Shown here: positions 1 through 41,240 of the stretch, one piece after another
Layout of the letters: every line of letters begins with the position of its first letter
How positions within the stretch are numbered: the stretch's first letter is position 1
Virus record (IMG/VR): IMGVR_UViG_2541047725_000010
Source of the DNA: a virus
Taxonomy: Duplodnaviria; Heunggongvirae; Uroviricota; Caudoviricetes
Reading direction: 5' to 3' (one strand)
Length of the DNA stretch: 41,240 nucleotides
Notes under the pieces: generated by a model
What the model was told of the DNA's origin: nothing
Seen by the model: only the letters and a program-made list of their open reading frames with translations
Database searches by the model: none
Made by a program: the position numbers and the translations under genes

Positions 1-516
1 ATGAAATTTAAAAAATGTCTTCTGCCTGTGGTAATGTTAGCGTCATTCACTCTGGCAGGATGCCAGTCAAATGCTGATGATCATGCCGCCGATGTTTATC
101 AAACCGATCAACTGAATACCAAACAAGAAACTAAAACCGTTAATATTATTTCCATTCTTCCCGCAAAAGTTGCCGTAGACAACTCCCAAAATAAACGAAA
201 CGCACAAGCCTTCGGCGCGCTTATTGGTGCAGTCGCTGGCGGTGTTATTGGCCACAACGTCGGGTCTGGCAGCAATTCCGGAACGACGGCAGGTGCAGTT
301 GGCGGCGGAGCTGTTGGCGCGGCAGCGGGTTCTATGGTGAATGATAAAACCTTAGTGGAAGGTGTTTCTCTAACGTATAAGGAAGGCACCAAAGTGTATA
401 CCTCCACCCAGGTGGGTAAAGAGTGCCAGTTTACGACAGGTTTAGCCGTTGTTATTACCACGACGTATAACGAAACGCGTATTCAGCCAAATACCAAATG
501 TCCTGAAAAGAGCTAA
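1..516 (+). CDS. Glycine-zipper outer-membrane lipoprotein (YcfJ-like); host flank or phage cargo
   Basis: ORF track 171 aa; lipoprotein signal with lipobox LAGC; Gly/Ala-rich zipper AVAGGVIGHNVG resembling YcfJ/OsmB-type lipoproteins (from memory); RBS-less start at window edge. Confidence 0.65.
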   Translation: MKFKKCLLPVVMLASFTLAGCQSNADDHAADVYQTDQLNTKQETKTVNIISILPAKVAVDNSQNKRNAQAFGALIGAVAGGVIGHNVGSGSNSGTTAGAVGGGAVGAAAGSMVNDKTLVEGVSLTYKEGTKVYTSTQVGKECQFTTGLAVVITTTYNETRIQPNTKCPEKS

Positions 517-531
517 TAATCAGGAGGAGTC

Positions 532-1071
532 ATGAAGAAAGTTTTTCTTTGCGCCATCTTAGCTTCCTTAAGCTATCCGGCTATCGCCTCATCATTGCAG
601 GATCAACTCTCTGCTGTCGCAGAAGCGGAACAGCAAGGTAAAAATGAAGAGCAAAGGCAGCATGACGAATGGGTCGCGGAGCGCAACAGGGAAATCCAGC
701 AAGAGAAGCAACGTCGCGCAAACGCCCAGGCCGCCGCTAACAAAAGAGCGACAACGGCAGCGGCAAATAAGAAAGCTCGTCAGGATAAACTGGACGCCGA
801 AGCCTCTGCGGACAAAAAACGCGATCAAAGTTATCAAGATGAGCTACGCAGCTTAGAGATTCAGAAACAAAAACTGGCGCTGGCGAAAGAAGAAGCCCGC
901 GTTAAGCGAGAAAACGAATTTATCGATCAGGAACTGAAGCACAAAGCTGCGCAAACCGATGTGGTGCAATCTGAAGCTGACGCAAACAGGAATATGACTG
1001 AGGGCGGTCGAGATCTGATGAAAAGCGTGGGCAAAGCAGAAGAGAACAAATCGGACAGCTGGTTTAATTAA
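532..1071 (+). CDS. Secreted Lys/Glu/Ala-rich coiled-coil protein, function unknown
   Basis: ORF track 179 aa; Sec-type signal peptide (MKKVFLCAILASLSYPAIAS); GGAGG RBS at 522-526; low-complexity charged repeats. Confidence 0.6.
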   Translation: MKKVFLCAILASLSYPAIASSLQDQLSAVAEAEQQGKNEEQRQHDEWVAERNREIQQEKQRRANAQAAANKRATTAAANKKARQDKLDAEASADKKRDQSYQDELRSLEIQKQKLALAKEEARVKRENEFIDQELKHKAAQTDVVQSEADANRNMTEGGRDLMKSVGKAEENKSDSWFN

Positions 1072-1114
1072 TCGATGTAAGTAACTTCAAGCCTATAATT
1101 CTTGAAGATAAAAA

Positions 1115-1140
1115 ACCCTCTGTAGTAACAGAGGGTTTTG
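1115..1140. terminator. Bidirectional intrinsic terminator at the left phage/host junction
   Basis: Hairpin ACCCTCTGT-agtaa-ACAGAGGGT flanked by AAAAA upstream and TTTTG downstream; lies between the convergent gene 532-1071 (+) and Rz (-). Confidence 0.6.
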
Positions 1141-1267
1141 TTCATTCATAGTGCAGGGATCAAAATCATTCCCACTCAATTATTTACGGATACCATAACC
1201 AATTGATTGATAACAACTTTCTGCAACATGATTTTCACCGTACCGTTTTATATACCGTCACCGGAAA

Positions 1268-1765
1268 TCAGTGCCACGATTTTTGCTTCTTCAGTGAATC
1301 GTATTGCTGTTCGCAGGATTCTCCTGCAATCCGATACTTTTCAGCCTCAGCTGCTGTTGCGTTGTAAACTCGATTGCTTTCTTCAAGCATGTCGGCGAGC
1401 ACACCGATGACCTTGCTGGCTGGCGTGCCAGTGGGGAAAGATCCGGTATAGTGTTCGGCGAGTCGCTTGGTTTTGTCAAGCTCGGCGCGCAGGCTGTCAG
1501 CAGCGGCATTAGCATGCTCAGCATCAACACGCGCCACATCGATACGGGATTGTGCTTCACGTTCAATTTGTGTTTTCTCCTGATCACGTTGTGACCTGGC
1601 CTTATCATCAGCCTGTTTCTGATCTTCCTGTGCCTGCGCATACCCGGCATCGTACTGGCGGCTGCCGTGCATATTCCAGGCAACCACTCCGACGATGAAC
1701 AGAGCAGCAAGCATCAACACGATAAGCAACTGTTTCCAGTATGCTTTTACGAATGCCCAGATCAT
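1268..1765 (-). CDS. Rz-like inner-membrane spanin (i-spanin)
   Basis: 165 aa; N-terminal transmembrane anchor then charged coiled coil; directly downstream of endolysin with ATGA start/stop overlap; contains an embedded +1-frame lipoprotein ORF. Confidence 0.6.
1291..1539 (-). CDS. Rz1-like outer-membrane lipoprotein spanin (o-spanin) embedded in Rz
   Basis: Alternate frame wholly inside Rz; start chosen at ATG 1539 giving [17 protein letters not shown] (lipobox LTAC) followed by a Pro-rich mature region; exact start uncertain. Confidence 0.45.
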   Translation of the reverse strand: MWRVLMLSMLMPLLTACAPSLTKPSDSPNTIPDLSPLARQPARSSVCSPTCLKKAIEFTTQQQLRLKSIGLQENPANSNTIH

Positions 1766-2391
1766 ACCGCCAGCACATTACTGGCAGTGATGTACCGCGC
1801 TCTCCGGTCGTCGATGCCGTTCCTGCCACCATTGATAATCAAAGTTACACGAGCAATATCGCCGGTATACTTCATGCAACCTTTGCTGGAGAAGAACCAC
1901 GCCGCGCTACGAGCCGCATATTCGTCCTGCGCTAACAGTTCAGGATTCTCCAGCAGGTCCACTTTCAGGCCGTTTCCGCAGTCACGATAGTTATTCAAAC
2001 CGGTAATCTGGATAAGTCCACGGCCTCGGTAATTCCAGCCGTCACCAGGGGAATTGTTCCCCATGCGTTTGCTGTACACCAGATTGGCGATCGCTCGCTG
2101 GCGCTCGAGTGGCAATGGTGGTTCACCAGCACGGCGACCCAGTGCATTAGCCTGCCCCTGAGTGAGACGCCCAGCCCGAACGAAGTTAGCCAGACCGCTG
2201 ACACTGTAGTTGAAATTCTCCTGCAATCTGGTGAAGCCCACAGATTCATGCCCGACCTGAGCAATAAACATTGCCTGATCCTCTGCTTTGCTGATACCAA
2301 ACTCTTTCATCGCAGAAGTTATATGCGAGAACCAGCGAGCGGCCAGCGCCTCTCTAATACCAGCAGCTCGCTGGAATTGTTTAATCTCCAT
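1762..2391 (-). CDS. Endolysin, glycoside hydrolase family 19 (chitinase-like lysozyme)
   Basis: 209 aa; motifs [12 protein letters not shown] and [12 protein letters not shown] match GH19 signature blocks (from memory); sits between holin-like genes and Rz. Confidence 0.8.
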
Positions 2392-2689
2392 GTTTAGACC
2401 TCGTTATTTTGAAAATCTGAACGACGTTACCGCGCGTTTTAATAACCGCAGCAAGCATGACAGCGTTGATAATGACCTCAGATAAATCCACAGCCATTGG
2501 CGTGCGTAACCAGATTGCATAAACGACACGAACAGGAATACTGGCCGCAGCAACAATCAGGAAATAAGCAATCCACCCACCCCATCTTCGGTGTTGAGAT
2601 CCGTTACGCTGGAAAGTGACAACGCGAATTGCTATGCCAGTACAAATAACTGCATTGGTGATAAGTAAAAACAGGTCATGCGTTACCAT
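2381..2689 (-). CDS. Holin/antiholin-like small membrane protein
   Basis: 102 aa, three hydrophobic segments and a charged C-terminus; overlaps endolysin start. Confidence 0.5.
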
Positions 2690-3092
2690 CGTCTTTTCTC
2701 CCCGGAATTAACTCGCGTGGATTATCGGAACGGTGATAGAGCCAGATACCAATTCGCACTGCGACAATTGCTGATACGAATGCGCCAGCAGAGAAAACAA
2801 TCCCTTTCTCGAACGAGTCCTGCGTGATGGTAGGGATCAGGCTGGCTATGCCGATAAGAATTGATGCTGCTGGTTTGTAAAAAAGAAGGCCGCAGAGAAA
2901 GCTGAGCATCGACAAGAATACGCGACGACGAATTGGATACTCTACCGCAGAGGTAACAAAAATTACCGCACCAGCAAGAGCACCGAGCGCCACCTCTGGC
3001 GGAACACCTACGATAACCGCAGCAAGAGAGCTCACACTAAGCCATTGATTTAAAGACTCAGTTGTTATGTTAACCGACATAGCACACACCAT
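2676..3092 (-). CDS. Holin-like membrane protein
   Basis: 138 aa, 3-4 predicted TM helices, charged C-terminal tail; first gene of the lysis cassette. Confidence 0.5.
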   Translation of the reverse strand: MVCAMSVNITTESLNQWLSVSSLAAVIVGVPPEVALGALAGAVIFVTSAVEYPIRRRVFLSMLSFLCGLLFYKPAASILIGIASLIPTITQDSFEKGIVFSAGAFVSAIVAVRIGIWLYHRSDNPRELIPGRKDDGNA

Positions 3093-3255
3093 TTTTTTTG
3101 TACATATCGAACCTCTTCACTTACAGGTCACCAAACACAATAAACCATATATGTTTAACCATCAGATATTCTGAAATAACTATCAATTCATTGGTTTTTG
3201 ATGACAATATTCATAAACAACCATAAATGTAAGGATGTTTATTAGTTGCCAAAAT

Positions 3256-5862
3256 TTATTTCCTGCAAACTCCAGATGATGTTAATCCATCAAAAATAAC
3301 CTGCACTCTGGCAATAACAACATCAACTCCAGAAGTCGTTTCACTTGCATAACCAAGTTTTATTTTAGATACAATATCCTGAGTAAGTTCAGATATTTCA
3401 GTTTCTGCAATGTTACCAGAGGCCATGTGATTATCGTATGCCATAGAATGAATTCCATTATTGACATCGATTGAACTAGTATGTTTGTGAAAAATAGATG
3501 GGTTTACCTGAAACGAATTTGAACCGATAAGATCAGAAGATACTCCATTCATCACTGCAGTACAGCGTGGAATATTATTATCGGTTATTGTCATATGCAG
3601 ACGGTTACCAGTTAACCCCTCACCAAGTGTGACATAATACGCCAATTCTCCACCTGCATATTGTTTCCCCTCAACAATAACAGTAATCCCTCTTAATTTC
3701 TGATTAGCTAGCAAAAACTTATTACTGTCTATATAGCATTTATTTGCGGAACCAAAAACAGCCCCTTCTAAAATATCTGATGAATAGGAATAAATAAGGT
3801 CACCAGAAACAAAGGAAAGAATATCAGATACGTTTCCTTTTTTAGATAAGTTGGGAGAATAGCTATTAACTATTTCATATTGTCCTGTGATAAAATCAAG
3901 GTAAACGCCATCAGTTTTCATCTCTTTAAAGAAAATGCTATTAAAGCATCCATCAAGAACCGGTGGATATATTCTAGAGCTTGCATAAGCTGTTGGGTGA
4001 TTCTTATTATTACCACTACCAGGCGAATAAACATCTTCGTTAGTCATTGACTTTTTAAGCTTAACAGGAATCATCGGCTGCATATCAATTTTGCAGTTCC
4101 CTGAACCACCGATGCGAGGATAAAATAAACCACCAAACCTTACAATATTACTACTGAATAGTATTTCGTTATCGTTAAGTGTTATCTCAACGAAGTTTCC
4201 AATAAGTTTAAATTCAACTGAAAACAAACCAAGTGGAGCAGATAATTTAACAATATTGCGCATAAAAACACCTACAGTCCCTGTTGATGCAGTATAGTGT
4301 GTGGTTTCAAAGGCAGAGCCTGTATATTTCAAGTTAATGAAATTATTATGGTATGAAGACAATTGGAATTGAATCCCAGAACTAAGGATTTCAATATCTA
4401 CAAATTGAATCCTTACGGAGTAAGAATATGATAAATCTTCATATTCATAAGGCAATGTAACATCTTTTGAAATAGTTGCCCTCACATAATTACCAGAAAC
4501 CACATCAACCCCATCACGTACTGCATTAAAGTAACGATTAAAATCAATAAGCCCAGCGCCAACATACTGCGCATATGAACGAGTCCATCCTGCCATTGCG
4601 TTTCGTCCATTCTGAGCTTCTAAACTGCTAAATTCAGAGTCACTTGTGGTACTTGATGGGAGGATATTTGTACAAAAAACAATTTCAGGCATTGAAGTAA
4701 TATCATTCAGTTCAGCCATCAATTTAAAAAAAGTTTTCTGCGGGAAGTTACCAACATCCCAACCATCTCCGTCATTCATGCCAAAAGCAATAATAACAAC
4801 ATCAGGGTTAATATCACGAATGTAATCAATCCAGCGTCTGTTCGTGTCTGAATACCATGGGTACTGTGAGTTATAAGAAGTAATTGCTGGTGTATCTTTT
4901 CCAAGGTCATAGTACCTCATTCCACCAATTGCTCTGTTAAATAAAGTAGAACTTGGGAATTTCTCTTGCAAAACTCTCTTAAGATGAGCGGCAAAAATGC
5001 TTGATCGATCCACTGTGCTTATATTATATGGGGCACTTAAGCTGTCACCAACTAACACTATTTTTGAGTTAGGCCTTGATAATCTCTCAAGTGTTTTAGA
5101 TGTGACTAAACTGCAGGAATTAATGAACTGAGTACTATTTAGCGTCTGTTCAAGTGTATCACCAAATCTGGTACCAACGTATGATGATCCGTTGACACTT
5201 GCTAGCTTAAGGCATAAATCAGCAGTATCTGTAATTGAAAAAATAGGAACAGGACGTCCTAAACTGTCATACCCCTGAATTGAGTTTGCCCTAGAAGATG
5301 CTGATGCCATTTCGCTTACTATCTCAGGGAAGCGGAGTGTTTTAGATATGTTGCTGTTAATAACTCCTTTGATAGATGAGTCTGTATATTTCTTCGTGGA
5401 AGCGTCCTGAGGAAATAATGGATCATCAAGGTTACGAATACGATTGCCGAGTGCATCGTAGTAAGTGGCACTAAATGATGGTTTACGAAGAGCCAGCCGA
5501 GCCATGCTTTTGACTAACTGGATCAGCATCGTTAGCTTATCAAAAGCATCCTCATGCACTTCCGCAAAGAACTTACCCTGATTGCGCAGATCAGTTTCCT
5601 GTGTAACCGGTAGCTCTCGTGATATAGAAATCTTATAGCCATTGGCCAACGCCTTCGACAATATTACATTTCCACCATTGTATCCTCCGGCCCCGGTAAC
5701 TATATAATCAGTATCAAGAGTCAGTACGGTGATATTTTCATGAATATCAACAACCTGCACAATCAAATCAGATTTATTGAAAACCCTAAAGGCATACGGA
5801 AACGATGTCGTAACGCCGTTACCGGTGTATTCGTTGTGGTCAACTTCGGTTGAGACCGTCAT
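3256..5862 (-). CDS. Tailspike / receptor-binding protein with internal GDSL/SGNH esterase domain
   Basis: 868 aa; conserved N-terminal anchor MTVSTEVDHNEYTGNGVTTSFPY; SGNH blocks VLVGDSLS (about 5040-5065), NRAIGG, FGMNDGDG (about 4761-4787); GGAG RBS; distal part visibly AT-richer. Confidence 0.8.
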   Translation of the reverse strand: MTVSTEVDHNEYTGNGVTTSFPYAFRVFNKSDLIVQVVDIHENITVLTLDTDYIVTGAGGYNGGNVILSKALANGYKISISRELPVTQETDLRNQGKFFAEVHEDAFDKLTMLIQLVKSMARLALRKPSFSATYYDALGNRIRNLDDPLFPQDASTKKYTDSSIKGVINSNISKTLRFPEIVSEMASASSRANSIQGYDSLGRPVPIFSITDTADLCLKLASVNGSSYVGTRFGDTLEQTLNSTQFINSCSLVTSKTLERLSRPNSKIVLVGDSLSAPYNISTVDRSSIFAAHLKRVLQEKFPSSTLFNRAIGGMRYYDLGKDTPAITSYNSQYPWYSDTNRRWIDYIRDINPDVVIIAFGMNDGDGWDVGNFPQKTFFKLMAELNDITSMPEIVFCTNILPSSTTSDSEFSSLEAQNGRNAMAGWTRSYAQYVGAGLIDFNRYFNAVRDGVDVVSGNYVRATISKDVTLPYEYEDLSYSYSVRIQFVDIEILSSGIQFQLSSYHNNFINLKYTGSAFETTHYTASTGTVGVFMRNIVKLSAPLGLFSVEFKLIGNFVEITLNDNEILFSSNIVRFGGLFYPRIGGSGNCKIDMQPMIPVKLKKSMTNEDVYSPGSGNNKNHPTAYASSRIYPPVLDGCFNSIFFKEMKTDGVYLDFITGQYEIVNSYSPNLSKKGNVSDILSFVSGDLIYSYSSDILEGAVFGSANKCYIDSNKFLLANQKLRGITVIVEGKQYAGGELAYYVTLGEGLTGNRLHMTITDNNIPRCTAVMNGVSSDLIGSNSFQVNPSIFHKHTSSIDVNNGIHSMAYDNHMASGNIAETEISELTQDIVSKIKLGYASETTSGVDVVIARVQVIFDGLTSSGVCRK

Positions 5863-5965
5863 GTTAAATCTCCAGATAGTCGCAGCACCCGTTGCGCCGC
5901 ATATCTGGTTATTCTATTACCTGAAAAACCATATATGTATAGAAAGACTATAAATACCAATAGAT

Positions 5966-5982
5966 ATTACCTTTATGGTAAT
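5966..5982. promoter_or_regulatory. Operator-like palindrome ATTACC-TTTAT-GGTAAT
   Basis: Perfect inverted half-sites 5 bp apart; one of at least 11 copies of the same motif in intergenic regions. Confidence 0.5.
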
Positions 5983-6018
5983 TTGCAAAACGTGCTGGAT
6001 AGCAAACAAATTATTTGA

Positions 6019-6038
6019 TACTGTATAAATATACAGTT
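6019..6038 (+). promoter_or_regulatory. LexA (SOS) box overlapping the -10 region upstream of gene 6058-6315
   Basis: TACTGTATAAATATACAGTT: CTGT-N8-ACAG, 18/20 to the TACTGTATATATATACAGTA consensus; 20 bp before the GGAG RBS and ATG at 6058. Confidence 0.7.
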
Positions 6039-6057
6039 ATTGCATGGAGAAGATAAG

Positions 6058-6315
6058 ATGCAGCGGTATCACTATCCACTGGAAGACGGATTTACCGAAA
6101 GGATTCACACGCCGGGAGGCGTCAGGTCACTGGTGGAGGGATCGCACTTGATGAAATTACTCCGGGATCTCGATAAGGATGGATTTAATGTCGATGGCCC
6201 ACTTGCCGAACTGACTGCACTGATTAACTACGTCACCAGCTCACAGATGTCTATGCGGGATCTGCAAACACATCTCGACTATTGTGCCGAACAATTACGA
6301 AAACAAACCAGATAA
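6058..6315 (+). CDS. Small protein paralogous to the antirepressor C-terminal domain (SOS-controlled)
   Basis: 85 aa from ATG 6058 (track ORF 6040-6315); aligns by eye at about 50% identity with residues about 160-240 of the adjacent antirepressor (e.g. LMKLLRDLDKDGFNVDGPLAELT vs LMNLLNQLQEDGHDVSGAAAELT). Confidence 0.6.
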   Translation: MQRYHYPLEDGFTERIHTPGGVRSLVEGSHLMKLLRDLDKDGFNVDGPLAELTALINYVTSSQMSMRDLQTHLDYCAEQLRKQTR

Positions 6316-6345
6316 GGTTTGCAATTACCAAGTGGAGTGCTTATA

Positions 6346-6362
6346 TTTACCTTTGAGGTAAA
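6346..6362. promoter_or_regulatory. Operator-like palindrome TTTACC-TTTGA-GGTAAA
   Basis: Same motif family as 5966-5982. Confidence 0.45.
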
Positions 6363-6455
6363 TTTACATCGCACTCCTCTTGTGCCATAGTAATCGGGCA
6401 CTGGCAAAATCCGGTGCCGGGATTGGTCTCCCGGATTACTACAGAGGCACATATG

Positions 6456-6475
6456 CCGCATAAGCGGTTTTTTTT
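6456..6475 (+). terminator. Putative intrinsic terminator after the LexA-controlled small gene
   Basis: Short GC stem CCGC-ataa-GCGG followed by an 8-T run; sits inside a 314-bp hairpin-rich noncoding gap. Confidence 0.4.
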
Positions 6476-6629
6476 ATGTGTAAAGCGCACCTATTCTATG
6501 GTGGGCTGTGTGGGGGCACCGAAAGGTGCGCCGGGTTCCTTTGTAGCCGGTAAGACCAACTCTGCACAGTTCACCACCATCTGATTGGTCTCAGCGGTGG
6601 TGATTAACCTAACTACAAAGGTGATCGCC

Positions 6630-7322
6630 ATGAATACCAAACCTTCCATCTTTTCCTTTGAGTCATCCTGCCAGATCCGTATGTTCATGATTGACGGAGA
6701 ACCTTGGTTTGTCACCAAAGATGTGTGCAATGCTTTGAATATTGATGTTACACAAGCGAGAAAACTTGATAAAAAAGGCTGGAACAAAAAGGGGCTGTAT
6801 TCAATACAGACCCCTGGTGGAATACAAGAACTATCCATCGTTTCAGAATCAGGTCTCTACATCCTTATTCTGCGTTGCAAAGAGGCAATGACTGAGGGAA
6901 CGAGAGCATTCAGATTTCTTGAATGGGTTACAGGCGAGGTTCTTCCTCAGATCCGCCGCACCGGAAGTTACATTAAAAACTCGCTACCGCAGGAAGAACG
7001 CATAAAGATGGTTGCCGACCAGGTAGCCAACGCCACGGCGTCAGCAGTAATGCAGGCGATGAAGATAGAGAACAAAACCTACAACGCCCCGCTGAAGCCC
7101 GGCTACCGCAGCCTGATTCATTCCCCGTCTGGTGTTCTCGGCCTGACGGAGAACTCACTGCTGATGAATCTGCTGAACCAGTTACAGGAAGACGGGCACG
7201 ACGTATCGGGCGCGGCGGCGGAGCTGACCACCATGTTCTGCTACATCGTCGGTGTGAGCAAATGCCTGCGTGATATCCAGACGCACGCGGAGTACATCAA
7301 CGACAAAGCAGGGTTCTTCTGA
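6630..7322 (+). CDS. Phage antirepressor, BRO-N N-terminal domain with KilA-C/Ant-type C-terminal domain
   Basis: 230 aa from ATG 6630 (AAGGTG RBS); N-terminal FSFESSCQIRMFMIDGEPWFVTKDVCNALNI is a BRO-N signature (from memory). Confidence 0.75.
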   Translation: MNTKPSIFSFESSCQIRMFMIDGEPWFVTKDVCNALNIDVTQARKLDKKGWNKKGLYSIQTPGGIQELSIVSESGLYILILRCKEAMTEGTRAFRFLEWVTGEVLPQIRRTGSYIKNSLPQEERIKMVADQVANATASAVMQAMKIENKTYNAPLKPGYRSLIHSPSGVLGLTENSLLMNLLNQLQEDGHDVSGAAAELTTMFCYIVGVSKCLRDIQTHAEYINDKAGFF

Positions 7323-7393
7323 CGGGCGGCGGCACAGGGATGTGCCTTTAAATAATTCTGTACAGATTGCAGACTGGGGGTGAATAGCGTACT

Positions 7394-7410
7394 ATTACCT
7401 TAAAGGTAAA
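7394..7410. promoter_or_regulatory. Operator-like palindrome ATTACC-TTAAA-GGTAAA
   Basis: 41 bp upstream of the ATG at 7452. Confidence 0.45.
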
Positions 7411-7451
7411 CCTGTTTTTATTTTATACCTGTAACTTACCGGAGATTAAAG

Positions 7452-7778
7452 ATGACAAAACTTGGATTCGTGATGAGAGGTCCGGTAAGAAGCGGAACTC
7501 ATGCAAAGCGTAGCAAGAGTCGTATTTTTACTGGTAAGGTTGTAGCACGTAAATCAGCTATTGGCTCGTTCAATAGTGAAAATGCGGCATTGCGCCATAT
7601 TTTTATCAGCACAAAGCCAAGAGCATCCGCTGATGTGCATACAATGACTATTCCTATCACAAAGAATATAAAGCGGATAAAAAAGCTCTCATCTGCAGAA
7701 TCAAAAGAGATATCTTTCCGCCAGCTTAACTCATTAGAAACGCATATGAAGGAAGAGGAATTCGATGTTTTTGAGTGA
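7452..7778 (+). CDS. Basic hypothetical protein, upstream partner of a toxin-like gene
   Basis: 108 aa; strong GGAG RBS; Lys/Arg-rich N-terminus; no family recognised; 14-bp overlap with the next gene. Confidence 0.5.
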   Translation: MTKLGFVMRGPVRSGTHAKRSKSRIFTGKVVARKSAIGSFNSENAALRHIFISTKPRASADVHTMTIPITKNIKRIKKLSSAESKEISFRQLNSLETHMKEEEFDVFE

Positions 7779-8277
7779 GTATAGCGGGAAGGTTATACCT
7801 ACTGGTGAGTTTAAAACTGATGACTTTCTGATTTCGCTAAAAGATGCTTTTAAACAACACTGGCGTCATGGTCATCATCCTGATCTGGGAAAAGATACTC
7901 TTTTTGAAAGACCAGACGAAGTATTAGGTTTCCATCTCAGAAAGGTTCATGTCAATATTGGTGAATATGCATCATATTCATACTCATGTACTGAACAGTG
8001 TTGGGATGAGTGGTCATATGGATTGATTGATGAACAAGGAAATTACAGGCCAAAACCAACCAGTAACGCATATCTCATATATGCAGTCAATGAAATAAGA
8101 GATGCAGCCTTACTAGCTTATTGGGACCCGCCCGCACACACCAAAGCTAACGCAAAAGTTTGGATGGATTCCGTATTGAATTTCACAAAATTATTTCATG
8201 AACGAACGAATACAGCTCCACTTAGTAGAAATGTTTATCCGTGGGATTATTCGTACAAATCCAAAAAGCCTGCATAG
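7765..8277 (+). CDS. YafO-like toxin-family protein (putative ribosome-dependent mRNA interferase)
   Basis: 170 aa; AAGGAAGAGG RBS inside the upstream gene; by-eye similarity to E. coli YafO recalled from memory (G[KR]D-x-L[FY], RKVHVNI vs ERVAHIHL, AYLIYAV vs AHLVYCQ); unverified. Confidence 0.45.
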   Translation: MFLSEYSGKVIPTGEFKTDDFLISLKDAFKQHWRHGHHPDLGKDTLFERPDEVLGFHLRKVHVNIGEYASYSYSCTEQCWDEWSYGLIDEQGNYRPKPTSNAYLIYAVNEIRDAALLAYWDPPAHTKANAKVWMDSVLNFTKLFHERTNTAPLSRNVYPWDYSYKSKKPA

Positions 8278-8358
8278 TAGTTTTTTATGGACGAAACAAA
8301 AGTCAGTGCTACACTCATTGACGCCACATTGAGGTGGATTATAGATGGAAATTTCACA

Positions 8359-8520
8359 ATGAAAAAAGCATTTGCTGCACTGTTCGTTTTGTTGTCTCTG
8401 GTAGCTTCAACTCAGGCCTTTGCCGGTCGTTGTCAGCACGACAGCGATACTGCCGCTGACGGCTCCCGCTGCGGTGGGCGTTCTGCGGATTCCCGCCCGG
8501 GCGGCGGTGGCATTCGTTAA
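8359..8520 (+). CDS. Small secreted Cys-containing peptide
   Basis: 53 aa from ATG 8359 (track ORF starts 8287); Sec signal MKKAFAALFVLLSLVASTQAFA then a Gly/Arg/Asp-rich mature peptide of about 31 aa with two Cys. Confidence 0.4.
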   Translation: MKKAFAALFVLLSLVASTQAFAGRCQHDSDTAADGSRCGGRSADSRPGGGGIR

Positions 8521-8525
8521 AAACA

Positions 8526-8543
8526 AGGCCGCGAAAGCGGCCT
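8526..8543 (-). terminator. Intrinsic terminator downstream of the minus-strand gene 8552-8848
   Basis: 7-bp GC stem AGGCCGC-gaaa-GCGGCCT; on the minus strand followed by TGTTTTT; the GTGACATGTCAC palindrome lies immediately beside it. Confidence 0.6.
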
Positions 8544-8555
8544 GTGACATGTCAC
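8544..8555. repeat. 12-bp perfect palindrome GTGACATGTCAC, copy 1
   Basis: Overlaps the TGA stop of gene 8552-8848; identical copy at 28897-28908. Confidence 0.6.
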
Positions 8556-8848
8556 GTCCCTTTTCTGAATGATAGCCATTCGAAAAATGATGACATTCCA
8601 CCGCAGACAATAGCAAAGATGATCCCACCAAAGAAGAGAAGGCCAGCCTGCCACCACTCCCACCGCCATACATCCACAGCGCCAACCATACCAACAATCG
8701 CTCCAACAAATGGAATATAGCTCACGATGAAAGCAATGGGGGCTGCAATTATCCAGTGCAATCCCCACCATGATTCAAGCCCAGCCATAATTGCTGCCAA
8801 CTGAAAAAGACCAACGACGATATAAACAATGAATCCTATAGCTTGCAT
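8552..8848 (-). CDS. Small integral membrane protein
   Basis: 98 aa, three hydrophobic helices, Trp-rich; follows the last internal virion protein gene. Confidence 0.55.
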   Translation of the reverse strand: MQAIGFIVYIVVGLFQLAAIMAGLESWWGLHWIIAAPIAFIVSYIPFVGAIVGMVGAVDVWRWEWWQAGLLFFGGIIFAIVCGGMSSFFEWLSFRKGT

Positions 8849-8860
8849 GTAGTCACCTAT

Positions 8861-9034
8861 TTACCCAGTAAAAATAAGAGGCCTCCCCTCAATAAGGCTT
8901 GCAACAAGAACTACTCCCTGCACAACAAAGATGAACCAGCAAATAGCTTGAGTCTGAGGGTTAAGAAAATATTTGTAGCGGTCAATAAATAACAATCCAC
9001 CAGAAATTATCACACTCAAAATAATTAAAAACAC
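8861..9034 (-). CDS. Possible small membrane protein (below ORF-track threshold, GTG start)
   Basis: 58 codons found by hand, almost wholly hydrophobic; no clear RBS; coordinates may be off by a base or two. Confidence 0.25.
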   Translation of the reverse strand: MFLIILSVIISGGLLFIDRYKYFLNPQTQAICWFIFVVQGVVLVASLIEGRPLIFTG

Positions 9035-9043
9035 AACACTTCC

Positions 9044-11518
9044 TTATTGCGGAGTGACATCCTGAGGTCGCCACCAGTATGTCTGGTTAAACTCTTTCTT
9101 CGAACGTTGCTCCATTTTACGCAAATAGCCTAGTGAAAAATACTCCTGCATCTGATTAAAGATCATGTGATCGAGAGCCGCCTTCAAGTACCAGAGATTC
9201 GCACCTGGCATCAAACCTTTCCCCAGCTTCACCAGATCACCACCAGTCTGCTCACTCTTCCCTTCCACAGCATTTAACGGTATGCCCTGAGCAATCTTCA
9301 CTACGTCATCAACCAGACCAGCTACCGGGCCAAGCATCGACGCCAGCGCGCCGCTTCCGTACCTAGTGTGATCTGACAATAAAAAGTCACCATAAAGGCC
9401 AAGACCACCACCTTTCAGTAGAGCACCAAGCCAGAATTTTGCGGCATCTTCTCCTGTCATCTCTCGAGGATTACGACCAGACGCAAGGTCGTTAAGTTGT
9501 TGCGACAAAGCGCCAAGAATGGTCGTACTGGCAATAAACGTCGCAATATATGCCGCACGCCCACCAGCAGACGGCATACCCATAGCGCGTGACCAGTGAC
9601 GCATAACAACCGAGATAGGGAACGATTTAAACAGGAAAACACTTCTCGTTAATTCACCTTTCCATGTTCCACGCTGAATACCAGAACCGGTTATCAGTTG
9701 CTCACGTGCTCCCGGTGTAATAACAGCCATATCAACTTCTTCAGTTACGGCACCGAGCAGTTTACGCATTGCCTCAAATTTCACGCGTTCAGGCTCACCA
9801 AGATGTTTAACTGCTGAATCAGGGATACGCATAATGCTTTCCGGTGTCAGCATCGTATTATTACCGTTCCCCCAGTCCTCCTGTTGCGCCAGCTTCCATA
9901 CGCTCCAGTCTGTGTCAGTAATCCCTTTGCTTTTCAGGATACGAAAATCAGAGTCATCGAGGCTACGAAGGTCTGGTGTTCGTGACACTACTTCTCCCAG
10001 GCTTCCCATCATGGTTACGCCATAGGCGCGCTTGTGCGCATCTGACCATGCTGTAAGCCCACTGGCACGCATTACCGCCGTTGCCGCCCAACGAGACACT
10101 GACGGCCCCATATTATCCATCGCCCAGCGGTTAACGCTGCCAAGTAGAGATTCCATCGCCAGACCAGCGCGGCGCGCCCGCGCAAGTTCTGTACGGTTCG
10201 TTGGGTCCATAGCTTCAAGCTGGTTGCGGAATAACTGGTTCATTGGAAGGTTGGTAACCTTCGCAGACAGATACATGGTTCCAAGATCAGAGAACGATGA
10301 CAGCAACGCGGATCCGAGTCTGCTGGCAACCAGCCAGTTGCGGATATTGTCAGACCATCGCGCGATGTGCGGATTCGCTACAGGCTGTGTCTTTCCGGAA
10401 ATAAAGTTGTACAGATTCTCTGTGTTGTTCGCTAGCCGCTCGACTTTACCGGTTTTACTCGGGTTAGCGGTTGCCGTTTCTGCCTTCACCTGATCAAGAA
10501 GAGAGCGGAAAACATGATCGGGGTTTGGGCCATATGTTTCCACCAGTGCAATATCTTTACTGATACCTTCCAGGTGACCGACCATGATTTCCCATAGAGA
10601 GCGATCGCCATAAAGTTGCTGATATTGCAGATAGGAATCTGCATCTTTGAAATGTATCTGTCGTGATGCATTACCACGGTTAGCACGTGCGCCGGAAATT
10701 CGCATTCCGGTATCAGTAAGCTTATTCAGCCCACCAGTAGCGATCGTGTTATAAGCCTCTCCAAGAAATGCAGACAACTCGGCATCGTTCATCAGTTGTC
10801 CATCGGCTCGGATATAATATTTGCGATCCAGCTTACCTATAACATCGCTAACCCACTTATCCTTTGATACCGCCCCAACCTTTTCCATAGAATGATGTTG
10901 AGGGATCCCCCAGTTTTCGAGATAGCCAATGTCCCCACCAGCATCATTAAACCGGCGGCGCAGCAGCTCTGTAACTTCTCTCCACGCCTTAGCACCTTTT
11001 CTTGCTTTAGCATTGCCAGTATTTTGCCCCCGCATTTCATATACCAAGTCACGTACGCCCGCTTCATCTTCAAACAGACCAAAAAAGCGAGGATCAACTG
11101 CTTCGAATGCCTCCTGCAATTGACTCAATGCATAATCACGGGTGGCTTTTGTTCTGGATTCAACAGAGAGGAAATTAGATTTACCGTCTGCATTAAAAGC
11201 TATAGTACGGTTAAGAGCGCCAAGTTTCCCATCAGCCCCTTGATAGCTATTGATAAATTTATCCAATCTCTGACGCGCGGCTATAGTGAGAGCCACACGA
11301 CGTTTCTTTAATGCCGCTTCTCGCTGTAATTCTTCAGATGCCAATTGTGCTGCTCGATATAGCCGCTCTGATTCGGAAAGTTGTCGCCACGACATCGGGT
11401 CATCACGAGCAATGGAGCGCATATTTCGATAAATGCGGTCTTCAATGTTCTGTATTTCTCGCGCCGTTAACGTGCGCTGCGCCGCCTGCTGGACCGCTTG
11501 TATACATTCCTGTCTCAT
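9044..11518 (-). CDS. Large virion internal/ejection protein (T7 gp16-like position)
   Basis: 824 aa; GAGAGG RBS; last of the large proteins following the tail-tube genes. Confidence 0.55.
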   Translation of the reverse strand: MRQECIQAVQQAAQRTLTAREIQNIEDRIYRNMRSIARDDPMSWRQLSESERLYRAAQLASEELQREAALKKRRVALTIAARQRLDKFINSYQGADGKLGALNRTIAFNADGKSNFLSVESRTKATRDYALSQLQEAFEAVDPRFFGLFEDEAGVRDLVYEMRGQNTGNAKARKGAKAWREVTELLRRRFNDAGGDIGYLENWGIPQHHSMEKVGAVSKDKWVSDVIGKLDRKYYIRADGQLMNDAELSAFLGEAYNTIATGGLNKLTDTGMRISGARANRGNASRQIHFKDADSYLQYQQLYGDRSLWEIMVGHLEGISKDIALVETYGPNPDHVFRSLLDQVKAETATANPSKTGKVERLANNTENLYNFISGKTQPVANPHIARWSDNIRNWLVASRLGSALLSSFSDLGTMYLSAKVTNLPMNQLFRNQLEAMDPTNRTELARARRAGLAMESLLGSVNRWAMDNMGPSVSRWAATAVMRASGLTAWSDAHKRAYGVTMMGSLGEVVSRTPDLRSLDDSDFRILKSKGITDTDWSVWKLAQQEDWGNGNNTMLTPESIMRIPDSAVKHLGEPERVKFEAMRKLLGAVTEEVDMAVITPGAREQLITGSGIQRGTWKGELTRSVFLFKSFPISVVMRHWSRAMGMPSAGGRAAYIATFIASTTILGALSQQLNDLASGRNPREMTGEDAAKFWLGALLKGGGLGLYGDFLLSDHTRYGSGALASMLGPVAGLVDDVVKIAQGIPLNAVEGKSEQTGGDLVKLGKGLMPGANLWYLKAALDHMIFNQMQEYFSLGYLRKMEQRSKKEFNQTYWWRPQDVTPQ

Positions 11519-11523
11519 TTAAT

Positions 11524-13326
11524 TTAACCTCTCAAGAAACACGCCACAGCGACATCAAACAGGCTGGAATCCTGTATTGCCTGCTCACTTTCCCTGTTCG
11601 CTTCATCCAGTACTTCACGCGCGCTGCGCGATTGTGGATTACCATCATCATCCAGCACGGTGATTATCATGTCAGGTGATTCAAGCAGCGAGTCTTCAGC
11701 TATGCGCAGATCAATATCTCCTGCCTGATCTGACATCATTTTTTGTTCTGCCTGTTGCAATATTTTATCAGGCTCAAAAGGAGCTACTTCGTCTGGCGTC
11801 CTGACCTCTGCTGTTTTATAGAATGAAACAGCCTGAGCATTAAGTTCACTTTCTGCCTGCTGTCTCCGAGCCAGTTCTGCTAGAGCTTCAAAAAACTGAC
11901 CGCCAGGCTCGTGCGGTGCCAACGCGTTACGGGAAAATTCCAGGCGTTCTTGTGCCTGCCGGATTCGTTGATCAATATCGCGAAGTCTGGCCTGTTTATC
12001 TGATCGAGCACGAGACAAAGCTTTACCGCTACCGGTTGGCTCTTCTGCAAGAATTTGTGCACGCTGTTCAGTGAGATTTTCAATAATTCGTTGGCTATTA
12101 GCGATTTCCGACTGGTAAACCTGTCTATCGCCACGCGGCAAAAGCTGCGCGGCCTGTTCTTCAAGCAACCGATTTTCTATAGCGCGCGCCGTTACTCCAT
12201 CATCTACAGATGACAGAGCCTCATTAACTGCCTGAGACAGCAGACTCTTGCGCCCAGGAATTTCACTGAAAGATGCAGACTCAACAATGCTGGCAACGTC
12301 TACAGGTCTCCCCTGGCTAACATCAGACATGGCTTTTCGCAGAGCCTGAATGTGAGAATTGCGCGAAAGCACGTTGATCGGCACGCCGGGAGCAATATCA
12401 ATTTCAGCATGATGAGCGGCATTCGCCGCCAGTGCAGCATCGACATCAACTGGTGAAAAATTTGGTGCGCTTGTAGACTCGCCGCGAGAGTTAATAAATC
12501 TGCCGACACCACCAAACGCCACTCCAAGAACAGCATCAATAGCAATTGCCTGTCGATCCAACACATCATACTGATTAGCCATTTCGCTATAGCCACCATC
12601 ACGAAGCGTTTTTGCAGTAAGCCCACGCTGTGCCATACCGAACGCAATATTTGTACCTGCGGCATAGGCAATATCTGGCGTTGCACGTACTGCTGTTGCT
12701 GCGGCGCGTCGCACTGAACTTTCACCCGTCCGCGCAAGCTGAGCCGCCACACCTTCCGCCAGCGCACCACCAGCACGTAACCCGAGGCTCATAGGGATCA
12801 GTGTTCCGGCACCAGCAGTAATACCCTGCACTAATCCCGCTTCCTGCGCCGTCCTGAAATCAACACCCTGTGCTGTCAGCCGTTCAAACTCAGAAAAACC
12901 CTGTAGCGAAGTTACCGCCGCAGCACCTCCGACCGGACCACCGAGCGTTGTACCGACAACAGCCTGCCCGCCCATATCGAACAACCCATAAAGGACCTGC
13001 CCGGCGGTTCCGGTTGTCGCGGCATCAGGCGTCAGCCGCTTAACCTGCTGCTCTGCTAGTTTTCTCTGCTCAGCAATGTATGAAACTGAAGTGTCATTGA
13101 ACGAGGTGTTTTCGTTAACAAACTGAGCAATCGGGGATACGATTTTATCCATCCCTGCCCATAGCAACTGATCTGGCTTTGCCACCAGCCCGGAGTACAA
13201 ACCAGACAATGCCGCTCCTACAGCATTGTCGAAAAAACCAACATCGCTGTTAAATCCAGCTGGATTTGATGCAGCTTCGTCAAGCTGCTGATTCTGGTTT
13301 ACTGGATTAAGGCCAAAGTAACTCAT
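11524..13326 (-). CDS. Virion internal/ejection protein
   Basis: 600 aa, Gly/Ala-rich; ATGA overlap with the upstream gene. Confidence 0.55.
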   Translation of the reverse strand: MSYFGLNPVNQNQQLDEAASNPAGFNSDVGFFDNAVGAALSGLYSGLVAKPDQLLWAGMDKIVSPIAQFVNENTSFNDTSVSYIAEQRKLAEQQVKRLTPDAATTGTAGQVLYGLFDMGGQAVVGTTLGGPVGGAAAVTSLQGFSEFERLTAQGVDFRTAQEAGLVQGITAGAGTLIPMSLGLRAGGALAEGVAAQLARTGESSVRRAAATAVRATPDIAYAAGTNIAFGMAQRGLTAKTLRDGGYSEMANQYDVLDRQAIAIDAVLGVAFGGVGRFINSRGESTSAPNFSPVDVDAALAANAAHHAEIDIAPGVPINVLSRNSHIQALRKAMSDVSQGRPVDVASIVESASFSEIPGRKSLLSQAVNEALSSVDDGVTARAIENRLLEEQAAQLLPRGDRQVYQSEIANSQRIIENLTEQRAQILAEEPTGSGKALSRARSDKQARLRDIDQRIRQAQERLEFSRNALAPHEPGGQFFEALAELARRQQAESELNAQAVSFYKTAEVRTPDEVAPFEPDKILQQAEQKMMSDQAGDIDLRIAEDSLLESPDMIITVLDDDGNPQSRSAREVLDEANRESEQAIQDSSLFDVAVACFLRG

Positions 13327-15836
13327 TGCGGAATATCTCCGGAGAATCTCTGGCGCTTCTGTGTCAGATTAAGAACAACGGGAGAACCATCATCTTTCAG
13401 CAGATAACCAGTACCAAGCTTCACCAGGTACTGACTATCGCCGTAACTTTGCAAACCATACTGACCAGGCGGTGTTTTTATCCCGGAGCCGACAACTTGT
13501 TCATTCCAAGCCTGATTAACCTGCTTATCGAATTGCTCTGCAGACATTCCCCACGGCAAAAGGACATTCCCCATTCCGTTATAGTCATGCACGCCACCTG
13601 TAGCTACGTTAACAGCCTGTTTCCAGACATCATTGTCAATTTCTCCTGATACCACGCCTTTTTTCGCCATCACACCAGCGTAATAATCCTTTGCGATCTC
13701 GTATGCCATTGATGCCCCATGAGCGTCACCAGCAAATGCATCCTTCACCATGTCAGAAAACTCAAGGCGAAGATCAGCATCTTTAGGCATCGGAATACCT
13801 TTCGCATCATCAGTACCTTTACGAGCCGCCGCGCCAGCAAGAATTGTCTGCGCAGCGGTTTCAGGAGACACGGAAACATCCGGATTAAACCAGTTTTTTT
13901 CTGCCAAAATACCACCAGGCTTATCCATCAGTATCCCGGCAACGGCAGCAGATGGAGCGTTGGCACTGATCTGCTGTAGTGCTGACATATACATCTGCCC
14001 ACCACCAGTGCTCTGCCTGATGGTATCGAGATATGCTGCCTGTTGGGAAACTGGAGCATCACGAAAGAAAACACCGATCTGATTGGCCTCGTCTTTGGAA
14101 AAGAACGTCAGTGGAGTGCCATATGACTTAGCAAGGTCACTGACCTGAGCGGCACGCAAGGCAACGCTCTGTCCAAAGTTATCCTTATTGCTCATGTCGA
14201 TAGGCTTTGCCTGTCCGGAGGCAAGAGAGAACTGCACAGGATCCGACTGCCGCTGCTTTATCACCTGATTTGCAGCCGAAACAACGTTGTCATAAAGAGC
14301 TGCGCGTGCCGCATACCCCTCCCCTGTATCACCAGTATCCGGGCGTAATTGCTCAACATATGCTGTAATGCTGCTTGTCGGCATGTTGCGGAAAGAGCCT
14401 ATATACTGTCCGGCGATCTGCGTATTCTTAAACTCGGTATATCGCAGGTTTCCTTCTCTGACTCCATAAGCTGCAATAAAATCATCCTCACCAGGTGGGT
14501 TAGGAAATTCAACGCCACGCATATACGCAGCCGTCGCATCGCGAACCCGGCTGTCGAGCATCGTTTTATATTCAGCCTGCTGCTGCCGACGCAGTTGATC
14601 CGCCTGTCGCATAAAACTTGCTTGCGCCTCAGGAGATGCCGCATCGAATGCTGCATTACCGGTATAGCGTTTGGTGTTGGTTGGAATTGTTGATAAACCA
14701 AGTGCTGCACTGACACCAGCAGTTAACTGCTGATCACTGTATGGCTGGCTACCGTTCTCATGATGGATAATGGCTGCACAAAGCGCCTTCAGGGTATCAG
14801 GATTAGATGCATCGAGAGGCTCATCAGCAGAAACGCCAAGTTGTTCGCACACTGCTTTGATATACGACATAGTGTCATTTTTATCAGTAGGCGGTGCCCA
14901 GCGATTAATTATCTCGCTGACGGTATCAATACCCTGCCTCTGATACGACATCAGGTTCCGCCCTAATGCACGAATCCCGTGTTCAGGTGTTTCGAATTTA
15001 GCAAATCGACCATCATCACCGGTCTGGCCTACCCACGGATTAGTTTTGCTGTATTCGAGATTTCCTGGGTTATTGTTGCGTATGCCACGGGCACGCTCGG
15101 AAGAGTCACTATCTGCTACAGCACGGCGAGCTCCAGCAGCAGTATCACTTAACTCGCCATTACTTTGGATGAATGCGGTCGCATTGTTTGCCGACCACTG
15201 GGACAATGCAGCATCAGCAACCTTCTCTTTAAACTCGATTTTCTTGGCCTGGATTTGCTCGTCACTCCAGCCATGTGCAATGCCGTAATCCTCAATTTGC
15301 TGGAAAGTTTGCTTATTAGCCAATACGTATGCGGCGTTGTCGCCATACAATGCTGCGGCATTTTTACCATTGTTCAGCAGCGTAGCCTGAAACTGGCCTT
15401 CTTCGTAGGCATTTATTTGCCCTATCTCGTGCCGCCCTGCCTGCGTAGTGAACTGAATGCGCTGCTGCTGCGCCTGCTGCATGAAAGCATTACGAGCCTG
15501 TTCATCCGGCAGCGACATAGCCAGTTGTTCGACCTGAGCATCAAACTGCTGCGTATACTCCTGACCTTTTCCAATAGCATTTTTCCCTTTCAGGTTAAGC
15601 AATCCTGTTTCAGGATTATTCAGCAGATCACTGCTTATCTGACTGAGGTTAAGAGATGCCTCCTGAGCCAGAGCGATATTGGCACGCTGTTTTGCCTGAC
15701 CAAAAACATCAATTGCCTCTGTCCCTGCCCGAACAAAAGCATCACCAATACCTGGCTGAGAAAACGTCTGCAAGCCTGCTGACTGAACTCCACGGCTCTG
15801 AACCTGACGGCCGGATACTGTTGGTACGACTGGCAT
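13323..15836 (-). CDS. Large virion internal protein (T7 gp15-like position)
   Basis: Start placed at ATG 15836 (GGAGG RBS, TAATG coupling) rather than the track start 15911; about 837 aa. Confidence 0.55.
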   Translation of the reverse strand: MPVVPTVSGRQVQSRGVQSAGLQTFSQPGIGDAFVRAGTEAIDVFGQAKQRANIALAQEASLNLSQISSDLLNNPETGLLNLKGKNAIGKGQEYTQQFDAQVEQLAMSLPDEQARNAFMQQAQQQRIQFTTQAGRHEIGQINAYEEGQFQATLLNNGKNAAALYGDNAAYVLANKQTFQQIEDYGIAHGWSDEQIQAKKIEFKEKVADAALSQWSANNATAFIQSNGELSDTAAGARRAVADSDSSERARGIRNNNPGNLEYSKTNPWVGQTGDDGRFAKFETPEHGIRALGRNLMSYQRQGIDTVSEIINRWAPPTDKNDTMSYIKAVCEQLGVSADEPLDASNPDTLKALCAAIIHHENGSQPYSDQQLTAGVSAALGLSTIPTNTKRYTGNAAFDAASPEAQASFMRQADQLRRQQQAEYKTMLDSRVRDATAAYMRGVEFPNPPGEDDFIAAYGVREGNLRYTEFKNTQIAGQYIGSFRNMPTSSITAYVEQLRPDTGDTGEGYAARAALYDNVVSAANQVIKQRQSDPVQFSLASGQAKPIDMSNKDNFGQSVALRAAQVSDLAKSYGTPLTFFSKDEANQIGVFFRDAPVSQQAAYLDTIRQSTGGGQMYMSALQQISANAPSAAVAGILMDKPGGILAEKNWFNPDVSVSPETAAQTILAGAAARKGTDDAKGIPMPKDADLRLEFSDMVKDAFAGDAHGASMAYEIAKDYYAGVMAKKGVVSGEIDNDVWKQAVNVATGGVHDYNGMGNVLLPWGMSAEQFDKQVNQAWNEQVVGSGIKTPPGQYGLQSYGDSQYLVKLGTGYLLKDDGSPVVLNLTQKRQRFSGDIPQ

Positions 15837-16381
15837 TATAATCCTCCGGGTAATCTGGTTCCTGCTGCTGACCCGATTGGCGCAGGGGTGCTTTGAGTAA
15901 ACGGACTCCACGTCCCACCAAACATCTGGTACGCACCGTATGCCTTCAGAGGCGCAGTGAGCAATGTTGTTGCTGCTCCCACATTCTCCTGTTTACGGGC
16001 TGAACTGGCTTCTGCTTTATAGTTGGCAGCCTGAACCTGATAACCGTAAGCCTCGCGTTGCGCGTTATTCACCGTCGTCAGCGAATCAAGAGCGCCAAAC
16101 TGGGCAGTGTCGCCAAATATATCCAGCGCGTTACCTGTAGATAAATCAGCGCCGGTAGCCCCCATTGTCGCCGCCTGTGTACCAAGCCGCTGTCGGGTCT
16201 CTCTGCGCCGTTGCTCAGCTTCAGCGTTACCTCTGTTTATTGCATCATTTGCCTGAGCTGTGGCTATATCTGCGTTCGCTTCTGCAACCTTCGAGGTATA
16301 CTTTCCCTGTTGGTACTGGGTGTATGCCTGAATGCCACTCATGGCGAGCATTGCGCCACCAGCAATAACCGGATCGCACAT
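15836..16381 (-). CDS. Small virion internal protein (T7 gp14-like position)
   Basis: 181 aa; N-terminal hydrophobic segment, Ala/Gln-rich; coupled to neighbours. Confidence 0.45.
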   Translation of the reverse strand: MCDPVIAGGAMLAMSGIQAYTQYQQGKYTSKVAEANADIATAQANDAINRGNAEAEQRRRETRQRLGTQAATMGATGADLSTGNALDIFGDTAQFGALDSLTTVNNAQREAYGYQVQAANYKAEASSARKQENVGAATTLLTAPLKAYGAYQMFGGTWSPFTQSTPAPIGSAAGTRLPGGL

Positions 16382-16845
16382 TATTTTCTCTCCATGTGAA
16401 ATCTGTGGAAATTAAGACCAAGAGCACCATAAGGCGCGGCTTCTTCAAGCCTGAATCCAAGCCAGTGCAGCCATGCTTTGGCAACATGGTTTCGCTCGTC
16501 GACATAGTTTTCCAGGCGCGGATAAACTGCCAGCATCTGCTGCAATACAGGGCGGCAGTGGCGAAGAAATGTCTTCTGATATTTTTCGATACGGCTGGTT
16601 CCGACCAGCCAGGGCGTACCATTGCCACCGATCATTGACGCCGGAGATACGCCAAACATGGTTACCAGTTCTCCGTTCGCAAATCCTGACCAGGACATAG
16701 TCGCAGTACGCAGACCAACACGCAGCGCATCTTCGGTAGTCATCAGTGATACCGCATACAGTTCGTCAATATCAGCCTGACGAACATCCGGCAAAATCAT
16801 CTGAAGATGCTCTTCGGTTGCGGGAATAATTTGAACATCGATCAT
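16381..16845 (-). CDS. Virion-associated protein (T7 gp13-like position)
   Basis: 154 aa; coupled to the tail-tube B-like gene. Confidence 0.45.
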   Translation of the reverse strand: MIDVQIIPATEEHLQMILPDVRQADIDELYAVSLMTTEDALRVGLRTATMSWSGFANGELVTMFGVSPASMIGGNGTPWLVGTSRIEKYQKTFLRHCRPVLQQMLAVYPRLENYVDERNHVAKAWLHWLGFRLEEAAPYGALGLNFHRFHMERK

Positions 16846-19316
16846 CAGAATCCCCCAACAGTAAGGCGAGGAATAACTGCAAGAACAGACAGCGGCAACG
16901 GATCAAGCTGACGGATTTTTACACGTCCGTTTTTGCCCCAGTTACTGTCCAGTTTCACTTCTACTTTTCCGGTAGCATCATCAACAGGATCATCGTAGAA
17001 CTCGAATTCACGCTGTGGATATTCGTACCATTTACCGCCGGGCGTAGTCGCCCAGATGCCGCGACTGGCATTCACAACCAGAGTAACGGACGGGATCACC
17101 TGTTTTTTGTCCAGCAGCGTTTCCTGTCCGTTAATGTTGATATCCAGTGTTTCGAATTCAGCAGTTATTGGCAGGCCGATGTGCACTACAGCCCCCGGAG
17201 ATTCCAGCGTGACGGCACCTCCGGAAACCACTTTCTGTGGTTCCACGTTCGCATCAGAGAGGATGTTTACGGTCTGGCCTTCAAGATGAGACAAGCCGCC
17301 AAATGTCCGGCGCGCCATCTGCCAGTTCGTGGTGGCCACATTCCTGAGGGATGGCGGGACGTTCCTGTTAGCACGAACCACTACAGCGGTATTGCTGGTT
17401 ACAGAAATAATGTCGCAACGTAATTCTTTTGACACTTCATCGCCAATATCAGGAACAGTTCCGGCATAAGGGAACTGTAGTTGCGCGCCGACATCACTAC
17501 TGGTGAAGTACGCACCACCAGAAATACTGATTGTATATTCCGCGCGGTAATCCCATTCACCAGAACCACCAGTGATGGTCATCGTTCTGTCAGACGTATT
17601 TCTTCCATCATAGCTAAGGCCAGAATCAACAAAGAAAGCATCTTCATCGCTGGTAAATAAACGGCTGGACAGTCGCTCTATGTATCTCACTGTTTGCCCG
17701 TTAACGGTTCGGTTAACGACGAAATACACCGCATCTTCATTGCCTTCGCTGATACTGCATGTGCTTTCATATTTCCCGGTACTGGATTGTGGTGCCCATG
17801 CAAAAACCTGCTGATCACGCAAATAGGTCATCACCAGTAATTTACCGTCATCACGAATGCAGAAGGCGCTGGAGTAAGGGACAATCGAGAAGCACCAGTC
17901 AACAATGCTGTGCTTCTGAAAAAGATGATTGGCAAGGATGGTCAGGTCGTTCCCCTGATAGCCGTCAACATCGAATGAGTAGGCCAGATCACGGACAACA
18001 CTGCCTTTCTCCTGGACGAACAGAGCAATATTCGCCACGGCAATTGGTGGGACATTGCTCGAGCCATTTGATCCCTGAGAGCTGAATGCAAATGATGATG
18101 GGGTTAACACTTTGTTCTGGTCGCCGGTGATGACGTACTCACCTCCGGAAGTCAGCGCCACCAGCGAACCAACATCAATCAGGTGACGGATCTCATTAAC
18201 CTGACGCCCGGCATAGGTGTAGATAATTCTGTCGTCATCCTGCGTAGGATTGCTTTTGCCAAAATCCTTATAATCCCCGGTACGGCTGGCCCAGATAGTC
18301 TGAGGGAACGCAGTCGATGCGGCGAAGTAAAGACGTTGTTGATAATAAACAACAGTGCCAGGATAACCATTAACTCTGTTCCAGGCATATTTAGCCCATT
18401 TATAGCTGGCATTATCCTCGCCAACGACCTGCGAAGGGATATAGGAAATCACCTGGGCAGTTGCAGTAGTGCCATTTGCAACAGTGATACGGGCAATGCC
18501 AAAACCACTGTGCAGATATTCCCACTCAATGCCAGTATCATCATCTCCGGATCCGCCCCAGCCATCCCATGATGTGCCTTCTGTATGCGAAGGGCGCAAA
18601 GTGCCTGTTTTACCTGCCGTAACAGCACGATAGTAGTTACTGTCTGCACGGCGAATATCGCCAATCGACGTACTCTTACTGGTTTCCCATACCGGTACTG
18701 AATCCACTGCTGGCTGTTCCAGATAGAACAATTTGCCTACCTGTTCCGCGCCAAAAATAGAGGCGTTTGCCGTTAACGTAATTGTCCCGGTGCTGGCGCT
18801 GGCATAAACCGTCACTGACTCGTCAATATTGATATCTTCAAATGGCCCGTTCTTCGTTACCACATCAACCAGTTGCCAGTTGTCATGCGCATAGCGGCGC
18901 AACTCTTTCGGCGGGTATGCCGGGTGAACCAGCGTAAGCACGTCGGCGCTTTGCGTGAATTTAATTCGGAACAGATCGGCTTCAGTATATGGCGTGGCAA
19001 TTTCATAAATAACATTGCTGCTGTTCAGCACCAACGCACCATCTTTGATAACGCGCATGTACTGGTGTCCGAACTCCAGAGCATAGGTCTGAACCGTCGA
19101 GAACTGGAACGGGATCAGACGGCATTTCCGATTTGGGTATTTGGCGGCACCGACAAAACGCGTACCAGGTCGATTCTCAACGCCGCCATACTGCCGCACG
19201 ATAAAATTATCGCACTTGCGCAATGCCACCTGGTACTTCGCCATGTCGATACGTCCGAACAACGACGGTCCAATCTCACCACCGGCAAAGCTGGGCTGGA
19301 TCCAACTGATAGCCAT
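16845..19316 (-). CDS. Tail tubular protein B-like (nozzle)
   Basis: 823 aa; size and position after a gp11-like gene match the podovirus tail-tube arrangement. Confidence 0.55.
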   Translation of the reverse strand: MAISWIQPSFAGGEIGPSLFGRIDMAKYQVALRKCDNFIVRQYGGVENRPGTRFVGAAKYPNRKCRLIPFQFSTVQTYALEFGHQYMRVIKDGALVLNSSNVIYEIATPYTEADLFRIKFTQSADVLTLVHPAYPPKELRRYAHDNWQLVDVVTKNGPFEDINIDESVTVYASASTGTITLTANASIFGAEQVGKLFYLEQPAVDSVPVWETSKSTSIGDIRRADSNYYRAVTAGKTGTLRPSHTEGTSWDGWGGSGDDDTGIEWEYLHSGFGIARITVANGTTATAQVISYIPSQVVGEDNASYKWAKYAWNRVNGYPGTVVYYQQRLYFAASTAFPQTIWASRTGDYKDFGKSNPTQDDDRIIYTYAGRQVNEIRHLIDVGSLVALTSGGEYVITGDQNKVLTPSSFAFSSQGSNGSSNVPPIAVANIALFVQEKGSVVRDLAYSFDVDGYQGNDLTILANHLFQKHSIVDWCFSIVPYSSAFCIRDDGKLLVMTYLRDQQVFAWAPQSSTGKYESTCSISEGNEDAVYFVVNRTVNGQTVRYIERLSSRLFTSDEDAFFVDSGLSYDGRNTSDRTMTITGGSGEWDYRAEYTISISGGAYFTSSDVGAQLQFPYAGTVPDIGDEVSKELRCDIISVTSNTAVVVRANRNVPPSLRNVATTNWQMARRTFGGLSHLEGQTVNILSDANVEPQKVVSGGAVTLESPGAVVHIGLPITAEFETLDININGQETLLDKKQVIPSVTLVVNASRGIWATTPGGKWYEYPQREFEFYDDPVDDATGKVEVKLDSNWGKNGRVKIRQLDPLPLSVLAVIPRLTVGGF

Positions 19317-19924
19317 CAGGACAACCTCGCAATGGTAAACTCATCAACCGGTGGCTGTGGTTCCTGTGATTCATTCTGGCTATGCGAGCCAGCACTAAGA
19401 ATCACGCGATTGTACATATTGAGGGCAAACGTACCGAGGTCTGCATTCCCAGTCAGCGCCATGTTAATAGCTGCCGCAAGACGCCAGGCCAACGCCTCCA
19501 TAAAAATGGCATCAAACATGTTCACATCTGTAACGCGAGAGACATACTTGAGCCATGCCTGAGGCTGGTCTGTGTAGATCAACTTTCCTGTTCCGTTGGT
19601 GTCTGCACCAACTTCGTACTGAACGCGCATTGATGCTGTTGGATTGCGTACACCAGGAAGCATAATTTCAGTAATGCGCAGACAATCTGACGGGTACTGG
19701 TACGCATATTCCCAGTCAGGCGGTGGATTGCTCGTATCTGCAAGCGCCACGCGTTTGGTAGCAAAGTTCCAGTCAAAATCAGAAAGCACAGCATCACGGC
19801 AGGCCTCAAAGTGCAGCGAACATTCCCCCGCTTCCTTGCTGGCTTCCGTCAGGCTGTTAATGCTGCGGCTGTTGCCAATATTGGACAGCGCACGATTGCA
19901 GATCTCTACTACAGAGGCCATCAC
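19316..19924 (-). CDS. Tail tubular protein A-like (adaptor)
   Basis: 202 aa; N-terminus EICNRALSNIGNSRSINSL resembles T7 gp11-type N-termini (from memory). Confidence 0.5.
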   Translation of the reverse strand: MMASVVEICNRALSNIGNSRSINSLTEASKEAGECSLHFEACRDAVLSDFDWNFATKRVALADTSNPPPDWEYAYQYPSDCLRITEIMLPGVRNPTASMRVQYEVGADTNGTGKLIYTDQPQAWLKYVSRVTDVNMFDAIFMEALAWRLAAAINMALTGNADLGTFALNMYNRVILSAGSHSQNESQEPQPPVDEFTIARLS

Positions 19925-20244
19925 TCACCTCCGTTACCGTACAGAGTTTCAGCCGCTGATTTTTCTACATCCCCGGAAACAGGAGCGATCGCCATATCAG
20001 TGATCTGCAGATCGGCGCTGCGATTAACGCCATCGTCAGTTTCTCTGGCAGACAGGCCTCGAATAACAGCCTTTGCAGTTATCATCACTTCTGTTCCGAC
20101 GCCCTGAGGTTGCGCCTTCAGCTTATTCAATGTGTCGTTATTCAGCGTGATGCACAGCCCCCACGGGTATTCATCGCGAGTTCTGGTTTCTCCGCTCTCA
20201 TCCTGGTAGCTGTCAGTGCCGGTTTTGAGGTTTACGAGTTCCAT
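19921..20244 (-). CDS. Hypothetical virion protein
   Basis: Start placed at ATG 20244 with AGGAG RBS (track start 20250 is GTG); about 107 aa. Confidence 0.45.
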   Translation of the reverse strand: MELVNLKTGTDSYQDESGETRTRDEYPWGLCITLNNDTLNKLKAQPQGVGTEVMITAKAVIRGLSARETDDGVNRSADLQITDMAIAPVSGDVEKSAAETLYGNGGE

Positions 20245-20256
20245 ATACACTCCTGC

Positions 20257-20276
20257 AATAAAGGGGCCGAAGCCCC
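20257..20276 (-). terminator. Intrinsic terminator between head and tail modules
   Basis: On the minus strand GGGGC-UUCG-GCCCC followed by TTTATT; lies between genes 20295-20639 and 19921-20244. Confidence 0.5.
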
Positions 20277-20294
20277 TTGTCTCATCCGCGAGGC

Positions 20295-20639
20295 TTACAC
20301 GCCCAGTTCTTTACGCTTATCTGCGATCTTCTCGCGGAGCGTTTCTGCTTTGGCGTTATGGTGTGGCTTCTCGTTAAAGAGCAATTCGTACTCTTCACGG
20401 AGCTTATCCAGTTCACCATCATCTGACACATCGTTGATGATTTTGGTGCTGGTTGCTGCCATAGACACCTTTCCTGCTACCTTTGCTTTTGCCTGTCTGG
20501 CTGCATCGTTAACAGGTTCCAGTGCGCTACCAGGCTCACCTTCGTATTCGATTTCTGCCCCCTCCTGCCACAGTGTGTTATGGATATGAGAGAGGCGCAG
20601 AACGCGGTATCTTGGTTTCTCACCTGACATCGATATCAC
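20295..20639 (-). CDS. Hypothetical head-module protein
   Basis: 114 aa, charged. Confidence 0.45.
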   Translation of the reverse strand: MISMSGEKPRYRVLRLSHIHNTLWQEGAEIEYEGEPGSALEPVNDAARQAKAKVAGKVSMAATSTKIINDVSDDGELDKLREEYELLFNEKPHHNAKAETLREKIADKRKELGV

Positions 20640-20640
20640 C

Positions 20641-21078
20641 TTAACCAGTTACTTTTGAGCGGATCGGGTACGGTGTATTGGCATCAACATCCAGACTGAT
20701 ACCCGCAGTGAATTTGCCGGCCGTTAGTGGGCCAGTTGCGACGGAGTAGTTAACACGCAGATATCGCTGAACACCGGCAGGCACCTTTGCAGAAACAACT
20801 CGTTTACCTGCTTTCAGGGTAGCCTTTGCCAGTTCGCCACTATCATAAATAGTGGACCATGAGCTGTTATTCTCACTCGTCTGCAACTGGATGTTTACAG
20901 TTGCCTCACCACTTGCCGTGGCGGCTTCGTTAACCAGCGCCCAAAACTCAAGCGGGTAACCCACGCCGATATCGCGACGATTTCCATCAATTGGACCGAG
21001 ATCGATTACGTCAGTAGAAGCCGCGGTATTCGTAACCGCCTGAGCTTCGGAGAACATCAACAGTTTGTCGGTGATCAT
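20641..21078 (-). CDS. Possible capsid decoration protein
   Basis: 145 aa immediately downstream of the major capsid gene; beta-rich composition. Confidence 0.4.
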   Translation of the reverse strand: MITDKLLMFSEAQAVTNTAASTDVIDLGPIDGNRRDIGVGYPLEFWALVNEAATASGEATVNIQLQTSENNSSWSTIYDSGELAKATLKAGKRVVSAKVPAGVQRYLRVNYSVATGPLTAGKFTAGISLDVDANTPYPIRSKVTG

Positions 21079-21129
21079 CTTCTTTCTCCATTAGTGGGTC
21101 TGTTACGACCAACAGGTTAATAACAGGCG

Positions 21130-22122
21130 TTACACCACGCGGGCTTCTGTTTCCAGAAGCGCATCAGTTTCACGGATTGGTACACCACGGAATGAAGTCC
21201 ACCACTCGCCTTCAGTCTCTTTTACGCTGATAGCCAGAGATGTTTTCTCCAGAGACTGCAGATCAAGAGCCTGGCCTACAGTGCGGTTCATGTAGAACAC
21301 CGGGCGGCCCATGCCACGGTTTGGAATGCGATGCAGTGCTTTAACCATCAACTTCGCAATATTTGCGGCAGAGGAAGGTTCTGAAAGATTGCTGACATCG
21401 ATGTTTGCAATGCGAACAACATAACGCCAGTCACGCAGAGCAAGTCCGTTGTCCCATTTGTAATGGGTACGGTAGCCTTCGTACTTGCCGCCATTAACAT
21501 CTTCCAGTGTCACCTGGCCTTTATCTTCCATCTGGATGCCAGCCTTCTGCCCTTTCGGGAAGATGCCATGCACGGTGTTTTCGCCCCACACCACTAACCA
21601 GATTGAGGTGTTATCTGTACCCGTGCCACCAGCATCAATGATGTTCTGAGCATTACCCGCAGACAGGCTGGAATAGCGGGAGGACAGTCCCATAAACTGC
21701 TGAGGGTTAACGCTGGAATCACCATAAAACAACGTCTGCGCCATCTGCTGATTCATCGCTTCAATAAATGCGCGGTCTTCAGACAGGCGGAATTCGGCGG
21801 TATTACCGTTCAGATCAGCCAGTGACTTATCGACTTCAGCATAGGTTTCCAGCATTCCAACGGAATCGGTGACCTGCACTGTGGTTGATTTGCTTGGCTG
21901 TACGCCATAGTTCAGCAAACGCCAGGTGGCCGAAGGTAAACCAGAACGAATGGTGGTTCGGTGTCCGGTAGGAAGGTTCCCTTCGACAAAAGGCATATCC
22001 TGAAGGATCGGGTTAGTTTGACCGAGAAGCTCGATAATCTTATCGACTTTCCCGTTTGGATCGACGCGCTTACCCCAGTCAGCCAGCGTTAGCGCAGTTA
22101 AGCCTTTAACAGACATTGTCAT
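21130..22122 (-). CDS. Major capsid protein
   Basis: 330 aa directly after the scaffold-like gene with AGAGAGGAAA RBS; true start may be the second ATG (MSVKGL). Confidence 0.65.
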   Translation of the reverse strand: MTMSVKGLTALTLADWGKRVDPNGKVDKIIELLGQTNPILQDMPFVEGNLPTGHRTTIRSGLPSATWRLLNYGVQPSKSTTVQVTDSVGMLETYAEVDKSLADLNGNTAEFRLSEDRAFIEAMNQQMAQTLFYGDSSVNPQQFMGLSSRYSSLSAGNAQNIIDAGGTGTDNTSIWLVVWGENTVHGIFPKGQKAGIQMEDKGQVTLEDVNGGKYEGYRTHYKWDNGLALRDWRYVVRIANIDVSNLSEPSSAANIAKLMVKALHRIPNRGMGRPVFYMNRTVGQALDLQSLEKTSLAISVKETEGEWWTSFRGVPIRETDALLETEARVV

Positions 22123-22130
22123 TTCCTCTC

Positions 22131-22832
22131 TTATTTGCCATAGAGCACTTCGGCCGCACTACGCTGGCCTTCATTACCACCGGTGACCATGCCATCTTCA
22201 GACATCGCCTTTCCGATTTTCACGAACGTTTTGACCAGATCAGGGTGATTACCCAGCCCGGTGGTGTTCAGATATTCTTTGAGCTCAGGTGTCCCGAACT
22301 GGTCAAGCGCACGCTGTGCGGCGCTAAGGTTAGAAATCAACTTGTCGCCACCGATTTCTTTGTCAGCTTTTACATCCGCAGCCCACTGCTCGGTTGTTTT
22401 CTGCCAGGCTTCTGCCTGGCGCTGCTGAACACCTGCCAGAATCTTCGGATAAGCATCAACCAGCTTTTGCGCTTGCTCGTTGGTCAGGTTAAGTTCTCGC
22501 GCCACAGGCTCGAATTCCTTCAACGCTTCTGTATCCAGCTCTACGCCTTCGGCAGCCTGAAACTCGTACTTCTCAGGCGCACCCTCTGGTTTATTGCCGT
22601 CCTTTTTTTCATCCTGCTTATCGTTTTCAGGCTTTTTGTCATCAGCAGGTTTATCGCCATCAGCAACAGGTTGTGGCTTATCACCTTCCTGTTGTGATGG
22701 ATCACCAACTGGAGCAGGGTTATCACCTGCAGGCGCTGACGGTTCTGACGCAGCCGGAGCTGCTCCACCATCGACTGGTTGCTCATTGCAAAGACGGCGA
22801 TACAGCAAACGCTCAAATAAATTCATGATCAC
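22131..22832 (-). CDS. Scaffolding protein
   Basis: 233 aa, acidic with a low-complexity Pro/Asp/Lys segment; between portal and capsid. Confidence 0.55.
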   Translation of the reverse strand: MIMNLFERLLYRRLCNEQPVDGGAAPAASEPSAPAGDNPAPVGDPSQQEGDKPQPVADGDKPADDKKPENDKQDEKKDGNKPEGAPEKYEFQAAEGVELDTEALKEFEPVARELNLTNEQAQKLVDAYPKILAGVQQRQAEAWQKTTEQWAADVKADKEIGGDKLISNLSAAQRALDQFGTPELKEYLNTTGLGNHPDLVKTFVKIGKAMSEDGMVTGGNEGQRSAAEVLYGK

Positions 22833-23125
22833 TCCTGTTCACTGGCCTCTTTGGCCATCTTCAAATACTGTTCAGGGCAATGCGCCATAACGCGCTGAAA
22901 CAGTTCCAGCGCCAGATTGCGTTGCCCCTCATTAAACGCCATTGCCATAGCGTCCATCGGTGAGATAGCGGAAAACACACGGCCTTTCTCCAGCACCGAC
23001 CAGACAACGCGACGCCCCTGTTCACTGCTCATGACAAAGCGAATGTCATCAATTTCACGCTGCGCCATGTCACGTTGCTTACGGGCGTTTTCTTCTTTCA
23101 GTTGATCGTCTTCGTAATCTGTCAT
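22829..23125 (-). CDS. Hypothetical head-module protein
   Basis: 98 aa; ATGA overlaps with both neighbours. Confidence 0.45.
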   Translation of the reverse strand: MTDYEDDQLKEENARKQRDMAQREIDDIRFVMSSEQGRRVVWSVLEKGRVFSAISPMDAMAMAFNEGQRNLALELFQRVMAHCPEQYLKMAKEASEQE

Positions 23126-24801
23126 TGTGATTGCCCACCCTGACCACTAACTGCATTCGCCATAGCTGACAACACACTCGGATCCGAAGTTTTAGCTTCG
23201 CTTAGCGTCTTGGCACCCTGTGCCGCAGCCATCCCCATCGCCATCATTTGTTGCTGCTGTTGCTGCTGTGCCCGTTGCTGGCGAGCCTGCTCAACCTGTT
23301 CCTGCGGAACAATGACGGTTGGAGACACTCCAGACATATCAGCGAATGCATCGATCGCCTGATCAACGTTGAGTTTGTCGAGAGCTTCTGGTTTCGCTTG
23401 CGCAAGTTGACCAATGAAGTTGACCGTGGATGCCAGACTGGACAGGCCGATAGACTTCTGCGCCTGAGCCATGACGGAAATGTATTCGACCTTCAGGGGC
23501 ATACCTTCCATCGCGTCAGGCGGTGGCGGCAGCATGTTTTTACGCACCATCATCGAGAAAGCGCGGTCAATGAGAGGATTAAGACATTCGTCGTTCAGAC
23601 GCTCCAGAACCGGCCCCAACATCAGAAGTTTTTCTTCTTTCATTTCGATCACCGCTTCAACAGGCATCGAGCGGGTATTGATGTTCTGCAACATCATGAA
23701 CAGATCGACAAAGTAGGCGCTGTTAATGATTTGCCGAGTGTCCTGAATGTCTGCTACCAGATCTGCTGTACTGGGGTTAACCAGATAAGCAGGCCTGAAA
23801 CCATCCTGACCAGTAATCTGATCGATATACGTGATGTCGCCAGGAAGAAGGGAGGCACGCTGATTCTTGAGGGAAGTCGGAGCAACCATCGGCGGATTGG
23901 TGGCTTTATCAATCAACTGCGACTTGCGCTTCTGAAGAAGCTGCAATGCCTTAACAGGTCCAAGCGCCAGCATACCCGGGCATGATGATCCATAAACATC
24001 TTCGCCGTTAACTTCCCAGCGCGGAGCCATAATTGGAAACTCATCGAATCCGGACTCACGCAACAACTTGTCGTTATCGCCACCAACCTCGTAATAAACC
24101 GATTTGAATGGCTTGTTCTTGCTATCCAGCTTCGATGTATCGCGGTCAATGTTCGGGTAAACCGAATGCATCACTTCAATCCACTTCTCGTAGGTGCCGC
24201 TTTCCCACATGCTTTTTACGGATTCGCTGACGTTATTTAGCCCGAACTCCTGAACAAGCTGACGAACAGTCATAGCGAACTTGCGAAAACAGGTGTCCAC
24301 ACTGCCACGAGGTGAGTTAGCTAGGTAGTAACTGCCTATCGGGAATGGCATTGTGCGAATGATGTCCTCGTCATCTTCCAGCACTGCCATTGCACCAGTG
24401 CTGTATGTGCCGAGGCTTCCGTATAACTGCGGCAGCGACTGATAGAGATTCGACTTATTGAACATATCGTTCATGCGGTTCTGCACCGCCTCAAGCCACA
24501 ACTTAACAGGGCCATAATCCATCATTTCAGGATCTGGCGTAGCCAGGCGAAACCACGGACGCGCGGGGCTTGTGATGCCTGACATCATGCCGCTGGCGAG
24601 AGTGCGCGCCGCCATAGTCCCGGTCGAATCAATAATGCGTGTATTGCGTCGATCGTTACGGTTGACCTCAGAAGTCAGAAAGCGGGAACCACGCGGGTTG
24701 ATGTAATCACTCAACTCGCGCCAGTGCGGCTCGAACGACTGACGCTCGCTTTCAAGTTGTGCGAACTGTTTGTTCAATCGCTCTTTAGTTGTTTCCGCCA
24801 T
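23122..24801 (-). CDS. Portal protein
   Basis: 559 aa; position between terminase and scaffold; Gln/Ala-rich C-terminus; GGAG RBS. Confidence 0.75.
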   Translation of the reverse strand: MAETTKERLNKQFAQLESERQSFEPHWRELSDYINPRGSRFLTSEVNRNDRRNTRIIDSTGTMAARTLASGMMSGITSPARPWFRLATPDPEMMDYGPVKLWLEAVQNRMNDMFNKSNLYQSLPQLYGSLGTYSTGAMAVLEDDEDIIRTMPFPIGSYYLANSPRGSVDTCFRKFAMTVRQLVQEFGLNNVSESVKSMWESGTYEKWIEVMHSVYPNIDRDTSKLDSKNKPFKSVYYEVGGDNDKLLRESGFDEFPIMAPRWEVNGEDVYGSSCPGMLALGPVKALQLLQKRKSQLIDKATNPPMVAPTSLKNQRASLLPGDITYIDQITGQDGFRPAYLVNPSTADLVADIQDTRQIINSAYFVDLFMMLQNINTRSMPVEAVIEMKEEKLLMLGPVLERLNDECLNPLIDRAFSMMVRKNMLPPPPDAMEGMPLKVEYISVMAQAQKSIGLSSLASTVNFIGQLAQAKPEALDKLNVDQAIDAFADMSGVSPTVIVPQEQVEQARQQRAQQQQQQQMMAMGMAAAQGAKTLSEAKTSDPSVLSAMANAVSGQGGQSQ

Positions 24802-24815
24802 TTCAATGACTCCGG

Positions 24816-25022
24816 TTACTGACCAAGCAGCGTTTTACCGCTGGTATTAGCGGTTGATGTGTCGCCCTGAGAACCGGTAAGCAGCGTAGAACTACGACCA
24901 GCAGCAGCGCGACGGCGACGAGTTTCTTCGTCGCGGGCATCAACAACGGCGGCATCCTGCTCCTGTGGTGCTGCCTGAACTTCTGGTGTTGCAGGCACTG
25001 ATGGTGAGCTACCCATGCACAT
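24816..25022 (-). CDS. Small hydrophilic protein upstream of portal
   Basis: 68 aa; GGAG RBS; its initiation region CGGAGTCATTGA-N-ATG is nearly identical to that of the portal gene. Confidence 0.4.
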   Translation of the reverse strand: MCMGSSPSVPATPEVQAAPQEQDAAVVDARDEETRRRRAAAGRSSTLLTGSQGDTSTANTSGKTLLGQ

Positions 25023-25111
25023 ATCAATGACTCCGTACGCAATTAAATTATTACCAATTTAACCACATATGATTTATTTATCGTAGATAGTTGACATTTA
25101 ACGCACGAATT

Positions 25112-25128
25112 ATTACCTTTCAGGTAAC
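25112..25128. promoter_or_regulatory. Operator-like palindrome ATTACC-TTTCA-GGTAAC
   Basis: Upstream of the head operon; a TTGACA hexamer lies at 25091-25096. Confidence 0.45.
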
Positions 25129-25449
25129 CAAAGAGTTCATTCCGGTTACTAACCTGACTGGCTTGTCGTTAAATTGAACAGGTGGAGTGAGCTTTTATTT
25201 TGAGCAGTACGGCGTATGGCACATGCGCCGATAGCGGTCTGGATACGTTTAAGGGGCACCCTCCCTTGCTCGGGCAAACGAACCAGGTAGCCGGAATGTG
25301 CAAGTCGAGCGGTTTTATTCCGCGCACGGGGATTCACCATCCCGGCGATTCGGTGTGACGCCTCGGAAGAGACGAGGGTACAACGATGAGAGCATTTATG
25401 GAGCCGCGACAAAGTGTGGCGCCTTAACAGGCTAAGTGCTCTCAGCGTT

Positions 25450-25526
25450 GTGGCATTAGCTCAGTTGGACAGAGCAACCGCCTTCTAAGCGGTTGGTCGC
25501 AGGTTCGAATCCTGCATGCCACGCCA
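25450..25526 (+). tRNA. tRNA-Arg, anticodon UCU (phage-encoded)
   Basis: Hand-folded cloverleaf: 7-bp acceptor GTGGCAT/ATGCCAC, D-stem GCTC/GAGC, anticodon stem ACCGC/GCGGT with loop CTTCTAA, T-stem GCAGG/CCTGC with GGTTCGAATCC, discriminator G and encoded CCA. Confidence 0.85.
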
Positions 25527-25569
25527 GAATCACGCCTAAGGACCGTGATGCCAGAAGTTCCAGGTGCTT

Positions 25570-25611
25570 GGCGGTGATGCTTTCCCTTGAAGGACTATCA
25601 CCGCCCTTTTT
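25570..25611 (+). terminator. Hairpin plus T-run downstream of the tRNA
   Basis: GGCGGTGAT...ATCACCGCC 9-bp stem with large loop, then CTTTTTA. Confidence 0.35.
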
Positions 25612-25689
25612 ACAGCAGGACGCCATTGCGATGACTTCATGCTGTAAACCAGTACAGCCACGGAAGGCATAACTCATTGCTTCCAGTTC

Positions 25690-25712
25690 GCCCACTTCAG
25701 TGGGCTTTTTTT
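25690..25712 (+). terminator. Intrinsic terminator
   Basis: GCCCAC-TTCA-GTGGGC followed by TTTTTTT. Confidence 0.6.
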
Positions 25713-25725
25713 CTAGTGACTACTG

Positions 25726-25742
25726 ATTACCTTATGGGTAAT
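25726..25742. promoter_or_regulatory. Operator-like palindrome ATTACC-TTATG-GGTAAT overlapping a candidate promoter
   Basis: 32 bp upstream of ATG 25774; TAATAT -10-like hexamer at 25739-25744. Confidence 0.5.
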
Positions 25743-25773
25743 ATACTGCAAACTAATAACACAAGGCCGTGAC

Positions 25774-26664
25774 ATGCTTGACTTCATCCGTGACATTTAC
25801 TCCTCTTTCCGCCAAGCATCTCTTGAGCGGGTGAAAAGCCCGTTCCTTGGGGCATTTGTTTTTTCCTGGCTTTGCTTTAATTGGCAGATGTTAGCAATTC
25901 TATTTTTTAGTTCTAAGGATATTGAAAAGCGCCTTGCTATTATTAATGGCTCTTTCGGCATCGTCAGCTTTTTAATTGCGCCAATATGCACTACAGCATT
26001 GATAGTTATCCTTTTACCGCAAATTAATAAATTGATTACAATAATACAAGATAAACCTAACTCAGACACAATTGAAATGAGCCTTGCATCTAAAATAAAG
26101 ATCGCCGAACTGCAGCAACTATTAGCAGAAAATGAAGCAAGAAAGAAACTTGCTGATAAAAAAGAAGAACGCTTCATTGAAGAGAATATTATTTCAATAA
26201 AAAAAGACCATGAAAAAGCAATAGATAACCTTAAAGACAAAGAAAGTAAAATCTCAAATCTCACGGACACAATAACTGAACTTCAGAGCAAACTGGTTAA
26301 AGCTGAGGCCACTCTCAAAGTTGAACAGGAGTCAAGATCCCAAGTGCAGAATGAATTGATTATTGAAAAAGAGAACAAGCGGAAATTAGAAGACAACATT
26401 CTGCACCTTAATTTAAGTTTAAAAAAAAACCAATCAGAATTGGCCATTGCAAAAGAAGCCTATGATAATACCTTGATGGCTTATAATGAACTTAACACAA
26501 CATTAAAAAAAGCAGAAAGCTCAATAATAAACTTCAATGCTAACTTTCCTTTTTTAACTGACATAAATAACAGCACCCCAAATACATACTTAAAAATAAA
26601 TAAAAATGCATGGGAGCATTTAGTTAGTTTAAATTTAAGTCTAAAGGAGAAAATACAAAAATAA
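25774..26664 (+). CDS. Membrane-anchored coiled-coil protein (cargo gene, function unknown)
   Basis: 296 aa; two N-terminal TM helices then about 200 aa of heptad-like Lys/Glu/Leu-rich sequence; very AT-rich; opposite strand to the flanking late genes. Confidence 0.6.
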   Translation: MLDFIRDIYSSFRQASLERVKSPFLGAFVFSWLCFNWQMLAILFFSSKDIEKRLAIINGSFGIVSFLIAPICTTALIVILLPQINKLITIIQDKPNSDTIEMSLASKIKIAELQQLLAENEARKKLADKKEERFIEENIISIKKDHEKAIDNLKDKESKISNLTDTITELQSKLVKAEATLKVEQESRSQVQNELIIEKENKRKLEDNILHLNLSLKKNQSELAIAKEAYDNTLMAYNELNTTLKKAESSIINFNANFPFLTDINNSTPNTYLKINKNAWEHLVSLNLSLKEKIQK

Positions 26665-26687
26665 ATAACCAATCCACTATGGCATAT

Positions 26688-28157
26688 TTACTCATACGGG
26701 TCATAATCTATTATAGCCCTGCCCTGCTGCTGCCGTGGGTCATTAGTTTTCTTGGCTACCGGGAACGCAAACGTCAGCAGTAGCGCATCGCCTTTACCAG
26801 GTGAACGCCCAAGTCGTTCTTTGATATCTTCCTTCGGTTCGATAACGATTTTACCGTCCACGCGAACTTTGTACTCTGCCGCAGACAGATCGTCCGCTGT
26901 TTCCTGGTCATCCAGCATCCCGCCCAACCTCAGCCATGTCTTGCATGAGTTGAACATCTCCCCGCGCTTGTTGAGCATCTGAGGGTCAGTAGACGCGCCG
27001 CCGAACGGAACAAGTTGCCAAGTACGCCCCCAGCCATCACCGATTGACTTCAAACCGGTTCCGTAACCGAAGTCGATGAACACCGCGTCAGCCTGATACT
27101 GGTCTTCAAAGTCAGCGATACGCTTCGCCATAATCAGATCGTCAGTGGTCTTGTTGCCAGTCCACAGCACCTTACTGTGCAGCCCCTGCCGCAGGTATAT
27201 CACAGCGTCATCAACACCGGAGTATGCCGGGTCAACGCCGATTATCACCGGAGCATGTGCCACCTGCGCAGCGGTTACCACCCGTTTCATTGCCTCGTCA
27301 GTAAGACCGGTAGGGATAAACTGCAATTCAGATGCATCCGGGAATATGCCGCGCACACGGATTTTAACGAAGTCGCTGTCTTCCCCGTAGTCATCAACCC
27401 ATTTCTGCAACTGCTGTTTGTTAGTGCCTTCCACCGTCCGGCTGTCAATCTGCGCAGTTTTCCAGCGGTGTTTATATTTGCGGAAACATTCGCGGAAACG
27501 CCCGGTATTACGCGTCGGGTTCCCGAACGCCACCCAGATGATTTCGGTGTCTTCGTCCGTCAGCGCACCCTCTGCTACATCCCACACCAGATCGGCAATG
27601 TTGGATGCTTCGTCGAAAACCACGATGATGCGTTTGCGCTCGTTGTGTAGTCCGGCGAATGCCTCAGTGTTGTGCTCAGACCAGGGGATTGCGTCAGCTC
27701 GCCACCGCTTGTCGTGCCCAGGATCATTGCTGTACATCGCGGTAGCGGTACAGGTAAACCAGTCTTTCGTGATGGCAAGGTTCGACCACTTGATAATTTC
27801 CGGCCAGGTCTTCGTTCGTAGCTGGTTGTCGGTGTTGGCGGTCACCACGACCTTACAATCCTCGCAAGTGGACATGCCCCAGTTGATCAGCATTGAGATG
27901 AATGCGGATTTACCAATACCGTGACCAGAAGCGCGTGCCAGCATAAGCGGCTGATAGCGCGTCTCTGGATTCTGCAGGTGATCACGTATCTCTCGGAACG
28001 CATCGGCCTGCCACTGACGTGGACCGGTAGCATGTGCCAGTTCAGTCCCCTCTTCCCCCCAAGGGAACGCATAGAGGGCATAGCCAAGCGGATCGTGAGT
28101 GAACCCTGCAATATCTTCGATTAACTGCTCTTCAGGAGATAACGCTGCATCTGTCAC
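26688..28157 (-). CDS. Terminase large subunit
   Basis: 489 aa; ATPase then nuclease domain order; upstream of portal; overlaps terminase small. Confidence 0.8.
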   Translation of the reverse strand: MTDAALSPEEQLIEDIAGFTHDPLGYALYAFPWGEEGTELAHATGPRQWQADAFREIRDHLQNPETRYQPLMLARASGHGIGKSAFISMLINWGMSTCEDCKVVVTANTDNQLRTKTWPEIIKWSNLAITKDWFTCTATAMYSNDPGHDKRWRADAIPWSEHNTEAFAGLHNERKRIIVVFDEASNIADLVWDVAEGALTDEDTEIIWVAFGNPTRNTGRFRECFRKYKHRWKTAQIDSRTVEGTNKQQLQKWVDDYGEDSDFVKIRVRGIFPDASELQFIPTGLTDEAMKRVVTAAQVAHAPVIIGVDPAYSGVDDAVIYLRQGLHSKVLWTGNKTTDDLIMAKRIADFEDQYQADAVFIDFGYGTGLKSIGDGWGRTWQLVPFGGASTDPQMLNKRGEMFNSCKTWLRLGGMLDDQETADDLSAAEYKVRVDGKIVIEPKEDIKERLGRSPGKGDALLLTFAFPVAKKTNDPRQQQGRAIIDYDPYE

Positions 28158-28786
28158 TGATTACCATCCTGACGTTCTTTGAGTCGCTTCCTGGCTGCCG
28201 CTATGCGATCAGCAATTGTCACATTCACATTAACATCCAGGCGCTCTTTGAACGCGTTAACGTCGACGTGCTTACCGATGAGCTCGAGGTTTTTCACCTT
28301 GTCGGGCCATTTCACCTTCTTCAGGATATGCTCGACATCCTCAACAGAGAGATCCGCCTCGCCATTCTCTTTTTGCAGAGAAGCCTGGGTCGTCTTGATG
28401 GTAGCGATATCCATAGCACTGAGAGAGGTACGCCAGACCTTCGGCCATTCAGCGATCGGCTTCATCCCGCCGTCATCGTTCAGGATATCCAGCACGTCCA
28501 TCTGGTCGATTTCCACCAGGCGCATGAGAACGTAATCAGCACTGACGCGCATTCGTTTGTTGCGCTCCTCCATCAACTCGGCAATCCGTTTTTGAATGCG
28601 TTCATCGCGCATCATGACACTGGCTTTAACTGCCGCTGTATTTGGGGAGAATCCTGCGTTAATCGCTGCCTGAGTCTGGTTTTCAGGCGTTTTGATGTAT
28701 GACTGGCAATAAGCCTCCTGCATTGCTGTTAGTGGCTTAAATTGCGTTGATTTGCGTTTATAGGTTTTAGGTTCAGCAGGCATCAT
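28154..28786 (-). CDS. Terminase small subunit
   Basis: Start placed at ATG 28786 (GGTGG RBS), about 210 aa; the track start 28864 would put a terminator hairpin inside the ORF. Confidence 0.65.
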   Translation of the reverse strand: MMPAEPKTYKRKSTQFKPLTAMQEAYCQSYIKTPENQTQAAINAGFSPNTAAVKASVMMRDERIQKRIAELMEERNKRMRVSADYVLMRLVEIDQMDVLDILNDDGGMKPIAEWPKVWRTSLSAMDIATIKTTQASLQKENGEADLSVEDVEHILKKVKWPDKVKNLELIGKHVDVNAFKERLDVNVNVTIADRIAAARKRLKERQDGNQ

Positions 28787-28828
28787 AACCACCGTGGTAA
28801 TAGTTACCGTTGTGGTAATAGTACCATG

Positions 28829-28855
28829 CAAAATAAAGCCGCCATAGTTGGCGGC
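28829..28855 (-). terminator. Putative terminator in the late-operon leader
   Basis: On the minus strand GCCGCC-aactat-GGCGGC followed by TTTATTTTG. Confidence 0.45.
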
Positions 28856-28896
28856 AGTATTCAAAACCCATCAAATTCATCATGCATAACCCACTC

Positions 28897-28908
28897 GTGA
28901 CATGTCAC
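28897..28908. repeat. 12-bp perfect palindrome GTGACATGTCAC, copy 2
   Basis: Overlaps the TGA stop of gene 28905-29252 in the same register as copy 1; just upstream of the late-operon leader. Confidence 0.6.
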
Positions 28909-29252
28909 AATATTAATTTCGTTTCATGCCAGCCTTTAGTCACCCAGCATTGCGAGTCACCATTACACGGGCATGAATTCACAGGAACTCTCTCGCCGCA
29001 CTTACCGCAACATTTTCTGCTGATCGATTTTATACGCCCGAGCACGCGTGCATCATCCTGGCGGATCAGTAACGCTATATACTCACCAAATTCGTAAGGC
29101 GCACGCCCGGGGCGACGCGTGGCACAGTTACGCTCCAGCATTTCAATTTCCTGAGCATCAAGCACAATTTCCAGCTTACGCACACCAGATGCAGCTTGTC
29201 TGGCTCTCTGAGCGGCTTTGCGCTCTGCGGGGGATTTAGCCACGAATCGCAC
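28905..29252 (-). CDS. Zinc-ribbon protein, possible late-gene regulator
   Basis: 115 aa; basic N-terminus; C-terminal Cys cluster CCGKCG...CPCNGDSQC; last early gene before the terminase operon; role inferred from position only. Confidence 0.4.
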   Translation of the reverse strand: MRFVAKSPAERKAAQRARQAASGVRKLEIVLDAQEIEMLERNCATRRPGRAPYEFGEYIALLIRQDDARVLGRIKSISRKCCGKCGERVPVNSCPCNGDSQCWVTKGWHETKLIL

Positions 29253-29357
29253 TCCACGCCAGATTGATTAATGACTCCCAGGCAATATAAACCCGGATAC
29301 CAGCAGCCAGGCCGAAACCAATCACCATGGCATAAAGCAGAGCGTTGCACTTGTTCA

Positions 29358-30017
29358 TTACTTCACCTCCTGCGGCGGTTCTGGCAGCGGCATCCAGTGG
29401 GTTACTTTTGATGCAGGTTCTTCTCCAATGTCAGTTACTGCCCACCATTTGTTTCTCGACCAATCGTAATACCCTTCGAAGGTATTGCACTCAGTCCAGC
29501 CGTAAGACTTACCCCAACACCAAACATACTGTTTATCGTTCGGCATTCTCTCACTACAGCTTATCCAACCATCCGGAATTACCGGAGAGTTGCCGGGTTC
29601 TTTAATGTGCAAGCGAGGCTCACCATCTTTTGGCTCAGGCCACTGGCGCTCCATGTTAATCTTCAATTTATCTTCCATAGCAACGGTAATTTCAGCATCA
29701 CTGATACCAGCACGGCGCTGTGCATCCCACAACAGAAACTGCATATCAGCCCACTCGCTAAGATCGTCTGGTTCGGCTGCGGCTTCCAGTGCCTCTTTTG
29801 AGAGATGTTTCAGCGGACCAATGGGGCCAACGCAGCCAAATGTGGAGTCAGACCATTTGGCATGCTCGTGGCGAATCTGTTCGCGTTCCAGTGATGCCAG
29901 CGCAATCCGTGCCAGTTCTTCCGCTTCTTCTGCTGGCAGTACAACGTTGCTACCAGGTCCGTATGTTTCGCGCCACTGCTTGATTGTCAGCAGTCGCTCT
30001 TTGGTAATAGTGGTCAT
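29358..30017 (-). CDS. DUF550/DUF551-like phage protein (MazG-like N-terminal, Trp-rich C-terminal domain)
   Basis: 219 aa; C-terminal Trp-rich segment typical of DUF551-type prophage proteins (from memory). Confidence 0.5.
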   Translation of the reverse strand: MTTITKERLLTIKQWRETYGPGSNVVLPAEEAEELARIALASLEREQIRHEHAKWSDSTFGCVGPIGPLKHLSKEALEAAAEPDDLSEWADMQFLLWDAQRRAGISDAEITVAMEDKLKINMERQWPEPKDGEPRLHIKEPGNSPVIPDGWISCSERMPNDKQYVWCWGKSYGWTECNTFEGYYDWSRNKWWAVTDIGEEPASKVTHWMPLPEPPQEVK

Positions 30018-30027
30018 TTGTTAGTCC

Positions 30028-30783
30028 TTAAACTGCTAGTTGCAATTGCATTTCAAAACGGTCGCGTTGTTCACAATACGCAAGAGAACCAGGGCTATTG
30101 TGTGCCTCAATCCGTTCTACCATTAATGCTGCGCGTGTCTCTTTACTTGCAGGTGCATAAGCCCCAGACCAGGCTTTATCAATACCGATGTTTCGAGCGA
30201 CGTTCGTACTATCTGCGCTGGCTAAGGGTAATTTTGTGAATATCAGCGGATTTAACATGCGCAATCCATGTAGTTTCGTAACCGGCTGACCATGCCCATC
30301 AACAATGTGACGAATCAGGTCTTTCATTCTGGCTACCGCAAGAGTTGGGCGCTTTACGTCATAGTCGCCACAACTACCGATAGCCACTCGCGGAAACTCA
30401 TTGCACAAATGAATAAATCGCTCGTCACTTTCATTCATGTGCCACACTGGAACGCCAACTAGTTTTCCGTGAGGCCACTCATTCAGAAGCGCATCATTTT
30501 CCTCCTCTCCGCCATCAATAACATCCGGGATAATGGCAAAATCGAATCCTGGGTGATTCTTCCAGCGAGCAACAAACTCGTAGTAATCGCTCCAGTCGAT
30601 TTTGTTTTTGCCAGCTGCTTTCCAGGCGGTGAATGCACCGTTGTCCAGCGCGAACGACTGACAGTATTCAGCCGCGAGATTGATCTGGCCTGAATGCGCA
30701 AAACTGATAAACGCATGTCGCCCTTTCCATGCTCTCATTGCGCACGTATCAGGAGTAATAGGCCCACCGTGGTAGTGAATCAT
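30028..30783 (-). CDS. Hypothetical protein, possible enzyme
   Basis: Start placed at ATG 30783 (AAAGGAGAG RBS), about 251 aa; begins MIHYHGGPITPD; no family recognised. Confidence 0.5.
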   Translation of the reverse strand: MIHYHGGPITPDTCAMRAWKGRHAFISFAHSGQINLAAEYCQSFALDNGAFTAWKAAGKNKIDWSDYYEFVARWKNHPGFDFAIIPDVIDGGEEENDALLNEWPHGKLVGVPVWHMNESDERFIHLCNEFPRVAIGSCGDYDVKRPTLAVARMKDLIRHIVDGHGQPVTKLHGLRMLNPLIFTKLPLASADSTNVARNIGIDKAWSGAYAPASKETRAALMVERIEAHNSPGSLAYCEQRDRFEMQLQLAV

Positions 30784-30784
30784 C

Positions 30785-31681
30785 TCACTCTCCTTTGATG
30801 CGAATGCCAGCAAGCCAGTTTCTTATGCCGATATATTCAGCGTTCCTGAAACCGCTTTTTACATATATAAATGGCAAGCGAAGATTGTGACCATTGGCTG
30901 CCAGGTAGTCTTTACAACCCTGTTCGGTGAAACAGCAGGTAACGAATTCATCAATATCTTTCACAGCAACGCGCCGCCATTTTTCTGGTGGCTCTCGAAA
31001 GTTTTCGTGAAGTAGTTCGAGACGACGACTTTGGCGTTTATTGGCTTCATTGCCATCTTCATCAACCCAGACAATCCGGTCATAGTCATAATCAGCATCA
31101 ACAACGATTTCGCGCTTTTGATACACACAAAACATAGGGTCTGACGTTATTCGATTATCCTGTGTTCGAATATTTTCACCGATGATGCCAAACGAATCTG
31201 GTGCAGATTTTGTCTGCAACTCTTCGATACGTTCAGCCATCGCAGCACACTCTTCAAAGTTGCTTAATGCTTTTCGCTCCCATTCGGCGCATTGTTTTCC
31301 AAGCTCTGCAATCAGCTTGTCTTTGCCTTCCAGCTCAACACGCAGCTTCCCTACCGTTAACGCAATCTCCTCGTTCTCCTGGTCACGGCGTTTGATGTAT
31401 TGCTGGTTTCTTTCCAGCTCATCCAGCAGCGCCAAGACGGTAGCTGGATTTGCTGCGGCGATGAATTCAGCATTGGCCTGCTGTTCTATTTGGAAATCTT
31501 CATCGAAACCGCTTTCAGGATGCGCTCCTTCAATTCTGCAAATGGGAATATATCCAGCAGCCTCGCGATGAATTAGTGCATCATCACCATCAAATCGGCC
31601 ATCTCCATATTCGAGCGACCACTCGCCACACGTTGCTTTTTCTGCCTTAGCACGCAGTGCCTGATAGTCAATCTTGCTCAC
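30785..31681 (-). CDS. Ead/Ea22-like prophage protein
   Basis: GTG start 31681 overlapping the upstream stop (GTGA); central coiled coil; N-terminal region resembles Ea22-type proteins (from memory). Confidence 0.45.
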   Translation of the reverse strand: MSKIDYQALRAKAEKATCGEWSLEYGDGRFDGDDALIHREAAGYIPICRIEGAHPESGFDEDFQIEQQANAEFIAAANPATVLALLDELERNQQYIKRRDQENEEIALTVGKLRVELEGKDKLIAELGKQCAEWERKALSNFEECAAMAERIEELQTKSAPDSFGIIGENIRTQDNRITSDPMFCVYQKREIVVDADYDYDRIVWVDEDGNEANKRQSRRLELLHENFREPPEKWRRVAVKDIDEFVTCCFTEQGCKDYLAANGHNLRLPFIYVKSGFRNAEYIGIRNWLAGIRIKGE

Positions 31682-32154
31682 TGGTTGCCTCCTTTGCGAA
31701 GCTGCTCCGCACAATGCAGCAGGGCGTCCGTCGCTTCTTTCACCGTAACGATGTCGCCATCGTCCAGCCCGGCAACCGTCGCGTCCTTAACGAACACCGA
31801 GCAAAGGTCATTAAACGCCTGCGCCCGTACTTCAGCCAAGAAAGCGTCGGTGGCTGGCATATTTCCTGTTGCCTTCATGGCATCCAAAATAACCAGAACG
31901 CCATCTCTCCCAACCGCCTCACAGATAACCTCAGTGTTGTCGCCAACAACATCGCAGAATGCCTGAACTGCTTTACGAGCCAGCTCATTCTCCGCCGCCA
32001 GCGCATTAGCACGCACCAGTTGCACTTCCAGTTGCGTTGCCAAATCGCTGATCAGCTTTGCCACACTGCGCATATCAACGGCACCACATTCTGCTTTCAG
32101 TTCCGAAGCCATCTCATGCCCGGCGGCAACTAACCCTTTGATATTACTTTCCAT
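31678..32154 (-). CDS. Hypothetical early protein
   Basis: 158 aa, Ala-rich, acidic. Confidence 0.45.
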   Translation of the reverse strand: MESNIKGLVAAGHEMASELKAECGAVDMRSVAKLISDLATQLEVQLVRANALAAENELARKAVQAFCDVVGDNTEVICEAVGRDGVLVILDAMKATGNMPATDAFLAEVRAQAFNDLCSVFVKDATVAGLDDGDIVTVKEATDALLHCAEQLRKGGNQ

Positions 32155-32215
32155 CCTTACCCTCGCTTATCCACATAACTTATTGATTACATTGATAACT
32201 AAAAAGATCGTCGAT

Positions 32216-32560
32216 TCAGAACTCTTCGATGTTCCAGCCACCACCTGCTTTCTTTGGCTTAACCGTTACCCCGATGATTCGGAACGGATACTGATCTGCG
32301 GCGACTTTGGTTTTCACCCTGGCGTCGTCGGTCCAGAAACCTTTCACTTCGTGCAGTTCCATCTCTCCGGTGGCGAGCATCACAGCGAAATCTGGCGTAT
32401 AGAACGTGTTGTCAGCTAACCGCAGCTTGATACCCTCAAATCGATACCAGACGATTTCTCCTGCACGTTTACGCATCTCAAGGTGCTGACAATACGCAGA
32501 TTCTGTTTTGTTCATCTGGCCTGTTTTGAGTCGACCAAGAGCCTGTATCTGTTTTCTCAT
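32216..32560 (-). CDS. DUF1064-like protein (putative nuclease/resolvase-like)
   Basis: 114 aa; AGEIVWYRFEGIKLRL...YTPDFAV...HEVKG pattern recalled for DUF1064; two operator-like palindromes in its leader. Confidence 0.5.
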   Translation of the reverse strand: MRKQIQALGRLKTGQMNKTESAYCQHLEMRKRAGEIVWYRFEGIKLRLADNTFYTPDFAVMLATGEMELHEVKGFWTDDARVKTKVAADQYPFRIIGVTVKPKKAGGGWNIEEF

Positions 32561-32562
32561 GA

Positions 32563-32579
32563 TTTACCCCTGAGGTAAT
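32563..32579. promoter_or_regulatory. Operator-like palindrome TTTACC-CCTGA-GGTAAT overlapping the RBS of gene 32216-32560
   Basis: Same motif family; 3 bp from the start codon. Confidence 0.45.
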
Positions 32580-32624
32580 TAAAAACCACATAAGACACGA
32601 GATCAATAGATTTTAGAATATTTT

Positions 32625-32641
32625 ATTACCTAATAGGTAAT
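32625..32641. promoter_or_regulatory. Operator-like palindrome ATTACC-TAATA-GGTAAT
   Basis: Perfect half-sites; between the P-like gene terminator and gene 32216-32560. Confidence 0.5.
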
Positions 32642-32677
32642 TATTGAGACGTAAAAAAATGCGCTATCGCGCTGGTA

Positions 32678-33478
32678 TTACTTGATAAATCCTGCCGCCT
32701 TTCCCCGCCTGTATTCCTCCATCAGCCACTGCGCCGGTGTTATTCCCCCCAAGGTGGCGGCGTTAGGCATGCACCCGAAACTTCGCCCTGGCGGGTGGTA
32801 AACGTCTCTCCCTGTGTCCGGAGGCGTACTCATGGGTTCTGGCTTTGCCTGTATGCTGATCACCGGATCGGGTATCTGCTGTCCGGAAGCCACCTTTTTC
32901 GCCCAATCATCGAGCAGCCTACGCGCGTGTTTCTCAACCTCAATCTCGCTAAGCTGGCGCTGATACATTGCACGGCGGGTATCACATACGACCCAATACA
33001 TAACCGGATGTCGCCACGGGAATCTTTCGGGACCACCAGGATATAAACTTTTTTCCTTGCTGTACCGGTGAAACTCCGCCATCACATCGTCAATGGTGAC
33101 GCCAAGAACCATCTTGCTGTCTTTGCACCACTTGATAAATTGCCCTGGCGACGGCCAGAACGGAGATTCGCTGGCGCGGGCGTGGCGCATACCAGCAGAA
33201 ACCTGTTCACGGGTTCGGATCCCCCCTTCGGCAAACGCAGCAATCCACTGCTGTTTTGCAGCAACTTCCTGCTCTGGCGTCTTCAGGTTGGTTACCACTG
33301 CCGCCGGAAACAGTTGTTTCAGCTGTTTGAAAAGGGCATCAACAAGCCTCTCTGCTGACATGTTCACCACGTTGTCATTGTTGGTGTACTGATGCTCATA
33401 ACCTGACATGCGAGAAAGGGCTTCTCCGTCACGGTTTTGTATCGCGGTAAAAACGTTGTTCACAAGAAATCCTCCCAT
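32678..33478 (-). CDS. Replication protein P-like (helicase loader)
   Basis: 266 aa; QQWIAAFAEGGIRTREQVSAGMRHARASESPFWPSPGQFIKWCKD closely parallels lambda P as recalled. Confidence 0.75.
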   Translation of the reverse strand: MGGFLVNNVFTAIQNRDGEALSRMSGYEHQYTNNDNVVNMSAERLVDALFKQLKQLFPAAVVTNLKTPEQEVAAKQQWIAAFAEGGIRTREQVSAGMRHARASESPFWPSPGQFIKWCKDSKMVLGVTIDDVMAEFHRYSKEKSLYPGGPERFPWRHPVMYWVVCDTRRAMYQRQLSEIEVEKHARRLLDDWAKKVASGQQIPDPVISIQAKPEPMSTPPDTGRDVYHPPGRSFGCMPNAATLGGITPAQWLMEEYRRGKAAGFIK

Positions 33479-34275
33479 GCTTCAGGGCTGTTCCAGTGCG
33501 GAACGTTGTTATCAGGTAATGTTGATTGCTTCTGTCTGCTAATCTGCAGCCGCCTTGCCAGCTTCTGCTCCCACTGTGCCTGATGGTATGCCTTACCCTC
33601 AGCCATCCAGTAAATTCTGAACTCTGCAAGTTCCTGTGCCGTTGGCAGACTGTCTAGGTAGATCCCCTGCAATGAGCTTTTCCGAAGAAAATCATCTGAT
33701 GGTTGCCATTGTTCATGCATGACAAATTTGCCTAATTGCCCTGGCCCACCAGGAGGAACAAAGTTATTCATCACGGCGTTGTTTGCGCCGGGGTCATGAG
33801 GCACAGAATCCCCGGTTTTTGTCCTGCTCTCCCTCTCTTGGTTAAATGACTGGTTATATGACTGGTTCTGGATCCCGTTTTTGGGATCATTCAATATCCC
33901 GTTTTTGGGATCATTCAACATCCCGTTTTTGGGTATATTCCCGTTTTCGGTAACATTACCGTTTTCGGGTTCATTGCCCCCCTCCCGGTTGCCTTTAATG
34001 TTCCCGTTTTTGGTTATATTAAGAGAGAAAACCCGCACTCTTTTTGTCGCTCCCTTTCTCTCTCCGGTATCTGAAATAAGCCCCATTTTCATGAGCGATA
34101 TAAGCCCGGCCTGCACGGTTTTTTTATTCAGGCAAGTGTCTTTAACGAGGCGTTCTATGCTGGGGTAGCAGAGGTTATATTCATCGGCTCTGTCAGCCAT
34201 CGAGAGCAGTATGAGCTTTAATGACGAGCTACCTGGATCTGTCTCCCAGGCCCAATCTGTTGCATGTCTGCTCAT
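33460..34275 (-). CDS. Replication initiator O-like (replisome organiser) containing the origin iterons
   Basis: 271 aa; N-terminal winged-helix-like region resembles the lambda O N-terminus; central repetitive peptide encoded by DNA iterons. Confidence 0.65.
   Translation of the reverse strand: MSRHATDWAWETDPGSSSLKLILLSMADRADEYNLCYPSIERLVKDTCLNKKTVQAGLISLMKMGLISDTGERKGATKRVRVFSLNITKNGNIKGNREGGNEPENGNVTENGNIPKNGMLNDPKNGILNDPKNGIQNQSYNQSFNQERESRTKTGDSVPHDPGANNAVMNNFVPPGGPGQLGKFVMHEQWQPSDDFLRKSSLQGIYLDSLPTAQELAEFRIYWMAEGKAYHQAQWEQKLARRLQISRQKQSTLPDNNVPHWNSPEAWEDFL
33872..34017. repeat. Origin-of-replication iterons (6 copies of CCCGTTTT(T/C)GGG-like core)
   Basis: Cores at about 33874, 33898, 33922, 33940, 33958 and 34003; first two units are perfect 24-bp repeats; inside the O-like gene as in lambda ori. 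Confidence 0.65.
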
Positions 34276-34290
34276 GATTAATCTCCGCTA

Positions 34291-34491
34291 TCAGCTTGAA
34301 TGTTGTGGGGAGGAATTAATCATGATCTGCTTAATCTCTGCCCTGATACGACGGTTTGATTCCATGGTGCACTCAACACAGTGTCCGTTGTAAACCCAGC
34401 GTTCACTGTCATGTCCGTGCTTACATGTTTTTCCGGTGTAGTAGCGTTTAAGTCCGCGCTTTGCGGCATCAATACGTGTAATGATTTCCAT
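34291..34491 (-). CDS. Small Cys/His-rich protein at the cII position
   Basis: Start placed at ATG 34491 (track ORF begins with TTG at 34554); motif CKHGH...CVEC; function unknown. Confidence 0.4.
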   Translation of the reverse strand: MEIITRIDAAKRGLKRYYTGKTCKHGHDSERWVYNGHCVECTMESNRRIRAEIKQIMINSSPQHSS

Positions 34492-34570
34492 GGTAAGCCC
34501 TGTTATTAGTATTGGGATTACGGTCATTTTGTGCTGACACAAAAAAAAGATCAACCAGATTTGGTTTTTT

Positions 34571-34587
34571 ATTACCTTTGAGGTGCG
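34571..34587. promoter_or_regulatory. Degenerate operator-like site ATTACC-TTTGA-GGTGCG
   Basis: One perfect and one degenerate half-site upstream of gene 34291-34554. Confidence 0.3.
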
Positions 34588-34641
34588 AATAGATATGAAA
34601 AGACCGCCGGGTGGCGGTCTACAGAGGGTTGTGGCTGGATA

Positions 34642-34872
34642 TCATGAGTAGAAGAAGTATGCCAGTTCTGCTTTTGAGCGCAGCCATTGTCTTGTTTTAC
34701 AGGCTTTAAAAAGCCCATTCATCAATACTTTACCTGGCATTTTGCGCTTACCTGTTAAGTGAGTCTGGATATAGTGACTCGTCGTTCCGGCTTCCTGTGC
34801 GAAGGCTTCACGCTCATCCGGAGTAAGTGCAAGCCAGTGCTTTTTGAAATCGAAATGTCCGTTATCGCTCAT
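34642..34872 (-). CDS. Cro-like HTH transcriptional regulator
   Basis: 76 aa; first gene of the minus-strand early operon, divergent from the repressor-like gene; HTH-like segment. Confidence 0.55.
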   Translation of the reverse strand: MSDNGHFDFKKHWLALTPDEREAFAQEAGTTSHYIQTHLTGKRKMPGKVLMNGLFKACKTRQWLRSKAELAYFFYS

Positions 34873-34955
34873 AGCTATTGCCTGATATTTATTTCAGATA
34901 ATAAATATTCACCCATAAGGTAACAAAAATCAAGGATAGTTACCTATGGGGTGCA

Positions 34956-34972
34956 TTTACCTGTTGGGTAAT
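34956..34972. promoter_or_regulatory. Operator-like palindrome TTTACC-TGTTG-GGTAAT in the divergent immunity region
   Basis: Within the 154-bp gap between the cro-like and repressor-like genes; a second inverted pair GGTAAC...GTTACC lies at 34919-34944. Confidence 0.5.
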
Positions 34973-35026
34973 ATTGCTTTAAATTGAATCATCTACTGAT
35001 TCATATACGAGGCGATTTTCCAGAAA

Positions 35027-35611
35027 ATGAAAAGTATCCAGGACGTCCGCAGGCAAAATCTCAACGACTTGATCGACCGTGAATTCAATGGTGTTCAGAC
35101 GCGGATGGCAGAAAAACTTGGAACTCAGGCAAATCTGGTAAACCGCTGGGCTCTTGGCAAGAAGGTTATCGGCGACCAGGTTGCGCGAAAAATTGAAGCT
35201 GCCGCCAATAAACCCCGTAACTGGCTTGATATCGATCGCTCGCTTTCTCAGGAAGGTTTTCAGCCTGTCGGCCCAAGCGACATTGGTCAGCTGGCGGCTC
35301 ACAACCTGGAACGCTGGATGAGCGAAAGCCGCGACCTTTCAACACAGGGAAAACTTCACCGCGCATCCGGCGTCGCCCAGGTGACAATCAGCCGCCTGTT
35401 AAACAATGAGGTCAGCGTTTCCATTTCCACCCTGGAGAATGTTGCATCCGCATTCGGGCGTCACGGCTATGAATTACTGATTCACCCGCACGACCCTGCG
35501 ACCATCAACTATGACCGCTCGCGCTACGCATTGTTACCCGAAACCGAGAAAGCAAAGATCGAAAGTTACATTGAATTTGTCATCAACCAGAACGAAAAAA
35601 ACAAACAATAA
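35027..35611 (+). CDS. Repressor-like regulator with two HTH domains, no recognisable S24 peptidase domain
   Basis: 194 aa; two HTH-like segments (GVQTRMAEKLGTQANLVNRW and ASGVAQVTISRLLNNEVSVS); divergent from the cro-like gene. Confidence 0.6.
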   Translation: MKSIQDVRRQNLNDLIDREFNGVQTRMAEKLGTQANLVNRWALGKKVIGDQVARKIEAAANKPRNWLDIDRSLSQEGFQPVGPSDIGQLAAHNLERWMSESRDLSTQGKLHRASGVAQVTISRLLNNEVSVSISTLENVASAFGRHGYELLIHPHDPATINYDRSRYALLPETEKAKIESYIEFVINQNEKNKQ

Positions 35612-35631
35612 AATCATATTTTTCAGTAAGT

Positions 35632-35656
35632 AAGCCGCCTTCTGGCGGCTTTTTTA
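35632..35656 (+). terminator. Intrinsic terminator after the repressor-like gene
   Basis: AAGCCGCC-ttct-GGCGGCTT followed by a T-run. Confidence 0.7.
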
Positions 35657-35667
35657 TTGTCTACACA

Positions 35668-35684
35668 ATTACCTTAAGGGTAAT
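35668..35684. promoter_or_regulatory. Operator-like palindrome ATTACC-TTAAG-GGTAAT
   Basis: Perfect half-sites just downstream of the terminator. Confidence 0.5.
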
Positions 35685-35702
35685 TTTTTTAACTCATATC
35701 TA

Positions 35703-35746
35703 TTGACACCAAACCAAATACGCATAATCATTACCTCAACGGTAAC
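35703..35746 (+). promoter_or_regulatory. Candidate early promoter (TTGACA ... CATAAT) with operator ATTACC-TCAAC-GGTAAC at its start region
   Basis: TTGACA at 35703-35708, CATAAT at 35723-35728 (short spacer of about 14 bp), palindrome at 35730-35746; drives the plus-strand operon from 35765. Confidence 0.4.
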
Positions 35747-35764
35747 AGACCGAGGTAACAAGTT

Positions 35765-35917
35765 ATGCAGTGGAAAATCATCAACGGTTGGTACTGCGTT
35801 ACTGCATGCGGATTCATGAGCTGGAAGTTCCGCACCTTACAGGAAGGCATTAAGTGGGCTTTCGTCAGCAAAGAAGCTCGCGATGTGGCCAACGATAACG
35901 AGATATGGGAGGGCTGA
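35765..35917 (+). CDS. Possible small protein (50 aa)
   Basis: Below track threshold; GAGGT RBS; Trp/Cys-containing. Confidence 0.3.
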   Translation: MQWKIINGWYCVTACGFMSWKFRTLQEGIKWAFVSKEARDVANDNEIWEG

Positions 35918-35919
35918 TA

Positions 35920-36219
35920 ATGAACGTTAATCAGCAGAAAAATCTTCAAAAAATCATGCTGGCATTCGACAAGGACTACCGCCTGTCAGAACAGCTATAT
36001 GACCGACAAGTCGAACTGATTGAGAGTATCCGGCTTCATCAACTGGCCTCAACTTTTGACGTTGTAACAGGCAAAGGCGTTCGTCAGGAAGTGCTGGAGG
36101 CCGCTAAAGACAGCCCTGAGTTCGAAGAACTAATGGATGCCTACCGGCGAGAGGCAATGGCAATTATCGCCCGCTGGGATCTGGCGGATCAGCTTGATGG
36201 ACAGAAGGACGCGGCATGA
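35920..36219 (+). CDS. Hypothetical early protein
   Basis: 99 aa from ATG 35920; ATGA overlap with the exonuclease gene. Confidence 0.45.
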   Translation: MNVNQQKNLQKIMLAFDKDYRLSEQLYDRQVELIESIRLHQLASTFDVVTGKGVRQEVLEAAKDSPEFEELMDAYRREAMAIIARWDLADQLDGQKDAA

Positions 36220-37037
36220 AACCGGGAATTTATTTCGGCATCAGCAACGAAGACTACCACGCCGGTGACGGCGTGAGTAAGTCGCAACTTGACATGGTTG
36301 CCAAGAATCCGGCGCTTCTTAAATGGGTTCAGGCAGCACCAGAAGACGAAGAGAAAAAGTCTGCACTGGATATGGGAACCGCATTGCACTGTCTGCTTCT
36401 GGAACCTGGAGAATTCGACAAACGCTTCATCGTTTCACCGAAATTCGATCGTCGGACAAAACAAGGTAAAGCTGACGAAGAAGCATTTCTTCGTGATGTG
36501 GCGGATATGGGTATTACGGTACTTGATGTCGAGCAGTGGCGAAAACTGGAGCTGATGCGTGATAGCACAATGGCTCACCCGGCTGCACGCTGGATGTTGG
36601 AAGCACCTGGTTACTGCGAAGCGTCAATGTACTGGAACGATGAAGAGACGGGTGAGTTGTGCCGAATTCGTCCAGACAAATGGCTGAACGAGCACAACGT
36701 GATCGTCGACGTGAAAAAGGTTGCAGATATGGACCGTTTTGCACGCCACATCGAGGAATTCCGCTACCACGTGCAGGACGCAATGTACCGCGAAGGCGCA
36801 ATGAGGGTTACTGGTCAGCCGCATGGTTTTTTCTTTCTTGCCGTGAGCGAAAGCATTGATTGTGGTCGGTATCCGGTACGCGTGTTCGAGCTGGATGCGC
36901 AGGATGTCGATGCCGGGCACGCTCTGTTCCGCCGGGATCTGAATACCTATCACGAATGCCGCATCAATGATGAATGGGGCGGTGTGGAAATCATTAAACG
37001 CCCTGAGTGGGCACGCAAACAGGATATGTACATATGA
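36216..37037 (+). CDS. PD-(D/E)XK exonuclease (RecE C-terminal domain-like)
   Basis: 273 aa immediately upstream of and coupled to the annealing-protein gene; N-terminal pattern recalled for exonuclease VIII-type domains. Confidence 0.6.
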   Translation: MKPGIYFGISNEDYHAGDGVSKSQLDMVAKNPALLKWVQAAPEDEEKKSALDMGTALHCLLLEPGEFDKRFIVSPKFDRRTKQGKADEEAFLRDVADMGITVLDVEQWRKLELMRDSTMAHPAARWMLEAPGYCEASMYWNDEETGELCRIRPDKWLNEHNVIVDVKKVADMDRFARHIEEFRYHVQDAMYREGAMRVTGQPHGFFFLAVSESIDCGRYPVRVFELDAQDVDAGHALFRRDLNTYHECRINDEWGGVEIIKRPEWARKQDMYI

Positions 37038-37975
37038 GCAACGACATCGCAAACATCAACGCACCAGTAGACACAGCAATCGCTGGAACTGCTGCAACTA
37101 TTTTCAGCCCAGACGGCTTGAACCAACTGATGAAATTCGCCGAGGTAATGGCGCAAAGCCGCGTAACGGTACCGGCGCACCTCGCCGGGAAACCAGCTGA
37201 TTGCATGGCCGTGGCAATGCAGGCTGCGCAGTGGGGAATGAACCCGTTTGCCGTGGCTCAGAAAACCCATGTTGTGAACGGCACGCTAGGTTATGAAGCC
37301 CAATTAGTAAACGCAGTTATCTCAACGATGTCGCCAACAAAAGATCGCATCAACTACGAGTGGTTCGGGCCGTGGGAACGCGTGATCGGTAAGTTTGTTG
37401 AGAAAACATCCAAAAACGGCAATCCATATATCGCACCAGGCTGGACTCTAAAAGACGAAGAAGGCTGCGGTGTTCGCGTATGGGCAACCATGAAGGGCGA
37501 GGATCAACCTCGAGTGCTTGAGTTAATGCTGTCTCAAGCACAGGTAAGAAACTCCACACTTTGGGCCAGTGATCCGAAACAACAACTCGCATACCTTGCG
37601 ACAAAACGCTGGTCTCGCTTGCACTGTCCTGACGTAATCATGGGCGTCTACACCCCTGACGAATTACAGGAAACGGCACCGCGCGTTGAGCGAGACATTA
37701 CTCCGCAAACGACCACTGCTGCGGGAATGAACAGTCTGATCAACGCTAAACCAGTGAAAAAGCCTGATGAGCAAACGCGTAAAGCGGATAGCCGTGATCC
37801 AGAAGAAATGCTGATGGCCTTTACCAGCGCAGCGATGAATTACAGCACTGTCTCCGAACTGGATAAGGCTTACAAATACATTGAACAGAAACTTTCAGAT
37901 GATGACGAACTGCTGGCAAAAGCCACCGACGTTTACAGCGTTCGTCGGGAAGAATTAAACGAAACATCTATGTAA
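37034..37975 (+). CDS. Single-strand annealing protein, RecT/Redbeta family
   Basis: 313 aa from ATG 37034; contains ERDITP as in lambda Bet (from memory); paired with an exonuclease. Confidence 0.7.
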   Translation: MSNDIANINAPVDTAIAGTAATIFSPDGLNQLMKFAEVMAQSRVTVPAHLAGKPADCMAVAMQAAQWGMNPFAVAQKTHVVNGTLGYEAQLVNAVISTMSPTKDRINYEWFGPWERVIGKFVEKTSKNGNPYIAPGWTLKDEEGCGVRVWATMKGEDQPRVLELMLSQAQVRNSTLWASDPKQQLAYLATKRWSRLHCPDVIMGVYTPDELQETAPRVERDITPQTTTAAGMNSLINAKPVKKPDEQTRKADSRDPEEMLMAFTSAAMNYSTVSELDKAYKYIEQKLSDDDELLAKATDVYSVRREELNETSM

Positions 37976-38024
37976 CCACCACCGCGGCGCCACGCGCGCC
38001 GCACTGCAACCAAGAGAGGTATTT

Positions 38025-38273
38025 ATGAAAGGTGCATTAGGTAAGAAGGAACTCCTGGCGGTGGTGCCACTGTCATGGAGCACTATCGACCGTATGGAGC
38101 GCGCAGGGGAATTTCCTAAACGCTGGTATATCACCGATAAACGCTGCGCATGGAACCGTGATGAAGTTGAGCGTTGGCTTGATGAACGTCAGGCAGCAAG
38201 CCCGGCAGAGTTCCAGGGTAAAAAACCTCCTGTTCAGCAACGTGTATATCGTCCTGTGAGCAACGCTGCATGA
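38025..38273 (+). CDS. AlpA-family phage regulator / excisionase-like HTH protein
   Basis: 82 aa; AGAGAGG RBS; motif LSWSTIDRMERAGEFPKRWYITDKRCAWNRDEVERWL typical of AlpA/Xis HTH proteins. Confidence 0.7.
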   Translation: MKGALGKKELLAVVPLSWSTIDRMERAGEFPKRWYITDKRCAWNRDEVERWLDERQAASPAEFQGKKPPVQQRVYRPVSNAA

Positions 38274-38415
38274 GTGCGCTGCTAAGGCACTGGAGCAAAT
38301 GGTCAGGATGGTACTTATTCCTGGCCTCTGTTTCAGCATGGCTTTATCTGCTGGCATTAATTTTCAGAGAGGGTTGGATTAAGTGAGAAAGTTAGGCCGA
38401 CTTGAAAAATATCAC

Positions 38416-38682
38416 ATGAACAAGGTTTCAATGCGCAGCCCTTCAAAGGTTGTTGCCGTTACTCCTGCGGCGATAGAGATCGAAAAACGCGCGATTGAAA
38501 GAGAGAAAAAAGGGCAGTTCCGCATTGCCGCCCACCTTTGGCTTCAGTGCATGGATGTTGCTTCTGGTGATGTTGAGCGTGCAAGGATCGCGGTTCGCAG
38601 GGACCAATGTATCACAAAAGGTAACGGCCTTCGCCGTGGCGACTATAGCGGCATAGGATGTTGTGGGGTGGTTTATGACTAA
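38416..38682 (+). CDS. PerC/ANR-like small transcriptional regulator (tentative)
   Basis: About 88 aa from ATG 38416; pattern KKGQFRIAAHLWLQCMDVA...ERARIAVRRDQC resembles PerC-family activators (low-confidence recollection). Confidence 0.4.
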   Translation: MNKVSMRSPSKVVAVTPAAIEIEKRAIEREKKGQFRIAAHLWLQCMDVASGDVERARIAVRRDQCITKGNGLRRGDYSGIGCCGVVYD

Positions 38683-39325
38683 GAAATACACACTAATCTA
38701 TGCAGATCCACCTTGGGTATACCGGGACAAAGCCGCAGATGGTAATCGCGGTGCCGGTTTTAAATATCCGGTTATGAGTGTGCTGGATATCTGCCGCCTT
38801 CCTGTGTGGGATTTGGCCGATGAAAACTGTCTGTTGGCCATGTGGTGGGTGCCAACACAACCACTCGAAGCACTAAAAGTTGTTGAAGCCTGGGGATTTC
38901 GTCTGATGACGATGAAGGGCTTCACGTGGATAAAATGTGGTAGTCGACAACCAGATAAACTGGTTATGGGTATGGGACACATGACTCGCGCCAATAGTGA
39001 AGATTGCCTGTTTGCAGTAAAGGGAAAACTACCTCCACGCATTAATGCAGGGATCGTTCAGGCATTTACCGCACCGCGGCTTGAGCATTCAAGAAAACCA
39101 GATGTCGTTCGTGAAAAACTTGTGCAATTGTTAGGCGATGTTTCTCGCATTGAACTGTTCGCCCGCCAGACGTCTCATGGCTTCGATGTTTGGGGTAATC
39201 AGTGCGAAGACCCGGTAGTGCAACTACACCCTGGATACGCGTTGGATATTGGCGGATTAACAAATGCATTCAGCAATGCTCCGGTGTCACCAATAGACAA
39301 CCAGGGGCGGGAGCGTGCAGCATGA
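38675..39325 (+). CDS. DNA N6-adenine methyltransferase (MT-A70/Dam-like)
   Basis: 216 aa; catalytic DPPW motif in [10 protein letters not shown]. Confidence 0.8.
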
Positions 39326-39981
39326 ACCTATATCAACGCATCAATGGTGCTGACTGGTGCAATATCTTCGTCGTCGGCGATCTGCATGGGTGCTACACGC
39401 TGCTGATGAACGAACTCGACAAAGTTTCATTCGACCCGGCGCGCGATTTACTTATTTCCGTTGGTGACCTTGTTGACCGCGGCGCTGAAAACGTCGAATG
39501 CCTGGATTTGATTACTATGCCGTGGTTCCGAGCTGTTCGTGGCAACCATGAGCAGATGATGCTGGATGCACTGGTCAACGGCGGAAGTTTCGGACATTGG
39601 ATGTCAAACGGCGGTGGATGGTGGCACCAACTTGATTCTGAGCAGGATGTGCAACTCAAATACCTTCTGCCAAAGATTACCAACCTCCCGATGATTATCG
39701 AACTGGTTACCGGCAATAAGAAGGTCGTCATCTGTCACGCAGACTACCCGCACAACGAATACGCATTCGATAAGCCAGTACCAGAAGAAATGGTGATATG
39801 GAATCGTGAGCGGGTTAGCGACGCGCAGGACGGTATTGTCTCGGAGATAACCGGTGCCGATTTGTTCATCTTCGGTCATACGCCAGCACATCACCCACTG
39901 GTGTATGCAAACCAGATGTACATCGACACCGGCGCAGTGTTCTGCGGAAATCTGACGCTTACCAAAGTCCAGGAAGGATAG
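39322..39981 (+). CDS. Serine/threonine protein phosphatase, lambda PPase-like
   Basis: 219 aa from ATG 39322; [29 protein letters not shown] and FGHTP motifs. Confidence 0.85.
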
Positions 39982-39983
39982 AA

Positions 39984-41240
39984 TTATTTATTACTGTCTT
40001 CCATCCACCTCTCAAACTTCGACGGGGAGAACGGAATCAGATCCGTATGCTCCCCGTTAATCCAGGAATCAATCATATCGGCCCACTGCTGCAACATCCA
40101 GGCGCGCTGTCTGGCGTATTCCGCTTTGTTATATACGGCGCGCACACCTTTCTGCTCATGTGCCAGCGCCTTTTCAATCCAGTCTGAAGGATAACCAGCC
40201 TCATGCAACAACGTACTGGCTGTACGGCGCATATCGTGTACGGTGAAGCCCTGAATATGCTCACCATCTTCATTTATTATTTTCACCGTTCTGTCGATCA
40301 GAGAGTTCAGCGCGGCATTAGATAATGGCTTCCGGAAATTGTAACGACCAGGAACCAGATATTCACTTCCACCAGCGCACATCTGCAACCCAACCAATAT
40401 ATCCTGTGCCTGTTTAGGCAGGTAAATAACGTGCGCCCGGCTTCCCTTCATGCGGTCTGAAGGAATTGTCCATGTCCATTTTTTAAAATCTATTTCATCC
40501 CACGTTGCATTGGTGAATTCGCCTTTACGAACCATAGTGATAAGCACCAGCTTTAAAGCCATTTTCATAGTGCCCATAGCACCAATGGCATCCAGCGTGC
40601 GGAAGAACAGGCCAATTTCTTCTGGTGTCAGTGTTCGCTCTCGTGGTTTAAATATGGCGATAGACGAAGGTTTAATGTCAGCCGCAGGATTAAACAAACC
40701 ATGACCACGGTCATTGGCGTGACGGTATACGCTGCTGATGATCTCCCTGGCCTGTACTGCTGTTGCCCGACCACCGCGTTCGACAATCCGGTCACACAAA
40801 TCACGAACCATCGATGTGGTAATTTCAGCCATCATTTTGTTGCCAAGAACCGGAAGTATGTCACGGTCGATCACCGCCTGCTTCATTGCGCGGGTACTGT
40901 CAGCCAGGATGACGTGTTTCATATAACTGTCGGTATGTACCGCAAACGTCTCGGCACCACGAATCTTTTTGATACCGTCACGTTTAGCCGCAGCCGGTGA
41001 CTGGCCTGCTTTAAGCAGCTTCTTTGCAGCAATCAGTTCTTCTCGCGCTTCTGCCAGGCTGATACCGTCACGCCCATACTGCCCGATTACCAGTGTTTCG
41101 CGGCGACCGTTGATACGGTAGTCATAGCGAAACGAGACCGTGCCTGACGTAAGCACAGCTACATACAGCCCGTCACGGTCGGAGACCTTGTACAGTTTGT
41201 CCTGCGGCTTGAGGTTTTTTAATTTTGTATCGGTAAGCAC
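39984..41240 (-). CDS. int: Tyrosine site-specific integrase (P4/IntS-like)
   Basis: 418 aa; N-terminal arm-binding-like region and C-terminal HxxR...Y catalytic region; GTG start sits exactly at the window edge, so the true 5' end and att site are not visible. Confidence 0.85.
   Translation of the reverse strand: MLTDTKLKNLKPQDKLYKVSDRDGLYVAVLTSGTVSFRYDYRINGRRETLVIGQYGRDGISLAEAREELIAAKKLLKAGQSPAAAKRDGIKKIRGAETFAVHTDSYMKHVILADSTRAMKQAVIDRDILPVLGNKMMAEITTSMVRDLCDRIVERGGRATAVQAREIISSVYRHANDRGHGLFNPAADIKPSSIAIFKPRERTLTPEEIGLFFRTLDAIGAMGTMKMALKLVLITMVRKGEFTNATWDEIDFKKWTWTIPSDRMKGSRAHVIYLPKQAQDILVGLQMCAGGSEYLVPGRYNFRKPLSNAALNSLIDRTVKIINEDGEHIQGFTVHDMRRTASTLLHEAGYPSDWIEKALAHEQKGVRAVYNKAEYARQRAWMLQQWADMIDSWINGEHTDLIPFSPSKFERWMEDSNK

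Follow-up and report, generated by a model that had tools for sequence, protein, structure and literature searches.

Esterase tail spikes and a prophage gene of probably the same class

Receptor-binding proteins of the esterase type are well documented (bioRxiv 10.64898/2026.07.31.742079; PMC13123978; PMC10743462). The spike gp63.1 of coliphage G7C (PDB 4QNL) deacetylates O-antigen without depolymerising it, and this activity is needed for infection (PMC10743462, PMC12625404). The SGNH esterase of gp20 from Salmonella phage epsilon15 also deacetylates O-antigen, with residues S787, G813, N937, and H1038 (bioRxiv 10.64898/2026.07.31.742079), while gp66 of Pectobacterium phage Possum takes the 2-O-acetyl group off the rhamnose in its host's O-polysaccharide in vitro, as followed by NMR, and a fragment without its N-terminus is a trimer in solution (PMC9569702). 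Temperate Klebsiella phages encode SGNH receptor-binding proteins, two of which hydrolyse p-nitrophenyl acetate, and capsule deacetylation rather than depolymerisation has been proposed for them (PMC13123978). Deacetylating, non-depolymerising tail spikes are increasingly viewed as a common host-recognition strategy, notably in temperate phages.

The gene described here would add to this class, already established by G7C gp63.1, epsilon15 gp20, and the Klebsiella prophages, and leaves what is known of esterase tail spikes unchanged. It lies in a complete epsilon15-like prophage of E. coli, within a window of 41,240 nucleotides (the whole stretch of DNA analysed), between the tail genes and the holin-endolysin cassette and directly upstream of the latter. 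Its 868-amino-acid product matches RefSeq WP_021523201.1, labelled "SGNH/GDSL hydrolase family protein," at 100% identity. We read it, with a probability of about 75%, as the receptor-binding tail spike of an epsilon15-like temperate podovirus whose body is an SGNH O-acetylesterase with a lectin-like insert, deacetylating a surface polysaccharide. Among PHROGs, one family of unknown function matches end to end (1-868 of an 868-position profile), alongside hits confined to the anchor; an NCBIfam search with the protein returned no match, and a promoter/terminator scan around the gene gave background levels. The features are as follows.

3256-5862, minus strand: complete tail-spike/receptor-binding protein gene, 868 aa plus stop (list of open reading frames)
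5428-5862, minus strand: aa 1-145, virion-attachment anchor of the epsilon15 type (match to VB_ST_E15, PDB matches, GC 0.437)
5170-5427, minus strand: aa 146-231, neck common to other tail spikes (depolymerase and PHROG matches)
4510-5100, minus strand: aa 255-451, N-terminal part of the SGNH esterase, blocks I to III
5041-5049, minus strand: block I, G272-D273-S274, with S274 the predicted nucleophile (invariant in 32 sequences; aligns to GDS of Possum gp66)
4921-4938, minus strand: block II, NRAIGG, aa 309-314, with G314 (4921-4923) the predicted oxyanion-hole glycine (N309 and G314 invariant)
4771-4782, minus strand: block III, G361-M-N363-D364, with N363 the predicted oxyanion-hole asparagine (invariant)
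4054-4509, minus strand: aa 452-603, all-beta sandwich (concanavalin-A/LamG/CBM-like) nested in the esterase (structure model, fold searches)
3928-4053, minus strand: aa 604-645, SGNH domain resumes with the block V loop and last helix (structure model, Pfam extension)
3991-4002, minus strand: block V, N621-H622-P623-T624, with H622 (3997-3999) the predicted general base (family conservation)
3259-3927, minus strand: aa 646-868, second, C-terminal beta-sandwich (structure model, Foldseek)

Anchor, base composition, and probable module exchange

The conserved N-terminal anchor noted in a preliminary description of this DNA is borne out, as the gp20-equivalent tail spike of Salmonella phage VB_ST_E15 (genus Uetakevirus) shares 67% identity with residues 1-234 and no similarity beyond them. 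The anchor also matches the tail-spike N-termini of PDB 28lx/8ck1 (E 5e-24), and DNA matches to other phages stop at about nucleotides 345-435 of the gene. Residues 135-231 align with the N-terminal part of two KN1 capsule depolymerases, 9m4c/9m4d (E 1e-8), and many PHROG tail families align only with residues 1 to ~231-246. The 67%-identical anchor and the gene position suggest a virion-attached receptor-binding protein, in which residues 1 to ~145 would fix the presumably trimeric protein to the tail and residues 146-231 would form the neck.

Epsilon15 gp20 shares anchor/neck type, phage type, and gene position with our protein. In gp20, however, the esterase is a C-terminal "petal" on a beta-helix endorhamnosidase, whereas here it is the main body; the AlphaFold2 model has no beta-helix of the P22 gp9 or epsilon15 gp20 body type, and no pectate-lyase-type Pfam match was found. 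This protein would thus be an E. coli epsilon15-like example in which an esterase replaces the beta-helix body entirely. The two esterases have no detectable sequence similarity, the match ending at residue 234, and they differ in layout: gp20 has a subdomain inserted between blocks II and III and a DxxH Asp (D1035), while the insert here falls between blocks III and V.

Base composition changes along the gene. The coding DNA for residues 1-145 has a GC of 0.437 and a GC3 of 0.434; for residues 146-231, GC is 0.407 and GC3 has already dropped to 0.314; and for residues 232-868 the values are 0.361 and 0.267. As 1911-nt segments elsewhere in the window average 0.494 (standard deviation, 0.023; minimum, 0.417), the distal 1.9 kb of the gene is the lowest-GC part of the whole stretch (0.36 versus 0.49), and the earlier impression that the distal part is more AT-rich than the anchor is confirmed by this comparison (0.361 versus 0.437). 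In other phages, the same esterase module is joined to at least three other anchor types. Its presence on other anchors and its foreign composition here fit modular exchange, which supports the horizontal swap proposed in the preliminary description and suggests that the module was acquired in this way; we infer, rather than observe, when and in which direction it happened. In a second E. coli allele, the same anchor is combined with the same module at 46% identity, and this shared architecture points to an established lineage rather than a recent one-off. The 5' part of the gene is matched in 494 complete E. coli genomes, and the distal part in 37.

Predicted catalytic motifs of an interrupted SGNH domain

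The protein belongs to the SGNH/GDSL superfamily by a three-layer alpha/beta/alpha fold in the model and by a Pfam PF13472 (Lipase_GDSL_2) score of 38.4 bits over residues 271-447, above the curated cut-off of 32.9. Block I reads G272-D273-S274-L275, the GDS(L) motif of the superfamily. Across 32 homologues that are 22 to 44% identical to the protein over its full length, G272-D273-S274, N309, G314, and G361-M-N363-D364 are invariant. With the profile score and this conservation, the SGNH blocks GDS, NRAIGG, and FGMNDGDG picked out earlier hold up within a few bases of where they had been placed, the last being residues 360-367 (4762-4785).

The catalytic His block, which could not be found by eye in the preliminary description, is accounted for by its displacement: H622 lies in a conserved NHPT motif beyond the nested beta-sandwich. 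No other His is conserved in 90% or more of the aligned family, a level that the NHPT motif also reaches, and GGNxxNHPT is found in every full-length homologue and in Possum gp66. In the model, H622 sits directly N-terminal to helix 625-641, although the block V loop is of moderate confidence (pLDDT ~56-74). As 258 residues separate block III from the His block downstream of it, the PF13472 match breaks off at position 155 of the 178 in the profile. We therefore joined residues 604-650 to residues 255-451 in silico and rescored the construct, with a shuffled segment, an unrelated segment, and H622A as controls. The joined construct scores 45.8 bits against PF13472, compared to 43.1 for the N-terminal half alone, and reaches position 173 of 178; against PF00657 it scores 31.9 versus 27.2 bits, and the match extends to position 203 of 208. 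Both the gain and the C-terminal extension are lost in all three controls. The contribution of block V to the scores is small (about +2.6 bits for PF13472, +3 to +5 bits for PF00657), and a large gain from deleting the insert (38.4 to 45.8 bits) is ruled out, as the N-terminal half alone gives 43.1. These results locate the family's predicted catalytic His, show that the nested domain makes profile searches fall short, and offer S274 and H622 as targets for mutagenesis.

An Asp three residues before the His, as in the DxxH triad, is not conserved in the family alignment, where G, D, N, or K occupies this position. This makes a Ser-His dyad, or a site in which another hydrogen-bond partner serves the His, the probable arrangement. 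Active SGNH enzymes without a block V Asp are known, namely the CE2 family, which uses a Ser-His dyad, and the Streptomyces scabies esterase SsEst (PMC9487903), so that the protein is better seen as a dyad variant than as an outsider to the superfamily.

The module belongs to a family of several hundred clusters at 50% identity, and its closest characterised relative is Possum gp66. By BLASTP, gp66 is 27% identical over residues 258-648 (E 4e-32), an alignment that covers GDS, NRA-GG, FGMND, the insert, and GGNGINHPS; in a Foldseek search of a viral structure library it ranks second (E 2.4e-28 over 600 columns). Blocks I to III, a beta-rich insert, and the GGNGINHPS block V follow in the same order in both proteins. 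Their settings differ, as Possum (Schitoviridae, Cbunavirus) is an N4-like virulent phage of Pectobacterium with another anchor and adapter system; about 400 residues precede the esterase in gp66 versus about 255 here, and the gp66 C-terminus (residues 825-925) reportedly resembles a Listeria phage receptor-binding domain, in contrast to the second ConA-like sandwich of our protein. The core is thus homologous to that of a proven polysaccharide-deacetylating tail spike, in support of the polysaccharide O-acetyl esterase suggested in the preliminary description, an assignment of function made by homology.

Similarity to G7C gp63.1 is of another kind. Both are virion spikes with an SGNH esterase and carbohydrate-binding modules, but their esterases have no detectable sequence similarity: the family profile matches only residues 91-164 of 4qnl, in the N-terminal attachment region, and tblastn did not find G7C, an N4-like phage whose branched adsorption apparatus is unlike that of an epsilon15-like phage. 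More generally, searches of PDB sequences with the protein and with a family profile matched only N-terminal attachment domains, including that of gp63.1, and left the esterase unmatched; the insert-deleted construct gave one marginal match, to the GDSL protein 3rjt (E 0.5). The Klebsiella SGNH receptor-binding proteins, which we liken by description, are prophage encoded as here, but their anchors are reported as gp11/gp12-type, unlike ours, and their target is presumed to be capsule.

The AlphaFold2 monomer model is confident over residues 220-862. A beta-helix without an SGNH fold had been named in advance as an outcome that would speak against an esterase; the predicted structure has an SGNH fold and no beta-helix. 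In structure it comes closest to carbohydrate esterases (acetyl-mannan, acetyl-xylan, and peptidoglycan O-acetylesterases), at 13 to 17% sequence identity. The strands of the nested sandwich (residues 452-602) are modelled at pLDDT ~85-93, and the beta-sandwich hits of the fold searches are CBM40, LamG, galectin, and clostridial neurotoxin binding-domain (BoNT Hc) folds. Possum gp66 has this domain, as do most of 282 cluster representatives (E ≤ 1e-10). The C-terminal sandwich (strands 652-858, pLDDT ~85-94), for which tandem LamG/galectin pairs head the Foldseek list, is common to only ~11 representative clusters. Family identity is 37% in the nested and 32% in the C-terminal sandwich, the most divergent part, versus 53% and 46% in the catalytic core, and this faster divergence is the pattern expected of specificity determinants.

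Attached or nested carbohydrate-binding modules also occur in bacterial carbohydrate esterases such as RiCE17 (6HFZ), Ape1 (4K3U/8GLD), and the CE2 family. Neisseria Ape1, like our protein, carries the module inserted within the SGNH domain, but all of these are cellular, non-virion enzymes with mannan, xylan, or peptidoglycan as substrates.

Proposed action and the nature of the substrate

In the reading we favour, residues 255-645 would form a carbohydrate O-acetylesterase into which the sandwich at residues 452-603 is inserted, after block III and before block V, with S274 as the nucleophile, G314 and N363 in the oxyanion hole, and H622 as the general base. The beta-sandwich domains would bind an O-acetylated surface polysaccharide (O-antigen, capsule, or other exopolysaccharide), and the esterase would strip its acetyl groups, leaving the backbone uncut. 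Repeated binding, deacetylation, and release could then bring the virion step by step to the outer membrane, a route that has been described for G7C gp63.1 and Possum gp66.

Absence of the block V aspartate and the presence of two lectin-like domains would also suit a catalytically dead SGNH scaffold in a protein that acts purely as a lectin-type adhesin through its sandwiches. We regard this as quite unlikely, as several hundred 50%-identity clusters retain the Ser, Gly, Asn, and His, which is unexpected without selection for catalysis, and Ser-His dyad enzymes such as CE2 and SsEst are active (PMC9487903), as is the deacetylase Possum gp66 with its GGNGINHPS block V (PMC9569702). Less likely still is an esterase for lipid or acyl esters in the envelope, for instance a deacylase of lipid A, lipoproteins, or phospholipids, that aids outer-membrane penetration. 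The GDSL/SGNH superfamily does include lipases and lysophospholipases, and the Pfam families matched here are named for lipases and acylhydrolases, but the best structural neighbours act on carbohydrates, the nested and C-terminal domains resemble carbohydrate-binding modules, and the characterised homologue is a polysaccharide deacetylase (PMC9569702).

A deacetylating spike whose substrate is some acetylated glycan other than O-antigen (group 2/3 capsule, colanic acid, or enterobacterial common antigen), as in the Klebsiella SGNH deacetylases, is a serious competitor, though we consider it the less probable case. Alleles that are 99.5% identical occur at the same chromosomal site in lysogens of two O serogroups, O102 and O15. 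No acetyltransferase can be recognised in the O-antigen gene cluster of either, and acetylated O-antigen is therefore not an obvious substrate. The O102 lysogen does carry the colanic-acid acetyltransferases WcaB and WcaF. O-acetyltransferase genes, however, are often located outside the O-antigen cluster. The serogroup of a lysogen also says little about the receptor: the prophage (98.6 to 98.7% identical) and the flanking chromosome (99.0%) have diverged to a similar extent between the O102 and O15 strains, so the O-antigen could have switched after lysogeny. Inferring the receptor from lysogen serogroup thus failed, given the missing acetyltransferase, the near-identical allele in both serogroups, and the similar divergence of prophage and flanks. 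Among temperate Klebsiella phages, SGNH receptor-binding proteins directed at capsule are common (PMC13123978), but the closest characterised relative, Possum gp66, as well as G7C gp63.1 and epsilon15 gp20, target O-antigen (PMC9569702, PMC10743462, bioRxiv 10.64898/2026.07.31.742079). O-antigen may be the substrate, in preference to capsule or a different acetylated glycan.

The arrangement recalls the HE/HEF proteins of influenza C virus, coronaviruses, and toroviruses, in which a jelly-roll receptor-binding domain lies inside a discontinuous SGNH esterase (PMC9487903); at the level of predicted topology, the sandwich at residues 452-603 is similarly placed between blocks III and V. HE/HEF, however, has retained a classical Ser-His-Asp triad and has O-acetylated sialic acids as its substrates, unlike our protein with no conserved block V Asp. 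No homology was detected, HE/HEF being absent from the best 50 to 60 structure matches in the PDB and viral libraries and from the Pfam matches, and the likeness is an analogy only. Tentatively, the module might be a phage counterpart of the haemagglutinin-esterase design, in which the nested sandwich is the true receptor-binding lectin for an acetylated glycan and the esterase destroys the same receptor, in a reversible walk of binding, cleavage, and release. The clade of several hundred clusters would then be a distinct SGNH group using an Asp-less GGNxxNH block V, with a Ser-His dyad or Asn support, and the same allele in O102 and O15 lysogens raises the possibility that the receptor is a conserved acetylated glycan rather than a serogroup-specific O-antigen.

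For the deacetylating tail spike that we favour, knowledge of the substrate would aid host-range prediction and show whether surface O-acetylation controls the sensitivity of the carrier lineages to such phages. The gene occurs in prophages of O102:H6 genomes and of an O15 strain, which belong to clinically important lineages.

An epsilon15-like tail spike with a probably exchangeable distal module

A single open reading frame fills 3256-5862 of the window on the minus strand and encodes 868 aa. The protein is 100% identical to RefSeq WP_021523201.1, labelled "SGNH/GDSL hydrolase family protein," whose gene lies within a prophage of O102:H6 strain M2021_10044824_1_E. Of 5426 complete E. coli genomes, 37 carry the full-length gene at ≥99% identity. 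The prophage is bordered by guaA (integrase end) and yfgI and carries portal, capsid, capsid-cement, staple, and large internal-protein genes, then the tail-spike gene, directly followed by two holin genes, a GH19 endolysin gene, and a DUF2514 spanin-like gene. Salmonella phage VB_ST_E15 (genus Uetakevirus) has a gp20-equivalent tail spike of 1070 aa, with which aa 1-234 share 67% identity. Together with the gene order, this identifies the product as the tail spike of a temperate podovirus related to epsilon15.

The preliminary description proposed that the distal part had been swapped in, and the matches fit modular exchange. DNA matches to other phages end at nt 345-435 of the gene, and PHROG tail families have only aa 1 to about 231-246 in common with the protein. 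The 5' part is matched in 494 E. coli genomes, the distal part in only 37. Homologues of the distal 640 aa (30-47% identity across 93-98% of its length) are fused to other anchors, namely, the tail-collar fibre N terminus (PF12571), the T7 tail-fibre N terminus (PF03906), and Tail_spike_N (PF18668); Escherichia phage anhysbys and Kayfunavirus BDX03P1 are the sequenced phages with this module. The same epsilon15-type anchor and module also occur together in another E. coli allele (P0016), at 46% identity overall, which points to an established lineage rather than one recent accident. Among 1.84 billion cluster representatives, relatives number 492 at E ≤ 1e-3, or 282 at the stricter E ≤ 1e-10; most span aa 264-639 (esterase, insert, and block V), with the C-terminal sandwich also present in only about eleven. 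The PHROGs entry for the family lists its function as unknown.

The distal part is also AT-rich, as had been remarked, and has the lowest GC anywhere in the window.

Base composition along the tail-spike gene
aa 1-145: GC 0.437, GC3 0.434
aa 146-231: GC 0.407, GC3 0.314
aa 232-868: GC 0.361, GC3 0.267
1911-nt windows elsewhere in the window: GC mean 0.494, SD 0.023, minimum 0.417

Predicted fold and catalytic site

The SGNH motifs reported in the preliminary description are present where it placed them.

SGNH motifs of the tail spike
5041-5049, minus strand: GDS, aa 272-274 (block I)
4921-4938, minus strand: NRAIGG, aa 309-314 (block II)
4762-4785, minus strand: FGMNDGDG, aa 360-367 (block III)

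Pfam Lipase_GDSL_2 matches aa 271-447 with 38.4 bits, above the curated cutoff of 32.9, and the match stops at profile position 155 of 178, short of block V. Confidence in the AlphaFold2 model averages pLDDT 71.9; it is poor over the N-terminal 210 residues and mostly 75-95 over aa 220-862.

Domains in the AlphaFold2 model
aa 255-451: alpha/beta domain
aa 452-603: all-beta domain (the insert)
aa 625-641: long helix, preceded by the H622 loop
aa 650-860: second all-beta domain

Fold matches and scores
6hfz, acetyl-mannan esterase: 16.0 (206 residues, 3.1 A)
4q9a, GDSL-like protein: 15.9
8gld and 4k3u, Ape1 peptidoglycan O-acetylesterases: 14.9 and 14.2
7ddy, acetyl-xylan esterase: 13.8
4qnl, G7C gp63.1: 12.7

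Structure prediction yields the alpha/beta domain expected of an SGNH enzyme, and the model contains no beta-helix. The beta-sandwiches match CBM40 sialic-acid-binding modules, LamG/neurexin domains, galectins, and clostridial neurotoxin binding domains. Family identity to the query is 37% and 32% for the sandwiches and 53% and 46% for the catalytic halves; such faster divergence would be expected of carbohydrate-binding parts that determine specificity.

In the 32-member family alignment, G272-D273-S274, N309, G314, and G361-M-N363-D364 are invariant. H622, in the motif GGNxxNHPT, is the sole His conserved in ≥90% of the alignment and is missing from just one sequence, a truncated one. In the modeled layout the esterase domain is discontinuous, and H622 lies 258 residues past block III. 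No catalytic His block had been seen by eye, and there is none within the Pfam match, but H622 is a candidate beyond the insert. On their own, aa 255-451 score 43.1 bits on PF13472 and 27.2 bits on PF00657. When aa 604-650 were joined to them in silico, leaving out the insert, scores rose to 45.8 and 31.9 bits, and matches extended to profile positions 173/178 and 203/208, respectively. Controls (shuffled tail, unrelated segment, and H622A) scored 42.6-43.3 and 26.9-28.9 bits, ending at positions 155-157 and 177-189. The gain from the block V segment is small yet histidine dependent. The block V loop is modeled with moderate confidence (pLDDT about 56-74), and no conserved acid occurs at His-3 in the family alignment; in lacking this Asp the site is similar to those of CE2 esterases and of SsEst, an esterase of Streptomyces scabies, which have Ser-His dyads (PMC9487903).

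Building on the observed domain content, residue conservation, and homology, we infer esterase activity, a trimeric state, and binding roles for the sandwiches. Residues 1-145 would anchor the spike to the virion, the sandwiches would bind an O-acetylated surface polysaccharide, and the esterase would hydrolyse its acetyl esters, with S274 as predicted nucleophile, G314 and N363 as the oxyanion hole, and H622 as base. Repeated binding and deacetylation could then carry the virion to the outer membrane, as described for G7C gp63.1 (PMC10743462).

Relatives and candidate substrates

The closest characterised relative is gp66 of Pectobacterium phage Possum, which aligns with aa 258-648 at 27% identity (E 4e-32; tblastn, BLASTP), including GDS, NRA-GG, FGMND, the insert, and GGNGINHPS, and ranks second among the matches from the viral structure library (E 2.4e-28, 600 columns). 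A truncated form of Possum gp66 is trimeric and, acting on the host O-polysaccharide, strips rhamnose of its 2-O-acetyl group without cutting the backbone (PMC9569702). G7C gp63.1 combines an SGNH domain with carbohydrate-binding domains (PMC12625404, PMC10743462), and its esterase activity is needed for infection (PMC10743462). SGNH receptor-binding proteins are abundant in Klebsiella prophages (PMC13123978), and esterase activity has now been demonstrated for epsilon15 gp20 too (bioRxiv 10.64898/2026.07.31.742079). The beta-helix endorhamnosidase of gp20 is missing from the spike encoded here, which has the esterase module as its whole head; the two esterases share no detectable sequence similarity, and their inserted domains are sited differently (bioRxiv 10.64898/2026.07.31.742079). 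A binding module nested inside an SGNH domain is known from Neisseria Ape1 and viral HE/HEF (PMC9487903), but since no homology to HE/HEF was found among the top 50-60 PDB and viral structure library matches, that likeness stays an analogy. Esterase tail spikes are already known as a class, of which this protein is a predicted further example; the preliminary reading of the gene was correct and is now more complete.

The O-antigen cluster of an O102 lysogen comprises rfbBDAC, wzx, wzy, three glycosyltransferase genes, galE, and a gene for one 342-aa protein, with no recognisable acetyltransferase. That protein, encoded between wzx and wzy (15358-16386 of the cluster locus, NZ_CP163448.1), draws nothing from Pfam at E ≤ 1 and is labelled "WaaS/CpsH family glycosyltransferase" in other RefSeq genomes. 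Nor is there a recognisable acetyltransferase in the O15 cluster of a strain carrying a 99.5%-identical allele at the same chromosomal site; a further carrier of this variant is O102. When the O102 strain is compared with the O15 strain, identity is 98.6-98.7% for the prophage and 99.0% for the chromosome on its flanks. Exchange of the O-antigen may have followed lysogeny, and for that reason serogroup is no guide to the receptor. The candidate substrates are O-antigen whose acetylation depends on a gene located elsewhere, capsule, colanic acid, and ECA, and the colanic-acid acetyltransferases WcaB and WcaF are present in the O102 lysogen.

Both strains have the prophage at the same guaA-yfgI site, and the distal tail-spike part (99.5%) is more conserved between them than the remaining prophage. 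Old vertical inheritance combined with O-antigen switching is one possible explanation; the other is that purifying selection acts on the spike.

Accessory genes and a prophage piece in phage BP9

An opposite-strand accessory block of GC 0.37-0.41 lies between the tail spike gene and the other tail genes; the O15-strain copy has a DUF4760 gene in place of the YafO pair. A tRNA gene lies between the terminase-side genes and the portal gene.

Accessory features
6040-8277, plus strand: accessory block
6585-7322, plus strand: BRO-family protein, within the block
7452-7778, plus strand: small ORF, within the block
7765-8277, plus strand: YafO-family toxin, within the block
25450-25526, plus strand: tRNA-Arg (anticodon TCT)

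The virulent Vequintavirus phage BP9 (PP488543.1, 124.9-130.5 kb) contains a piece of the prophage at 100% identity, matching window positions 3256-3575, the lysis genes at about 1265-3092, and the integrase end near 40000-41240. Adjoining an IS2 InsA gene just past rIIB, the piece holds the final 320 nt of the tail-spike gene, both holin genes, the endolysin gene, and an Rz-like gene, then continues directly into integrase, phosphatase, and methylase genes. This lysis-to-integrase join is the one that the prophage has once excised and circularised. Either BP9 captured DNA from a host prophage, or the piece is a chimera of the assembly.

Follow-up and report, generated by a model that had tools for sequence, protein, structure and literature searches.

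Dispersed copies of a 17-bp palindrome in an ε15-like prophage are probable operators of its main repressor

In phage P1, the C1 repressor acts through numerous scattered operators, one of which is Op51 at the immI (c4-icd-ant) operon. The 'stoperators' of L5 gp71 and the conserved inverted repeats of Streptomyces phage φC31 are likewise many genomic copies of one repressor site. The genome of ε15 was reportedly described by Kropinski et al. in 2007 (Virology 369:234), and the Rep-Ant antirepression of SPC32H is said to have been presented by Kim & Ryu (2013, J Virol) and Kim et al. (2016, PNAS; PDB 5D50/5D4Z). A secondary source (PMC9638917) describes Rep as a tetramer that binds palindromic sites and is disabled by Ant, the SPC32H Rep tetramer being disassembled by tetrameric Ant; PMC7380047 cites work placing SPC32H Ant under LexA control. 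The looping type of the Rep tetramerisation domain has also been described (PMC9986798).

The window analysed here, the whole of a 41,240-nucleotide stretch of DNA, is a prophage of the phiV10/ε15 type (Uetakevirus), inserted at guaA. Dispersed through it is a palindrome with the 17-bp consensus A-TTACC-nnWnn-GGTAA-T, very probably the operator of the main repressor, Rep, with a cro-like protein probably sharing the sites and every transcription unit covered: none starts further than ~110 bp from an operator. Since the ε15 reference genome already marks the corresponding sites as repressor-binding, this is a rediscovery and not a new system; the new details are modest, namely the 62-bp geometry of paired sites, the operators of cargo cassettes, and a half-site that is unchanged despite 42% Rep identity. 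The initial annotation had set the dispersed operators against the lambdoid norm of binding only at the immunity region; the dispersal stands, but the phage is an ε15-like podovirus rather than strictly lambdoid. Divergent rep and cro genes, three operators between them and a PL operator set are shared with lambda-type CI/Cro systems, which have operators at OL and OR only, whereas the window's sites are spread genome-wide and induction would proceed via an antirepressor. The likeness to P1 lies in a single repressor with scattered operators, one of which gates an antirepressor operon headed by a C4 antisense RNA; P1 differs in having asymmetric 17-mer operators whose sequence is unrelated, a repressor (C1) with no relation to Rep, and a prophage that is a plasmid. 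With L5 and φC31 the common element is a repeated repressor site across a temperate phage genome that leads to direct genome-wide silencing. The L5 sites, however, are asymmetric 13-mers in one orientation that lie inside transcribed regions and stop elongation, whereas those of the window are palindromic and mostly at promoters; the proteins are unrelated.

ε15 (NC_004775) is alike in its ATTACC-N5-GGTAAT motif, its gene order, its homologous repressor gp38, and its sites at terS, the head operon, tail fibre/ant, PL and the second early promoter. Its RefSeq record labels seven of these sites as 'repressor' protein_bind features, and 7/7 coincide with motif matches, which supports the earlier claim that these are dispersed operators of a phage regulator at many promoters; as far as can be told, the annotated sites are predictions. 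The rep-cro sites and the proximal 62-bp partner at the second early promoter (35969) are unannotated in that record. Relative to ε15, the window has additional sites at two cargo cassettes and at the ant2 module (IsrK/C4/Bro-N), and it has no counterpart of the site upstream of the lysis cassette. SPC32H has a homologous Rep, an Ant 87% identical to that of the window, a LexA box upstream of ant, and the motif at the window's positions; it differs in a Rep C-terminal domain only ~39% identical and in having no counterpart of the window's additional antirepressor, which is of the Bro-N type and controlled by IsrK/C4-like RNA. The motif search of related phages that the initial annotation had proposed finds the palindrome again at matching map positions in phiV10, ε15, SPC32H, Tyrion, Klebsiella phage BUCT711 and three prophages.

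The statistics of the palindrome are unambiguous about its non-randomness. The window holds eight exact matches to WTTACC-N5-GGTAAW, against 0.00 in 100 shuffles, and the core TTACC-N5-GGTAA occurs in 11 perfect and three one-mismatch copies where 0.64 are expected; no shuffle attained 14 copies with at most one mismatch. A de novo count of hyphenated palindromes (5+5, gaps 0-11) ranks TTACC with a gap of 5 first, at 11 copies; the classes below it have 3-4 copies, and both 4-copy classes are its sub-patterns. On the curated gene map, non-coding sequence makes up 6.4% of the window and contains all 11 perfect copies (binomial p = 7.8e-14), in line with the earlier observation that no site lies inside coding sequence; the sole coding match, a one-mismatch copy at 2942, agrees with chance expectation. 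In the logo the half-sites are invariant and the spacers variable, with only a W at the centre. Spacings between sites are quantised: 62 bp occurs 13 times, 17-18 bp 12 times and 48 bp 5 times. All eleven site coordinates first reported are borne out, with three small corrections: the sites at 25112-25128 and 35730-35746 end in C instead of W, and the one at 34571-34587 has two mismatches, with a right half GGTGC. Four sites had been overlooked: 28803-28819 and 28785-28801 close to terS, and 34908-34924 and 34939-34955 between rep and cro.

The rep gene (35027-35611, plus strand) encodes an N-terminal HTH DNA-binding domain and a C-terminal HTH_3-like domain for tetramerisation and Ant binding. 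Residues 1-190 match the SPC32H Repressor (PDB 5D50, E = 4e-42) and residues 89-190 match PDB 5D4Z; Pfam detects HTH_3 (residues 106-147) and, weakly, a YdaS-like HTH (21-61), and there is no S24 self-cleavage domain. The phiV10 and ZX5 repressors are 100% identical to it, and when the ZX5 repressor is overexpressed, holin and endolysin mRNA drop by >99.9% and free phage disappears (PMC9782041). The identification of this product as the regulator, as originally suggested, is thus supported by its homology to SPC32H Rep, its identity with the ZX5 repressor and the sites beside the divergent cro-like gene. Overall identity to the ε15/SPC32H and Klebsiella Reps is 42-44%, with the N-L-V-N-R-W helix invariant in five phage Reps; across the wider family, invariance is limited to N36, R40 and W41. 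A search for helix-operator covariation within the Rep family found none: NLVSRW and NLISRW variants retain TTACC-N5-GGTAA. The Rep N-terminal domain is also found in the S24-type CI proteins of Pseudomonas phage PseuP_224 (E = 3e-12) and Psychrobacter phage pOW20-A (E = 2e-10), where related palindromes, TTACC-N4-GGTAA and ATACC-N5-GGTAT respectively, occur at OL and OR only.

Divergent from rep is the gene of the small cro-like HTH protein (34642-34872, minus strand; phrog_35 'transcriptional repressor', E = 5.6e-13), whose helix AGTTSHYIQ.HLT is invariant throughout the genus; it occurs in 35 Uetakevirus-type records, in the same phage groups as carry rep, and is probably a second binder of Rep's sites. 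Three OR-like operators separate the two genes at spacings of 17 and 31 bp: a perfect one nearest rep (34956-34972, TTTACCTGTTGGGTAAT), a degenerate middle one with two mismatches (34939-34955, TTACCTATGGGGTGC), and one with a single mismatch nearest cro (34908-34924), which overlaps the -35 of a predicted PR (TTGTTA-17-TATTAT, minus strand, 34926..34898). The triple recurs with 17 + 30/31-bp spacing in ε15 and SPC32H. The degenerate site at 34571-34587 lies 15 bp past the cro terminator, ahead of the replication genes, and has one-mismatch orthologs in phiV10, Tyrion and BUCT711.

At the early promoters the sites come in pairs. The PL-proximal operator (35730-35746) spans ~ -8 to +9 of a predicted PL (promoter scan: TTGACA-17-AATCAT, 35703-35731, 10/12 match), its first T being the last base of the -10; the distal one (35668-35684) lies 62 bp upstream, 17 bp past the rep terminator. 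On the minus strand, the second early promoter ('nin-like') repeats this arrangement: a predicted TTGATC-17-TTTAAT stops at the first T of the proximal operator (32563-32579), which overlaps the RBS of a DUF1064 gene (ATG 32560), and the distal operator (32625-32641) is 62 bp away. The module O-N19-CTATTGAnA-N17-(-10)-O, with O the operator, is conserved at PL and Pnin of the window, at Pnin of ε15 and at PL and Pnin of BUCT711; ε15 PL is left out of this claim, its row in the alignment having had the wrong site pair.

Two antirepressor modules carry operators. The site at 5966-5982, in the divergent ant/tail-fibre region, lies 77 bp from the ATG of ant and 105 bp from that of the tail-fibre gene; its geometry is identical in SPC32H, and its ε15 counterpart (19895-19911) is annotated 'repressor'. 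A perfect LexA box (6021-6036, CTGTATAAATATACAG) lies closely upstream of ant (6058-6315, plus strand; phrog_450), an SPC32H-type antirepressor gene. The site at 6346-6362 adjoins the -35 of a predicted promoter (TTTACA-17-CATAGT, 6363-6391) for an IsrK-like sRNA (6398-6474) and a C4 antisense RNA (6494-6581), which together form, on the plus strand, the leader of a second antirepressor gene; the Rfam scores (RF01394, 73.7 bits; RF01695, 78.6 bits) each exceed the gathering score. That gene, ant2 (6630-7322 from the PGAP start, plus strand; phrog_130/450), fuses Bro-N (Pfam, E = 1.9e-13) to an Ant-like C-terminal domain and is 43% identical to Ant over the Ant domain. Overexpression of the ZX5 Bro-N antirepressor ORF4, taken here to be homologous to ant2, lowers lysogeny (PMC9782041).

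Late and cargo genes are similarly provided for. Two tandem operators 18 bp apart precede terS: a perfect one (28803-28819) between the terminator at 28838-28855 and terS, and one with a single mismatch (28785-28801) that includes the GGTGG RBS and adjoins the conserved terS start (ATG 28783). The pair falls within the longest ORF and within the phiV10/PGAP terS annotation, and is upstream of the conserved MPAEPK start common to ε15, SPC32H and Tyrion. The head/structural operon has an operator (25112-25128) upstream of its first gene (start 25022, minus strand), with orthologs in 6/6 phage genomes, that of ε15 (2931-2947) annotated 'repressor'. A promoter scan at the terS and head-operon sites found no convincing sigma-70 promoter, so that these sites may act by occlusion, as a roadblock or in another way. 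The cargo operator at 25726-25742, confined to this prophage lineage, is 21 bp past a terminator (25690-25705) and 32 bp before a cargo gene (25774-26664), and overlaps a TAATAT/TATACT -10-like box. The operator at 7394-7410 serves a cassette (7452-8520) of orf108 and a YafO-family toxin-like gene; a predicted TTGCAG-17-TACTAT stops at its first T, a PL-like geometry. One extra copy of the motif occurs ~45 bp 5' of the int start codon, just beyond the window edge (L089 35594).

These arrangements suggest how Rep may work. It would bind at each transcription unit and repress it, with bridging or looping by the tetramer. At PL and the second early promoter, as predicted, the proximal site covers -10/+1 and the distal site lies exactly 62 bp upstream (~six helical turns). 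Because the tetramer has, by homology with SPC32H, two DNA-binding units, it could fill both sites of a tandem or connect two sites 62 bp apart while blocking RNA polymerase at the proximal one; a 62-bp loop is very short, so that bridging is a guess from geometry. Derepression would come through LexA-controlled Ant and not through repressor cleavage, and the Bro-N Ant2 perhaps also lifts repression.

It is improbable that another phage regulator is the main binder of the dispersed sites, where it might coordinate late activation or lytic shut-off, while Rep serves the immunity region alone. The candidates would be the cro-like protein, a gp49/p55-like protein (28905-29243), AlpA or PerC. The cro-like protein, HTH-invariant, is more conserved than Rep (76% vs 42% identity, window vs ε15), and the terS and head-operon sites resemble activator-dependent late promoters in their want of an obvious sigma-70 promoter. 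Rep and the cro-like protein are always found together, and the recognition helix of each is invariant, so that comparative data do not tell which of them binds the dispersed sites. Nevertheless, perfect sites beyond the immunity region (7394-7410 and 32563-32579) share the sequence and promoter geometry of the PL site, and their -10/+1 overlap makes the position repressive, not activating; the ε15 annotation credits the sites to the repressor; and lysis genes are silenced upon Rep overexpression in ZX5. Cro at the same sites would complement Rep's role rather than replace it.

That the palindromes act as RNA hairpins in termination, processing or translational control is barely credible. A 5-8-bp hairpin is possible at each, several sites come after terminators or overlap an RBS, and in ε15 RNase III sites are annotated in some of these intergenic regions; yet the stems are weak (-3.3 to -5.6 kcal/mol) and lack a U tract, and the half-sites are invariant, with no compensatory changes, in the window and in eight related sequences from phages or prophages. 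Moreover, 6346-6362 is upstream of the transcription start that the IsrK 5' end implies and the distal sites are upstream of their -35 boxes, so that neither is transcribed from the adjacent promoter. Readings that dispense with a phage repressor, in which a host transcription factor recognises the sites or they are conserved linkers used in module exchange, are highly doubtful too. The motif is identical in phages from at least four enterobacterial host genera, and comparison with phiV10 places mosaic breakpoints 15 and 62 bp from two window-specific sites, but breakpoints close to intergenic regions are expected regardless. Among the compared phages the motif tracks the Rep/Cro module, and Sodalis phage phiSG1, with a 57%-identical portal but without Rep, does not carry it; the available host flanks yielded 0 matches; and the related palindromes of distant phages that share the repressor N-terminal domain are exactly at OL/OR.

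The prophage is a member of genus Uetakevirus, the phiV10/ε15 group. Most of its length matches phiV10 at 93-98% identity, and it has inserted at the 3' end of guaA, the integration site that is also reported for ZX5. Host DNA with a glycine-zipper/TraT-like gene and a DUF5384 gene occupies window positions 1-1180 and ends at the attR core ATTGAGTGGGAATGATT (1164-1180); the end of the window is exactly the int start codon. E. coli EBJ003 carries an identical copy of the prophage.

The inverted repeat WTTACC-N5-GGTAAW, which the initial annotation had picked out from the sequence alone as a genome-wide set of operators, is real. Eight exact copies are present in the window and none in 100 dinucleotide-preserving shuffles; the core, TTACC-N5-GGTAA, is represented by 11 exact and three one-mismatch copies where 0.64 are expected. 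When all 5+5 hyphenated palindromes with gaps of 0-11 are counted in the window, TTACC with a gap of 5 is the top class with its 11 copies; the runner-up classes have three or four, and both of the four-copy classes are sub-patterns of it. The sites had also been placed exclusively between genes, and this too is borne out: non-coding DNA makes up 6.4% of the window on a curated gene map, yet it holds 11 of the 11 perfect sites (binomial p = 7.8e-14). The coordinates assigned to the sites were all right, although two of them end in C instead of W and the one at 34571-34587 has two mismatches; the list itself, while real, omitted a tandem at 28803-28819/28785-28801, two sites in the rep-cro gap (34908-34924 and 34939-34955) and a site upstream of int that lies just beyond the window (L089 35594). 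The symmetrised logo is A-TTACC-nnWnn-GGTAA-T, with variable spacers whose centre is A/T in 98% of sites. Nine of 15 sites lie outside the rep-cro, post-cro and PL regions (PL being the early promoter beside rep), and every one of 13 transcription units, as counted by strand switches and terminators, has a site within ~110 bp of its start. Searching the literature for the motif string retrieved only unrelated primers.

The RefSeq record of ε15 contains seven features labelled 'protein_bind, repressor, lysogeny' (three of them around PL and one each at the second early promoter, in the tail-fibre/gp19 region, before terS and before the head operon), and all seven coincide with TTACC-N5-GGTAA matches. 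Thus, the dispersed set had already been noticed, and given to the repressor, in a sister phage; these sites are not annotated in the phiV10 record. The observation is confirmed, and its interpretation as dispersed operators of a phage repressor, acting at many promoters, is supported by this correspondence at the level of sequence. The system itself is therefore of a known kind, its sites having been predicted to bind the repressor in ε15 and its repressor belonging to a structurally characterised family. The search of related phages that had been proposed finds the same palindrome at the same map positions in the window and in phiV10, ε15, SPC32H, Enterobacter phage Tyrion and Klebsiella phage BUCT711, each of these five having 8-11 perfect and 3-8 one-mismatch copies (a few of the latter are chance matches within genes). 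The palindrome is also found in three prophages with more divergent repressors; within the ~16-21 kb of each that was sampled, the early-region and terS classes of site recur. A further site, upstream of the lysis cassette in ε15 and phiV10, was looked for in the window and is absent, the oac region being missing there.

The best candidate for the protein that binds these sites is the one originally proposed, the product of 35027-35611 (plus strand; Rep), as judged by its homology to the repressor of SPC32H and its identity to that of ZX5. Residues 1-190 match the crystallised SPC32H repressor (PDB 5D50, E = 4e-42) and residues 89-190 match its C-terminal fragment (PDB 5D4Z, SPC32H Rep 92-198, E = 4e-20), a sequence match that gives Rep the SPC32H-type layout of an N-terminal DNA-binding domain and a C-terminal tetramerisation/Ant-binding domain. 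Rep is 100% identical to the phiV10 and ZX5 repressors; overexpression of the latter abolishes free phage and lowers endolysin transcripts by 99.99% and holin transcripts by 99.97% (PMC9782041). SPC32H Rep is described, in one secondary source, as a tetramer whose pairs of DNA-binding domains bind palindromic sites and which is taken apart by a tetrameric antirepressor (PMC9638917), and, in another, as having a tetramerisation domain of a type linked to DNA looping (PMC9986798).

Several sites overlap -35 or -10 boxes, as had been noted at the outset for predicted -10 regions. Three sites occupy the rep-cro gap at spacings of 31 and 17 bp; of these, the cro-proximal site overlaps the -35 of the predicted cro-side promoter PR (TTGTTA-17-TATTAT). 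The last base of predicted PL (TTGACA-17-AATCAT) is the first T of its proximal operator, which therefore covers approximately -8 to +9; the distal operator is found directly after the rep terminator, exactly 62 bp upstream of the proximal one. The entire module, O-N19-CTATTGAnA-N17-(-10)-O, is present in the window both at PL and at Pnin, the second early promoter (before the DUF1064 gene), and alignment with the window finds it conserved at Pnin of ε15 and at PL and Pnin of BUCT711; the row for PL of ε15 was built on a wrong pair of sites. Spacings between neighbouring sites are quantised over the window and eight related sequences: 62 bp occurs 13 times (63 bp once), 17-18 bp 12 times and 48 bp five times. 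Since 62 bp corresponds to ~5.9 helical turns, both sites of such a pair face the same side of the helix.

Cargo genes are placed behind sites of the same kind. At site 7395 (7394-7410), TTGCAG-17-TACTAT ends on the first T of the palindrome, as at PL, without a distal partner; downstream is a three-gene cassette absent from phiV10 (7452-8520: orf108, a YafO-family toxin-like gene, so named by PGAP with a Pfam match below the cut-off, and a small membrane protein), which is a possible defence or toxin-antitoxin module preceded by a Rep-type operator. Site 25727 (25726-25742) follows a terminator, overlaps a -10-like box and precedes the gene for a 296-aa cargo protein (25774-26664; phrog_13369, no Pfam match) that replaces phiV10 gene 03; this cassette is present in 31 of 5426 complete E. 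coli genomes, one copy in each. The cargo genes behind both sites are predicted to be silent in lysogens and to be turned on at induction. The case for operators as markers of mosaic junctions is too weak: only two or three of nine breakpoints lie within 100 bp of a site.

The terS tandem follows a terminator and overlaps the terS ribosome-binding site. Both of its palindromes fall inside the longest open reading frame and inside the terS annotations of phiV10 and PGAP; the conserved start, MPAEPK (ATG at 28783), which is also the start in ε15, SPC32H and Tyrion, lies downstream of both. The extra 26-27 residues (window 28784-28864) include '...TITTTVTITTVV', which is the two palindromes translated, so the terS start in the phiV10 and PGAP annotations is probably over-extended, and it is here corrected for annotations of the phiV10 type. 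At the int site, the 'mismatch' is conserved and generates GGTATACT, which resembles a -10 box; the parent genome of the window and all five other phages have this variant, as GGTATA or as its reverse-complement equivalent. Sigma-70 promoters were sought at the terS, head-operon, rep and int sites, and none could be defined. This makes it conceivable that the terS and head-operon sites serve a different phage regulator; the repressor features of ε15 upstream of terS and of the head operon are matches to the same motif.

That the sites might act instead as RNA, forming hairpins or intrinsic terminators, is unlikely, because the hairpins would be weak (-3.3 to -5.6 kcal/mol) and without a U tract, because the sequence is invariant and has no covariation, and because some sites lie upstream of their own promoter. 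That the sites serve a host factor, or purely as linkers for recombination, is unlikely, since the motif tracks the Rep/Cro module. The choice between the two proteins of that module is another matter. The putative recognition helix of Rep, N36-L-V-N-R-W41, is constant in the five phage Reps, whose overall identity to the window's Rep is 42-44% for ε15, SPC32H or BUCT711 (N-terminal domain 54-56%, C-terminal domain 39-43%); of the helix residues, N36, R40 and W41 alone are invariant across the wider family. TTACC-N5-GGTAA is kept in Rep relatives down to 52% identity, and a test for covariation of helix and operator did not discriminate, the NLVSRW and NLISRW variants still going with the same palindrome. 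The helix of the cro-like protein (34642-34872, minus strand) is as invariant as that of Rep, and its phyletic distribution is the same: both occur in the same Uetakevirus-type records, each with its own distant outlier(s), a pattern that does not separate them. The comparative data consequently suit assignment of the dispersed sites to Rep, to Cro or to both equally well; occupancy by both is the natural expectation.

More distant repressors connect the half-site with this module. Pseudomonas phage PseuP_224 and Psychrobacter phage pOW20-A each encode a CI protein that has the N-terminal domain of Rep (38-39% identity, E = 3e-12 and 2e-10), joined to a different and longer C-terminal part that looks LexA/S24-like. 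PseuP_224 has TTACC-N4-GGTAA (four sites in 43 kb) and pOW20-A has ATACC-N5-GGTAT (four sites in 41 kb), in each case only at OL and OR, and both phages encode Q-like antiterminators. The occurrence of related palindromes at OL/OR ties the TACC half-site to the repressor/Cro module, and their confinement there shows dispersal to be derived in the ε15-like phages. Sodalis phage phiSG1, which has a related portal, has neither Rep nor such a motif. Lambda-type CI has a self-cleaving S24 C-terminal domain and sites only at OL/OR; a domain search of window Rep gave no match to Peptidase_S24, and most of the window's sites are elsewhere. The stoperators of L5 are asymmetric and orientation-dependent, lie inside transcription units and block elongation, whereas the sites of the window are intergenic perfect palindromes, of which only the terS tandem, following its terminator, could act as a roadblock.

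Induction appears in a corresponding light. The SPC32H-type antirepressor gene ant (6058-6315), beside the tail-fibre gene, encodes a protein 87% identical to SPC32H Ant, and a perfect consensus SOS/LexA box, taCTGTATAAATATACAGtt (6021-6036), lies ~20 bp upstream of its ATG (6058); Ant of SPC32H is likewise reported to be LexA-controlled (PMC7380047). The perfect box implies that SOS induction runs through the antirepressor and not through repressor cleavage. Site 5967 (5966-5982) lies between back-to-back -35-like boxes, read from the sequence by eye, that face ant and the tail-fibre/lysis operon. The second antirepressor gene, ant2 (Bro-N type, 6630-7322), is preceded by a leader (6398-6581) comprising an IsrK-like RNA of the Hfq-binding sRNA type (6398-6474, 73.7 bits) and then a C4 antisense RNA (6494-6581, 78.6 bits). 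Site 6347 (6346-6362) adjoins the -35 of a predicted promoter, TTTACA-17-CATAGT, whose implied start point is the 5' end of the IsrK-like RNA at 6398. In phiV10, this stretch is annotated only as 'similar to SF0880' and a terminator. The leader is reminiscent of P1 immI and may be a control module of the P1 immI/Gifsy-1 isrK type, here in an ε15-like phage: a C4 RNA lies upstream of an antirepressor gene, with a Rep-type site at the predicted -35, and the operator is unrelated in sequence to those of P1. Overexpression of ORF4 of ZX5, a Bro-N-type antirepressor and putative ant2 homolog, lowers lysogeny (PMC9782041).

The most likely mechanism is that Rep would block RNA polymerase sterically at the proximal sites, the second DNA-binding unit of the tetramer reinforcing occupancy from the tandem or 62-bp partner; cleavage of LexA would free Ant, which would strip Rep off all sites simultaneously. 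Binding, bridging and repression of each unit are what we infer. The temperate podoviruses of this group (ε15, phiV10, SPC32H and many prophages of E. coli, Salmonella and Klebsiella) are wired unlike lambda: one antirepressor-controlled repressor appears to stand at every promoter rather than to head a cascade. Four elements appear to be absent from the records examined and are modest extensions of what is known: the fixed 62-bp geometry bracketing promoters, the operators on lineage-specific cargo cassettes and on the IsrK/C4/ant2 module, the constancy of the half-site across strongly diverged Reps, and the difference from S24-type relatives, in which the sites are confined to OL/OR. Some 15 candidate sites are now listed, ready for ChIP or EMSA.

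A bolder reading, which we put forward tentatively and consider rather improbable, has Rep act across the whole genome and shut off each unit directly (the early, late, lysis and int units, the two antirepressor modules and even newly acquired cargo cassettes) through tetramer-bridged 62-bp and 17-18-bp pairs of fixed geometry. If it were true, the operator code would have been frozen by the number of operators, more than 13 in each genome, and diversification of immunity would therefore have shifted to the interface between the Rep C-terminal domain and Ant; cross-repression among ε15, phiV10 and Klebsiella phages would be predicted. The TTACC half-site and an N-x-x-x-R-W helix have stayed the same in a Serratia prophage and in phages from at least four enterobacterial host genera, with Rep down to 42% identity. 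The C-terminal domain of Rep is reported to be the part bound by Ant. Ant and this domain differ in their divergence from the SPC32H counterparts (87% versus ~39% identity), a mismatch that could bear on cross-induction between prophages.

Some minor features of the window deserve mention. A tRNA-Arg(TCT) lies on the plus strand at 25450-25526, overlapped on the opposite strand by a probably spurious open reading frame (25456-25695, p04 in phiV10); the 300 bp of non-coding DNA upstream of it (25150-25450) may be a structured leader. The DnaT-like replication gene contains six direct repeats, (A/T)TCCCGTTTT(T/C)GG, at 33872-34024; they are spaced by 18-24 bp, with 45 bp before the last copy, and are probably origin iterons.

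Follow-up and report, generated by a model that had tools for sequence, protein, structure and literature searches.

A predicted pair of differently controlled antirepressors at the induction switch of an epsilon15/phiV10-like Escherichia coli prophage

The stretch of DNA analysed here, 41,240 nucleotides in length and referred to throughout as the window, represents an Escherichia coli prophage of the epsilon15/phiV10 type (Uetakevirus), and the locus at positions 5966-7322 is probably its induction switch. The arrangement that we consider likely is one in which an SOS-controlled antirepressor of the SPC32H type, Ant, is joined by a second antirepressor placed behind an operator for the phage repressor, Rep, and behind an RNA gate, such that two proteins with a common repressor-binding domain would answer to different controls. 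Judged by homology, the small gene is the primary SOS antirepressor rather than an accessory paralogue of the larger protein, BRO-Ant, which carries a BRO-N domain. The latter appears to sit in an RNA-gated cassette of the P1 immI/Gifsy-1 isrK type, and since it would be gated by the RNA elements between the two genes it need not itself be under SOS control. The core of the switch, a LexA-controlled small antirepressor, is already worked out in SPC32H and is largely known biology; the pair of differently controlled antirepressors with a common Rep-binding domain appears to be undescribed and represents a modest extension. The features of the locus are collected in Table 1.

Table 1. Features of the induction locus and of the repressor gene, in window coordinates.
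Feature	Position	Strand	Sequence or basis
Predicted Rep operator, tail-fibre/ant intergenic region	5966-5982	.	Motif, ATTACC-N5-GGTAAT
Candidate ant promoter	5996-6024	+	By eye, inferred; -35 TGGATA 5996-6001, 17-nt spacer, -10 TACTGT 6019-6024
LexA (SOS) box	6019-6038	.	TACTGTATAAATATACAGTT; 18/20 consensus positions
Shine-Dalgarno of ant	6046-6049		GGAG
ant, small antirepressor gene (85 aa)	6058-6315	+	SPC32H Ant orthologue
Stable hairpin after ant	6329-6382	+	RNA fold, -33.1 kcal/mol, z -4.4
Second predicted Rep operator, inside the hairpin	6347-6361		Motif
isrK promoter (PisrK)	6363-6391	+	TTTACA, 17-nt spacer, TG-CATAGT; scan 9/12, extended -10
IsrK sRNA	6398-6474	+	Rfam RF01394, 73.7 bits (gathering score 50)
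IsrK decoy site a1	6423-6429		TTGGTCT
IsrK decoy site b1	6439-6447		CTACAGAGG
IsrK intrinsic (Rho-independent) terminator	6455-6474		Terminator scan
C4-type antisense RNA	6494-6581	+	Rfam RF01695, 78.6 bits (gathering score 45), full model
28-codon ORF within C4, position of Gifsy-1 orf45	6498-6584	+	Sequence reading; coding status doubtful
C4 loop b'	6538-6546		CCTTTGTAG
C4 loop a'	6553-6559		AGACCAA
C4 target sites, BRO-Ant leader	6585-6621	+	a2 6585-6591 TTGGTCT; b2 6613-6621 CTACAAAGG
BRO-Ant, large antirepressor gene (230 aa)	6630-7322	+	Domain matches, BRO-N plus Ant-like C-terminal domain
BRO-N domain	6675-6947
Ant-like C-terminal domain	7074-7304
Third predicted Rep operator	7395-7409	.	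Upstream of genes 7452-8277
Rep, putative non-cleavable repressor	35027-35611	+	PDB 5D50_A match, E 4e-42, full length

The small antirepressor and the Rep repressor

The closest relatives of the window are the Escherichia phages EC.W1-9, TL-2011b and phiV10, with 91-98% nucleotide identity. The small protein is 87% identical to the product of the SPC32H gene annotated as ant, and its residues 2-84 align with residues 3-85 of PDB chain 5D50_E, 'Anti-repressor protein' (E 3.5e-46). The SPC32H Rep/Ant lytic switch was reportedly described by Kim and Ryu in J Virol in 2013 and by Kim et al. in PNAS in 2016, and PDB entries 5D50 and 5D4Z are what we take to be structures of that Rep/Ant system. 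A DUF724 match offered by Pfam for the small protein was sub-threshold and was set aside as spurious, and NCBIfam returned no model for either antirepressor. A first-pass annotation had cast the small gene as an accessory paralogue of the large antirepressor, a role that does not fit the relatives SPC32H, epsilon15 and BUCT554, where the small gene is present without BRO-Ant. Its suggestion that the duplicated domain might be the repressor-binding part was right, the small protein being the orthologue of a characterised antirepressor.

Both antirepressors presumably target Rep, whose sequence is 42% identical to that of SPC32H Rep. Pfam recognises HTH_3-type domains in Rep and finds no Peptidase_S24 match at E <= 0.1, which confirms the earlier observation that the repressor lacks a RecA-cleavable S24 domain. 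The accompanying proposal, that induction begins when LexA releases the gene of an antirepressor and this protein then acts on a repressor that is not cleaved, agrees with SPC32H, to which the window proteins are homologous in both Ant and Rep (5D50_E and 5D50_A, respectively). The predicted Rep operator, TTACC-N5-GGTAA, occurs in 11 exact copies in the window against fewer than one expected, and is found on both flanks of rep in the window, at 34957, 35669 and 35731 with a one-mismatch copy at 34909, as well as in SPC32H. A site of this form is annotated in the epsilon15 GenBank record as a protein_bind feature, 'repressor', and N5 is the correct spacing, the pattern TTACCT-N4-AGGTAA giving no match in the window. 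The copy in the intergenic region upstream of ant is unchanged across nine relatives; it may serve the ant promoter or, instead, the divergent tail-fibre promoter. Beyond the large antirepressor gene, the third operator has a counterpart in an equivalent position in TL-2011b.

The near-consensus LexA box upstream of the small gene had been recognised in the first pass and is real: no other site in the 41 kb comes within three mismatches of the consensus, nor does any in 100 shuffles. There are four CTGT-N8-ACAG cores in the window, of which this one alone has an A+T spacer. The end of the box is 19 bp short of the ant ATG (6058), seven of the nine relatives keep its CTGT-N8-ACAG core, and it aligns column for column with the box of SPC32H. 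The intergenic region upstream of ant differs between SPC32H and SPC32N at a single position, a C to A change that falls within the ACAG half-site. The further claim, that the box covers the -10, was not confirmed, the promoter scan giving no sigma-70 site at the box that reaches 9/12. The candidate promoter chosen by eye contains a CTGGA.A block and a TAC-TGT element that are conserved in the alignment of the relatives; if this weak promoter is the one used, the box would span the -10 to about +7.

The RNA cassette and the BRO-N antirepressor

The two antirepressor genes are separated by 314 bp, and what lies in this interval runs against their having been read as a simple SOS operon: a Rep operator with a separate promoter, IsrK with its terminator, and a C4 RNA all intervene. 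Only 1 nt separates the operator from the PisrK -35. Each of the five cassette-bearing uetakeviruses examined has an operator that begins 48-51 bp ahead of the isrK 5' end, whereas four phages that do not belong to the genus lack it at the corresponding isrK promoter. The hairpin that encloses it has no U-tract on its 3' side, and the terminator scan gave no call there.

The minimum free energy fold of C4 agrees with the structure of the family. Pairing was assessed by exact k-mer complementarity together with covariation. The 7-nt a' loop and the 9-nt b' loop are exactly complementary to a1/a2 and b1/b2, respectively, with b2 overlapping the BRO-Ant Shine-Dalgarno, AAAGGTGA, and the sets a'/a1/a2 and b'/b1/b2 covary three ways across nine phages, in which a' takes the forms AGACCAA, ACGCCAA and GTCTCAA and b' has six variants. 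In whole-molecule RNAduplex comparisons of C4 with the leader or with IsrK, 8-10 of 300 shuffles were equally good, these duplexes being ones that ignore intramolecular structure. The Rfam family c4-a1b1 overlaps the IsrK element in APSE-1 and VT2-Sakai. The locus contains no icd-like ORF; there is instead the 28-codon ORF within C4, which stops 45 nt upstream of the BRO-Ant ATG. No Rfam match to isrJ was found in the window. In other phages the RNA cassette stands upstream of unrelated proteins.

The product of the large gene carries the BRO-N domain that had been assigned to it (PF02498, 51.5 bits, gathering cutoff 25.6, E 1.6e-13, residues 16-106), followed by a C-terminal domain that matches residues 3-79 of the 86 in 5D50_E (E 4.9e-14). 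The paralogy of the two antirepressors proposed in the first pass is upheld by formal BLASTP, in which the 85-aa Ant aligns without gaps to residues 149-222 of the 230-aa protein (E 8e-17), but the identity is 43% (32/74) and not the 50% or so estimated by eye. With Ant-C only 43% identical to the small Ant, binding of BRO-Ant to Rep is not guaranteed. A recent tandem duplication was considered and rejected, the paralogues being 38-45% identical in every phage compared with 52-99% between orthologues; this separation suggests a long independent evolution of the two lineages.

BRO-N together with Ant-C is present in every cassette-bearing uetakevirus examined, and where the cassette sits in a uetakevirus the Ant-C domain is kept despite exchange of the BRO-N part. 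The large antirepressor is dispensable, since its Ant-C domain is frameshifted in phiV10 and the cassette is missing from SPC32H and epsilon15. A search for homologues with the Ant C-terminal domain gave mostly short fragments, among them one AntA (PF08346) fusion.

The proposed switch and its alternatives

The nearest model for the small antirepressor is SPC32H. Secondary sources describe cleavage of LexA in this phage as leading to synthesis of Ant, which inhibits the repressor through protein-protein contact and breaks up the Rep tetramer (PMC7380047; bioRxiv 2021.09.07.459249; PMC9986798), with Ant itself given as a tetramer (bioRxiv 2021.09.07.459249). SPC32H belongs to the same genus, has ant beside a tail-fibre/tailspike gene and encodes an Ant that is close in sequence, with a homologous LexA box and Rep operator upstream of ant, a homologous Rep without an S24 domain, and TTACC-N5-GGTAA sites dispersed over the genome. 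It differs in that its Rep has diverged to the 42% identity noted above, and in that it has no isrK-C4-BRO-Ant cassette, convergent late genes following directly after ant.

By homology with SPC32H, host LexA bound at the box would silence the 85-aa Ant in the lysogen, and DNA damage would bring about LexA cleavage and the production of Ant, which would bind the non-cleavable Rep and disrupt its DNA-binding tetramer, such that the prophage is induced. The BRO-N/Ant-C gene, with its own predicted promoter and a Rep operator set against the -35, would be held by other means. The C4 b' loop is predicted to pair with the BRO-Ant ribosome-binding site and the a' loop with a site 28 nt upstream, a function suggested by P1 immI and Gifsy-1 isrK, and this pairing at the leader is proposed to keep BRO-Ant untranslated in the lysogen. 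IsrK bears look-alikes of these targets, a1 and b1, through which it could titrate C4. Removal of Rep by the small Ant would then de-repress PisrK, raising IsrK and titrating C4, after which the large antirepressor would be made and its paralogous C-terminal domain would attack Rep, reinforcing the switch. The cassette may also add a further immunity specificity, RNA-based and comparable to that of P1/P7.

A more elaborate and less probable version, with perhaps one chance in four, is that the two ancient Rep-binding paralogues form a two-stage induction latch, in which LexA would control the stand-alone copy and the Rep-controlled promoter with its C4/IsrK gate the BRO-N-fused copy. A burst of SOS-made Ant would therefore unlock the self-reinforcing second antirepressor, perhaps with the aid of IsrK sequence carried on the 3' tail of ant transcripts made during SOS, while the exchangeable IsrK/C4/BRO-N segment would set the RNA immunity type, giving different types in near-identical prophages and deciding cross-induction between them.

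Of the alternatives to the two-control arrangement, the one that survives best, with perhaps one chance in four, is that of a single SOS operon, in which LexA-controlled transcripts pass both the hairpin and the IsrK terminator such that both antirepressors are SOS-induced and C4 is titrated by the IsrK portion of the ant mRNA. The stretch from the ant stop codon to isrK indeed has no canonical terminator, the hairpin lacking a U-tract, and the IsrK terminator of Gifsy-1 is partly read through (PMC4825925). However, isrK has a conserved promoter to itself, to which a Rep operator belongs, the IsrK terminator of the window is a good one, and C4 is predicted still to block the ribosome-binding site. 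Moreover, TL-2011b has about 1.1 kb inserted between ant and isrK and retains the cassette, and the cassette-less relatives have a monocistronic ant followed by a terminator.

It is rather improbable that the BRO-N protein does not antagonise Rep at all, with its Ant-like domain serving for oligomerisation only and its role lying in DNA binding, anti-defence or superinfection functions. BRO-N proteins vary in their functions, phiV10 has a frameshift in the gene and SPC32H lacks it, and the cassette precedes unrelated proteins elsewhere, yet the match of the C-terminal domain extends over all of the Rep-binding Ant, the domain has been retained in cassette-bearing uetakeviruses through exchange of BRO-N, and overexpression of the ZX5 orthologue, ORF4, cut both lysogeny and repressor transcription (PMC9782041). 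Least probable, and in our view a long shot, is that the small protein regulates BRO-Ant, either in place of acting on Rep or in addition to it, with mixed oligomers of the paralogous domains activating or poisoning BRO-Ant. Such oligomers are conceivable, Ant being oligomeric (reportedly a tetramer, bioRxiv 2021.09.07.459249) and the 43% identity spanning the whole domain; against this reading, SPC32H, epsilon15 and BUCT554 have the small Ant without BRO-Ant, the small Ant of SPC32H is described as the antirepressor on its own, and the identity of about 38-45% between the paralogues in every phage suggests that they have long evolved independently.

Relation to other systems and prevalence

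LexA-controlled small antirepressors are also represented by Tum of phage 186, GfoA, GfhA and GftA of the Gifsy phages, and AntC of N15 (PMC3121763). In these systems, as proposed for the window, a small protein inactivates a non-cleavable repressor and is encoded away from the immunity region by a LexA-boxed gene (PMC3121763), but Pfam and NCBIfam scans of the window proteins show no family shared with Tum, GfoA, GfhA, GftA or AntC, and the likeness is functional only. The window operon contains no dinI homologue.

For the RNA cassette the two points of reference are P1/P7 immI and Gifsy-1. The nomenclature of the a and b sites and the C1-controlled operator Op51 are said to come from Citron and Schuster in 1990 and Heisig et al. 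in 1989. P1 Ant is under the control of C1, C4 RNA and Icd (PMC8201110). Common to P1/P7 and the window is a C4-family RNA co-transcribed with the antirepressor that it represses and, as predicted for the window, a'/b' loops whose partners a2/b2 lie at a ribosome-binding site. Both also have a further copy of these targets upstream, a1/b1, a main-repressor operator (predicted in the window) within the promoter region, and specificity variants among related phages. In contrast to immI, the window lacks icd, its b2 site overlaps the antirepressor's own ribosome-binding site, its antirepressor is an unrelated protein (BRO-N plus Ant-C), and a1/b1 lie inside a terminated sRNA, IsrK.

For Gifsy-1, Hershko-Shalev et al. 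(2016) found that IsrK provided in trans switches on translation of AnrP, the antirepressor encoded downstream, and that some transcripts pass the IsrK terminator; they explain the action of IsrK by refolding of the mRNA in cis and in trans together with orf45 coupling, not by C4 titration (PMC4825925). The isrK-orf45-anrP-isrJ locus resembles that of the window in having IsrK with a terminator, then a conserved structured region to which IsrK is complementary, and an antirepressor gene. It differs in that orf45 and anrP overlap at AUGA (PMC4825925), whereas the 28-codon ORF of the window ends 45 nt before the antirepressor start, and in that the window has a Rep operator at the promoter and an SOS-controlled paralogue immediately upstream, and no isrJ by Rfam.

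The large antirepressor itself has a relative in phage vB_EcoP_ZX5 (ZX5), where ORF4, an 'anti-repressor', is the orthologue of BRO-Ant with the same neighbours; it is 80% identical overall and 98.9% identical in the C-terminal domain (90/91 residues). The IsrK/C4 specificity segment and BRO-N domain have been exchanged between the two phages, identity falling to 50-90% over 6410-6946 from 96-100% in both flanks. When ORF4 of ZX5 was overexpressed, the prophage titre, and with it lysogeny, dropped about 1000-fold and transcription of the repressor was also reduced (PMC9782041); neither 'LexA' nor 'SPC32H' occurs as a term in that paper (PMC9782041).

Transferred to these phages, the SPC32H mechanism would explain how DNA-damaging antibiotics induce O-antigen-modifying prophages, including the phiV10/TL-2011b relatives in EHEC, without cleavage of the repressor. 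The point added here is a second antirepressor with the same domain, apparently behind a P1-like RNA gate whose specificity types vary among close relatives, and these types offer a testable handle on cross-induction and heteroimmunity of co-resident prophages; the locus extends known systems and introduces no new principle. The module or parts of it had a match in 542 of 5426 complete E. coli genomes (about 10%), with at least 80% query coverage in 131, and in E. coli genomes the small antirepressor carries the RefSeq label 'hypothetical protein'.

A probably LexA-controlled Ant and its presumed target Rep

The relatives of the region 5860-7460 are temperate podophages of the epsilon15/phiV10 group, genus Uetakevirus, with 91-98% identity to EC.W1-9, TL-2011b, ZX5 and phiV10. 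Several complete E. coli chromosomes carry prophages that match this segment at 100% identity, and some version of it is present in 542 of 5426 complete E. coli genomes. The first-pass annotation had placed a LexA box ahead of the small gene (ant), and this box is indeed the sole site in the window at ≤3 mismatches to consensus, with no such match in 100 shuffles. What, then, does the gene encode? The PDB match of its 85-aa product is 5D50_E, 'Anti-repressor protein' (E 3.5e-46), and the repressor-like protein (Rep) matches 5D50_A, 'Repressor', over its full length (E 4e-42). Both chains come from Salmonella phage SPC32H, whose Ant and Rep are thus homologues of the window proteins; in the SPC32H GenBank record the two genes are called ant and rep, and ant stands at the same position as in the window, divergent from the tailspike gene. 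Rep contains domains of the HTH type; an S24 peptidase domain was looked for in it and not found.

The Rep of SPC32H is reportedly left uncleaved in the SOS response and inactivated by the small Ant, and a LexA site is said to overlap its ant promoter. In SPC32N, two nucleotides different, the LexA site is reportedly mutated and Ant constitutive. The two sequences differ at 2 positions across 6.2 kb around ant, one of which changes a LexA-box half-site from ACAG to AAAG. When nine uetakeviruses, with hosts in Escherichia, Salmonella, Enterobacter and Klebsiella, are aligned, the window box occupies the same columns as its relatives' boxes, and CTGT-N8-ACAG is intact in seven. Because the Ant and Rep match the SPC32H pair, the SPC32N change hits the LexA box and the window box is homologous, the core of the earlier interpretation, induction via LexA de-repression, is right and is already established biology in this sister phage; which protein is primary was misassigned, and an RNA gate was missed. 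By homology to those experiments, LexA cleavage would very probably de-repress the small ant, with Ant then disassembling Rep. A review describes LexA cleavage, Ant synthesis and inhibition of the repressor via protein-protein interaction (PMC7380047), and another paper assigns tetramerisation and Ant binding to one domain of Rep (PMC9986798).

The two exceptions in the alignment, both Klebsiella phages, have ATGT for CTGT in one half-site plus a one-base insertion; in these two, ant may be under weaker or otherwise altered SOS control. A stable hairpin (z -4.4) lies 3' of ant with no U-tract behind it, and LexA-controlled transcripts may also run on into isrK. In the RefSeq E. coli chromosomes listed the small antirepressor is labelled 'hypothetical protein', and neither NCBIfam nor Pfam has a model for it despite the crystal structure of a homologue, which is an annotation gap.

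Features of the antirepressor region and of the Rep system in the window
Feature	Position	Detail
Rep operators, TTACC-N5-GGTAA, exact	5967, 6347, 7395, 25113, 25727, 28804, 32564, 32626, 34957, 35669, 35731
Operators on both sides of rep	34957, 35669, 35731	also 34909 (one mismatch)
LexA box	6019-6038	TACTGTATAAATATACAGTT
ant	6058-6315	ATG at 6058; GGAG Shine-Dalgarno
Operator at PisrK	6347-6361	one base from -35
PisrK, candidate isrK promoter		TTTACA, 17-nt spacer, CATAGT, upstream TG; ends 6 nt 5' of IsrK
IsrK	6398-6474	Rfam, 73.7 bits, over gathering threshold
a1	6423-6429	IsrK hairpin loop; same a site
b1	6439-6447	in IsrK; pairs with one G-U
C4 antisense RNA	6494-6581	Rfam, 78.6 bits, over gathering threshold
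b'	6538-6546	C4 hairpin-2 loop, CCTTTGTAG; exact complement of b2
a'	6553-6559	C4 joining segment, AGACCAA; complement of a2
a2	6585-6591	complementary to a'
b2	6613-6621	overlaps Shine-Dalgarno of BRO-N gene
BRO-Ant (large antirepressor)	6630-7322	230 aa
Gene 3' of BRO-Ant	7452-7778	108 aa, phrog_5933, no function assigned
Gene overlapping the preceding one	7765-8277	170 aa, phrog_1651, no function assigned
rep	35027-35611

Rep operators across the prophage

By far the commonest short inverted repeat in the window is TTACC-N5-GGTAA, with 11 exact copies where fewer than one is expected. SPC32H has 10 copies in a mirror-image layout, and in the epsilon15 record the copy 5' of the ant homologue is annotated as a repressor-binding site. 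Three copies fall within the antirepressor region (5967, 6347 and 7395), the first of which, between the tail-fibre gene and ant, is invariant in 9/9 relatives and may serve either ant or the divergent tail-fibre promoter. The copies are dispersed over the whole prophage, for the most part in intergenic positions, a network reminiscent of the C1 operators of P1, and this scatter suggests that Rep may directly control many promoters beyond the immunity region.

The tail-fibre/ant intergenic region holds a second conserved block (5912-5940, TATTACC..AAACC.TATATG.AT), which includes an operator half-site; in the corresponding region of the epsilon15 record, an IHF site is marked beside the operator. 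Operators 25113 and 25727 bracket a tRNA gene (25450-25523, 73.3 bits), at the place corresponding to a tRNA-Arg in SPC32H. TL-2011b carries a ~1.1 kb insert (3280-4368, 'similar to hypothetical protein') between the small ant and isrK, with an extra operator at 4029.

An RNA cassette between two antirepressors

The 314 bp between ant and BRO-Ant had been passed over as mere spacer, a view that does not survive the presence of two Rfam RNA genes, IsrK and C4; the Rfam family c4-a1b1 overlaps IsrK at two compared loci, and an intrinsic terminator lies at the IsrK 3' end. The P1/P7 immI operon shares the architecture of the C4 pairing scheme, reportedly with the same a/b pairing. There are three forms of a' and six of b' among the nine phages compared, with matching changes in a1 and a2 in each phage and in b1 and b2 nearly always. 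For instance, the window specificity is AGACCAA / CCTTTGTAG, and that of phiV10 and TL-2011b is ACGCCAA / CCTTTTAG. The operator at PisrK lies 48-51 bp upstream of the isrK 5' end in 5/5 cassette-bearing uetakeviruses examined for it; the promoters of Hafnia phage yong2, APSE-1, VT2-Sakai and Salmonella phage 118970_sal3, alike in other respects, lack it. The sequence and covariation evidence is strong, and in the lysogen BRO-Ant is likely to be kept silent: Rep would sit on PisrK and C4 would mask the ribosome-binding site.

Control of Ant in P1 involves C1, C4 RNA and Icd (PMC8201110). In Gifsy-1, IsrK in trans raises translation of the downstream antirepressor AnrP ~140-fold, and the 'orf45' region is conserved at the nucleotide rather than the protein level (PMC4825925), which fits a C4 RNA. 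Two features set the window apart from Gifsy-1: the ORF at the orf45 position has only 28 codons, with its stop 45 nt 5' of the antirepressor start, and there is no isrJ.

The second antirepressor and the exchange of its BRO-N domain

BRO-Ant has the BRO-N domain ascribed to it (PF02498, E 1.6e-13). Its paralogy with the small protein also holds, although at 43% rather than about 50% identity (74 ungapped residues, residues 149-222, E 8e-17), and its C-terminal Ant-like domain (Ant-C) alone matches residues 3-79 of the 86-residue 5D50_E (E 4.9e-14). BRO-N and the Ant-like domain are encoded together in 7/7 cassette-bearing uetakeviruses examined: the window phage, TL-2011b, ZX5, Tyrion, two Klebsiella phages and phiV10, in which a frameshift interrupts the Ant-like domain. 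Both cassette and second Ant copy are absent from SPC32H, epsilon15 and BUCT554, and in non-uetakevirus phages the cassette precedes unrelated proteins. Within every phage the identity of the small Ant to Ant-C is 38-45%, against 52-99% between orthologues, so the duplication is old.

Identity between the window and ZX5 is 96-100% as far as ~6410 and again from ~6947, and 50-90% between. The fall between such flanks indicates that the specificity determinants in IsrK, C4 and the leader were exchanged as one block together with the BRO-N domain, without change to the small ant, to PisrK and its operator or to Ant-C; near-identical E. coli prophages therefore carry different C4 specificity types. 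When the ZX5 orthologue was overexpressed, prophage titre dropped from 10^9 to 10^6 and repressor transcription fell by 75% (PMC9782041), in a paper whose text mentions neither 'LexA' nor 'SPC32H'. Loss of Rep could raise IsrK, which would titrate C4, so that BRO-Ant would be made and strike Rep via Ant-C; induction would be reinforced, and the prophage would gain a second immunity specificity like that of P1. This last step is tentative, and perhaps a shade less probable than its converse. The system combines the SPC32H Ant/Rep switch with a C4/IsrK-controlled antirepressor, both kinds already known; the sole point apparently undescribed is that of two antirepressors with one shared Rep-binding domain under different controls.

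In phiV10 the frameshift splits the BRO-N antirepressor (3571-4250) into annotated p23 and p22; the protein is probably inactive, or the frameshift a sequencing error. One E. coli protein (P0121) has the Ant-like C-terminal domain joined to AntA (PF08346) and not BRO-N, a hint that the Rep-binding domain can pass from one protein to another as a module. Behind the Rep operator downstream of BRO-Ant lie two genes with equivalents at the same place in ZX5 and TL-2011b; the product of the second resembles the YafO toxin weakly and below threshold (E 9.5e-4), and they may be a moron or toxin-like pair.

Follow-up and report, generated by a model that had tools for sequence, protein, structure and literature searches.

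RNA control of antirepressor genes has been described for the immI region of phages P1 and P7 and for the isrK-orf45(STnc1160)-anrP region of Salmonella Gifsy-1. In P1/P7 immI (Rfam families RF01695 and RF03163), a promoter, which in P1 is repressor-controlled, is followed on one strand by the short elements a1 and b1, the C4 RNA with its b' and a' elements, then a2 and b2, the latter lying on the ribosome-binding site (RBS), and finally the antirepressor gene. A passage of PMC8198154 crediting Citron and Schuster (1990) states that full repression of P1 ant requires C4. The long transcript of Gifsy-1 is translationally silent, and anrP is activated 139-fold when IsrK is supplied in trans; the a1:a' pairing was proven by compensatory mutations and partial read-through of the IsrK terminator was demonstrated (PMC4825925). 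The authors cite the P4 CI RNA as the structural analogue of IsrK, and the paper makes no mention of P1 c4, RNase P, or immI (PMC4825925). Lysogens express both IsrK and STnc1160 at high levels (PMC7067206).

The stretch of viral DNA analysed here (the window; 41,240 nucleotides) contains a 314-bp gap at 6316-6629, preceded by a tail spike gene and a LexA-controlled (SOS) gene whose stop lies at 6315, and followed by the antirepressor gene ant. The initial annotation described this gap as structured and without a credible ORF. The structure is real, with every listed motif found where it was placed, and the only ORFs are 25-56 codons long, all of them overlapping RNA structures. We propose that the gap is, very probably, a complete P1-type immI RNA module fused to ant in a Uetakevirus prophage resembling phiV10 and epsilon15, in which C4 represses and an IsrK-like RNA relieves. 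The module is a further instance of the described c4 family and no new kind of system. The suggestion that a regulatory RNA layer acts on ant is thereby upheld, being supported by matches to two Rfam families, complementarity of the C4 loops to the ant RBS, and covariation. Its analogy with the antisense or processed RNAs of other phages was also apt; what it missed was the family itself, and it assigned some promoter sequence to RNA stems and the C4 gene to a leader. Rfam matches in the gap lie on the plus strand only, and a tRNA/tmRNA scan found none in the gap, the sole tRNA being an Arg tRNA at 25450.

The promoter scan identified a promoter-like site at 6363-6391 (+), with a -35 hexamer TTTACA (6363-6368), a 17-nt spacer, and an extended -10, TGc-CATAGT (6383-6391). 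This site is kept in the window, phiV10, EC.W1-9, TL-2011b, Tyrion, and Klebsiella phi13.3, and aligns with the Gifsy-1 isrK promoter PisrK (TTGACA/TATATT). If the 5' end of the RNA corresponds to position 1 of the Rfam isrK model, transcription would start near G6398. Several repeats previously read as RNA stems fall in this region. GTGCC is indeed found at 6382-6386 and 6414-6418, GGCAC at 6397-6401, and the arms GTAATCGGG and CCCGGATTAC at 6390-6398 and 6430-6439, respectively. The sequences are therefore as described, but the GTGCC(6382)...GGCAC stem and the GTAATCGGG 5' arm coincide with the predicted -10 and start region and are probably promoter DNA outside the main RNA.

Adjoining the -35 is the palindrome ATTTACC-TTTGA-GGTAAAT (6345-6363), a candidate operator. 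Eleven exact copies of TTACC-N5-GGTAA occur in the window against 0.54 expected for a looser pattern; all eleven are intergenic and several lie beside the gene for the 194-aa repressor (35027-35611). The palindrome is positioned at -51 from the IsrK-like start (-48 in phiV10) in all six Uetakevirus-type loci, and was not found in the loci of other lineages compared. Epsilon15 may have an operator of the form ATTACC...GGTAAT. The site at 6345-6363 is probably bound by the prophage repressor. Promoter and operator are retained even where about 1 kb has been inserted upstream. In EC.W1-9 and TL-2011b, 1-1.4 kb of opposite-strand genes separate the SOS gene from the module, which weakens the case for the LexA promoter as its obligatory feed. 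A second promoter-like site, TTGCAA-17-TATATT at 6319-6347, is conserved only in the window and phiV10, where the SD-less region of the SOS gene is followed by no insertion, and was excluded from the module.

The predicted IsrK-like short RNA (6398-6475, +) matches Rfam RF01394 (isrK) at 6398-6474 (+) with 73.7 bits (threshold 50) over the full length of the model (1-77). An overlapping match to RF03163 (c4-a1b1) scores 37.8 bits, under the threshold of 46.7. The RNA comprises two hairpins (6398-6417 and 6418-6433), a single-stranded stretch, and a terminator, and carries a1 and b1. The terminator scan placed an intrinsic terminator at 6455-6475 (+), consisting of a GCCGC-AUAA-GCGGU hairpin and U8; this is the same site as the CCGC-ATAA-GCGG hairpin (6456-6467) and T8 run (6468-6475) recognised earlier. 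Its stem is short, and the terminator is therefore probably leaky. Of 60 distinct related loci, 57 have a hairpin followed by at least five T residues in the interval from a1/b1 to C4.

Downstream lies the C4 antisense RNA gene (6494-6581, +), a full-length match to Rfam RF01695 (78.6 bits, threshold 45; model 1-87) that scores 100.1 bits against a model built in this analysis. A 17-bp closing stem surrounds a GNRA-capped hairpin and the b' hairpin. The former is the GCACC-GAAA-GGTGC tetraloop hairpin (6516-6529), correctly located by the initial annotation; the leader of about 150 nt to which it had been assigned actually consists of the 88-nt gene for C4 RNA and, after it, a leader of 49 nt. 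The minimum free energy (MFE) fold of C4 is identical to the family fold, in which an RNA of about 80-88 nt has two hairpins inside a long closing stem. Across 75 related loci, yielding 53 distinct sequences, 17 of the 27 pairs in this fold are compensated and 99.7% of cells are paired, against only 35-49% in register-slid controls. RNAalifold applied to an independent MAFFT alignment returned the identical fold, with 11 of 27 pairs compensated. The ends of C4, UAU/GGUGGG and CCACC, are conserved. The P1/P7 C4 precursor was reportedly identified as a substrate of RNase P (Hartmann 1995, as cited in PMC4919922). By homology with P1, mature C4 is predicted to span about 6500-6578.

Folding significance was assessed by comparing the MFE with those of 200 dinucleotide-preserving shuffles, and the structure of the gap exceeds chance. 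The predicted whole transcript (6398-6640, +) folds at -99.7 kcal/mol (z -4.96) and the C4 segment (+) at -43.6 kcal/mol (z -4.48), with none of the 200 shuffles as good in either case. For the ant leader (+), z is -3.24 and one of 200 shuffles was as good, while the IsrK-like segment alone (+) folds more weakly (z -2.15; 7/200). On its opposite strand, the C4 segment gives a far poorer fold (-32 kcal/mol, z -2.1), consistent with the five G-U pairs in the plus-strand stem. Among relatives, the stems and the complementarity between loops and targets are both conserved and both covary.

The b' element, CCUUUGUAG (6538-6546, +), lies in the second hairpin of C4, within its 12-nt loop, while a', AGACCAA (6553-6559, +), lies in the single-stranded junction between this hairpin and the closing stem. 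On the same strand, a1 (TTGGTCT, 6423-6429), in the second hairpin loop of the IsrK-like RNA, and a2 (TTGGTCT, 6585-6591), 4 nt past the C4 match, are each complementary to a' over 7 bp. Complementary to b' over 9 bp are b1, CTACAGAGG (6439-6447, +; including one G-U), and b2, CTACAAAGG (6613-6621, +), the latter overlapping the ant Shine-Dalgarno (SD) sequence. The a1-b1 spacing is 16 nt, compared with 14 in P1, and that of a2-b2 is 28 nt, compared with 29.

The architecture is shared by all 14 loci initially examined and by Gifsy-1, where the published compensatory pairs G28-C162 and G31-C159 (PMC4825925) map exactly onto a1 and a'. The related loci contain 48 a'/b' specificity combinations, drawn from 39 b' loops and 16 a' junctions, every one of which matches its own flanks. 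All four pairings reach at least 7 bp in 40 of the 48 when elements come from their own locus, but in only 25 of 1946 non-self pairs. The a2-a' pairing is at least 7 bp in all 48 specificity types and b2 matches in 94%. Between the window and phiV10, the main differences are in a'/b' plus their targets. RNAcofold of C4 with the leader or the IsrK-like RNA gave a ddG of 0, kissing complexes being beyond pseudoknot-free folding. Since such folding cannot represent loop-loop contacts, the duplex energies of isolated elements were used instead: the cognate values are -12.0 and -8.9 kcal/mol, whereas phiV10 C4 on the window targets gives -5.4 and -6.6 kcal/mol.

The gene ant (6630-7322, +) encodes a 230-aa Bro-N antirepressor (Pfam Bro-N, E 1.6e-13), and its homologues in relatives carry an anti-repressor annotation. 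Overexpression of the anti-repressor (ORF4) of Uetakevirus ZX5 brought prophage numbers down about 1000-fold (PMC9782041). The SD, AAGGTGA (6618-6624, +), is overlapped by b2 and precedes the AUG at 6630; of 56 related leaders, 53 have a long ORF beginning just past b2, mostly 8-9 nt from its 3' end. The leader also contains GGUGGUGA (6596-6603, +), which in MFE folds pairs either with UCACCACC, the C4 3' strand, or with AUCGCCAU. The first pairing forms a hairpin presenting a2, and the second sequesters the SD and start codon of ant. In 47 of 51 distinct loci this element could form at least 7 bp with the C4 3' strand, and locus L051 provides a full compensatory case (GCTATCGC/GCGATAGC). That the C4 3' strand has a conserved alternative partner may point to a folding switch outside the simple model, in which GGUGGUGA may function as the switch element.

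Translation of ant is most likely repressed by processed C4, with the IsrK-like RNA relieving the repression and a'/b' setting immunity specificity. In the proposed pathway, transcripts would begin near 6398 from the promoter at 6363-6391, abutted by the candidate operator at 6345-6363. The leaky terminator (6455-6475) would stop most of them, giving an IsrK-like RNA of about 77 nt with a1 and b1 exposed as mimic sites. Transcripts that read through, as they do in Gifsy-1, would contain C4 (6494-6581) and the ant leader. By analogy with P1, where RNase P cuts at UAU/GGUGGG, C4 would be excised from this precursor as a stable RNA of about 79 nt. Its b' loop and a' junction are proposed to pair with b2 and a2, covering the ant SD and blocking translation, the direction of control being taken from the P1/P7 and Gifsy-1 homologues. 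The block would operate in cis, and in trans on an incoming phage of the same a'/b' type, thereby protecting lysogeny. The IsrK-like RNA would compete for a'/b' through a1/b1 and so relieve repression. In Gifsy-1, a1 mutations in cis derepress anrP from 4 to 93 or 218 units (PMC4825925). A simple a1/b1 decoy model does not predict this, and the decoy step is therefore uncertain.

The Gifsy-1 experiments themselves (PMC4825925) point to a different reading, purely positive control, in which cis pairing of a1/b1 with a'/b' locks the isrK-C4-ant mRNA until the short IsrK-like RNA opens it in trans, and the C4 region serves the mRNA only as a structural or coding ('orf45') segment rather than as a trans-acting repressor. 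The MFE fold of the window read-through RNA does pair a1/b1 with a'/b' in cis, like 'structure A' of Gifsy-1. Such a mechanism, however, needs no match of a2 and b2 to a'/b', yet these matches occur across the specificity types (48/48 for a2, 94% for b2) and covary. P1 C4 works in trans (PMC8198154, PMC12197685), and STnc1160 builds up as a separate stable RNA (PMC4825925, PMC7067206). Nor is the 'orf45' frame conserved, ranging from 3 to 416 codons in relatives with 28 in the window, where it ends 45 nt before the ant AUG and so allows no translational coupling. We therefore regard positive control of this type as unlikely here. That the gap encodes small proteins, either a 56-codon ORF at 6414-6584 or the 28-codon frame from the AUG at 6498, is less credible by far and can be given next to no weight. 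Both ORFs exist, and orf45 of Gifsy-1, which uses the same conserved AUG, altered reporter output when mutated (PMC4825925), but neither start codon is preceded by an SD. A stop falls inside C4 in 13 of 53 relatives, and in many of the others the frame stays open into the gene that follows. Loop indels have lengths not divisible by three, and substitutions keep base pairs rather than codons.

Two further readings were considered. The T8 hairpin could simply end transcription arriving from upstream, for example from the LexA-controlled gene, with the other hairpins stabilising the ant mRNA. A terminator-like site is present, and read-in is possible as no terminator lies between the SOS gene stop (6315) and 6398. 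A plain cis leader or attenuator of this kind nevertheless leaves unexplained the full-length matches to two RNA families, the covariation, and the three-way complementarity, and the module keeps its own promoter and operator despite the roughly 1 kb of opposite-strand genes that can follow the SOS gene; we consider it very unlikely. A P22 sar-like cis-antisense RNA might instead be made from the minus strand and run over the start of ant, the minus strand having a single weak promoter-like match (6715-6687, 9/12 positions). Promoter-like matches in the region are at chance level (four found, 3.3 expected), there are zero minus-strand Rfam matches, the terminator scan found no minus-strand terminator in the gap, the minus-strand fold is far poorer than the plus, and the stem G-U pairs suit the plus strand only. 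The probability of a sar-like RNA is accordingly close to nil.

In the cited literature IsrK and c4 are treated as unrelated entries, and in Rfam they are separate, unlinked families. We tentatively suggest that the IsrK family is the a1/b1 arm of the P1 c4 system and that Salmonella STnc1160/'orf45' is C4, a possibility that we take seriously without favouring it. If true, the usual enterobacterial module would be a switch of three parts built from RNA alone: the decoy transcript, the leaky terminator, and the processed antisense RNA together with the site it targets. Ant synthesis would be set by how many transcripts terminate relative to those that read through. The a' and b' combinations (at least 16 x 39) would then act as a combinatorial code for immunity that does not depend on the protein repressor, and Uetakeviruses with identical repressors could be heteroimmune via c4, like P1 and P7. 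The module would account for the silence of the Bro-N antirepressor in a widespread E. coli prophage, similar sequence being present in 465 out of 5426 complete genomes of this species, and it predicts which of the related phages, despite an identical repressor, would be able to induce or superinfect one another. RefSeq and phage records have no RNA annotated at this locus, and several deposited CDSs cross the RNAs, an annotation that the module corrects. Linking P1 c4 with Salmonella IsrK/STnc1160, hitherto studied separately, yields predictions that can be tested in both; seen more broadly, known biology is extended and no new principle is introduced.

Compared with described systems, the module resembles P22 immI sar in that a small RNA would limit ant in a temperate enterobacterial phage. 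Whereas sar is cis-encoded on the opposite strand and overlaps its target, the RNA here is encoded on the same strand as its target and would be a processed antisense RNA of the P1 kind, able to act in trans through short loop complementarity. P4 CI RNA with seqA/seqC, compared by description, is likewise a processed same-strand antisense RNA with complementary sites on both sides, but it acts by premature transcription termination of a replication operon rather than by occlusion of an antirepressor SD. The APSE phages of Hamiltonella, known from annotation only, have the c4 and isrK families before a BRO-N/Ant gene (PMC7313666), and their a'/b' match both the upstream and downstream flanks; they belong to another phage lineage and have another specificity.

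With P1/P7 immI the module shares the order of elements given above, the same C4 fold, an a pairing of 7 bp, a b pairing of 8-9 bp, near-identical spacing, and the location of specificity in a'/b'. As with P1 and P7, closely related phages share one repressor yet differ in c4 type; phiV10 has the repressor of the window with a different c4, while EC.W1-9 has the same c4 as the window. P1 differs in having the icd ORF, whose translation is directly targeted, between b2 and ant, whereas here there is none, b2 lies over the SD of ant and ant starts 8 nt past it; icd is a peculiarity of P1 and not family-wide, as shown by the leaders that lead straight into a long ORF (53/56). P1 also has a weak, long-looped terminator (isrK 35 bits, sub-threshold) in place of the clear terminator found here between a1/b1 and C4, an asymmetric C1 operator in place of a symmetric TTACC-N5-GGTAA candidate operator, and Ant1/Ant2 in place of a single Bro-N Ant, and it is a plasmid prophage where the window phage is a podovirus integrating into the chromosome.

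The Gifsy-1 isrK-orf45(STnc1160)-anrP region (RF01394) differs in its a'/b' specificity, in having antQ upstream and isrJ downstream, neither of which is present here (isrJ searched for in 5800-7500), and in its orf45, whose 45 codons overlap the anrP start (ATGA), while the 28-codon frame of the window stops at 6582-6584. It is nonetheless the closest match for the module as a whole: IsrK has its own promoter and a leaky terminator, the 'orf45'/STnc1160 region scores as C4 (69 bits), and a2 is followed by b2 on the antirepressor SD.

The gap between the LexA-controlled gene and ant (6316-6629) holds two full-length, plus-strand Rfam matches, found in a scan covering 5800-7500: isrK (RF01394) at 6398-6474 (73.7 bits, threshold 50) and the C4 antisense RNA (RF01695) at 6494-6581 (78.6 bits, threshold 45). 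The same scan returned a c4-a1b1 (RF03163) match at 6385-6437 that falls below threshold (37.8 against 46.7 bits). The initial annotation had guessed at an RNA layer over ant, and these family matches, together with the co-variation described below, support and sharpen that guess. As it also stated, the gap contains no credible ORF; a tRNA scan found no tRNA there. No RNA is annotated at the gap in RefSeq or in the phage records fetched, and the module is an unannotated addition to the already described c4/isrK type. A perfect LexA box (6019-6037) precedes the 85-codon gene upstream of the gap (6058-6315), and ant (start 6630, plus strand) encodes a 230-aa Bro-N antirepressor downstream of it. 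The window is a phiV10/epsilon15-like (Uetakevirus) prophage, with 91-98% identity over 5860-7400 to phages EC.W1-9, TL-2011b, ZX5, and phiV10. Many E. coli chromosomes match the 325 bases around the module at 100% identity, and 465 of 5426 complete E. coli genomes contain similar sequence.

All the motifs listed in the initial annotation are present where it placed them, and three of its stems map to the two RNAs: GGCAC...GTGCC is the first IsrK hairpin, CCGC-ATAA-GCGG with its eight T is the IsrK terminator, and GCACC-GAAA-GGTGC forms the first hairpin inside C4. The other two stems involve nucleotides of the predicted -10/start region and are unlikely to be RNA. In the C4 fold, a 17-bp closing stem with five G-U pairs surrounds two hairpins, the GNRA-capped one and a second. 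Fold energies lie well below those of 200 dinucleotide shuffles for the read-through RNA (6398-6640; z -4.96, 0/200 shuffles at least as good), C4 (z -4.48, 0/200), the ant leader (z -3.24, 1/200), and the IsrK-like part (z -2.15, 7/200).

A DNA search for distant relatives retrieved the region from 225 phage records, including Stx-converting phages, APSE, and Yersinia, Hafnia, Klebsiella, and Salmonella phages. The isrK and C4 tandem is present in all 12 loci fetched from these records, as well as in Gifsy-1, and a pattern scan of viral contigs contributed 80 further loci. A covariance model built from 12 sequences recovered 75 C4 copies. In an alignment of 53 distinct sequences fitted to this model, pairing holds in 99.7% of cells and both sides have changed in 17 of the 27 pairs, a level of covariation matched by none of 500 shuffles; register-slid controls are only 35-49% paired. 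RNAalifold on a plain MAFFT alignment gave the same structure with 11 of the 27 pairs compensated. 

The most variable parts of C4 are its two single-stranded elements, with 39 variants of b', 16 of a', and 48 combinations. In the window, b' (CCUUUGUAG, 6538-6546) lies in the 12-nt loop of the second C4 hairpin and a' (AGACCAA, 6553-6559) in the unpaired junction that follows. Upstream, in the IsrK-like RNA, a1 (TTGGTCT, 6423-6429), which the second IsrK hairpin presents in its loop, is an exact complement of a', and b1 (CTACAGAGG, 6439-6447) complements b' over 9 bp with one G-U. Downstream of C4, in the ant leader, a2 (TTGGTCT, 6585-6591) is again an exact complement of a', while b2 (CTACAAAGG, 6613-6621) complements b' and overlaps the ant Shine-Dalgarno sequence AAGGTGA (6618-6624), with the AUG next at 6630. 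Complements of a' and b' occur at fixed offsets in nearly every locus (upstream at about -76 and -61, downstream at about +5 and +32 to +38), and in most leaders the 3' end of b2 lies 8-9 nt upstream of the start codon of a long ORF. All four pairings reach at least 7 bp in 40 of 48 C4 RNAs set in their own loci, against 25 of 1946 mismatched C4/flank combinations.

The window and phiV10 (3036-3260 of locus L001) are about 83% identical across the gap, their differences being mainly in a', b', and the corresponding targets; cognate duplexes have about twice the computed stability of heterologous ones. The window shares its c4 type, AGACCAA/CCUUUGUAG, with EC.W1-9, while phiV10 and TL-2011b share ACGCCAA/CCUUUUAG. 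As in P1 and P7, different c4 types accompany the same repressor: the 194-aa HTH protein (35027-35611) shows 100% identity among the window, phiV10, ZX5, and EC.W1-9. Heteroimmunity via immI alone is therefore predicted. Several loci carry tandem cassettes with a period of 656-659 bp (three copies in L058, 9709-11108, minus strand; also L038, L039, and L051), each comprising an IsrK-like RNA, a C4 whose a'/b' type differs between cassettes, and a gene of about 120 aa. In such arrays the RNA-controlled genes are addressed independently of one another. In Yersinia phage vB_YpM_41 (163-461 of L007, minus strand), a full-length ryfA RNA match (134.6 bits) lies near the IsrK/C4 module.

A promoter-like site (TTTACA, 17 nt, TGcCATAGT; 6363-6391) ends 7 nt upstream of where the IsrK model begins and aligns with the Gifsy-1 isrK promoter. 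Its -35 hexamer is abutted by the palindrome ATTTACC-N5-GGTAAAT (6345-6363). TTACC-N5-GGTAA has 11 exact copies in the window, all intergenic (5967, 6347, 7395, 25113, 25727, 28804, 32564, 32626, 34957, 35669, and 35731), where a looser pattern is expected 0.54 times by chance; two pairs are spaced 62 bp, and copies lie on both flanks of the repressor gene. The palindrome stands at -51 of the IsrK-like start (-48 in phiV10) in all six Uetakevirus-type loci and is absent from this position in all other lineages compared. When the ZX5 repressor was overexpressed, free phage disappeared and transcription of endolysin and holin fell by more than 99.9% (PMC9782041). The 11 palindromes are probably the genome-dispersed operator set of the prophage repressor, somewhat like the dispersed C1 operators of P1, and by analogy with Op51/P51a of P1 the module's own promoter would be under repressor control. 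EC.W1-9 (1980-2895 of L002) and TL-2011b (667-1755 of L003) have 1-1.4 kb with opposite-strand genes between the LexA-controlled gene and the operator/promoter, yet the palindrome keeps its position; the LexA-controlled gene and the RNA module are therefore separable units. A tRNA-Arg gene (anticodon TCT; 25450-25526) within the prophage has operator copies on both sides (25113 and 25727).

The neighbouring genes have features of their own. Over 74 residues, the 85-aa product of the LexA-box gene shares 43% identity with the C-terminal part of Ant (aa 149-222, window 7074-7295; E 8e-17), so the phage has an SOS-controlled stand-alone Ant C-domain beside the RNA-controlled full-length Ant. Divergent from this gene, the 868-aa tail spike (3256-5862, minus strand) is epsilon15-like at its N-terminus. 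Its annotation as an SGNH/GDSL hydrolase makes it a possible O-antigen deacetylase. Downstream of ant (window 7395-8277), a 108-codon gene (7452-7778), which has an operator copy of its own at 7395, is overlapped by a 170-codon gene that has a weak, below-threshold YafO-toxin match (E 9.5e-4) and is annotated in RefSeq as a YafO family toxin. The pair may be a toxin-antitoxin moron.

Taking the direction of each effect from homologues, we propose that transcription begins at the repressor-gated promoter, that a leaky terminator would yield the IsrK-like RNA bearing a1/b1, and that read-through would give C4 and the ant leader. Processed C4 would then occlude a2 and b2/SD, and the short IsrK-like RNA would counteract C4. 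In P1, lysogeny is reported to require ant shut-off, with C4 needed for full repression (PMC8198154); C4 pairs around the ribosome-binding site and is the basis of P1/P7 heteroimmunity (PMC12197685). The C4 precursor is described as an RNase P substrate (Hartmann 1995, cited in PMC4919922). In Gifsy-1, some isrK transcripts pass the terminator; the long RNA is silent at the level of translation, anrP is activated 139-fold by short IsrK supplied in trans, and downstream of IsrK there is a stable processed RNA, STnc1160 (PMC4825925). The window's read-through RNA is predicted to pair a1b1 with a'b' in cis, as in Gifsy-1.

A plain attenuator upstream of ant would leave both the family matches and the co-variation unexplained. 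A sar-like RNA from the minus strand finds no support, as there is no minus-strand Rfam match in 5800-7500 and the C4 reverse complement folds much worse than C4 itself (-32 against -43.6 kcal/mol). A coding counterpart of 'orf45', the Gifsy-1 region between IsrK and anrP, is improbable: counted from the conserved AUG in the C4 stem, the frame varies from 3 to 416 codons in relatives, and in the window it has 28 codons and stops 45 nt upstream of ant. Deposited CDSs annotated as Ash, Rha, antirepressor, or 'transcriptional regulator' cross the IsrK and C4 RNAs in several loci (L005 1288-1971, L010 1132-2280, L011 1138-2280, and L012 1438-2097). The start codons given for them probably lie too far upstream, since the reading frame that begins at the C4-stem AUG often stays open into the downstream gene.

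Some observations fit the proposed mechanism less well. The 3' strand of C4, UCACCACC, has an alternative partner in the conserved GGUGGUGA (6596-6603), just past a2; this pairing is possible in 47 of 51 loci and fully compensated in one case. In the predicted fold of the isolated ant leader, GGUGGUGA pairs with AUCGCCAU, burying the SD and AUG. Cis mutations of a1 in Gifsy-1 raise expression (PMC4825925), which would not be expected if a1/b1 were purely a decoy. Together with the alternative GGUGGUGA pairings, this effect suggests a switch in how the precursor folds or is processed.

The motifs c4 and c4-a1b1 were described in 2010 as widespread in Proteobacteria and phages (PMC2864571), and a c4 and isrK pair before a BRO-N gene has already been noted in APSE phages (PMC7313666). 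A 2025 review lists IsrK and c4 RNAs separately (PMC12197685), and the Gifsy-1 paper (PMC4825925) makes no mention of P1 c4, RNase P, or immI. Scored as C4, Gifsy-1 'orf45'/STnc1160 (34131-34316 of L134, minus strand) reaches 69 bits. When the paper's numbering is fixed on the sequence (A107 being the orf45 AUG), the published compensatory pairs G28-C162 and G31-C159 correspond exactly to a1:a' base pairs; the up-mutations G28A and G31A map to a1, and C159U and C162U to a'. The reading that IsrK and the a1/b1 arm are one element, and that STnc1160 is C4, is put forward tentatively as a modestly new point. The annotated P1 genome has the same order of a1, b1, C4, a2, and b2, followed by the SD of icd, with similar spacings (a1-b1, 14 nt in P1 and 16 nt in the window; a2-b2, 29 and 28 nt). 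Unlike P1, the window has no icd ORF, its b2 would act directly on the ant SD, and it has a clear terminator after a1/b1. Such a terminator is the rule among these modules (57 of 60 distinct loci), P1 being the exception.

Follow-up and report, generated by a model that had tools for sequence, protein, structure and literature searches.

A co-conserved two-gene cassette with a YafO-related product and a repressor-type operator in the cargo slot of a Uetakevirus prophage

Two small overlapping genes at positions 7452-8277 of a 41,240-nt stretch of tailed-phage DNA (IMG/VR record IMGVR_UViG_2541047725_000010; hereafter the window) raise the question of whether a protein resembling the toxin YafO has been paired with an upstream protein that is no YafN, and of what controls the expression of the two. 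The initial annotation took the pair for either a new toxin-antitoxin (TA) pairing or a small abortive-infection module. On the evidence given below, we assign a probability of about 0.6 to the pair being a mobile type II TA-like cassette, i.e. a RelE-fold RNase with its antitoxin, which is carried as slot cargo by a Uetakevirus prophage and gated by the prophage repressor.

Gene structure and composition of the cassette

The two ORFs overlap by 14 bp (7765-7778), as initially described, and the RefSeq annotation calls the identical two coding sequences. The ribosome binding sites reported for each gene were likewise recovered, and the sequence CCGGAGAT at the partner Shine-Dalgarno was kept in every aligned locus. 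The features of the unit are as follows.

7441-7444, + strand: Shine-Dalgarno GGAG of the partner gene, 7 nt 5′ of the first ATG, read from the sequence
7452-7778, + strand: partner gene (putative antitoxin, 108 aa), RefSeq CDS WP_000163644.1
7755-7758, + strand: Shine-Dalgarno GAGG of the toxin gene, 6 nt 5′ of the second ATG, within the final codons of the partner gene
7765-8277, + strand: putative toxin gene (170 aa; divergent YafO subfamily, RelE/HigB fold, PHROG 1651), RefSeq CDS WP_000479990.1
8359-8520, + strand: 53-aa signal-peptide/lipoprotein-like backbone gene (phrog_14503), which follows the slot whatever the cargo
8526-8543, unstranded: G+C-rich hairpin AGGCCGC-TTTC-GCGGCCT from the terminator scan, an annotated terminator in phiV10

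The placement of GAGG inside the partner gene amounts to translational coupling of the toxin gene. The pair has a GC content of 0.395 and the prophage one of 0.485, and the values in sliding windows are 0.37-0.40 within the pair against 0.50-0.57 in the flanks, which bears out the earlier description of the pair as AT-richer than the phage backbone. The cassette transcription unit probably extends to the 53-aa lipoprotein-like gene as its last member. The hairpin at 8526-8543 was called by the terminator scan on the - strand only (the T run follows the stem on that strand), and its position and symmetry indicate that on the + strand it probably ends the unit.

An antisense or RNA antitoxin was also considered and rejected, since the Rfam search of 7300-8600 returned no RNA family, and minus-strand signals inside the partner gene were at chance level (promoter-like, 8 against 6.1 expected; terminator-like, 8 against 3.5 expected).

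The 170-aa protein is a divergent YafO relative

The Pfam model PF13957 (YafO_toxin) aligned with the toxin over model positions 7-100 of 101 with 19.7 bits and an E-value of 9.5e-4, which is under the gathering cut-off of 25 bits. All 41 aligned relatives of the toxin matched this model (best E-value 2.9e-6), another Pfam match being found in only one of the 41, and precomputed PF13957 matches exist for some of them. Alignment of the 41-sequence profile with Escherichia coli K-12 YafO by hhalign gave an E-value of 3.3e-4 and a probability of 38% over 112 columns (YafO residues 11-128 of 132); this alignment was consistent but weak, because the target was a single sequence. Profile comparison thus upholds the proposed YafO likeness of the downstream product, though below the Pfam cut-off, and places the protein as a distant YafO relative in a divergent YafO branch. 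The label itself is not new, since the NCBI PGAP annotation in RefSeq already names the toxin YafO-family.

The profile-level similarity to K-12 YafO extends over nearly the whole of that protein and takes in the motifs G-[KR]-D and R..H as well as a conserved Y and a conserved H, which correspond to G42, D44, R59, H62, Y106 and H125 of the toxin and are invariant across the 41 homologues. The two proteins differ in length (170 aa here, 132 aa in K-12), and their identity is ca. 21-23%. The toxin has an extra 35-residue insertion together with N- and C-terminal extensions. Identity to HigB2 of Vibrio cholerae (PDB 5MJE) is just 12%.

The AlphaFold2 model of the toxin was confident (pLDDT 90.2, pTM 0.86), and in it the protein adopts the RelE-like alpha/beta (RelE/HigB, BECR) fold that defines the RelE/ParE superfamily. 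A BFVD fold search with this model returned no match at E ≤0.001.

The 108-aa partner

The partner is basic and lacks features of RelB, DinJ, YafN or Phd, in agreement with the initial annotation, and it matched no known family. Its pI is 10.6 overall, 12.0 for residues 1-60 and 4.7 for residues 78-108. The N-terminus is conserved and basic (MTKLGFVMRG..KR.K.R), the C-terminal helix is conserved and acidic (SFR.LNSLE..MKEEEFDVFE), and the middle is variable. Searches against Pfam, NCBIfam, PADLOC and PDB sequences gave nothing usable for any of the partner types found with these toxins (108, 59/60 and 153 aa), and no recognisable DNA-binding domain was detected in the 108-aa protein. The family is very small, with only 11 relatives among 1.84 billion representatives, and diverges faster than the toxin (41-50% against 66-82% identity).

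The structure model of the partner was poor (pLDDT 59.7), with the C-terminal helix 81-107 as the sole confident element, and was left out of the fold search; any binding mode between partner and toxin is for this reason a guess. An indirect sign of neutralisation is the conserved acidic C-terminal helix, a segment which recurs in the 153-aa partner of the Klebsiella branch, a protein that differs in its remaining parts (2 of 5000 shuffles reached the real score). The 108-aa protein would represent a new antitoxin family.

Two further relationships were examined and discarded. The hhalign match of MKEEEFDVF to MTDDDFNDF of YafN (E-value 0.06) suggested a YafN-like C-terminal tail; in a test with an HMM from 12 partners and 5000 shuffles, 3667 shuffles matched the YafN score, and the basic partner is thus unrelated to the Phd/YefM-type YafN of K-12. 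Kinship between the 59/60-aa partners and the 108-aa family was not significant either, as 590 and 100 of 5000 shuffles reached the real scores.

Co-conservation and the cargo slot

Gene context was taken from viral contigs and exact-protein look-ups. The identical 14-bp overlap recurs in 25 further loci (22 + 3) with toxin identities of 69-100%, and therefore the pair is more than a chance arrangement. At every examined locus holding the 170-aa toxin of this subfamily the partner was present with the same overlap, and other toxin subfamilies likewise have a small overlapping upstream gene. The pair consists of two small, co-directional, linked and co-inherited genes, as is typical of type II TA systems, and their co-conservation was found to be strict. 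Among complete E. coli genomes, 69 of 5426 carry the cassette; just one cassette locus was found in species-representative genomes. The hosts of the cassette loci include E. coli, Serratia and Citrobacter.

The window is an epsilon15/phiV10/SPC32H-like (Uetakevirus) prophage, in which the cassette occupies a slot between the antirepressor region and the small backbone lipoprotein gene. The prophage flanks match phages whose slot carries different genes or is empty, epsilon15 and phiV10 being without the cassette, and the pair is AT-rich cargo in a variable, swap-prone position. Neighbouring slots in related prophages hold other TA pairs, e.g. HicA with a DUF1902 protein in locus L029. The toxin superfamily moves in four phage contexts that are unrelated to one another, each time as a pair of genes. 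A distant cassette in a Uetakevirus-like backbone (locus L083) has no recurring palindrome and is uninformative for the operator discussed below.

A close parallel is the gp45-gp44 pair of phage TL-2011b, which has overlapping genes in the same slot behind the same promoter-operator, and whose toxin also belongs to PHROG 1651 (33% identity, E-value 2e-27) and also bears the YafO family label in RefSeq. Unlike the window pair, it has an unrelated 59-aa partner and an overlap of 26 bp instead of 14 bp, and its cassette type occurs in lambdoid phages as well. The toxin lineage has changed its partner three times or more within a single phage slot, with the 108-aa partner as a clean example. The toxin side is ordinary, as a RelE-superfamily protein already labelled in RefSeq; the orphan partner family would, if confirmed, be a new antitoxin type. 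The slot itself is a defined cargo hotspot, easy to amplify, and belongs to a common group of prophages from E. coli, Klebsiella, Serratia and Citrobacter.

Promoter and operator of the cassette

A candidate sigma-70-type promoter, TTGCAG-17-TACTAT (7367-7395), precedes the partner gene and is joined to a palindrome.

7367-7372, + strand: candidate -35 TTGCAG, read from the sequence; TTGCA is kept in loci L005, L021, L023 and L086
7390-7395, + strand: candidate -10 TACTAT; TATATT or TAATAT at the equivalent place in homologous loci
7394-7410, unstranded: operator ATTACCTTAAAGGTAAA, one of the repressor operators found phage-wide
35027-35611, + strand: phage repressor with two HTH domains and no peptidase domain, homologue of SPC32H Rep (E-value 4e-42)

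The palindrome noted earlier at 7394-7410 is real and perfect, TTACCTT-A-AAGGTAA at 7395-7409 with arms of 7+7 and the core TTACC-N5-GGTAA, the first T of which is the final T of the -10 box. It is not specific to the module, as the initial annotation had implied, but belongs to the phage repressor operators (ATTACC-N5-GGTAAT), of which the window has 11 exact copies and three with one mismatch, against 0.64 expected. Most copies lie between genes, and clusters flank the repressor gene, one with sites at 34909, 34957 and 34940 (the last degenerate and identified by eye), the other with sites at 35669 and 35731. This is the pattern of the Uetakevirus operator set, whose many copies are spread over promoters and gathered around the repressor gene. 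In the GenBank record of epsilon15 the motif is entered as ‘protein_bind: repressor’, in the same form as at 7394-7410. The -35/17 nt/-10 register equals that at 6319-6347 and 35703-35731, and the promoter-operator register is identical in the early-left, isrK-C4-ant and cassette promoters. Across loci the arms of the slot operator are conserved while its flanks diverge; some loci of the 108-aa type have one or two mismatches in it, so that repression may be leaky. From the sequence relationships, the repressor encoded at 35027-35611 is the likely ligand of the operator at 7395-7409.

The same palindrome could instead belong to a self-contained TA operon, in which the partner, alone or with the toxin, binds TTACC-N5-GGTAA and autoregulates, and the likeness to the phage operator reflects ancestry or mimicry. 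In all 43 of 43 viral loci with 59/60-aa partners the palindrome is kept 53-82 nt upstream in a leader that is otherwise unalignable. In the lambdoid loci L039/L084 and L080 and in a distant podovirus (L035) it stands in an unchanged promoter register and has no, or almost no, further copy within 8-20 kb. More distant cassettes from siphovirus tail clusters have another palindrome, TGACG-N4-CGTCA, at the corresponding position, which would be expected of an autoregulated operon, and the very basic N-terminal 60 residues of the partner would also suit such a role. We nevertheless consider autoregulation unlikely, because three unrelated partner types stand behind one palindrome and the 108-aa partner shows no recognisable DNA-binding domain. 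Further, phiv142-3 has the palindrome at its slot promoter without such a cassette, the depositors of epsilon15 assign the motif to the repressor, and the copies spread across the prophage include clusters to either side of the repressor gene.

Any SOS link is indirect

6021-6315, + strand: LexA box and gene of an 85-aa SPC32H-type antirepressor (antirepressor ORF at 6058-6315)
7331-7346, + strand: hairpin GGCACA-N4-TGTGCC followed by a T/A-rich run, weak and terminator-like, just past the stop of the Bro-N gene

The cassette had been placed downstream of a LexA-controlled promoter, in an echo of the SOS-regulated host yafNO operon. A perfect LexA box, CTGTATAAATATACAG, is indeed present at 6021-6036, 1.4 kb upstream and in the same orientation as the pair, but it precedes the 85-aa ORF, a homologue of SPC32H Ant (E-value 3.5e-46), and does not control the cassette promoter. 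No LexA-like box was found at 7323-7451, the sole good box in the region being that which heads the antirepressor gene, and direct LexA control of the cassette was rejected on this ground. The interval between the box and the pair contains two terminator-like hairpins (6455-6468 and 7331-7346) and two further promoters, and the second hairpin separates the ant transcript from the cassette. As the LexA box controls the antirepressor gene, any SOS link would run indirectly through antirepressor and repressor.

Repressor and antirepressor are both homologous to SPC32H proteins of solved structure (PDB 5D50), and the LexA box before the antirepressor gene is also shared with the epsilon15/SPC32H switch. 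PMC9638917 describes SPC32H Rep as a tetramer on palindromic sites which is disassembled by Ant. These revisions concern annotators of such phages: the palindrome belongs among the repressor sites, and the true antirepressor is the small gene behind the LexA box.

Proposed mechanism and alternatives

In the favoured reading, transcription would start from TTGCAG-17-TACTAT, with a copy of the operator of the phage repressor lying over the start region, and the cassette would in this way be tied to the switch of the prophage itself. In the lysogen, the Rep-type repressor would keep the cassette down. Upon LexA cleavage, the 85-aa antirepressor would break the repressor tetramer, and the cassette, early and antirepressor promoters would be released together. 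The 108-aa antitoxin would be produced first, with translation of the toxin coupled to it via the overlap. The toxin, as a predicted RelE/HigB-fold endoribonuclease, most likely halts translation through mRNA cutting, and the partner would neutralise it, most likely by the acidic C-terminal helix (residues ~78-108). The pair would then offer a testable case in which TA transcription has been handed to the lysis-lysogeny switch of the host element instead of to its own antitoxin. As a counterpoint, no advantage is evident for a TA pair kept silent in the lysogen.

Alternatively, the pair could be an abortive-infection or superinfection-exclusion moron, expressed in the lysogen, in which an attack by another phage depletes the labile partner and the freed RNase kills the infected cell. 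Such a role would suit a low-GC pair in a prophage cargo slot with TA pairs in the neighbouring slots of its relatives, and a single, sometimes imperfect operator could permit basal expression; RelE/ParE-superfamily toxins are also discussed as defence toxins (PMC11980606). Neither protein, nor the TL-2011b pair, matched any known defence model of PADLOC-DB 2.0 at E ≤1, which leaves the earlier notion of a small abortive-infection module without a link to a known system. That a repressor operator spans the start site speaks against high expression in the lysogen, the register being that of the early-left promoter, and this promoter has to be off in that state. On balance, lysogen-expressed defence seems rather improbable.

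Lambdoid prophages complicate the assignment of the palindrome to one repressor. The related cassettes with 59/60-aa partners in these prophages carry it as the only or nearly only copy, and the palindrome-bearing lambdoid prophages have no backbone gene in common with the window phage, which suggests that something besides the Uetakevirus repressor can select for the palindrome. The cassette family might even carry the Uetakevirus operator everywhere, lambdoid prophages included, with a resident repressor or a mimicking partner timing the release of the RNase; the cassette would then serve not as an autonomous addiction module but as a kill or shut-off switch that is coupled to induction or acts across prophages. 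We hold this broader proposal to be less probable again than either autoregulation or defence in the lysogen.

Least probable, and doubtful throughout, is that the pair is no TA system and the RelE-fold protein either a factor of the lytic cycle (e.g. for shutting off host mRNA or processing RNA) or a relic without activity, with a partner that separately binds nucleic acid: repressor-gated expression would suit a lytic-phase function, the insertion and terminal extensions are absent from YafO and the partner has no antitoxin-family signature, but the two genes stay strictly linked, stop overlapping start, across unrelated backbones and three partner types, which is the hallmark of a neutralising pair, the invariant YafO-shared residues argue against a relic, and the cassette is not needed for lytic growth because many close phage relatives are without it.

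Comparison with known systems

The TA-like cassette shares with K-12 yafN-yafO (PF13957) the closely packed genes and the order of antitoxin before toxin, and both systems are linked to the SOS response, here only via antirepressor and repressor and with no LexA box at the cassette promoter; yafNO lies in the dinB operon, the present pair in a prophage slot. HigB, RelE and YafQ toxins have antitoxins different from the 108-aa partner.

The paaR2-paaA2-parE2 module of E. coli O157 prophages also combines a RelE/ParE-superfamily toxin with a small antitoxin without DNA-binding domain, and its transcription is governed by a separate regulator, the third gene of the operon. Here, the putative regulator differs in being the prophage master repressor, which is encoded 27 kb away. 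In the literature, no description was found of a Rep/Ant/LexA switch controlling the promoter of a toxin cassette.

The antitoxin-first order seen here is that listed for the YafO family, and is opposite to the toxin-first order of higBA (PMC11980606). In frequency, the cassette is close to its counterpart of the TL-2011b type, which is present in 61 of the 5426 E. coli genomes.

Mobile toxin-antitoxin-like cassette under putative repressor control

The two overlapping genes at 7452-8277 are most readily interpreted, with a probability of about 0.6, as a mobile toxin-antitoxin-like unit combining an RNase-fold toxin, a partner acting through its C-terminal helix, and control by the prophage repressor. 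The toxin would arrest translation and would be held by the C-terminal helix of the partner, and cassette transcription would be kept low by the repressor in the lysogen and freed with the lytic programme. No description was found of an epsilon15/SPC32H-type repressor switch governing a toxin cassette promoter.

7452-7778 (+): partner ORF (putative antitoxin), 108 aa
7765-8277 (+): toxin ORF (YafO-like), 170 aa

The gene layout proposed in the initial annotation was upheld: both ORFs are present with a 14-bp overlap, and ribosome-binding sites were located 7 nt ahead of the partner start (GGAG) and 6 nt ahead of the toxin start (GAGG, within the last codons of the partner gene). The pair is AT-richer than the phage, as claimed (GC 0.395 vs 0.485 for the prophage), and the upstream product is indeed basic (pI 10.6; 12.0 for the N-terminal 60 residues, 4.7 for the last 31).

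The cargo slot

The window represents an epsilon15/phiV10-like (Uetakevirus) prophage adjoining yfgI in E. coli, and strain 50579417 holds a stretch identical to it. The cassette is neighboured by genes for the tailspike, a Bro-N antirepressor-type protein and large internal virion proteins, and phage genomes aligned to the flanks of this variable slot only, not to the cassette region itself. At the same site TL-2011b carries a 59-aa gene, unrelated to the window partner, overlapping a 181-aa gene; phiv142-3 has other small ORFs, and the phiV10 slot is empty. Among 5426 complete E. coli genomes, the slot flanks were present in 540, the window cassette in 69 (every copy at least 99% identical) and the TL-2011b-type cassette in 61. 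Judging from genome comparison, the toxin/partner pair is cargo, and Uetakevirus-like slots gather toxin-antitoxin cargo again and again. In a Klebsiella Uetakevirus-like prophage (L029, 906-1364), a DUF1902 (HicB-like) and HicA toxin pair occupies the neighbouring slot beside the tailspike gene.

The window ORF at 25774-26664 (+) encodes 296 aa, against 233 aa for the corresponding CDS (25774-26475) of a RefSeq record that is identical elsewhere; the discrepancy is a single-base indel between the copies, and coordinates beyond it are shifted by 1 bp.

The toxin

The claimed YafO-likeness of the second gene was borne out by profile homology: the PF13957 YafO_toxin model was matched over nearly its whole length (E-value 9.5e-4), although the score of 19.7 bits falls short of the Pfam cut-off of 25 bits and thus of strict family membership. 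PF13957 was matched by all 41 aligned relatives, only one of which had another Pfam match, and their profile aligned to residues 11-128 of the 132 in K-12 YafO (E-value 3.3e-4). The matched positions G-[KR]-D, R59, H62, Y106 and H125 are invariant or nearly so across the toxin family, and the AlphaFold2 model is confident (pLDDT 90.2, pTM 0.86). The RelE/ParE BECR-fold families, as listed in PMC11980606, include YafO, for which the antitoxin gene comes first, as it does in the window pair. On the basis of the profile matches, model and gene order, the product is accepted as a distant YafO-branch, RelE-fold toxin. PHROG 1651 (function unknown) takes in both this toxin and TL-2011b gp44 (33% identity, E-value 2e-27). 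The label is not new, YafO-family toxin being the name given by PGAP in RefSeq, and exchange of antitoxin partners by toxins is also known.

The partner

The stated lack of canonical antitoxin features in the partner agrees with the searches, in which no match emerged from Pfam, NCBIfam, PADLOC or PDB sequences; its sole family assignment is PHROG 5933 (function unknown), and when 1.84 billion representative proteins were searched exhaustively with its profile, only 11 relatives were obtained. In the loci examined, with hosts including E. coli, Serratia aquatilis and Citrobacter, a 104-120-aa partner homologue precedes every 170-aa toxin of the subfamily with the identical 14-bp overlap. On these comparative grounds the partner gene is real and tied to the toxin.

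The partner diverges faster (41-50% identity) than the toxin (66-82%), and its conserved termini (N-terminal MTKLGFVMRG..KR.K.R, C-terminal SFR.LNSLE..MKEEEFD.FE) enclose a variable middle with indels; only the C-terminal helix (81-107) was confidently predicted in the structure model. In the Klebsiella toxin branch (45% identity) the partner has 153 aa, of which the C-terminal 47 align to the C-terminal segment of the window partner (score reached by 2 of 5000 shuffles). Small size, rapid divergence, a conserved helix proximal to the toxin and translational coupling to a toxin of the RelE fold are typical of a type II antitoxin, which we infer the partner to be. A likeness between the partner and YafN tails was dropped after failing the shuffle test. 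Literature searches on YafO combined with prophages or defence yielded nothing on the partner family, which, with its tie to this toxin branch, appears undescribed.

The upstream palindrome

The operator-like palindrome noted initially is present (TTACCTT-A-AAGGTAA, 7395-7409) but is probably not the module's own, its motif being that of the phage repressor operator. The window contains 11 exact copies of TTACC-N5-GGTAA, or 14 copies when one mismatch is allowed (0.64 expected).

Exact copies: 5967, 6347, 7395, 25113, 25727, 28804, 32564, 32626, 34957, 35669, 35731
One-mismatch copies: 2942, 28786, 34909

The interval between the divergent cro-like gene and the repressor gene contains sites 34909 and 34957 and a degenerate one at 34940 that was spotted by eye; 35669 and 35731 lie past the repressor gene, before the early-left genes. 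Further copies are found ahead of the small terminase gene, within the replication operon, in the intergenic region upstream of the cluster to which the portal gene belongs, and around a tRNA-Arg gene inside the prophage (25450-25526, +; flanked by two copies). All seven sites annotated 'protein_bind: repressor, lysogeny' in the epsilon15 GenBank record are ATTACC-N5-GGTAAT. The window repressor (35027-35611) has two HTH domains but lacks a peptidase domain; over its full length it is homologous to the SPC32H repressor (PDB 5D50_A, E-value 4e-42), a tetramer that recognises palindromic sites (PMC9638917). The window repressor thus seems to act directly on many promoters, like C1 of phage P1. 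Three promoters share one register (-35, 17 nt, -10), the last T of the -10 being the first T of the operator.

Early-left promoter: -35 TTGACA; -10 AATCAT, ending at 35731
isrK-C4-ant promoter: -35 TTGCAA; -10 TATATT, ending at 6347
Cassette promoter: -35 TTGCAG, 7367-7372; -10 TACTAT, 7390-7395

Upstream of the cassette, diverged loci share the operator arms but not the flanking sequence, and phiv142-3, without the cassette, has the same operator ahead of the slot. The copy number, the epsilon15 annotation, the shared register and the phiv142-3 copy favour reading the palindrome as a phage repressor operator sited to block initiation, and not as an antitoxin operator.

Related cassettes with 59/60-aa partners retain the palindrome in 43 of 43 viral loci. 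Among these are loci in two lambdoid prophages (L039/L084, 3773 (9773); L080, 4762) and in a distant podovirus (L035, 9774), in which 8-20 kb of sequence contains no or hardly any further copy and the promoter follows an unchanged register. Yet identity of their coding DNA to that of other copies is just 66-72%, and the leader cannot be aligned. The palindrome thus appears to be under selection outside the Uetakevirus backbone. It may be bound there by the cassette's own proteins, by same-specificity repressors encoded beyond the DNA examined, or by a host factor. Because of this apparent selection, autoregulation by the cassette proteins is retained as an alternative, albeit an improbable one. 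An abortive-infection role of the cassette expressed in the lysogen is likewise doubtful, as no PADLOC model matched and the repressor operator covering the start site makes strong expression in the lysogen less likely, some basal expression through a single, at times imperfect operator being conceivable.

In siphoviruses, cassettes with more distant members of the toxin superfamily (L036, L038) are inserted between the tail chaperone and tape-measure genes. At the equivalent promoter position, about 30-45 nt upstream of a 63-aa partner gene, their palindrome is TGACG-N4-CGTCA instead, and a CTCAAA..TGAG element is common to them.

Link to the SOS response

The cassette had been placed downstream of a LexA-controlled promoter. 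The sole good LexA box nearby is indeed upstream, but it fronts an antirepressor homologue, and the cassette would be linked to it only via the repressor.

6021-6036: perfect LexA box, CTGTATAAATATACAG
6058-6315 (+): 85-aa ORF directly after the box (RefSeq: hypothetical)
6398-6474 (+): isrK sRNA (Rfam, 73.7 bits, above gathering score)
6455-6468: terminator-like hairpin
6494-6581 (+): C4 antisense RNA (Rfam, 78.6 bits, above gathering score)
6630-7322 (+): Bro-N gene
7331-7346: second hairpin

Both hairpins, the isrK and C4 RNAs, the Bro-N gene and two operator-bearing promoters separate the LexA box from the cassette. A DNA damage signal, if reaching the cassette, would pass from LexA through antirepressor and repressor to the operator and not by read-through; we infer every step of this chain from homology and position. 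The 85-aa ORF shows close homology to the SPC32H antirepressor (PDB 5D50_E, E-value 3.5e-46), whose binding breaks the repressor tetramer (PMC9638917). Over its C-terminal 74 residues, the Bro-N protein shares 43% identity with the 85-aa product (E-value 8e-17). The prophage therefore encodes two proteins with an antirepressor domain: the first is gated by LexA, and the second lies behind the C4 RNA. Upstream of the Bro-N gene, an operator-bearing promoter (6319-6347) is followed by the isrK and C4 RNAs, and this epsilon15-like podovirus thus shows the immI layout of phages P1 and P7 (repressor-controlled promoter, c4 RNA, ant).

Follow-up and report, generated by a model that had tools for sequence, protein, structure and literature searches.

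The SieA protein of phage P22, an inner-membrane protein of 162-164 aa with three transmembrane (TM) helices that occurs in several very divergent types, blocks DNA injection; it is encoded between gene 16, which is the last ejection gene, and gene 9 for the tailspike, and escape mutations map to the ejection proteins gp16 and gp20 (PMC10883804). The alpha-polymerase inhibitor gp22 of phage epsilon15 (66 aa, two TM helices) and Iap of phage D3 are small proteins that inhibit the host Wzy polymerase or another O-antigen enzyme. In epsilon15 the serotype-conversion genes, which encode gp22 and the Wzy-like polymerase gp21, are located between the tailspike and the lysis genes, and the oac gene of phiV10 and the gtr genes of Cronobacter occupy the same far side of the tailspike. 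Small envelope proteins are also encoded by morons, e.g., lambda bor and lom and HK97 gp15, which are situated at operon ends or between conserved late genes, vary in presence among phages that are otherwise identical, and deviate in GC content; HK97 gp15, an exclusion protein of the inner membrane, prevents DNA entry.

We analyzed a stretch of DNA of 41,240 nucleotides (IMG/VR record IMGVR_UViG_2541047725_000010), which is referred to here as the window and represents a Uetakevirus (epsilon15/phiV10-like) prophage of Escherichia coli. Its positions 8281-9100 share 99.0-99.6% identity with the Escherichia phages HEMP4, phiv142-3 (genus Uetakevirus), and Phi05_2388 B and 78% nucleotide identity with Klebsiella phage BUCT711. 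The late virion operon runs on the minus strand and ends with three large internal-core genes (862, 600, and 824 aa); the 824-aa core protein is homologous to phiV10 gp20 and epsilon15 gp17, with identities of 99% and 31%, respectively. Between the end of this operon and the tailspike lies a plus-strand block composed of the gp19-like, Bro-N, 108-aa, and YafO-family genes and, as its last member, the 53-aa gene, which is outside the membrane-protein pair. The features of the region are as follows.

1268-3092: lysis cassette, about 5.5 kb from the membrane-protein genes
3093-3255: gene-free gap of 163 bp between the tailspike and the lysis genes
3256-5862, minus strand: tailspike gene with a GDSL-esterase domain
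6040-6315, plus strand: gp19-like gene
6585-7322, plus strand: Bro-N gene
7452-8277, plus strand: 108-aa gene and 170-aa YafO-family toxin gene
8281-8358, plus strand: upstream part of the mobile 53-aa module, with candidate promoter
8359-8520, plus strand: gene of a 53-aa pre-peptide (phrog_14503), a signal peptide followed by a mature peptide of about 31 aa
8526-8543: GC-rich terminator hairpin common to two convergent transcription units, with a U-tract on the minus strand only
8552-8848, minus strand: gene of a 98-aa protein with three predicted TM helices (phrog_3075), second cargo position
8861-9034, minus strand: gene of a 57-aa protein with two predicted TM helices and a GTG start, first cargo position
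9044-11518, minus strand: gene of the last internal-core/ejection-type virion protein, 824 aa (phrog_684, "virion structural protein," E 0)
11524-13326, minus strand: internal-core gene, 600 aa
13323-15911, minus strand: internal-core gene, 862 aa

A sequence-only reading of the same DNA had proposed three small open reading frames (ORFs) at this site, and all three are present at 8359-8520 (plus strand), 8552-8848, and 8861-9034 (both minus strand). The hydrophobic peptide that it had listed with 58 aa exists, with two predicted TM helices, and is 57 aa long; the three-helix nature of the 98-aa membrane protein agrees with three hydrophobic segments and a confident helical model, and the convergent secreted peptide indeed carries a signal peptide and two invariant cysteines on the plus strand. 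This 53-aa product is soluble and secreted rather than hydrophobic. A strong terminator was likewise correctly recognized: on the minus strand, a GC stem of 7 bp is followed by UUGUUUUU (-16.5 kcal/mol, z -3.3), whereas the plus strand forms the same hairpin without a U-tract, and the 53-aa gene reads into it from the opposite side. The cluster was also rightly placed between the last core gene and the tailspike, but not "beside" the tailspike, from which it is separated by 2.5 kb and four plus-strand genes.

All three ORFs are genuine genes under purifying selection. With BUCT711 as the reference for dN/dS, the window differs by 44 synonymous and 8 non-synonymous changes in the 98-aa ORF (dN/dS 0.022), by 27 and 12 in the 53-aa ORF (0.052), and by 18 and 16 in the 57-aa ORF (0.186), and two further, more distant relatives gave values of 0.16 and 0.27 for the last of these. 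Upon clustering at 90% identity of a collection of 5.8 billion proteins, the families comprise 52 (98 aa), 57 (53 aa), and 13 clusters (57 aa; members of 56-58 aa with 67-98% identity). Full-length PHROG HMM matches were obtained for the 98-aa protein (phrog_3075, E 1.6e-54) and the 53-aa protein (phrog_14503, E 2.3e-40); the 57-aa protein has no PHROG match, and its gene is unannotated in RefSeq NZ_CP033884, phiv142-3, and BUCT711. Scans of the three proteins with Pfam, NCBIfam, and PADLOC yielded nothing above threshold. Other ORFs in the region, namely 8407-8709 and 8517-8771 (minus strand), which overlap the real genes, and a 47-aa ORF antisense to the 53-aa gene, are spurious, as selection acts in the 98-aa and 53-aa frames. 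Two further hairpin candidates were discarded after comparison with shuffled sequence: the one in the 3' end of the 57-aa ORF (8868-8900) was no better (z -0.01), and the one upstream of the 53-aa gene reached a z of only -0.9 despite one compensatory change in Pectobacterium.

Each of the two ORFs on the minus strand is preceded by a good Shine-Dalgarno sequence (TAAGGAAGTGTTGTG and AGGTGACTACATG). The GTG start of the 57-aa gene is located 9 nt past the stop of the 824-aa gene, with AAGGAAG as the Shine-Dalgarno element, and the 98-aa gene starts 12 nt past the 57-aa stop, with AGGTGA; the two genes form the Shine-Dalgarno-coupled tail of the late virion operon. A consensus scan found no promoter-like site upstream of either gene. 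With no detectable promoter of their own and gaps of 9 and 12 nt, the default expectation for the pair is late lytic expression, and on promoter prediction the two proteins are probably made late rather than from the prophage. Regarding base composition, the GC contents of the 57-aa gene (36.8%) and the 53-aa gene (58.0%) depart from that of the phage backbone (48.5% for the window), whereas the 98-aa gene (46.5%) does not deviate.

The 57-aa protein consists of two hydrophobic helices linked by a conserved loop, DRYKYFL. In every locus that carries it, its gene begins 9-12 nt past the core gene; the relatives from Cronobacter and Salmonella lack the gene. The AF2 model of the 98-aa protein, computed with the family alignment, has a pLDDT of 90.9 and comprises helices at residues 2-28, 32-42, 46-59, and 65-97, with the middle hydrophobic segment kinked at the invariant Pro46. 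Besides P46, the family alignment shows G13, Q16, G53, G56, and W63 as invariant, along with a conserved GxxxGxxG motif. Across the family the C-terminal tail is R/K-rich and thus basic, which suggests a cytoplasmic C terminus; the Trp-rich loop DVWRWEWWQ would then be periplasmic. A profile search with the family retrieved 749 clusters at E<=1e-3, and the 98-aa family belongs to an unnamed, uncharacterised membrane-domain superfamily for which there is no Pfam family. This domain is common outside phages, tandem-repeat relatives exist, and it is also fused to DUF805 and RDD membrane domains; neither these fusions nor the cluster names gave a functional clue. A PDB sequence search with the 98-aa profile returned no match (best E 6.5), and nothing relevant was found in the literature on these proteins, on Uetakevirus exclusion, or under "transmembrane anchored protein."

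The genomic contexts of the 98-aa family indicate that it moves independently of its neighbors. In Cronobacter and Salmonella prophages, the homologue is 52-60% identical and the neighboring core protein only 25-27%, and the gene is still directly behind the core gene. Distant members at three loci are stand-alone genes with their own upstream regions of 180-350 nt. At two of these loci (L099 and L102) a recombinase gene adjoins, one encoding a tyrosine integrase and the other a serine recombinase, the latter in an element by which a Mg-chelatase-like gene is interrupted, and the third (L101) is an Abi_2/AlpA island. A conserved protein of about 106-133 aa comes next to the distant members, and among the neighbors of these distant homologues no Pfam family other than DUF6804 was found. 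The 98-aa family is mobile cargo and not part of the virion module.

The site behind the last core gene was surveyed in IMG/VR, where 80 loci encode an 824-aa protein that is 84-100% identical over the full match; 78 of them were usable, and reference phages were added. Eleven different architectures directly follow the core gene in the 78 IMG/VR loci.

57-aa plus 98-aa protein: 32 of 78 loci
46-aa 2-TM protein (phiV10 gp21 type): 21 of 78
137-aa lipoprotein: 10 of 78
41-aa TM protein plus 131-aa lipoprotein: 5 of 78
103-aa TM protein plus 98-aa protein: 3 of 78
131-aa lipoprotein alone: 2 of 78
102-aa secreted protein: 1 of 78
102-aa secreted protein plus 98-aa protein: 1 of 78
57-aa protein plus 92-aa 2-TM protein: 1 of 78
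128-aa multi-TM protein: 1 of 78
115-aa secreted repeat protein: 1 of 78

Every occupant is a membrane protein, a lipoprotein, or a protein with a signal peptide, the families are mutually unrelated, and no known function was found among them. The 57- and 98-aa genes are separable, since the former also occurs with the 92-aa protein or a 131-aa-type lipoprotein, and the latter behind the 102- or 103-aa proteins or alone. The slot has constant flanks, namely the 3' end of the core gene and, opposite it, a GGCCGC...GCGGCC hairpin; the same hairpin stands behind different cassettes in phiV10 and BUCT711, and a one-base variant of it is found in another locus (L015). We infer that these flanks are the recombination anchors of the slot. 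So many unrelated architectures in 78 near-identical phages identify the slot as a cargo hot spot with cassette exchange. The reference phages conform to this arrangement: phiV10 gp21 (46 aa) and epsilon15 gp18 (64 aa) are 2-TM proteins encoded at the same position before the terminator, the first just after the last core gene and the second overlapping it by 4 nt. Neither is homologous to the 57-aa family, and both are likewise uncharacterised.

On the other side of the terminator, the 53-aa gene is a separate mobile module. Its pre-peptide carries a predicted AFA|G cleavage motif, which would leave a mature peptide of about 31 aa, CQHDSDTAADGSRCGGRSADSRPGG..., with two invariant cysteines. 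Within the family the signal peptide is free to vary; the mature part is nearly invariant across Escherichia, Pectobacterium, and Dickeya (consensus C-Q-H-D-x-D-T-A-A-D-G-S-R-C-G-G-R-S-A-D-S-R-P-G-G), a pattern that points to a specific periplasmic partner. The AF2 model has low confidence in the mature part (pLDDT 43-61). An Excalibur-like calcium-binding reading of the DxDxxxDGxxC loop was dropped for want of HMM support. The block 8281-8556, which covers the upstream region, the gene, and the hairpin, is 98.6-98.9% identical in TL-2011b and EC.W1-9, with differing flanks. Upstream of the gene, a candidate promoter consists of TGGACG (8288-8293), a 16-nt spacing, and TGcTACACT (8307-8315), the hexamers of which are conserved in five contexts; the consensus scan of the window did not call it. 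In TL-2011b, a GC-rich inverted repeat with a T-run, a putative terminator, is present just upstream of the module. An own promoter for the 53-aa gene is plausible on these sequence features. The gene closes the Bro-N/antirepressor block in this Uetakevirus, in TL-2011b (near Arc/Ant), in two Klebsiella phages, and in another type of E. coli podovirus, and in Pectobacterium it is found in a prophage of a different type. Of 5,426 complete E. coli genomes, 422 carry this gene and 144 the entire three-gene cluster.

Judged from their sequences, the three genes encode envelope-targeted products, are swapped between near-identical phages, and are not homologous to characterised families. The cluster is in all likelihood non-structural accessory cargo acting at the envelope: the contents of the slot are replaced between phages with almost identical virion genes, which makes a structural role very unlikely. 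Like morons, the cargo is present or absent between near-identical phages, and its GC content deviates in the case of the 57- and 53-aa genes; a promoter of its own, as in morons, is plausible only for the 53-aa module, whereas the 57- and 98-aa genes seem to ride along on the late transcript. As a kind of element, prophage accessory cargo is ordinary.

The likeliest job of this cargo, although something short of probable, is superinfection exclusion at DNA entry. Diversifying envelope cargo that adjoins DNA-delivery genes makes phage-phage competition the most plausible setting. Two unrelated pieces of accessory cargo meet at one terminator: the late virion operon is expected to yield the 57- and 98-aa inner-membrane proteins from its 3' end, and the 53-aa module is predicted to export a disulfide-looped peptide of about 31 aa to the periplasm. 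These products may act on the envelope of the infected or lysogenic cell and exclude competing phages, with the membrane proteins keeping the trans-envelope conduit for incoming DNA from being assembled at the inner membrane, like P22 SieA or T4 Imm, and the peptide derived from the 53-aa protein acting in the periplasm. The 98-aa protein resembles P22 SieA in being small, in having three predicted TM helices, and in the position of its gene between the last ejection gene and the tailspike. However, hhalign of the 98-aa family profile against P22 SieA gave a probability of 0.2%, i.e., no homology, and the SieA motif FxRYPxEAxxFNK is absent from all three proteins by inspection. In addition, P22 sieA faces gene 16 in convergent orientation and is served by a promoter of its own, whereas the 57- and 98-aa genes run in the same direction as the late operon, with no promoter evident. 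The missing SieA homology, the lack of a PADLOC match for the three proteins, the late-operon position, and the wide occurrence of the 98-aa domain outside phages all count against the exclusion reading.

The last of these points bears on another explanation, in which the 98-aa protein, and perhaps the others, is cargo unrelated to phages that benefits the host, either as an orphan immunity protein directed at membrane-targeting bacteriocins or at T6SS/CDI toxins or as another factor for envelope fitness of the lysogen. The presence of the domain far beyond phages and its fusions to DUF805 and RDD domains make a general membrane function possible; the distant members are stand-alone, adjoin a recombinase gene at two of the three loci, and precede the conserved protein of about 106-133 aa. 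Immunity proteins against pore-forming colicins are inner-membrane proteins with 3-4 TM segments and about 100-180 aa. On the other hand, no homology to any Pfam immunity family was detected, the window has no adjacent toxin gene, and in Enterobacterales the 98-aa gene is behind ejection-protein genes in every locus examined. We regard a host-benefit role as unlikely.

Distinctly unlikely is a membrane function late in infection, by which the 57- and 98-aa proteins would time lysis in a holin- or antiholin-like manner or form permeabilising, channel-like oligomers. A holin assignment proper was rejected, as the match to the Pfam family Phage_holin_5_2 scored 15.2 bits against a gathering cut-off of 29.2 and was shared by only 4 of 29 family members; linkage to endolysin and spanin genes is likewise lacking, the lysis cassette being about 5.5 kb away.

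The sequence-only reading had combined two proposals, of which the first, accessory envelope and possibly exclusion factors of a temperate phage, fits the exchange hot spot and the mobility of the genes. The second was that related phages encode small hydrophobic proteins at this site that alter the O-antigen and that the cluster does the same. In such a case, a small hydrophobic protein would inhibit the host Wzy polymerase or another O-antigen enzyme and thereby change the tailspike receptor. The size and 2-TM topology of the 57-aa protein do resemble those of epsilon15 gp22, and the tailspike of this phage is an O-antigen-type GDSL esterase. The analogy is not supported, however, as the conversion genes of epsilon15, phiV10, and Cronobacter are found across the tailspike, and the corresponding site is empty in the window. 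In hhalign comparisons with epsilon15 gp22, the 57-aa family reached a probability of 0.15% and the 98-aa family one of 0.5%, which means no homology; the gp22 gene is paired with a Wzy-like polymerase gene, whereas the cluster of the window is without a partner, and no replacement polymerase, Gtr, or acyltransferase (Oac) gene was present in the ORFs tested. The same cassette also accompanies different tailspikes in E. coli and Klebsiella phages, and the tail fibre gene of phiv142-3 is shorter. O-antigen modification is improbable, and the expectation of conversion genes at the slot is corrected.

Very improbable, finally, is a role as virion or ejection accessory components that are packaged or required for assembly and aid the insertion of core proteins into the inner membrane: the 57- and 98-aa genes are the last of the virion operon, directly behind three large core genes, and a short 2-TM protein takes the first position in most surveyed loci, but the occupants are non-homologous between phages with 84-100% identical core proteins, some phages hold a lipoprotein or secreted protein there, the 98-aa family also exists away from any virion genes, and the Cronobacter and Salmonella relatives do without the 57-aa gene.

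Returning to exclusion at DNA entry, a bolder and rather unlikely version of it would make the slot a dedicated, fast-swapping "anti-entry" locus, in which each unrelated cassette, be it a 2-TM peptide, the 98-aa domain, a lipoprotein, or a secreted protein, has its own way of blocking the trans-envelope conduit through which rival podoviruses deliver DNA. In this version the 98-aa protein would found its superfamily as the first characterised member and would be oligomeric, as suggested by the tandem-repeat relatives and the glycine-zipper motif. Separately, the secreted peptide of 31 invariant residues, encoded at the end of the antirepressor (Bro-N) block, might serve in the periplasm as an effector or signal that addresses a conserved target of the host. 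If the small proteins do block phage entry, the slot would gather a dozen or more exclusion factors of the envelope that have so far escaped study, which would matter for host range in phage therapy. The analysis also yields an overlooked conserved 57-aa gene, a defined cargo hot spot, and an unnamed membrane-domain superfamily with a confident model. Roughly 3-8% of complete E. coli genomes harbor the carrier prophages, which also occur in Klebsiella, Salmonella, Cronobacter, and others.

The conserved 57-aa gene (8861-9034, minus strand) is without annotation in RefSeq NZ_CP033884, in the Escherichia phage phiv142-3, and in the Klebsiella phage BUCT711; in phiv142-3, a 118-aa open reading frame (ORF) is annotated instead, created by a single differing nucleotide (1 nt) that lies upstream of the gene for the 98-aa protein. 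Distant, stand-alone members of the 98-aa family occur at two loci adjoining recombinase genes, L099 and L102, and in both the family gene is followed by the gene for a conserved protein of approximately 106 to 133 aa with the motif GELAATSY.QG:

L099, 6378-6698: site of this arrangement
L102, 3782-4532: site of this arrangement

This protein belongs to no Pfam family, and in L102 a DUF6804 membrane protein is encoded between the two genes, which may constitute a conserved multigene module. P0129, a metagenomic protein of 427 aa retrieved with the 98-aa-family profile, carries three or four copies of the domain in tandem, hinting that the domain acts as an oligomer.

The O-antigen conversion genes of epsilon15, phiV10, and the Cronobacter relatives are located on the far side of the tailspike, as is the interval that separates the tailspike from the lysis genes (3093-3255); this is an empty gap of 163 bp in the window, and the matching site of phiv142-3 contains a 100-aa ORF. 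Beyond the lysis cassette, two candidate conversion genes are found on the opposite strand:

1-516, plus strand: candidate conversion gene
532-1071, plus strand: candidate conversion gene

One encodes a 171-aa glycine-zipper protein with a subthreshold TraT-like match (28 versus 31 bits), and the second encodes a DUF5384 protein.

Two further genes overlap by 14 nt in a toxin-antitoxin-like arrangement:

7452-7778, plus strand: candidate antitoxin gene, 108 aa
7765-8277, plus strand: YafO-family toxin gene, 170 aa

The 170-aa protein is named a YafO-family toxin in RefSeq and matches Pfam YafO weakly, below the cut-off (E = 9.5e-4); the 108-aa protein, encoded upstream, belongs to no family and is a candidate antitoxin. 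Relatives carry DUF2335 or HicA/DUF1902 at the same position, indicating that 7452-8277 is another variable cassette.

An opposite-strand insertion is flanked by the portal and terminase genes:

25450-25526, plus strand: tRNA-Arg(TCT) gene
25774-26664, plus strand: 296-aa protein gene

The 296-aa protein, which has no Pfam match, has hydrophobic segments at its N terminus; it also contains a long, charged stretch, rich in Glu and Lys, that resembles a coiled coil, judged from its sequence.
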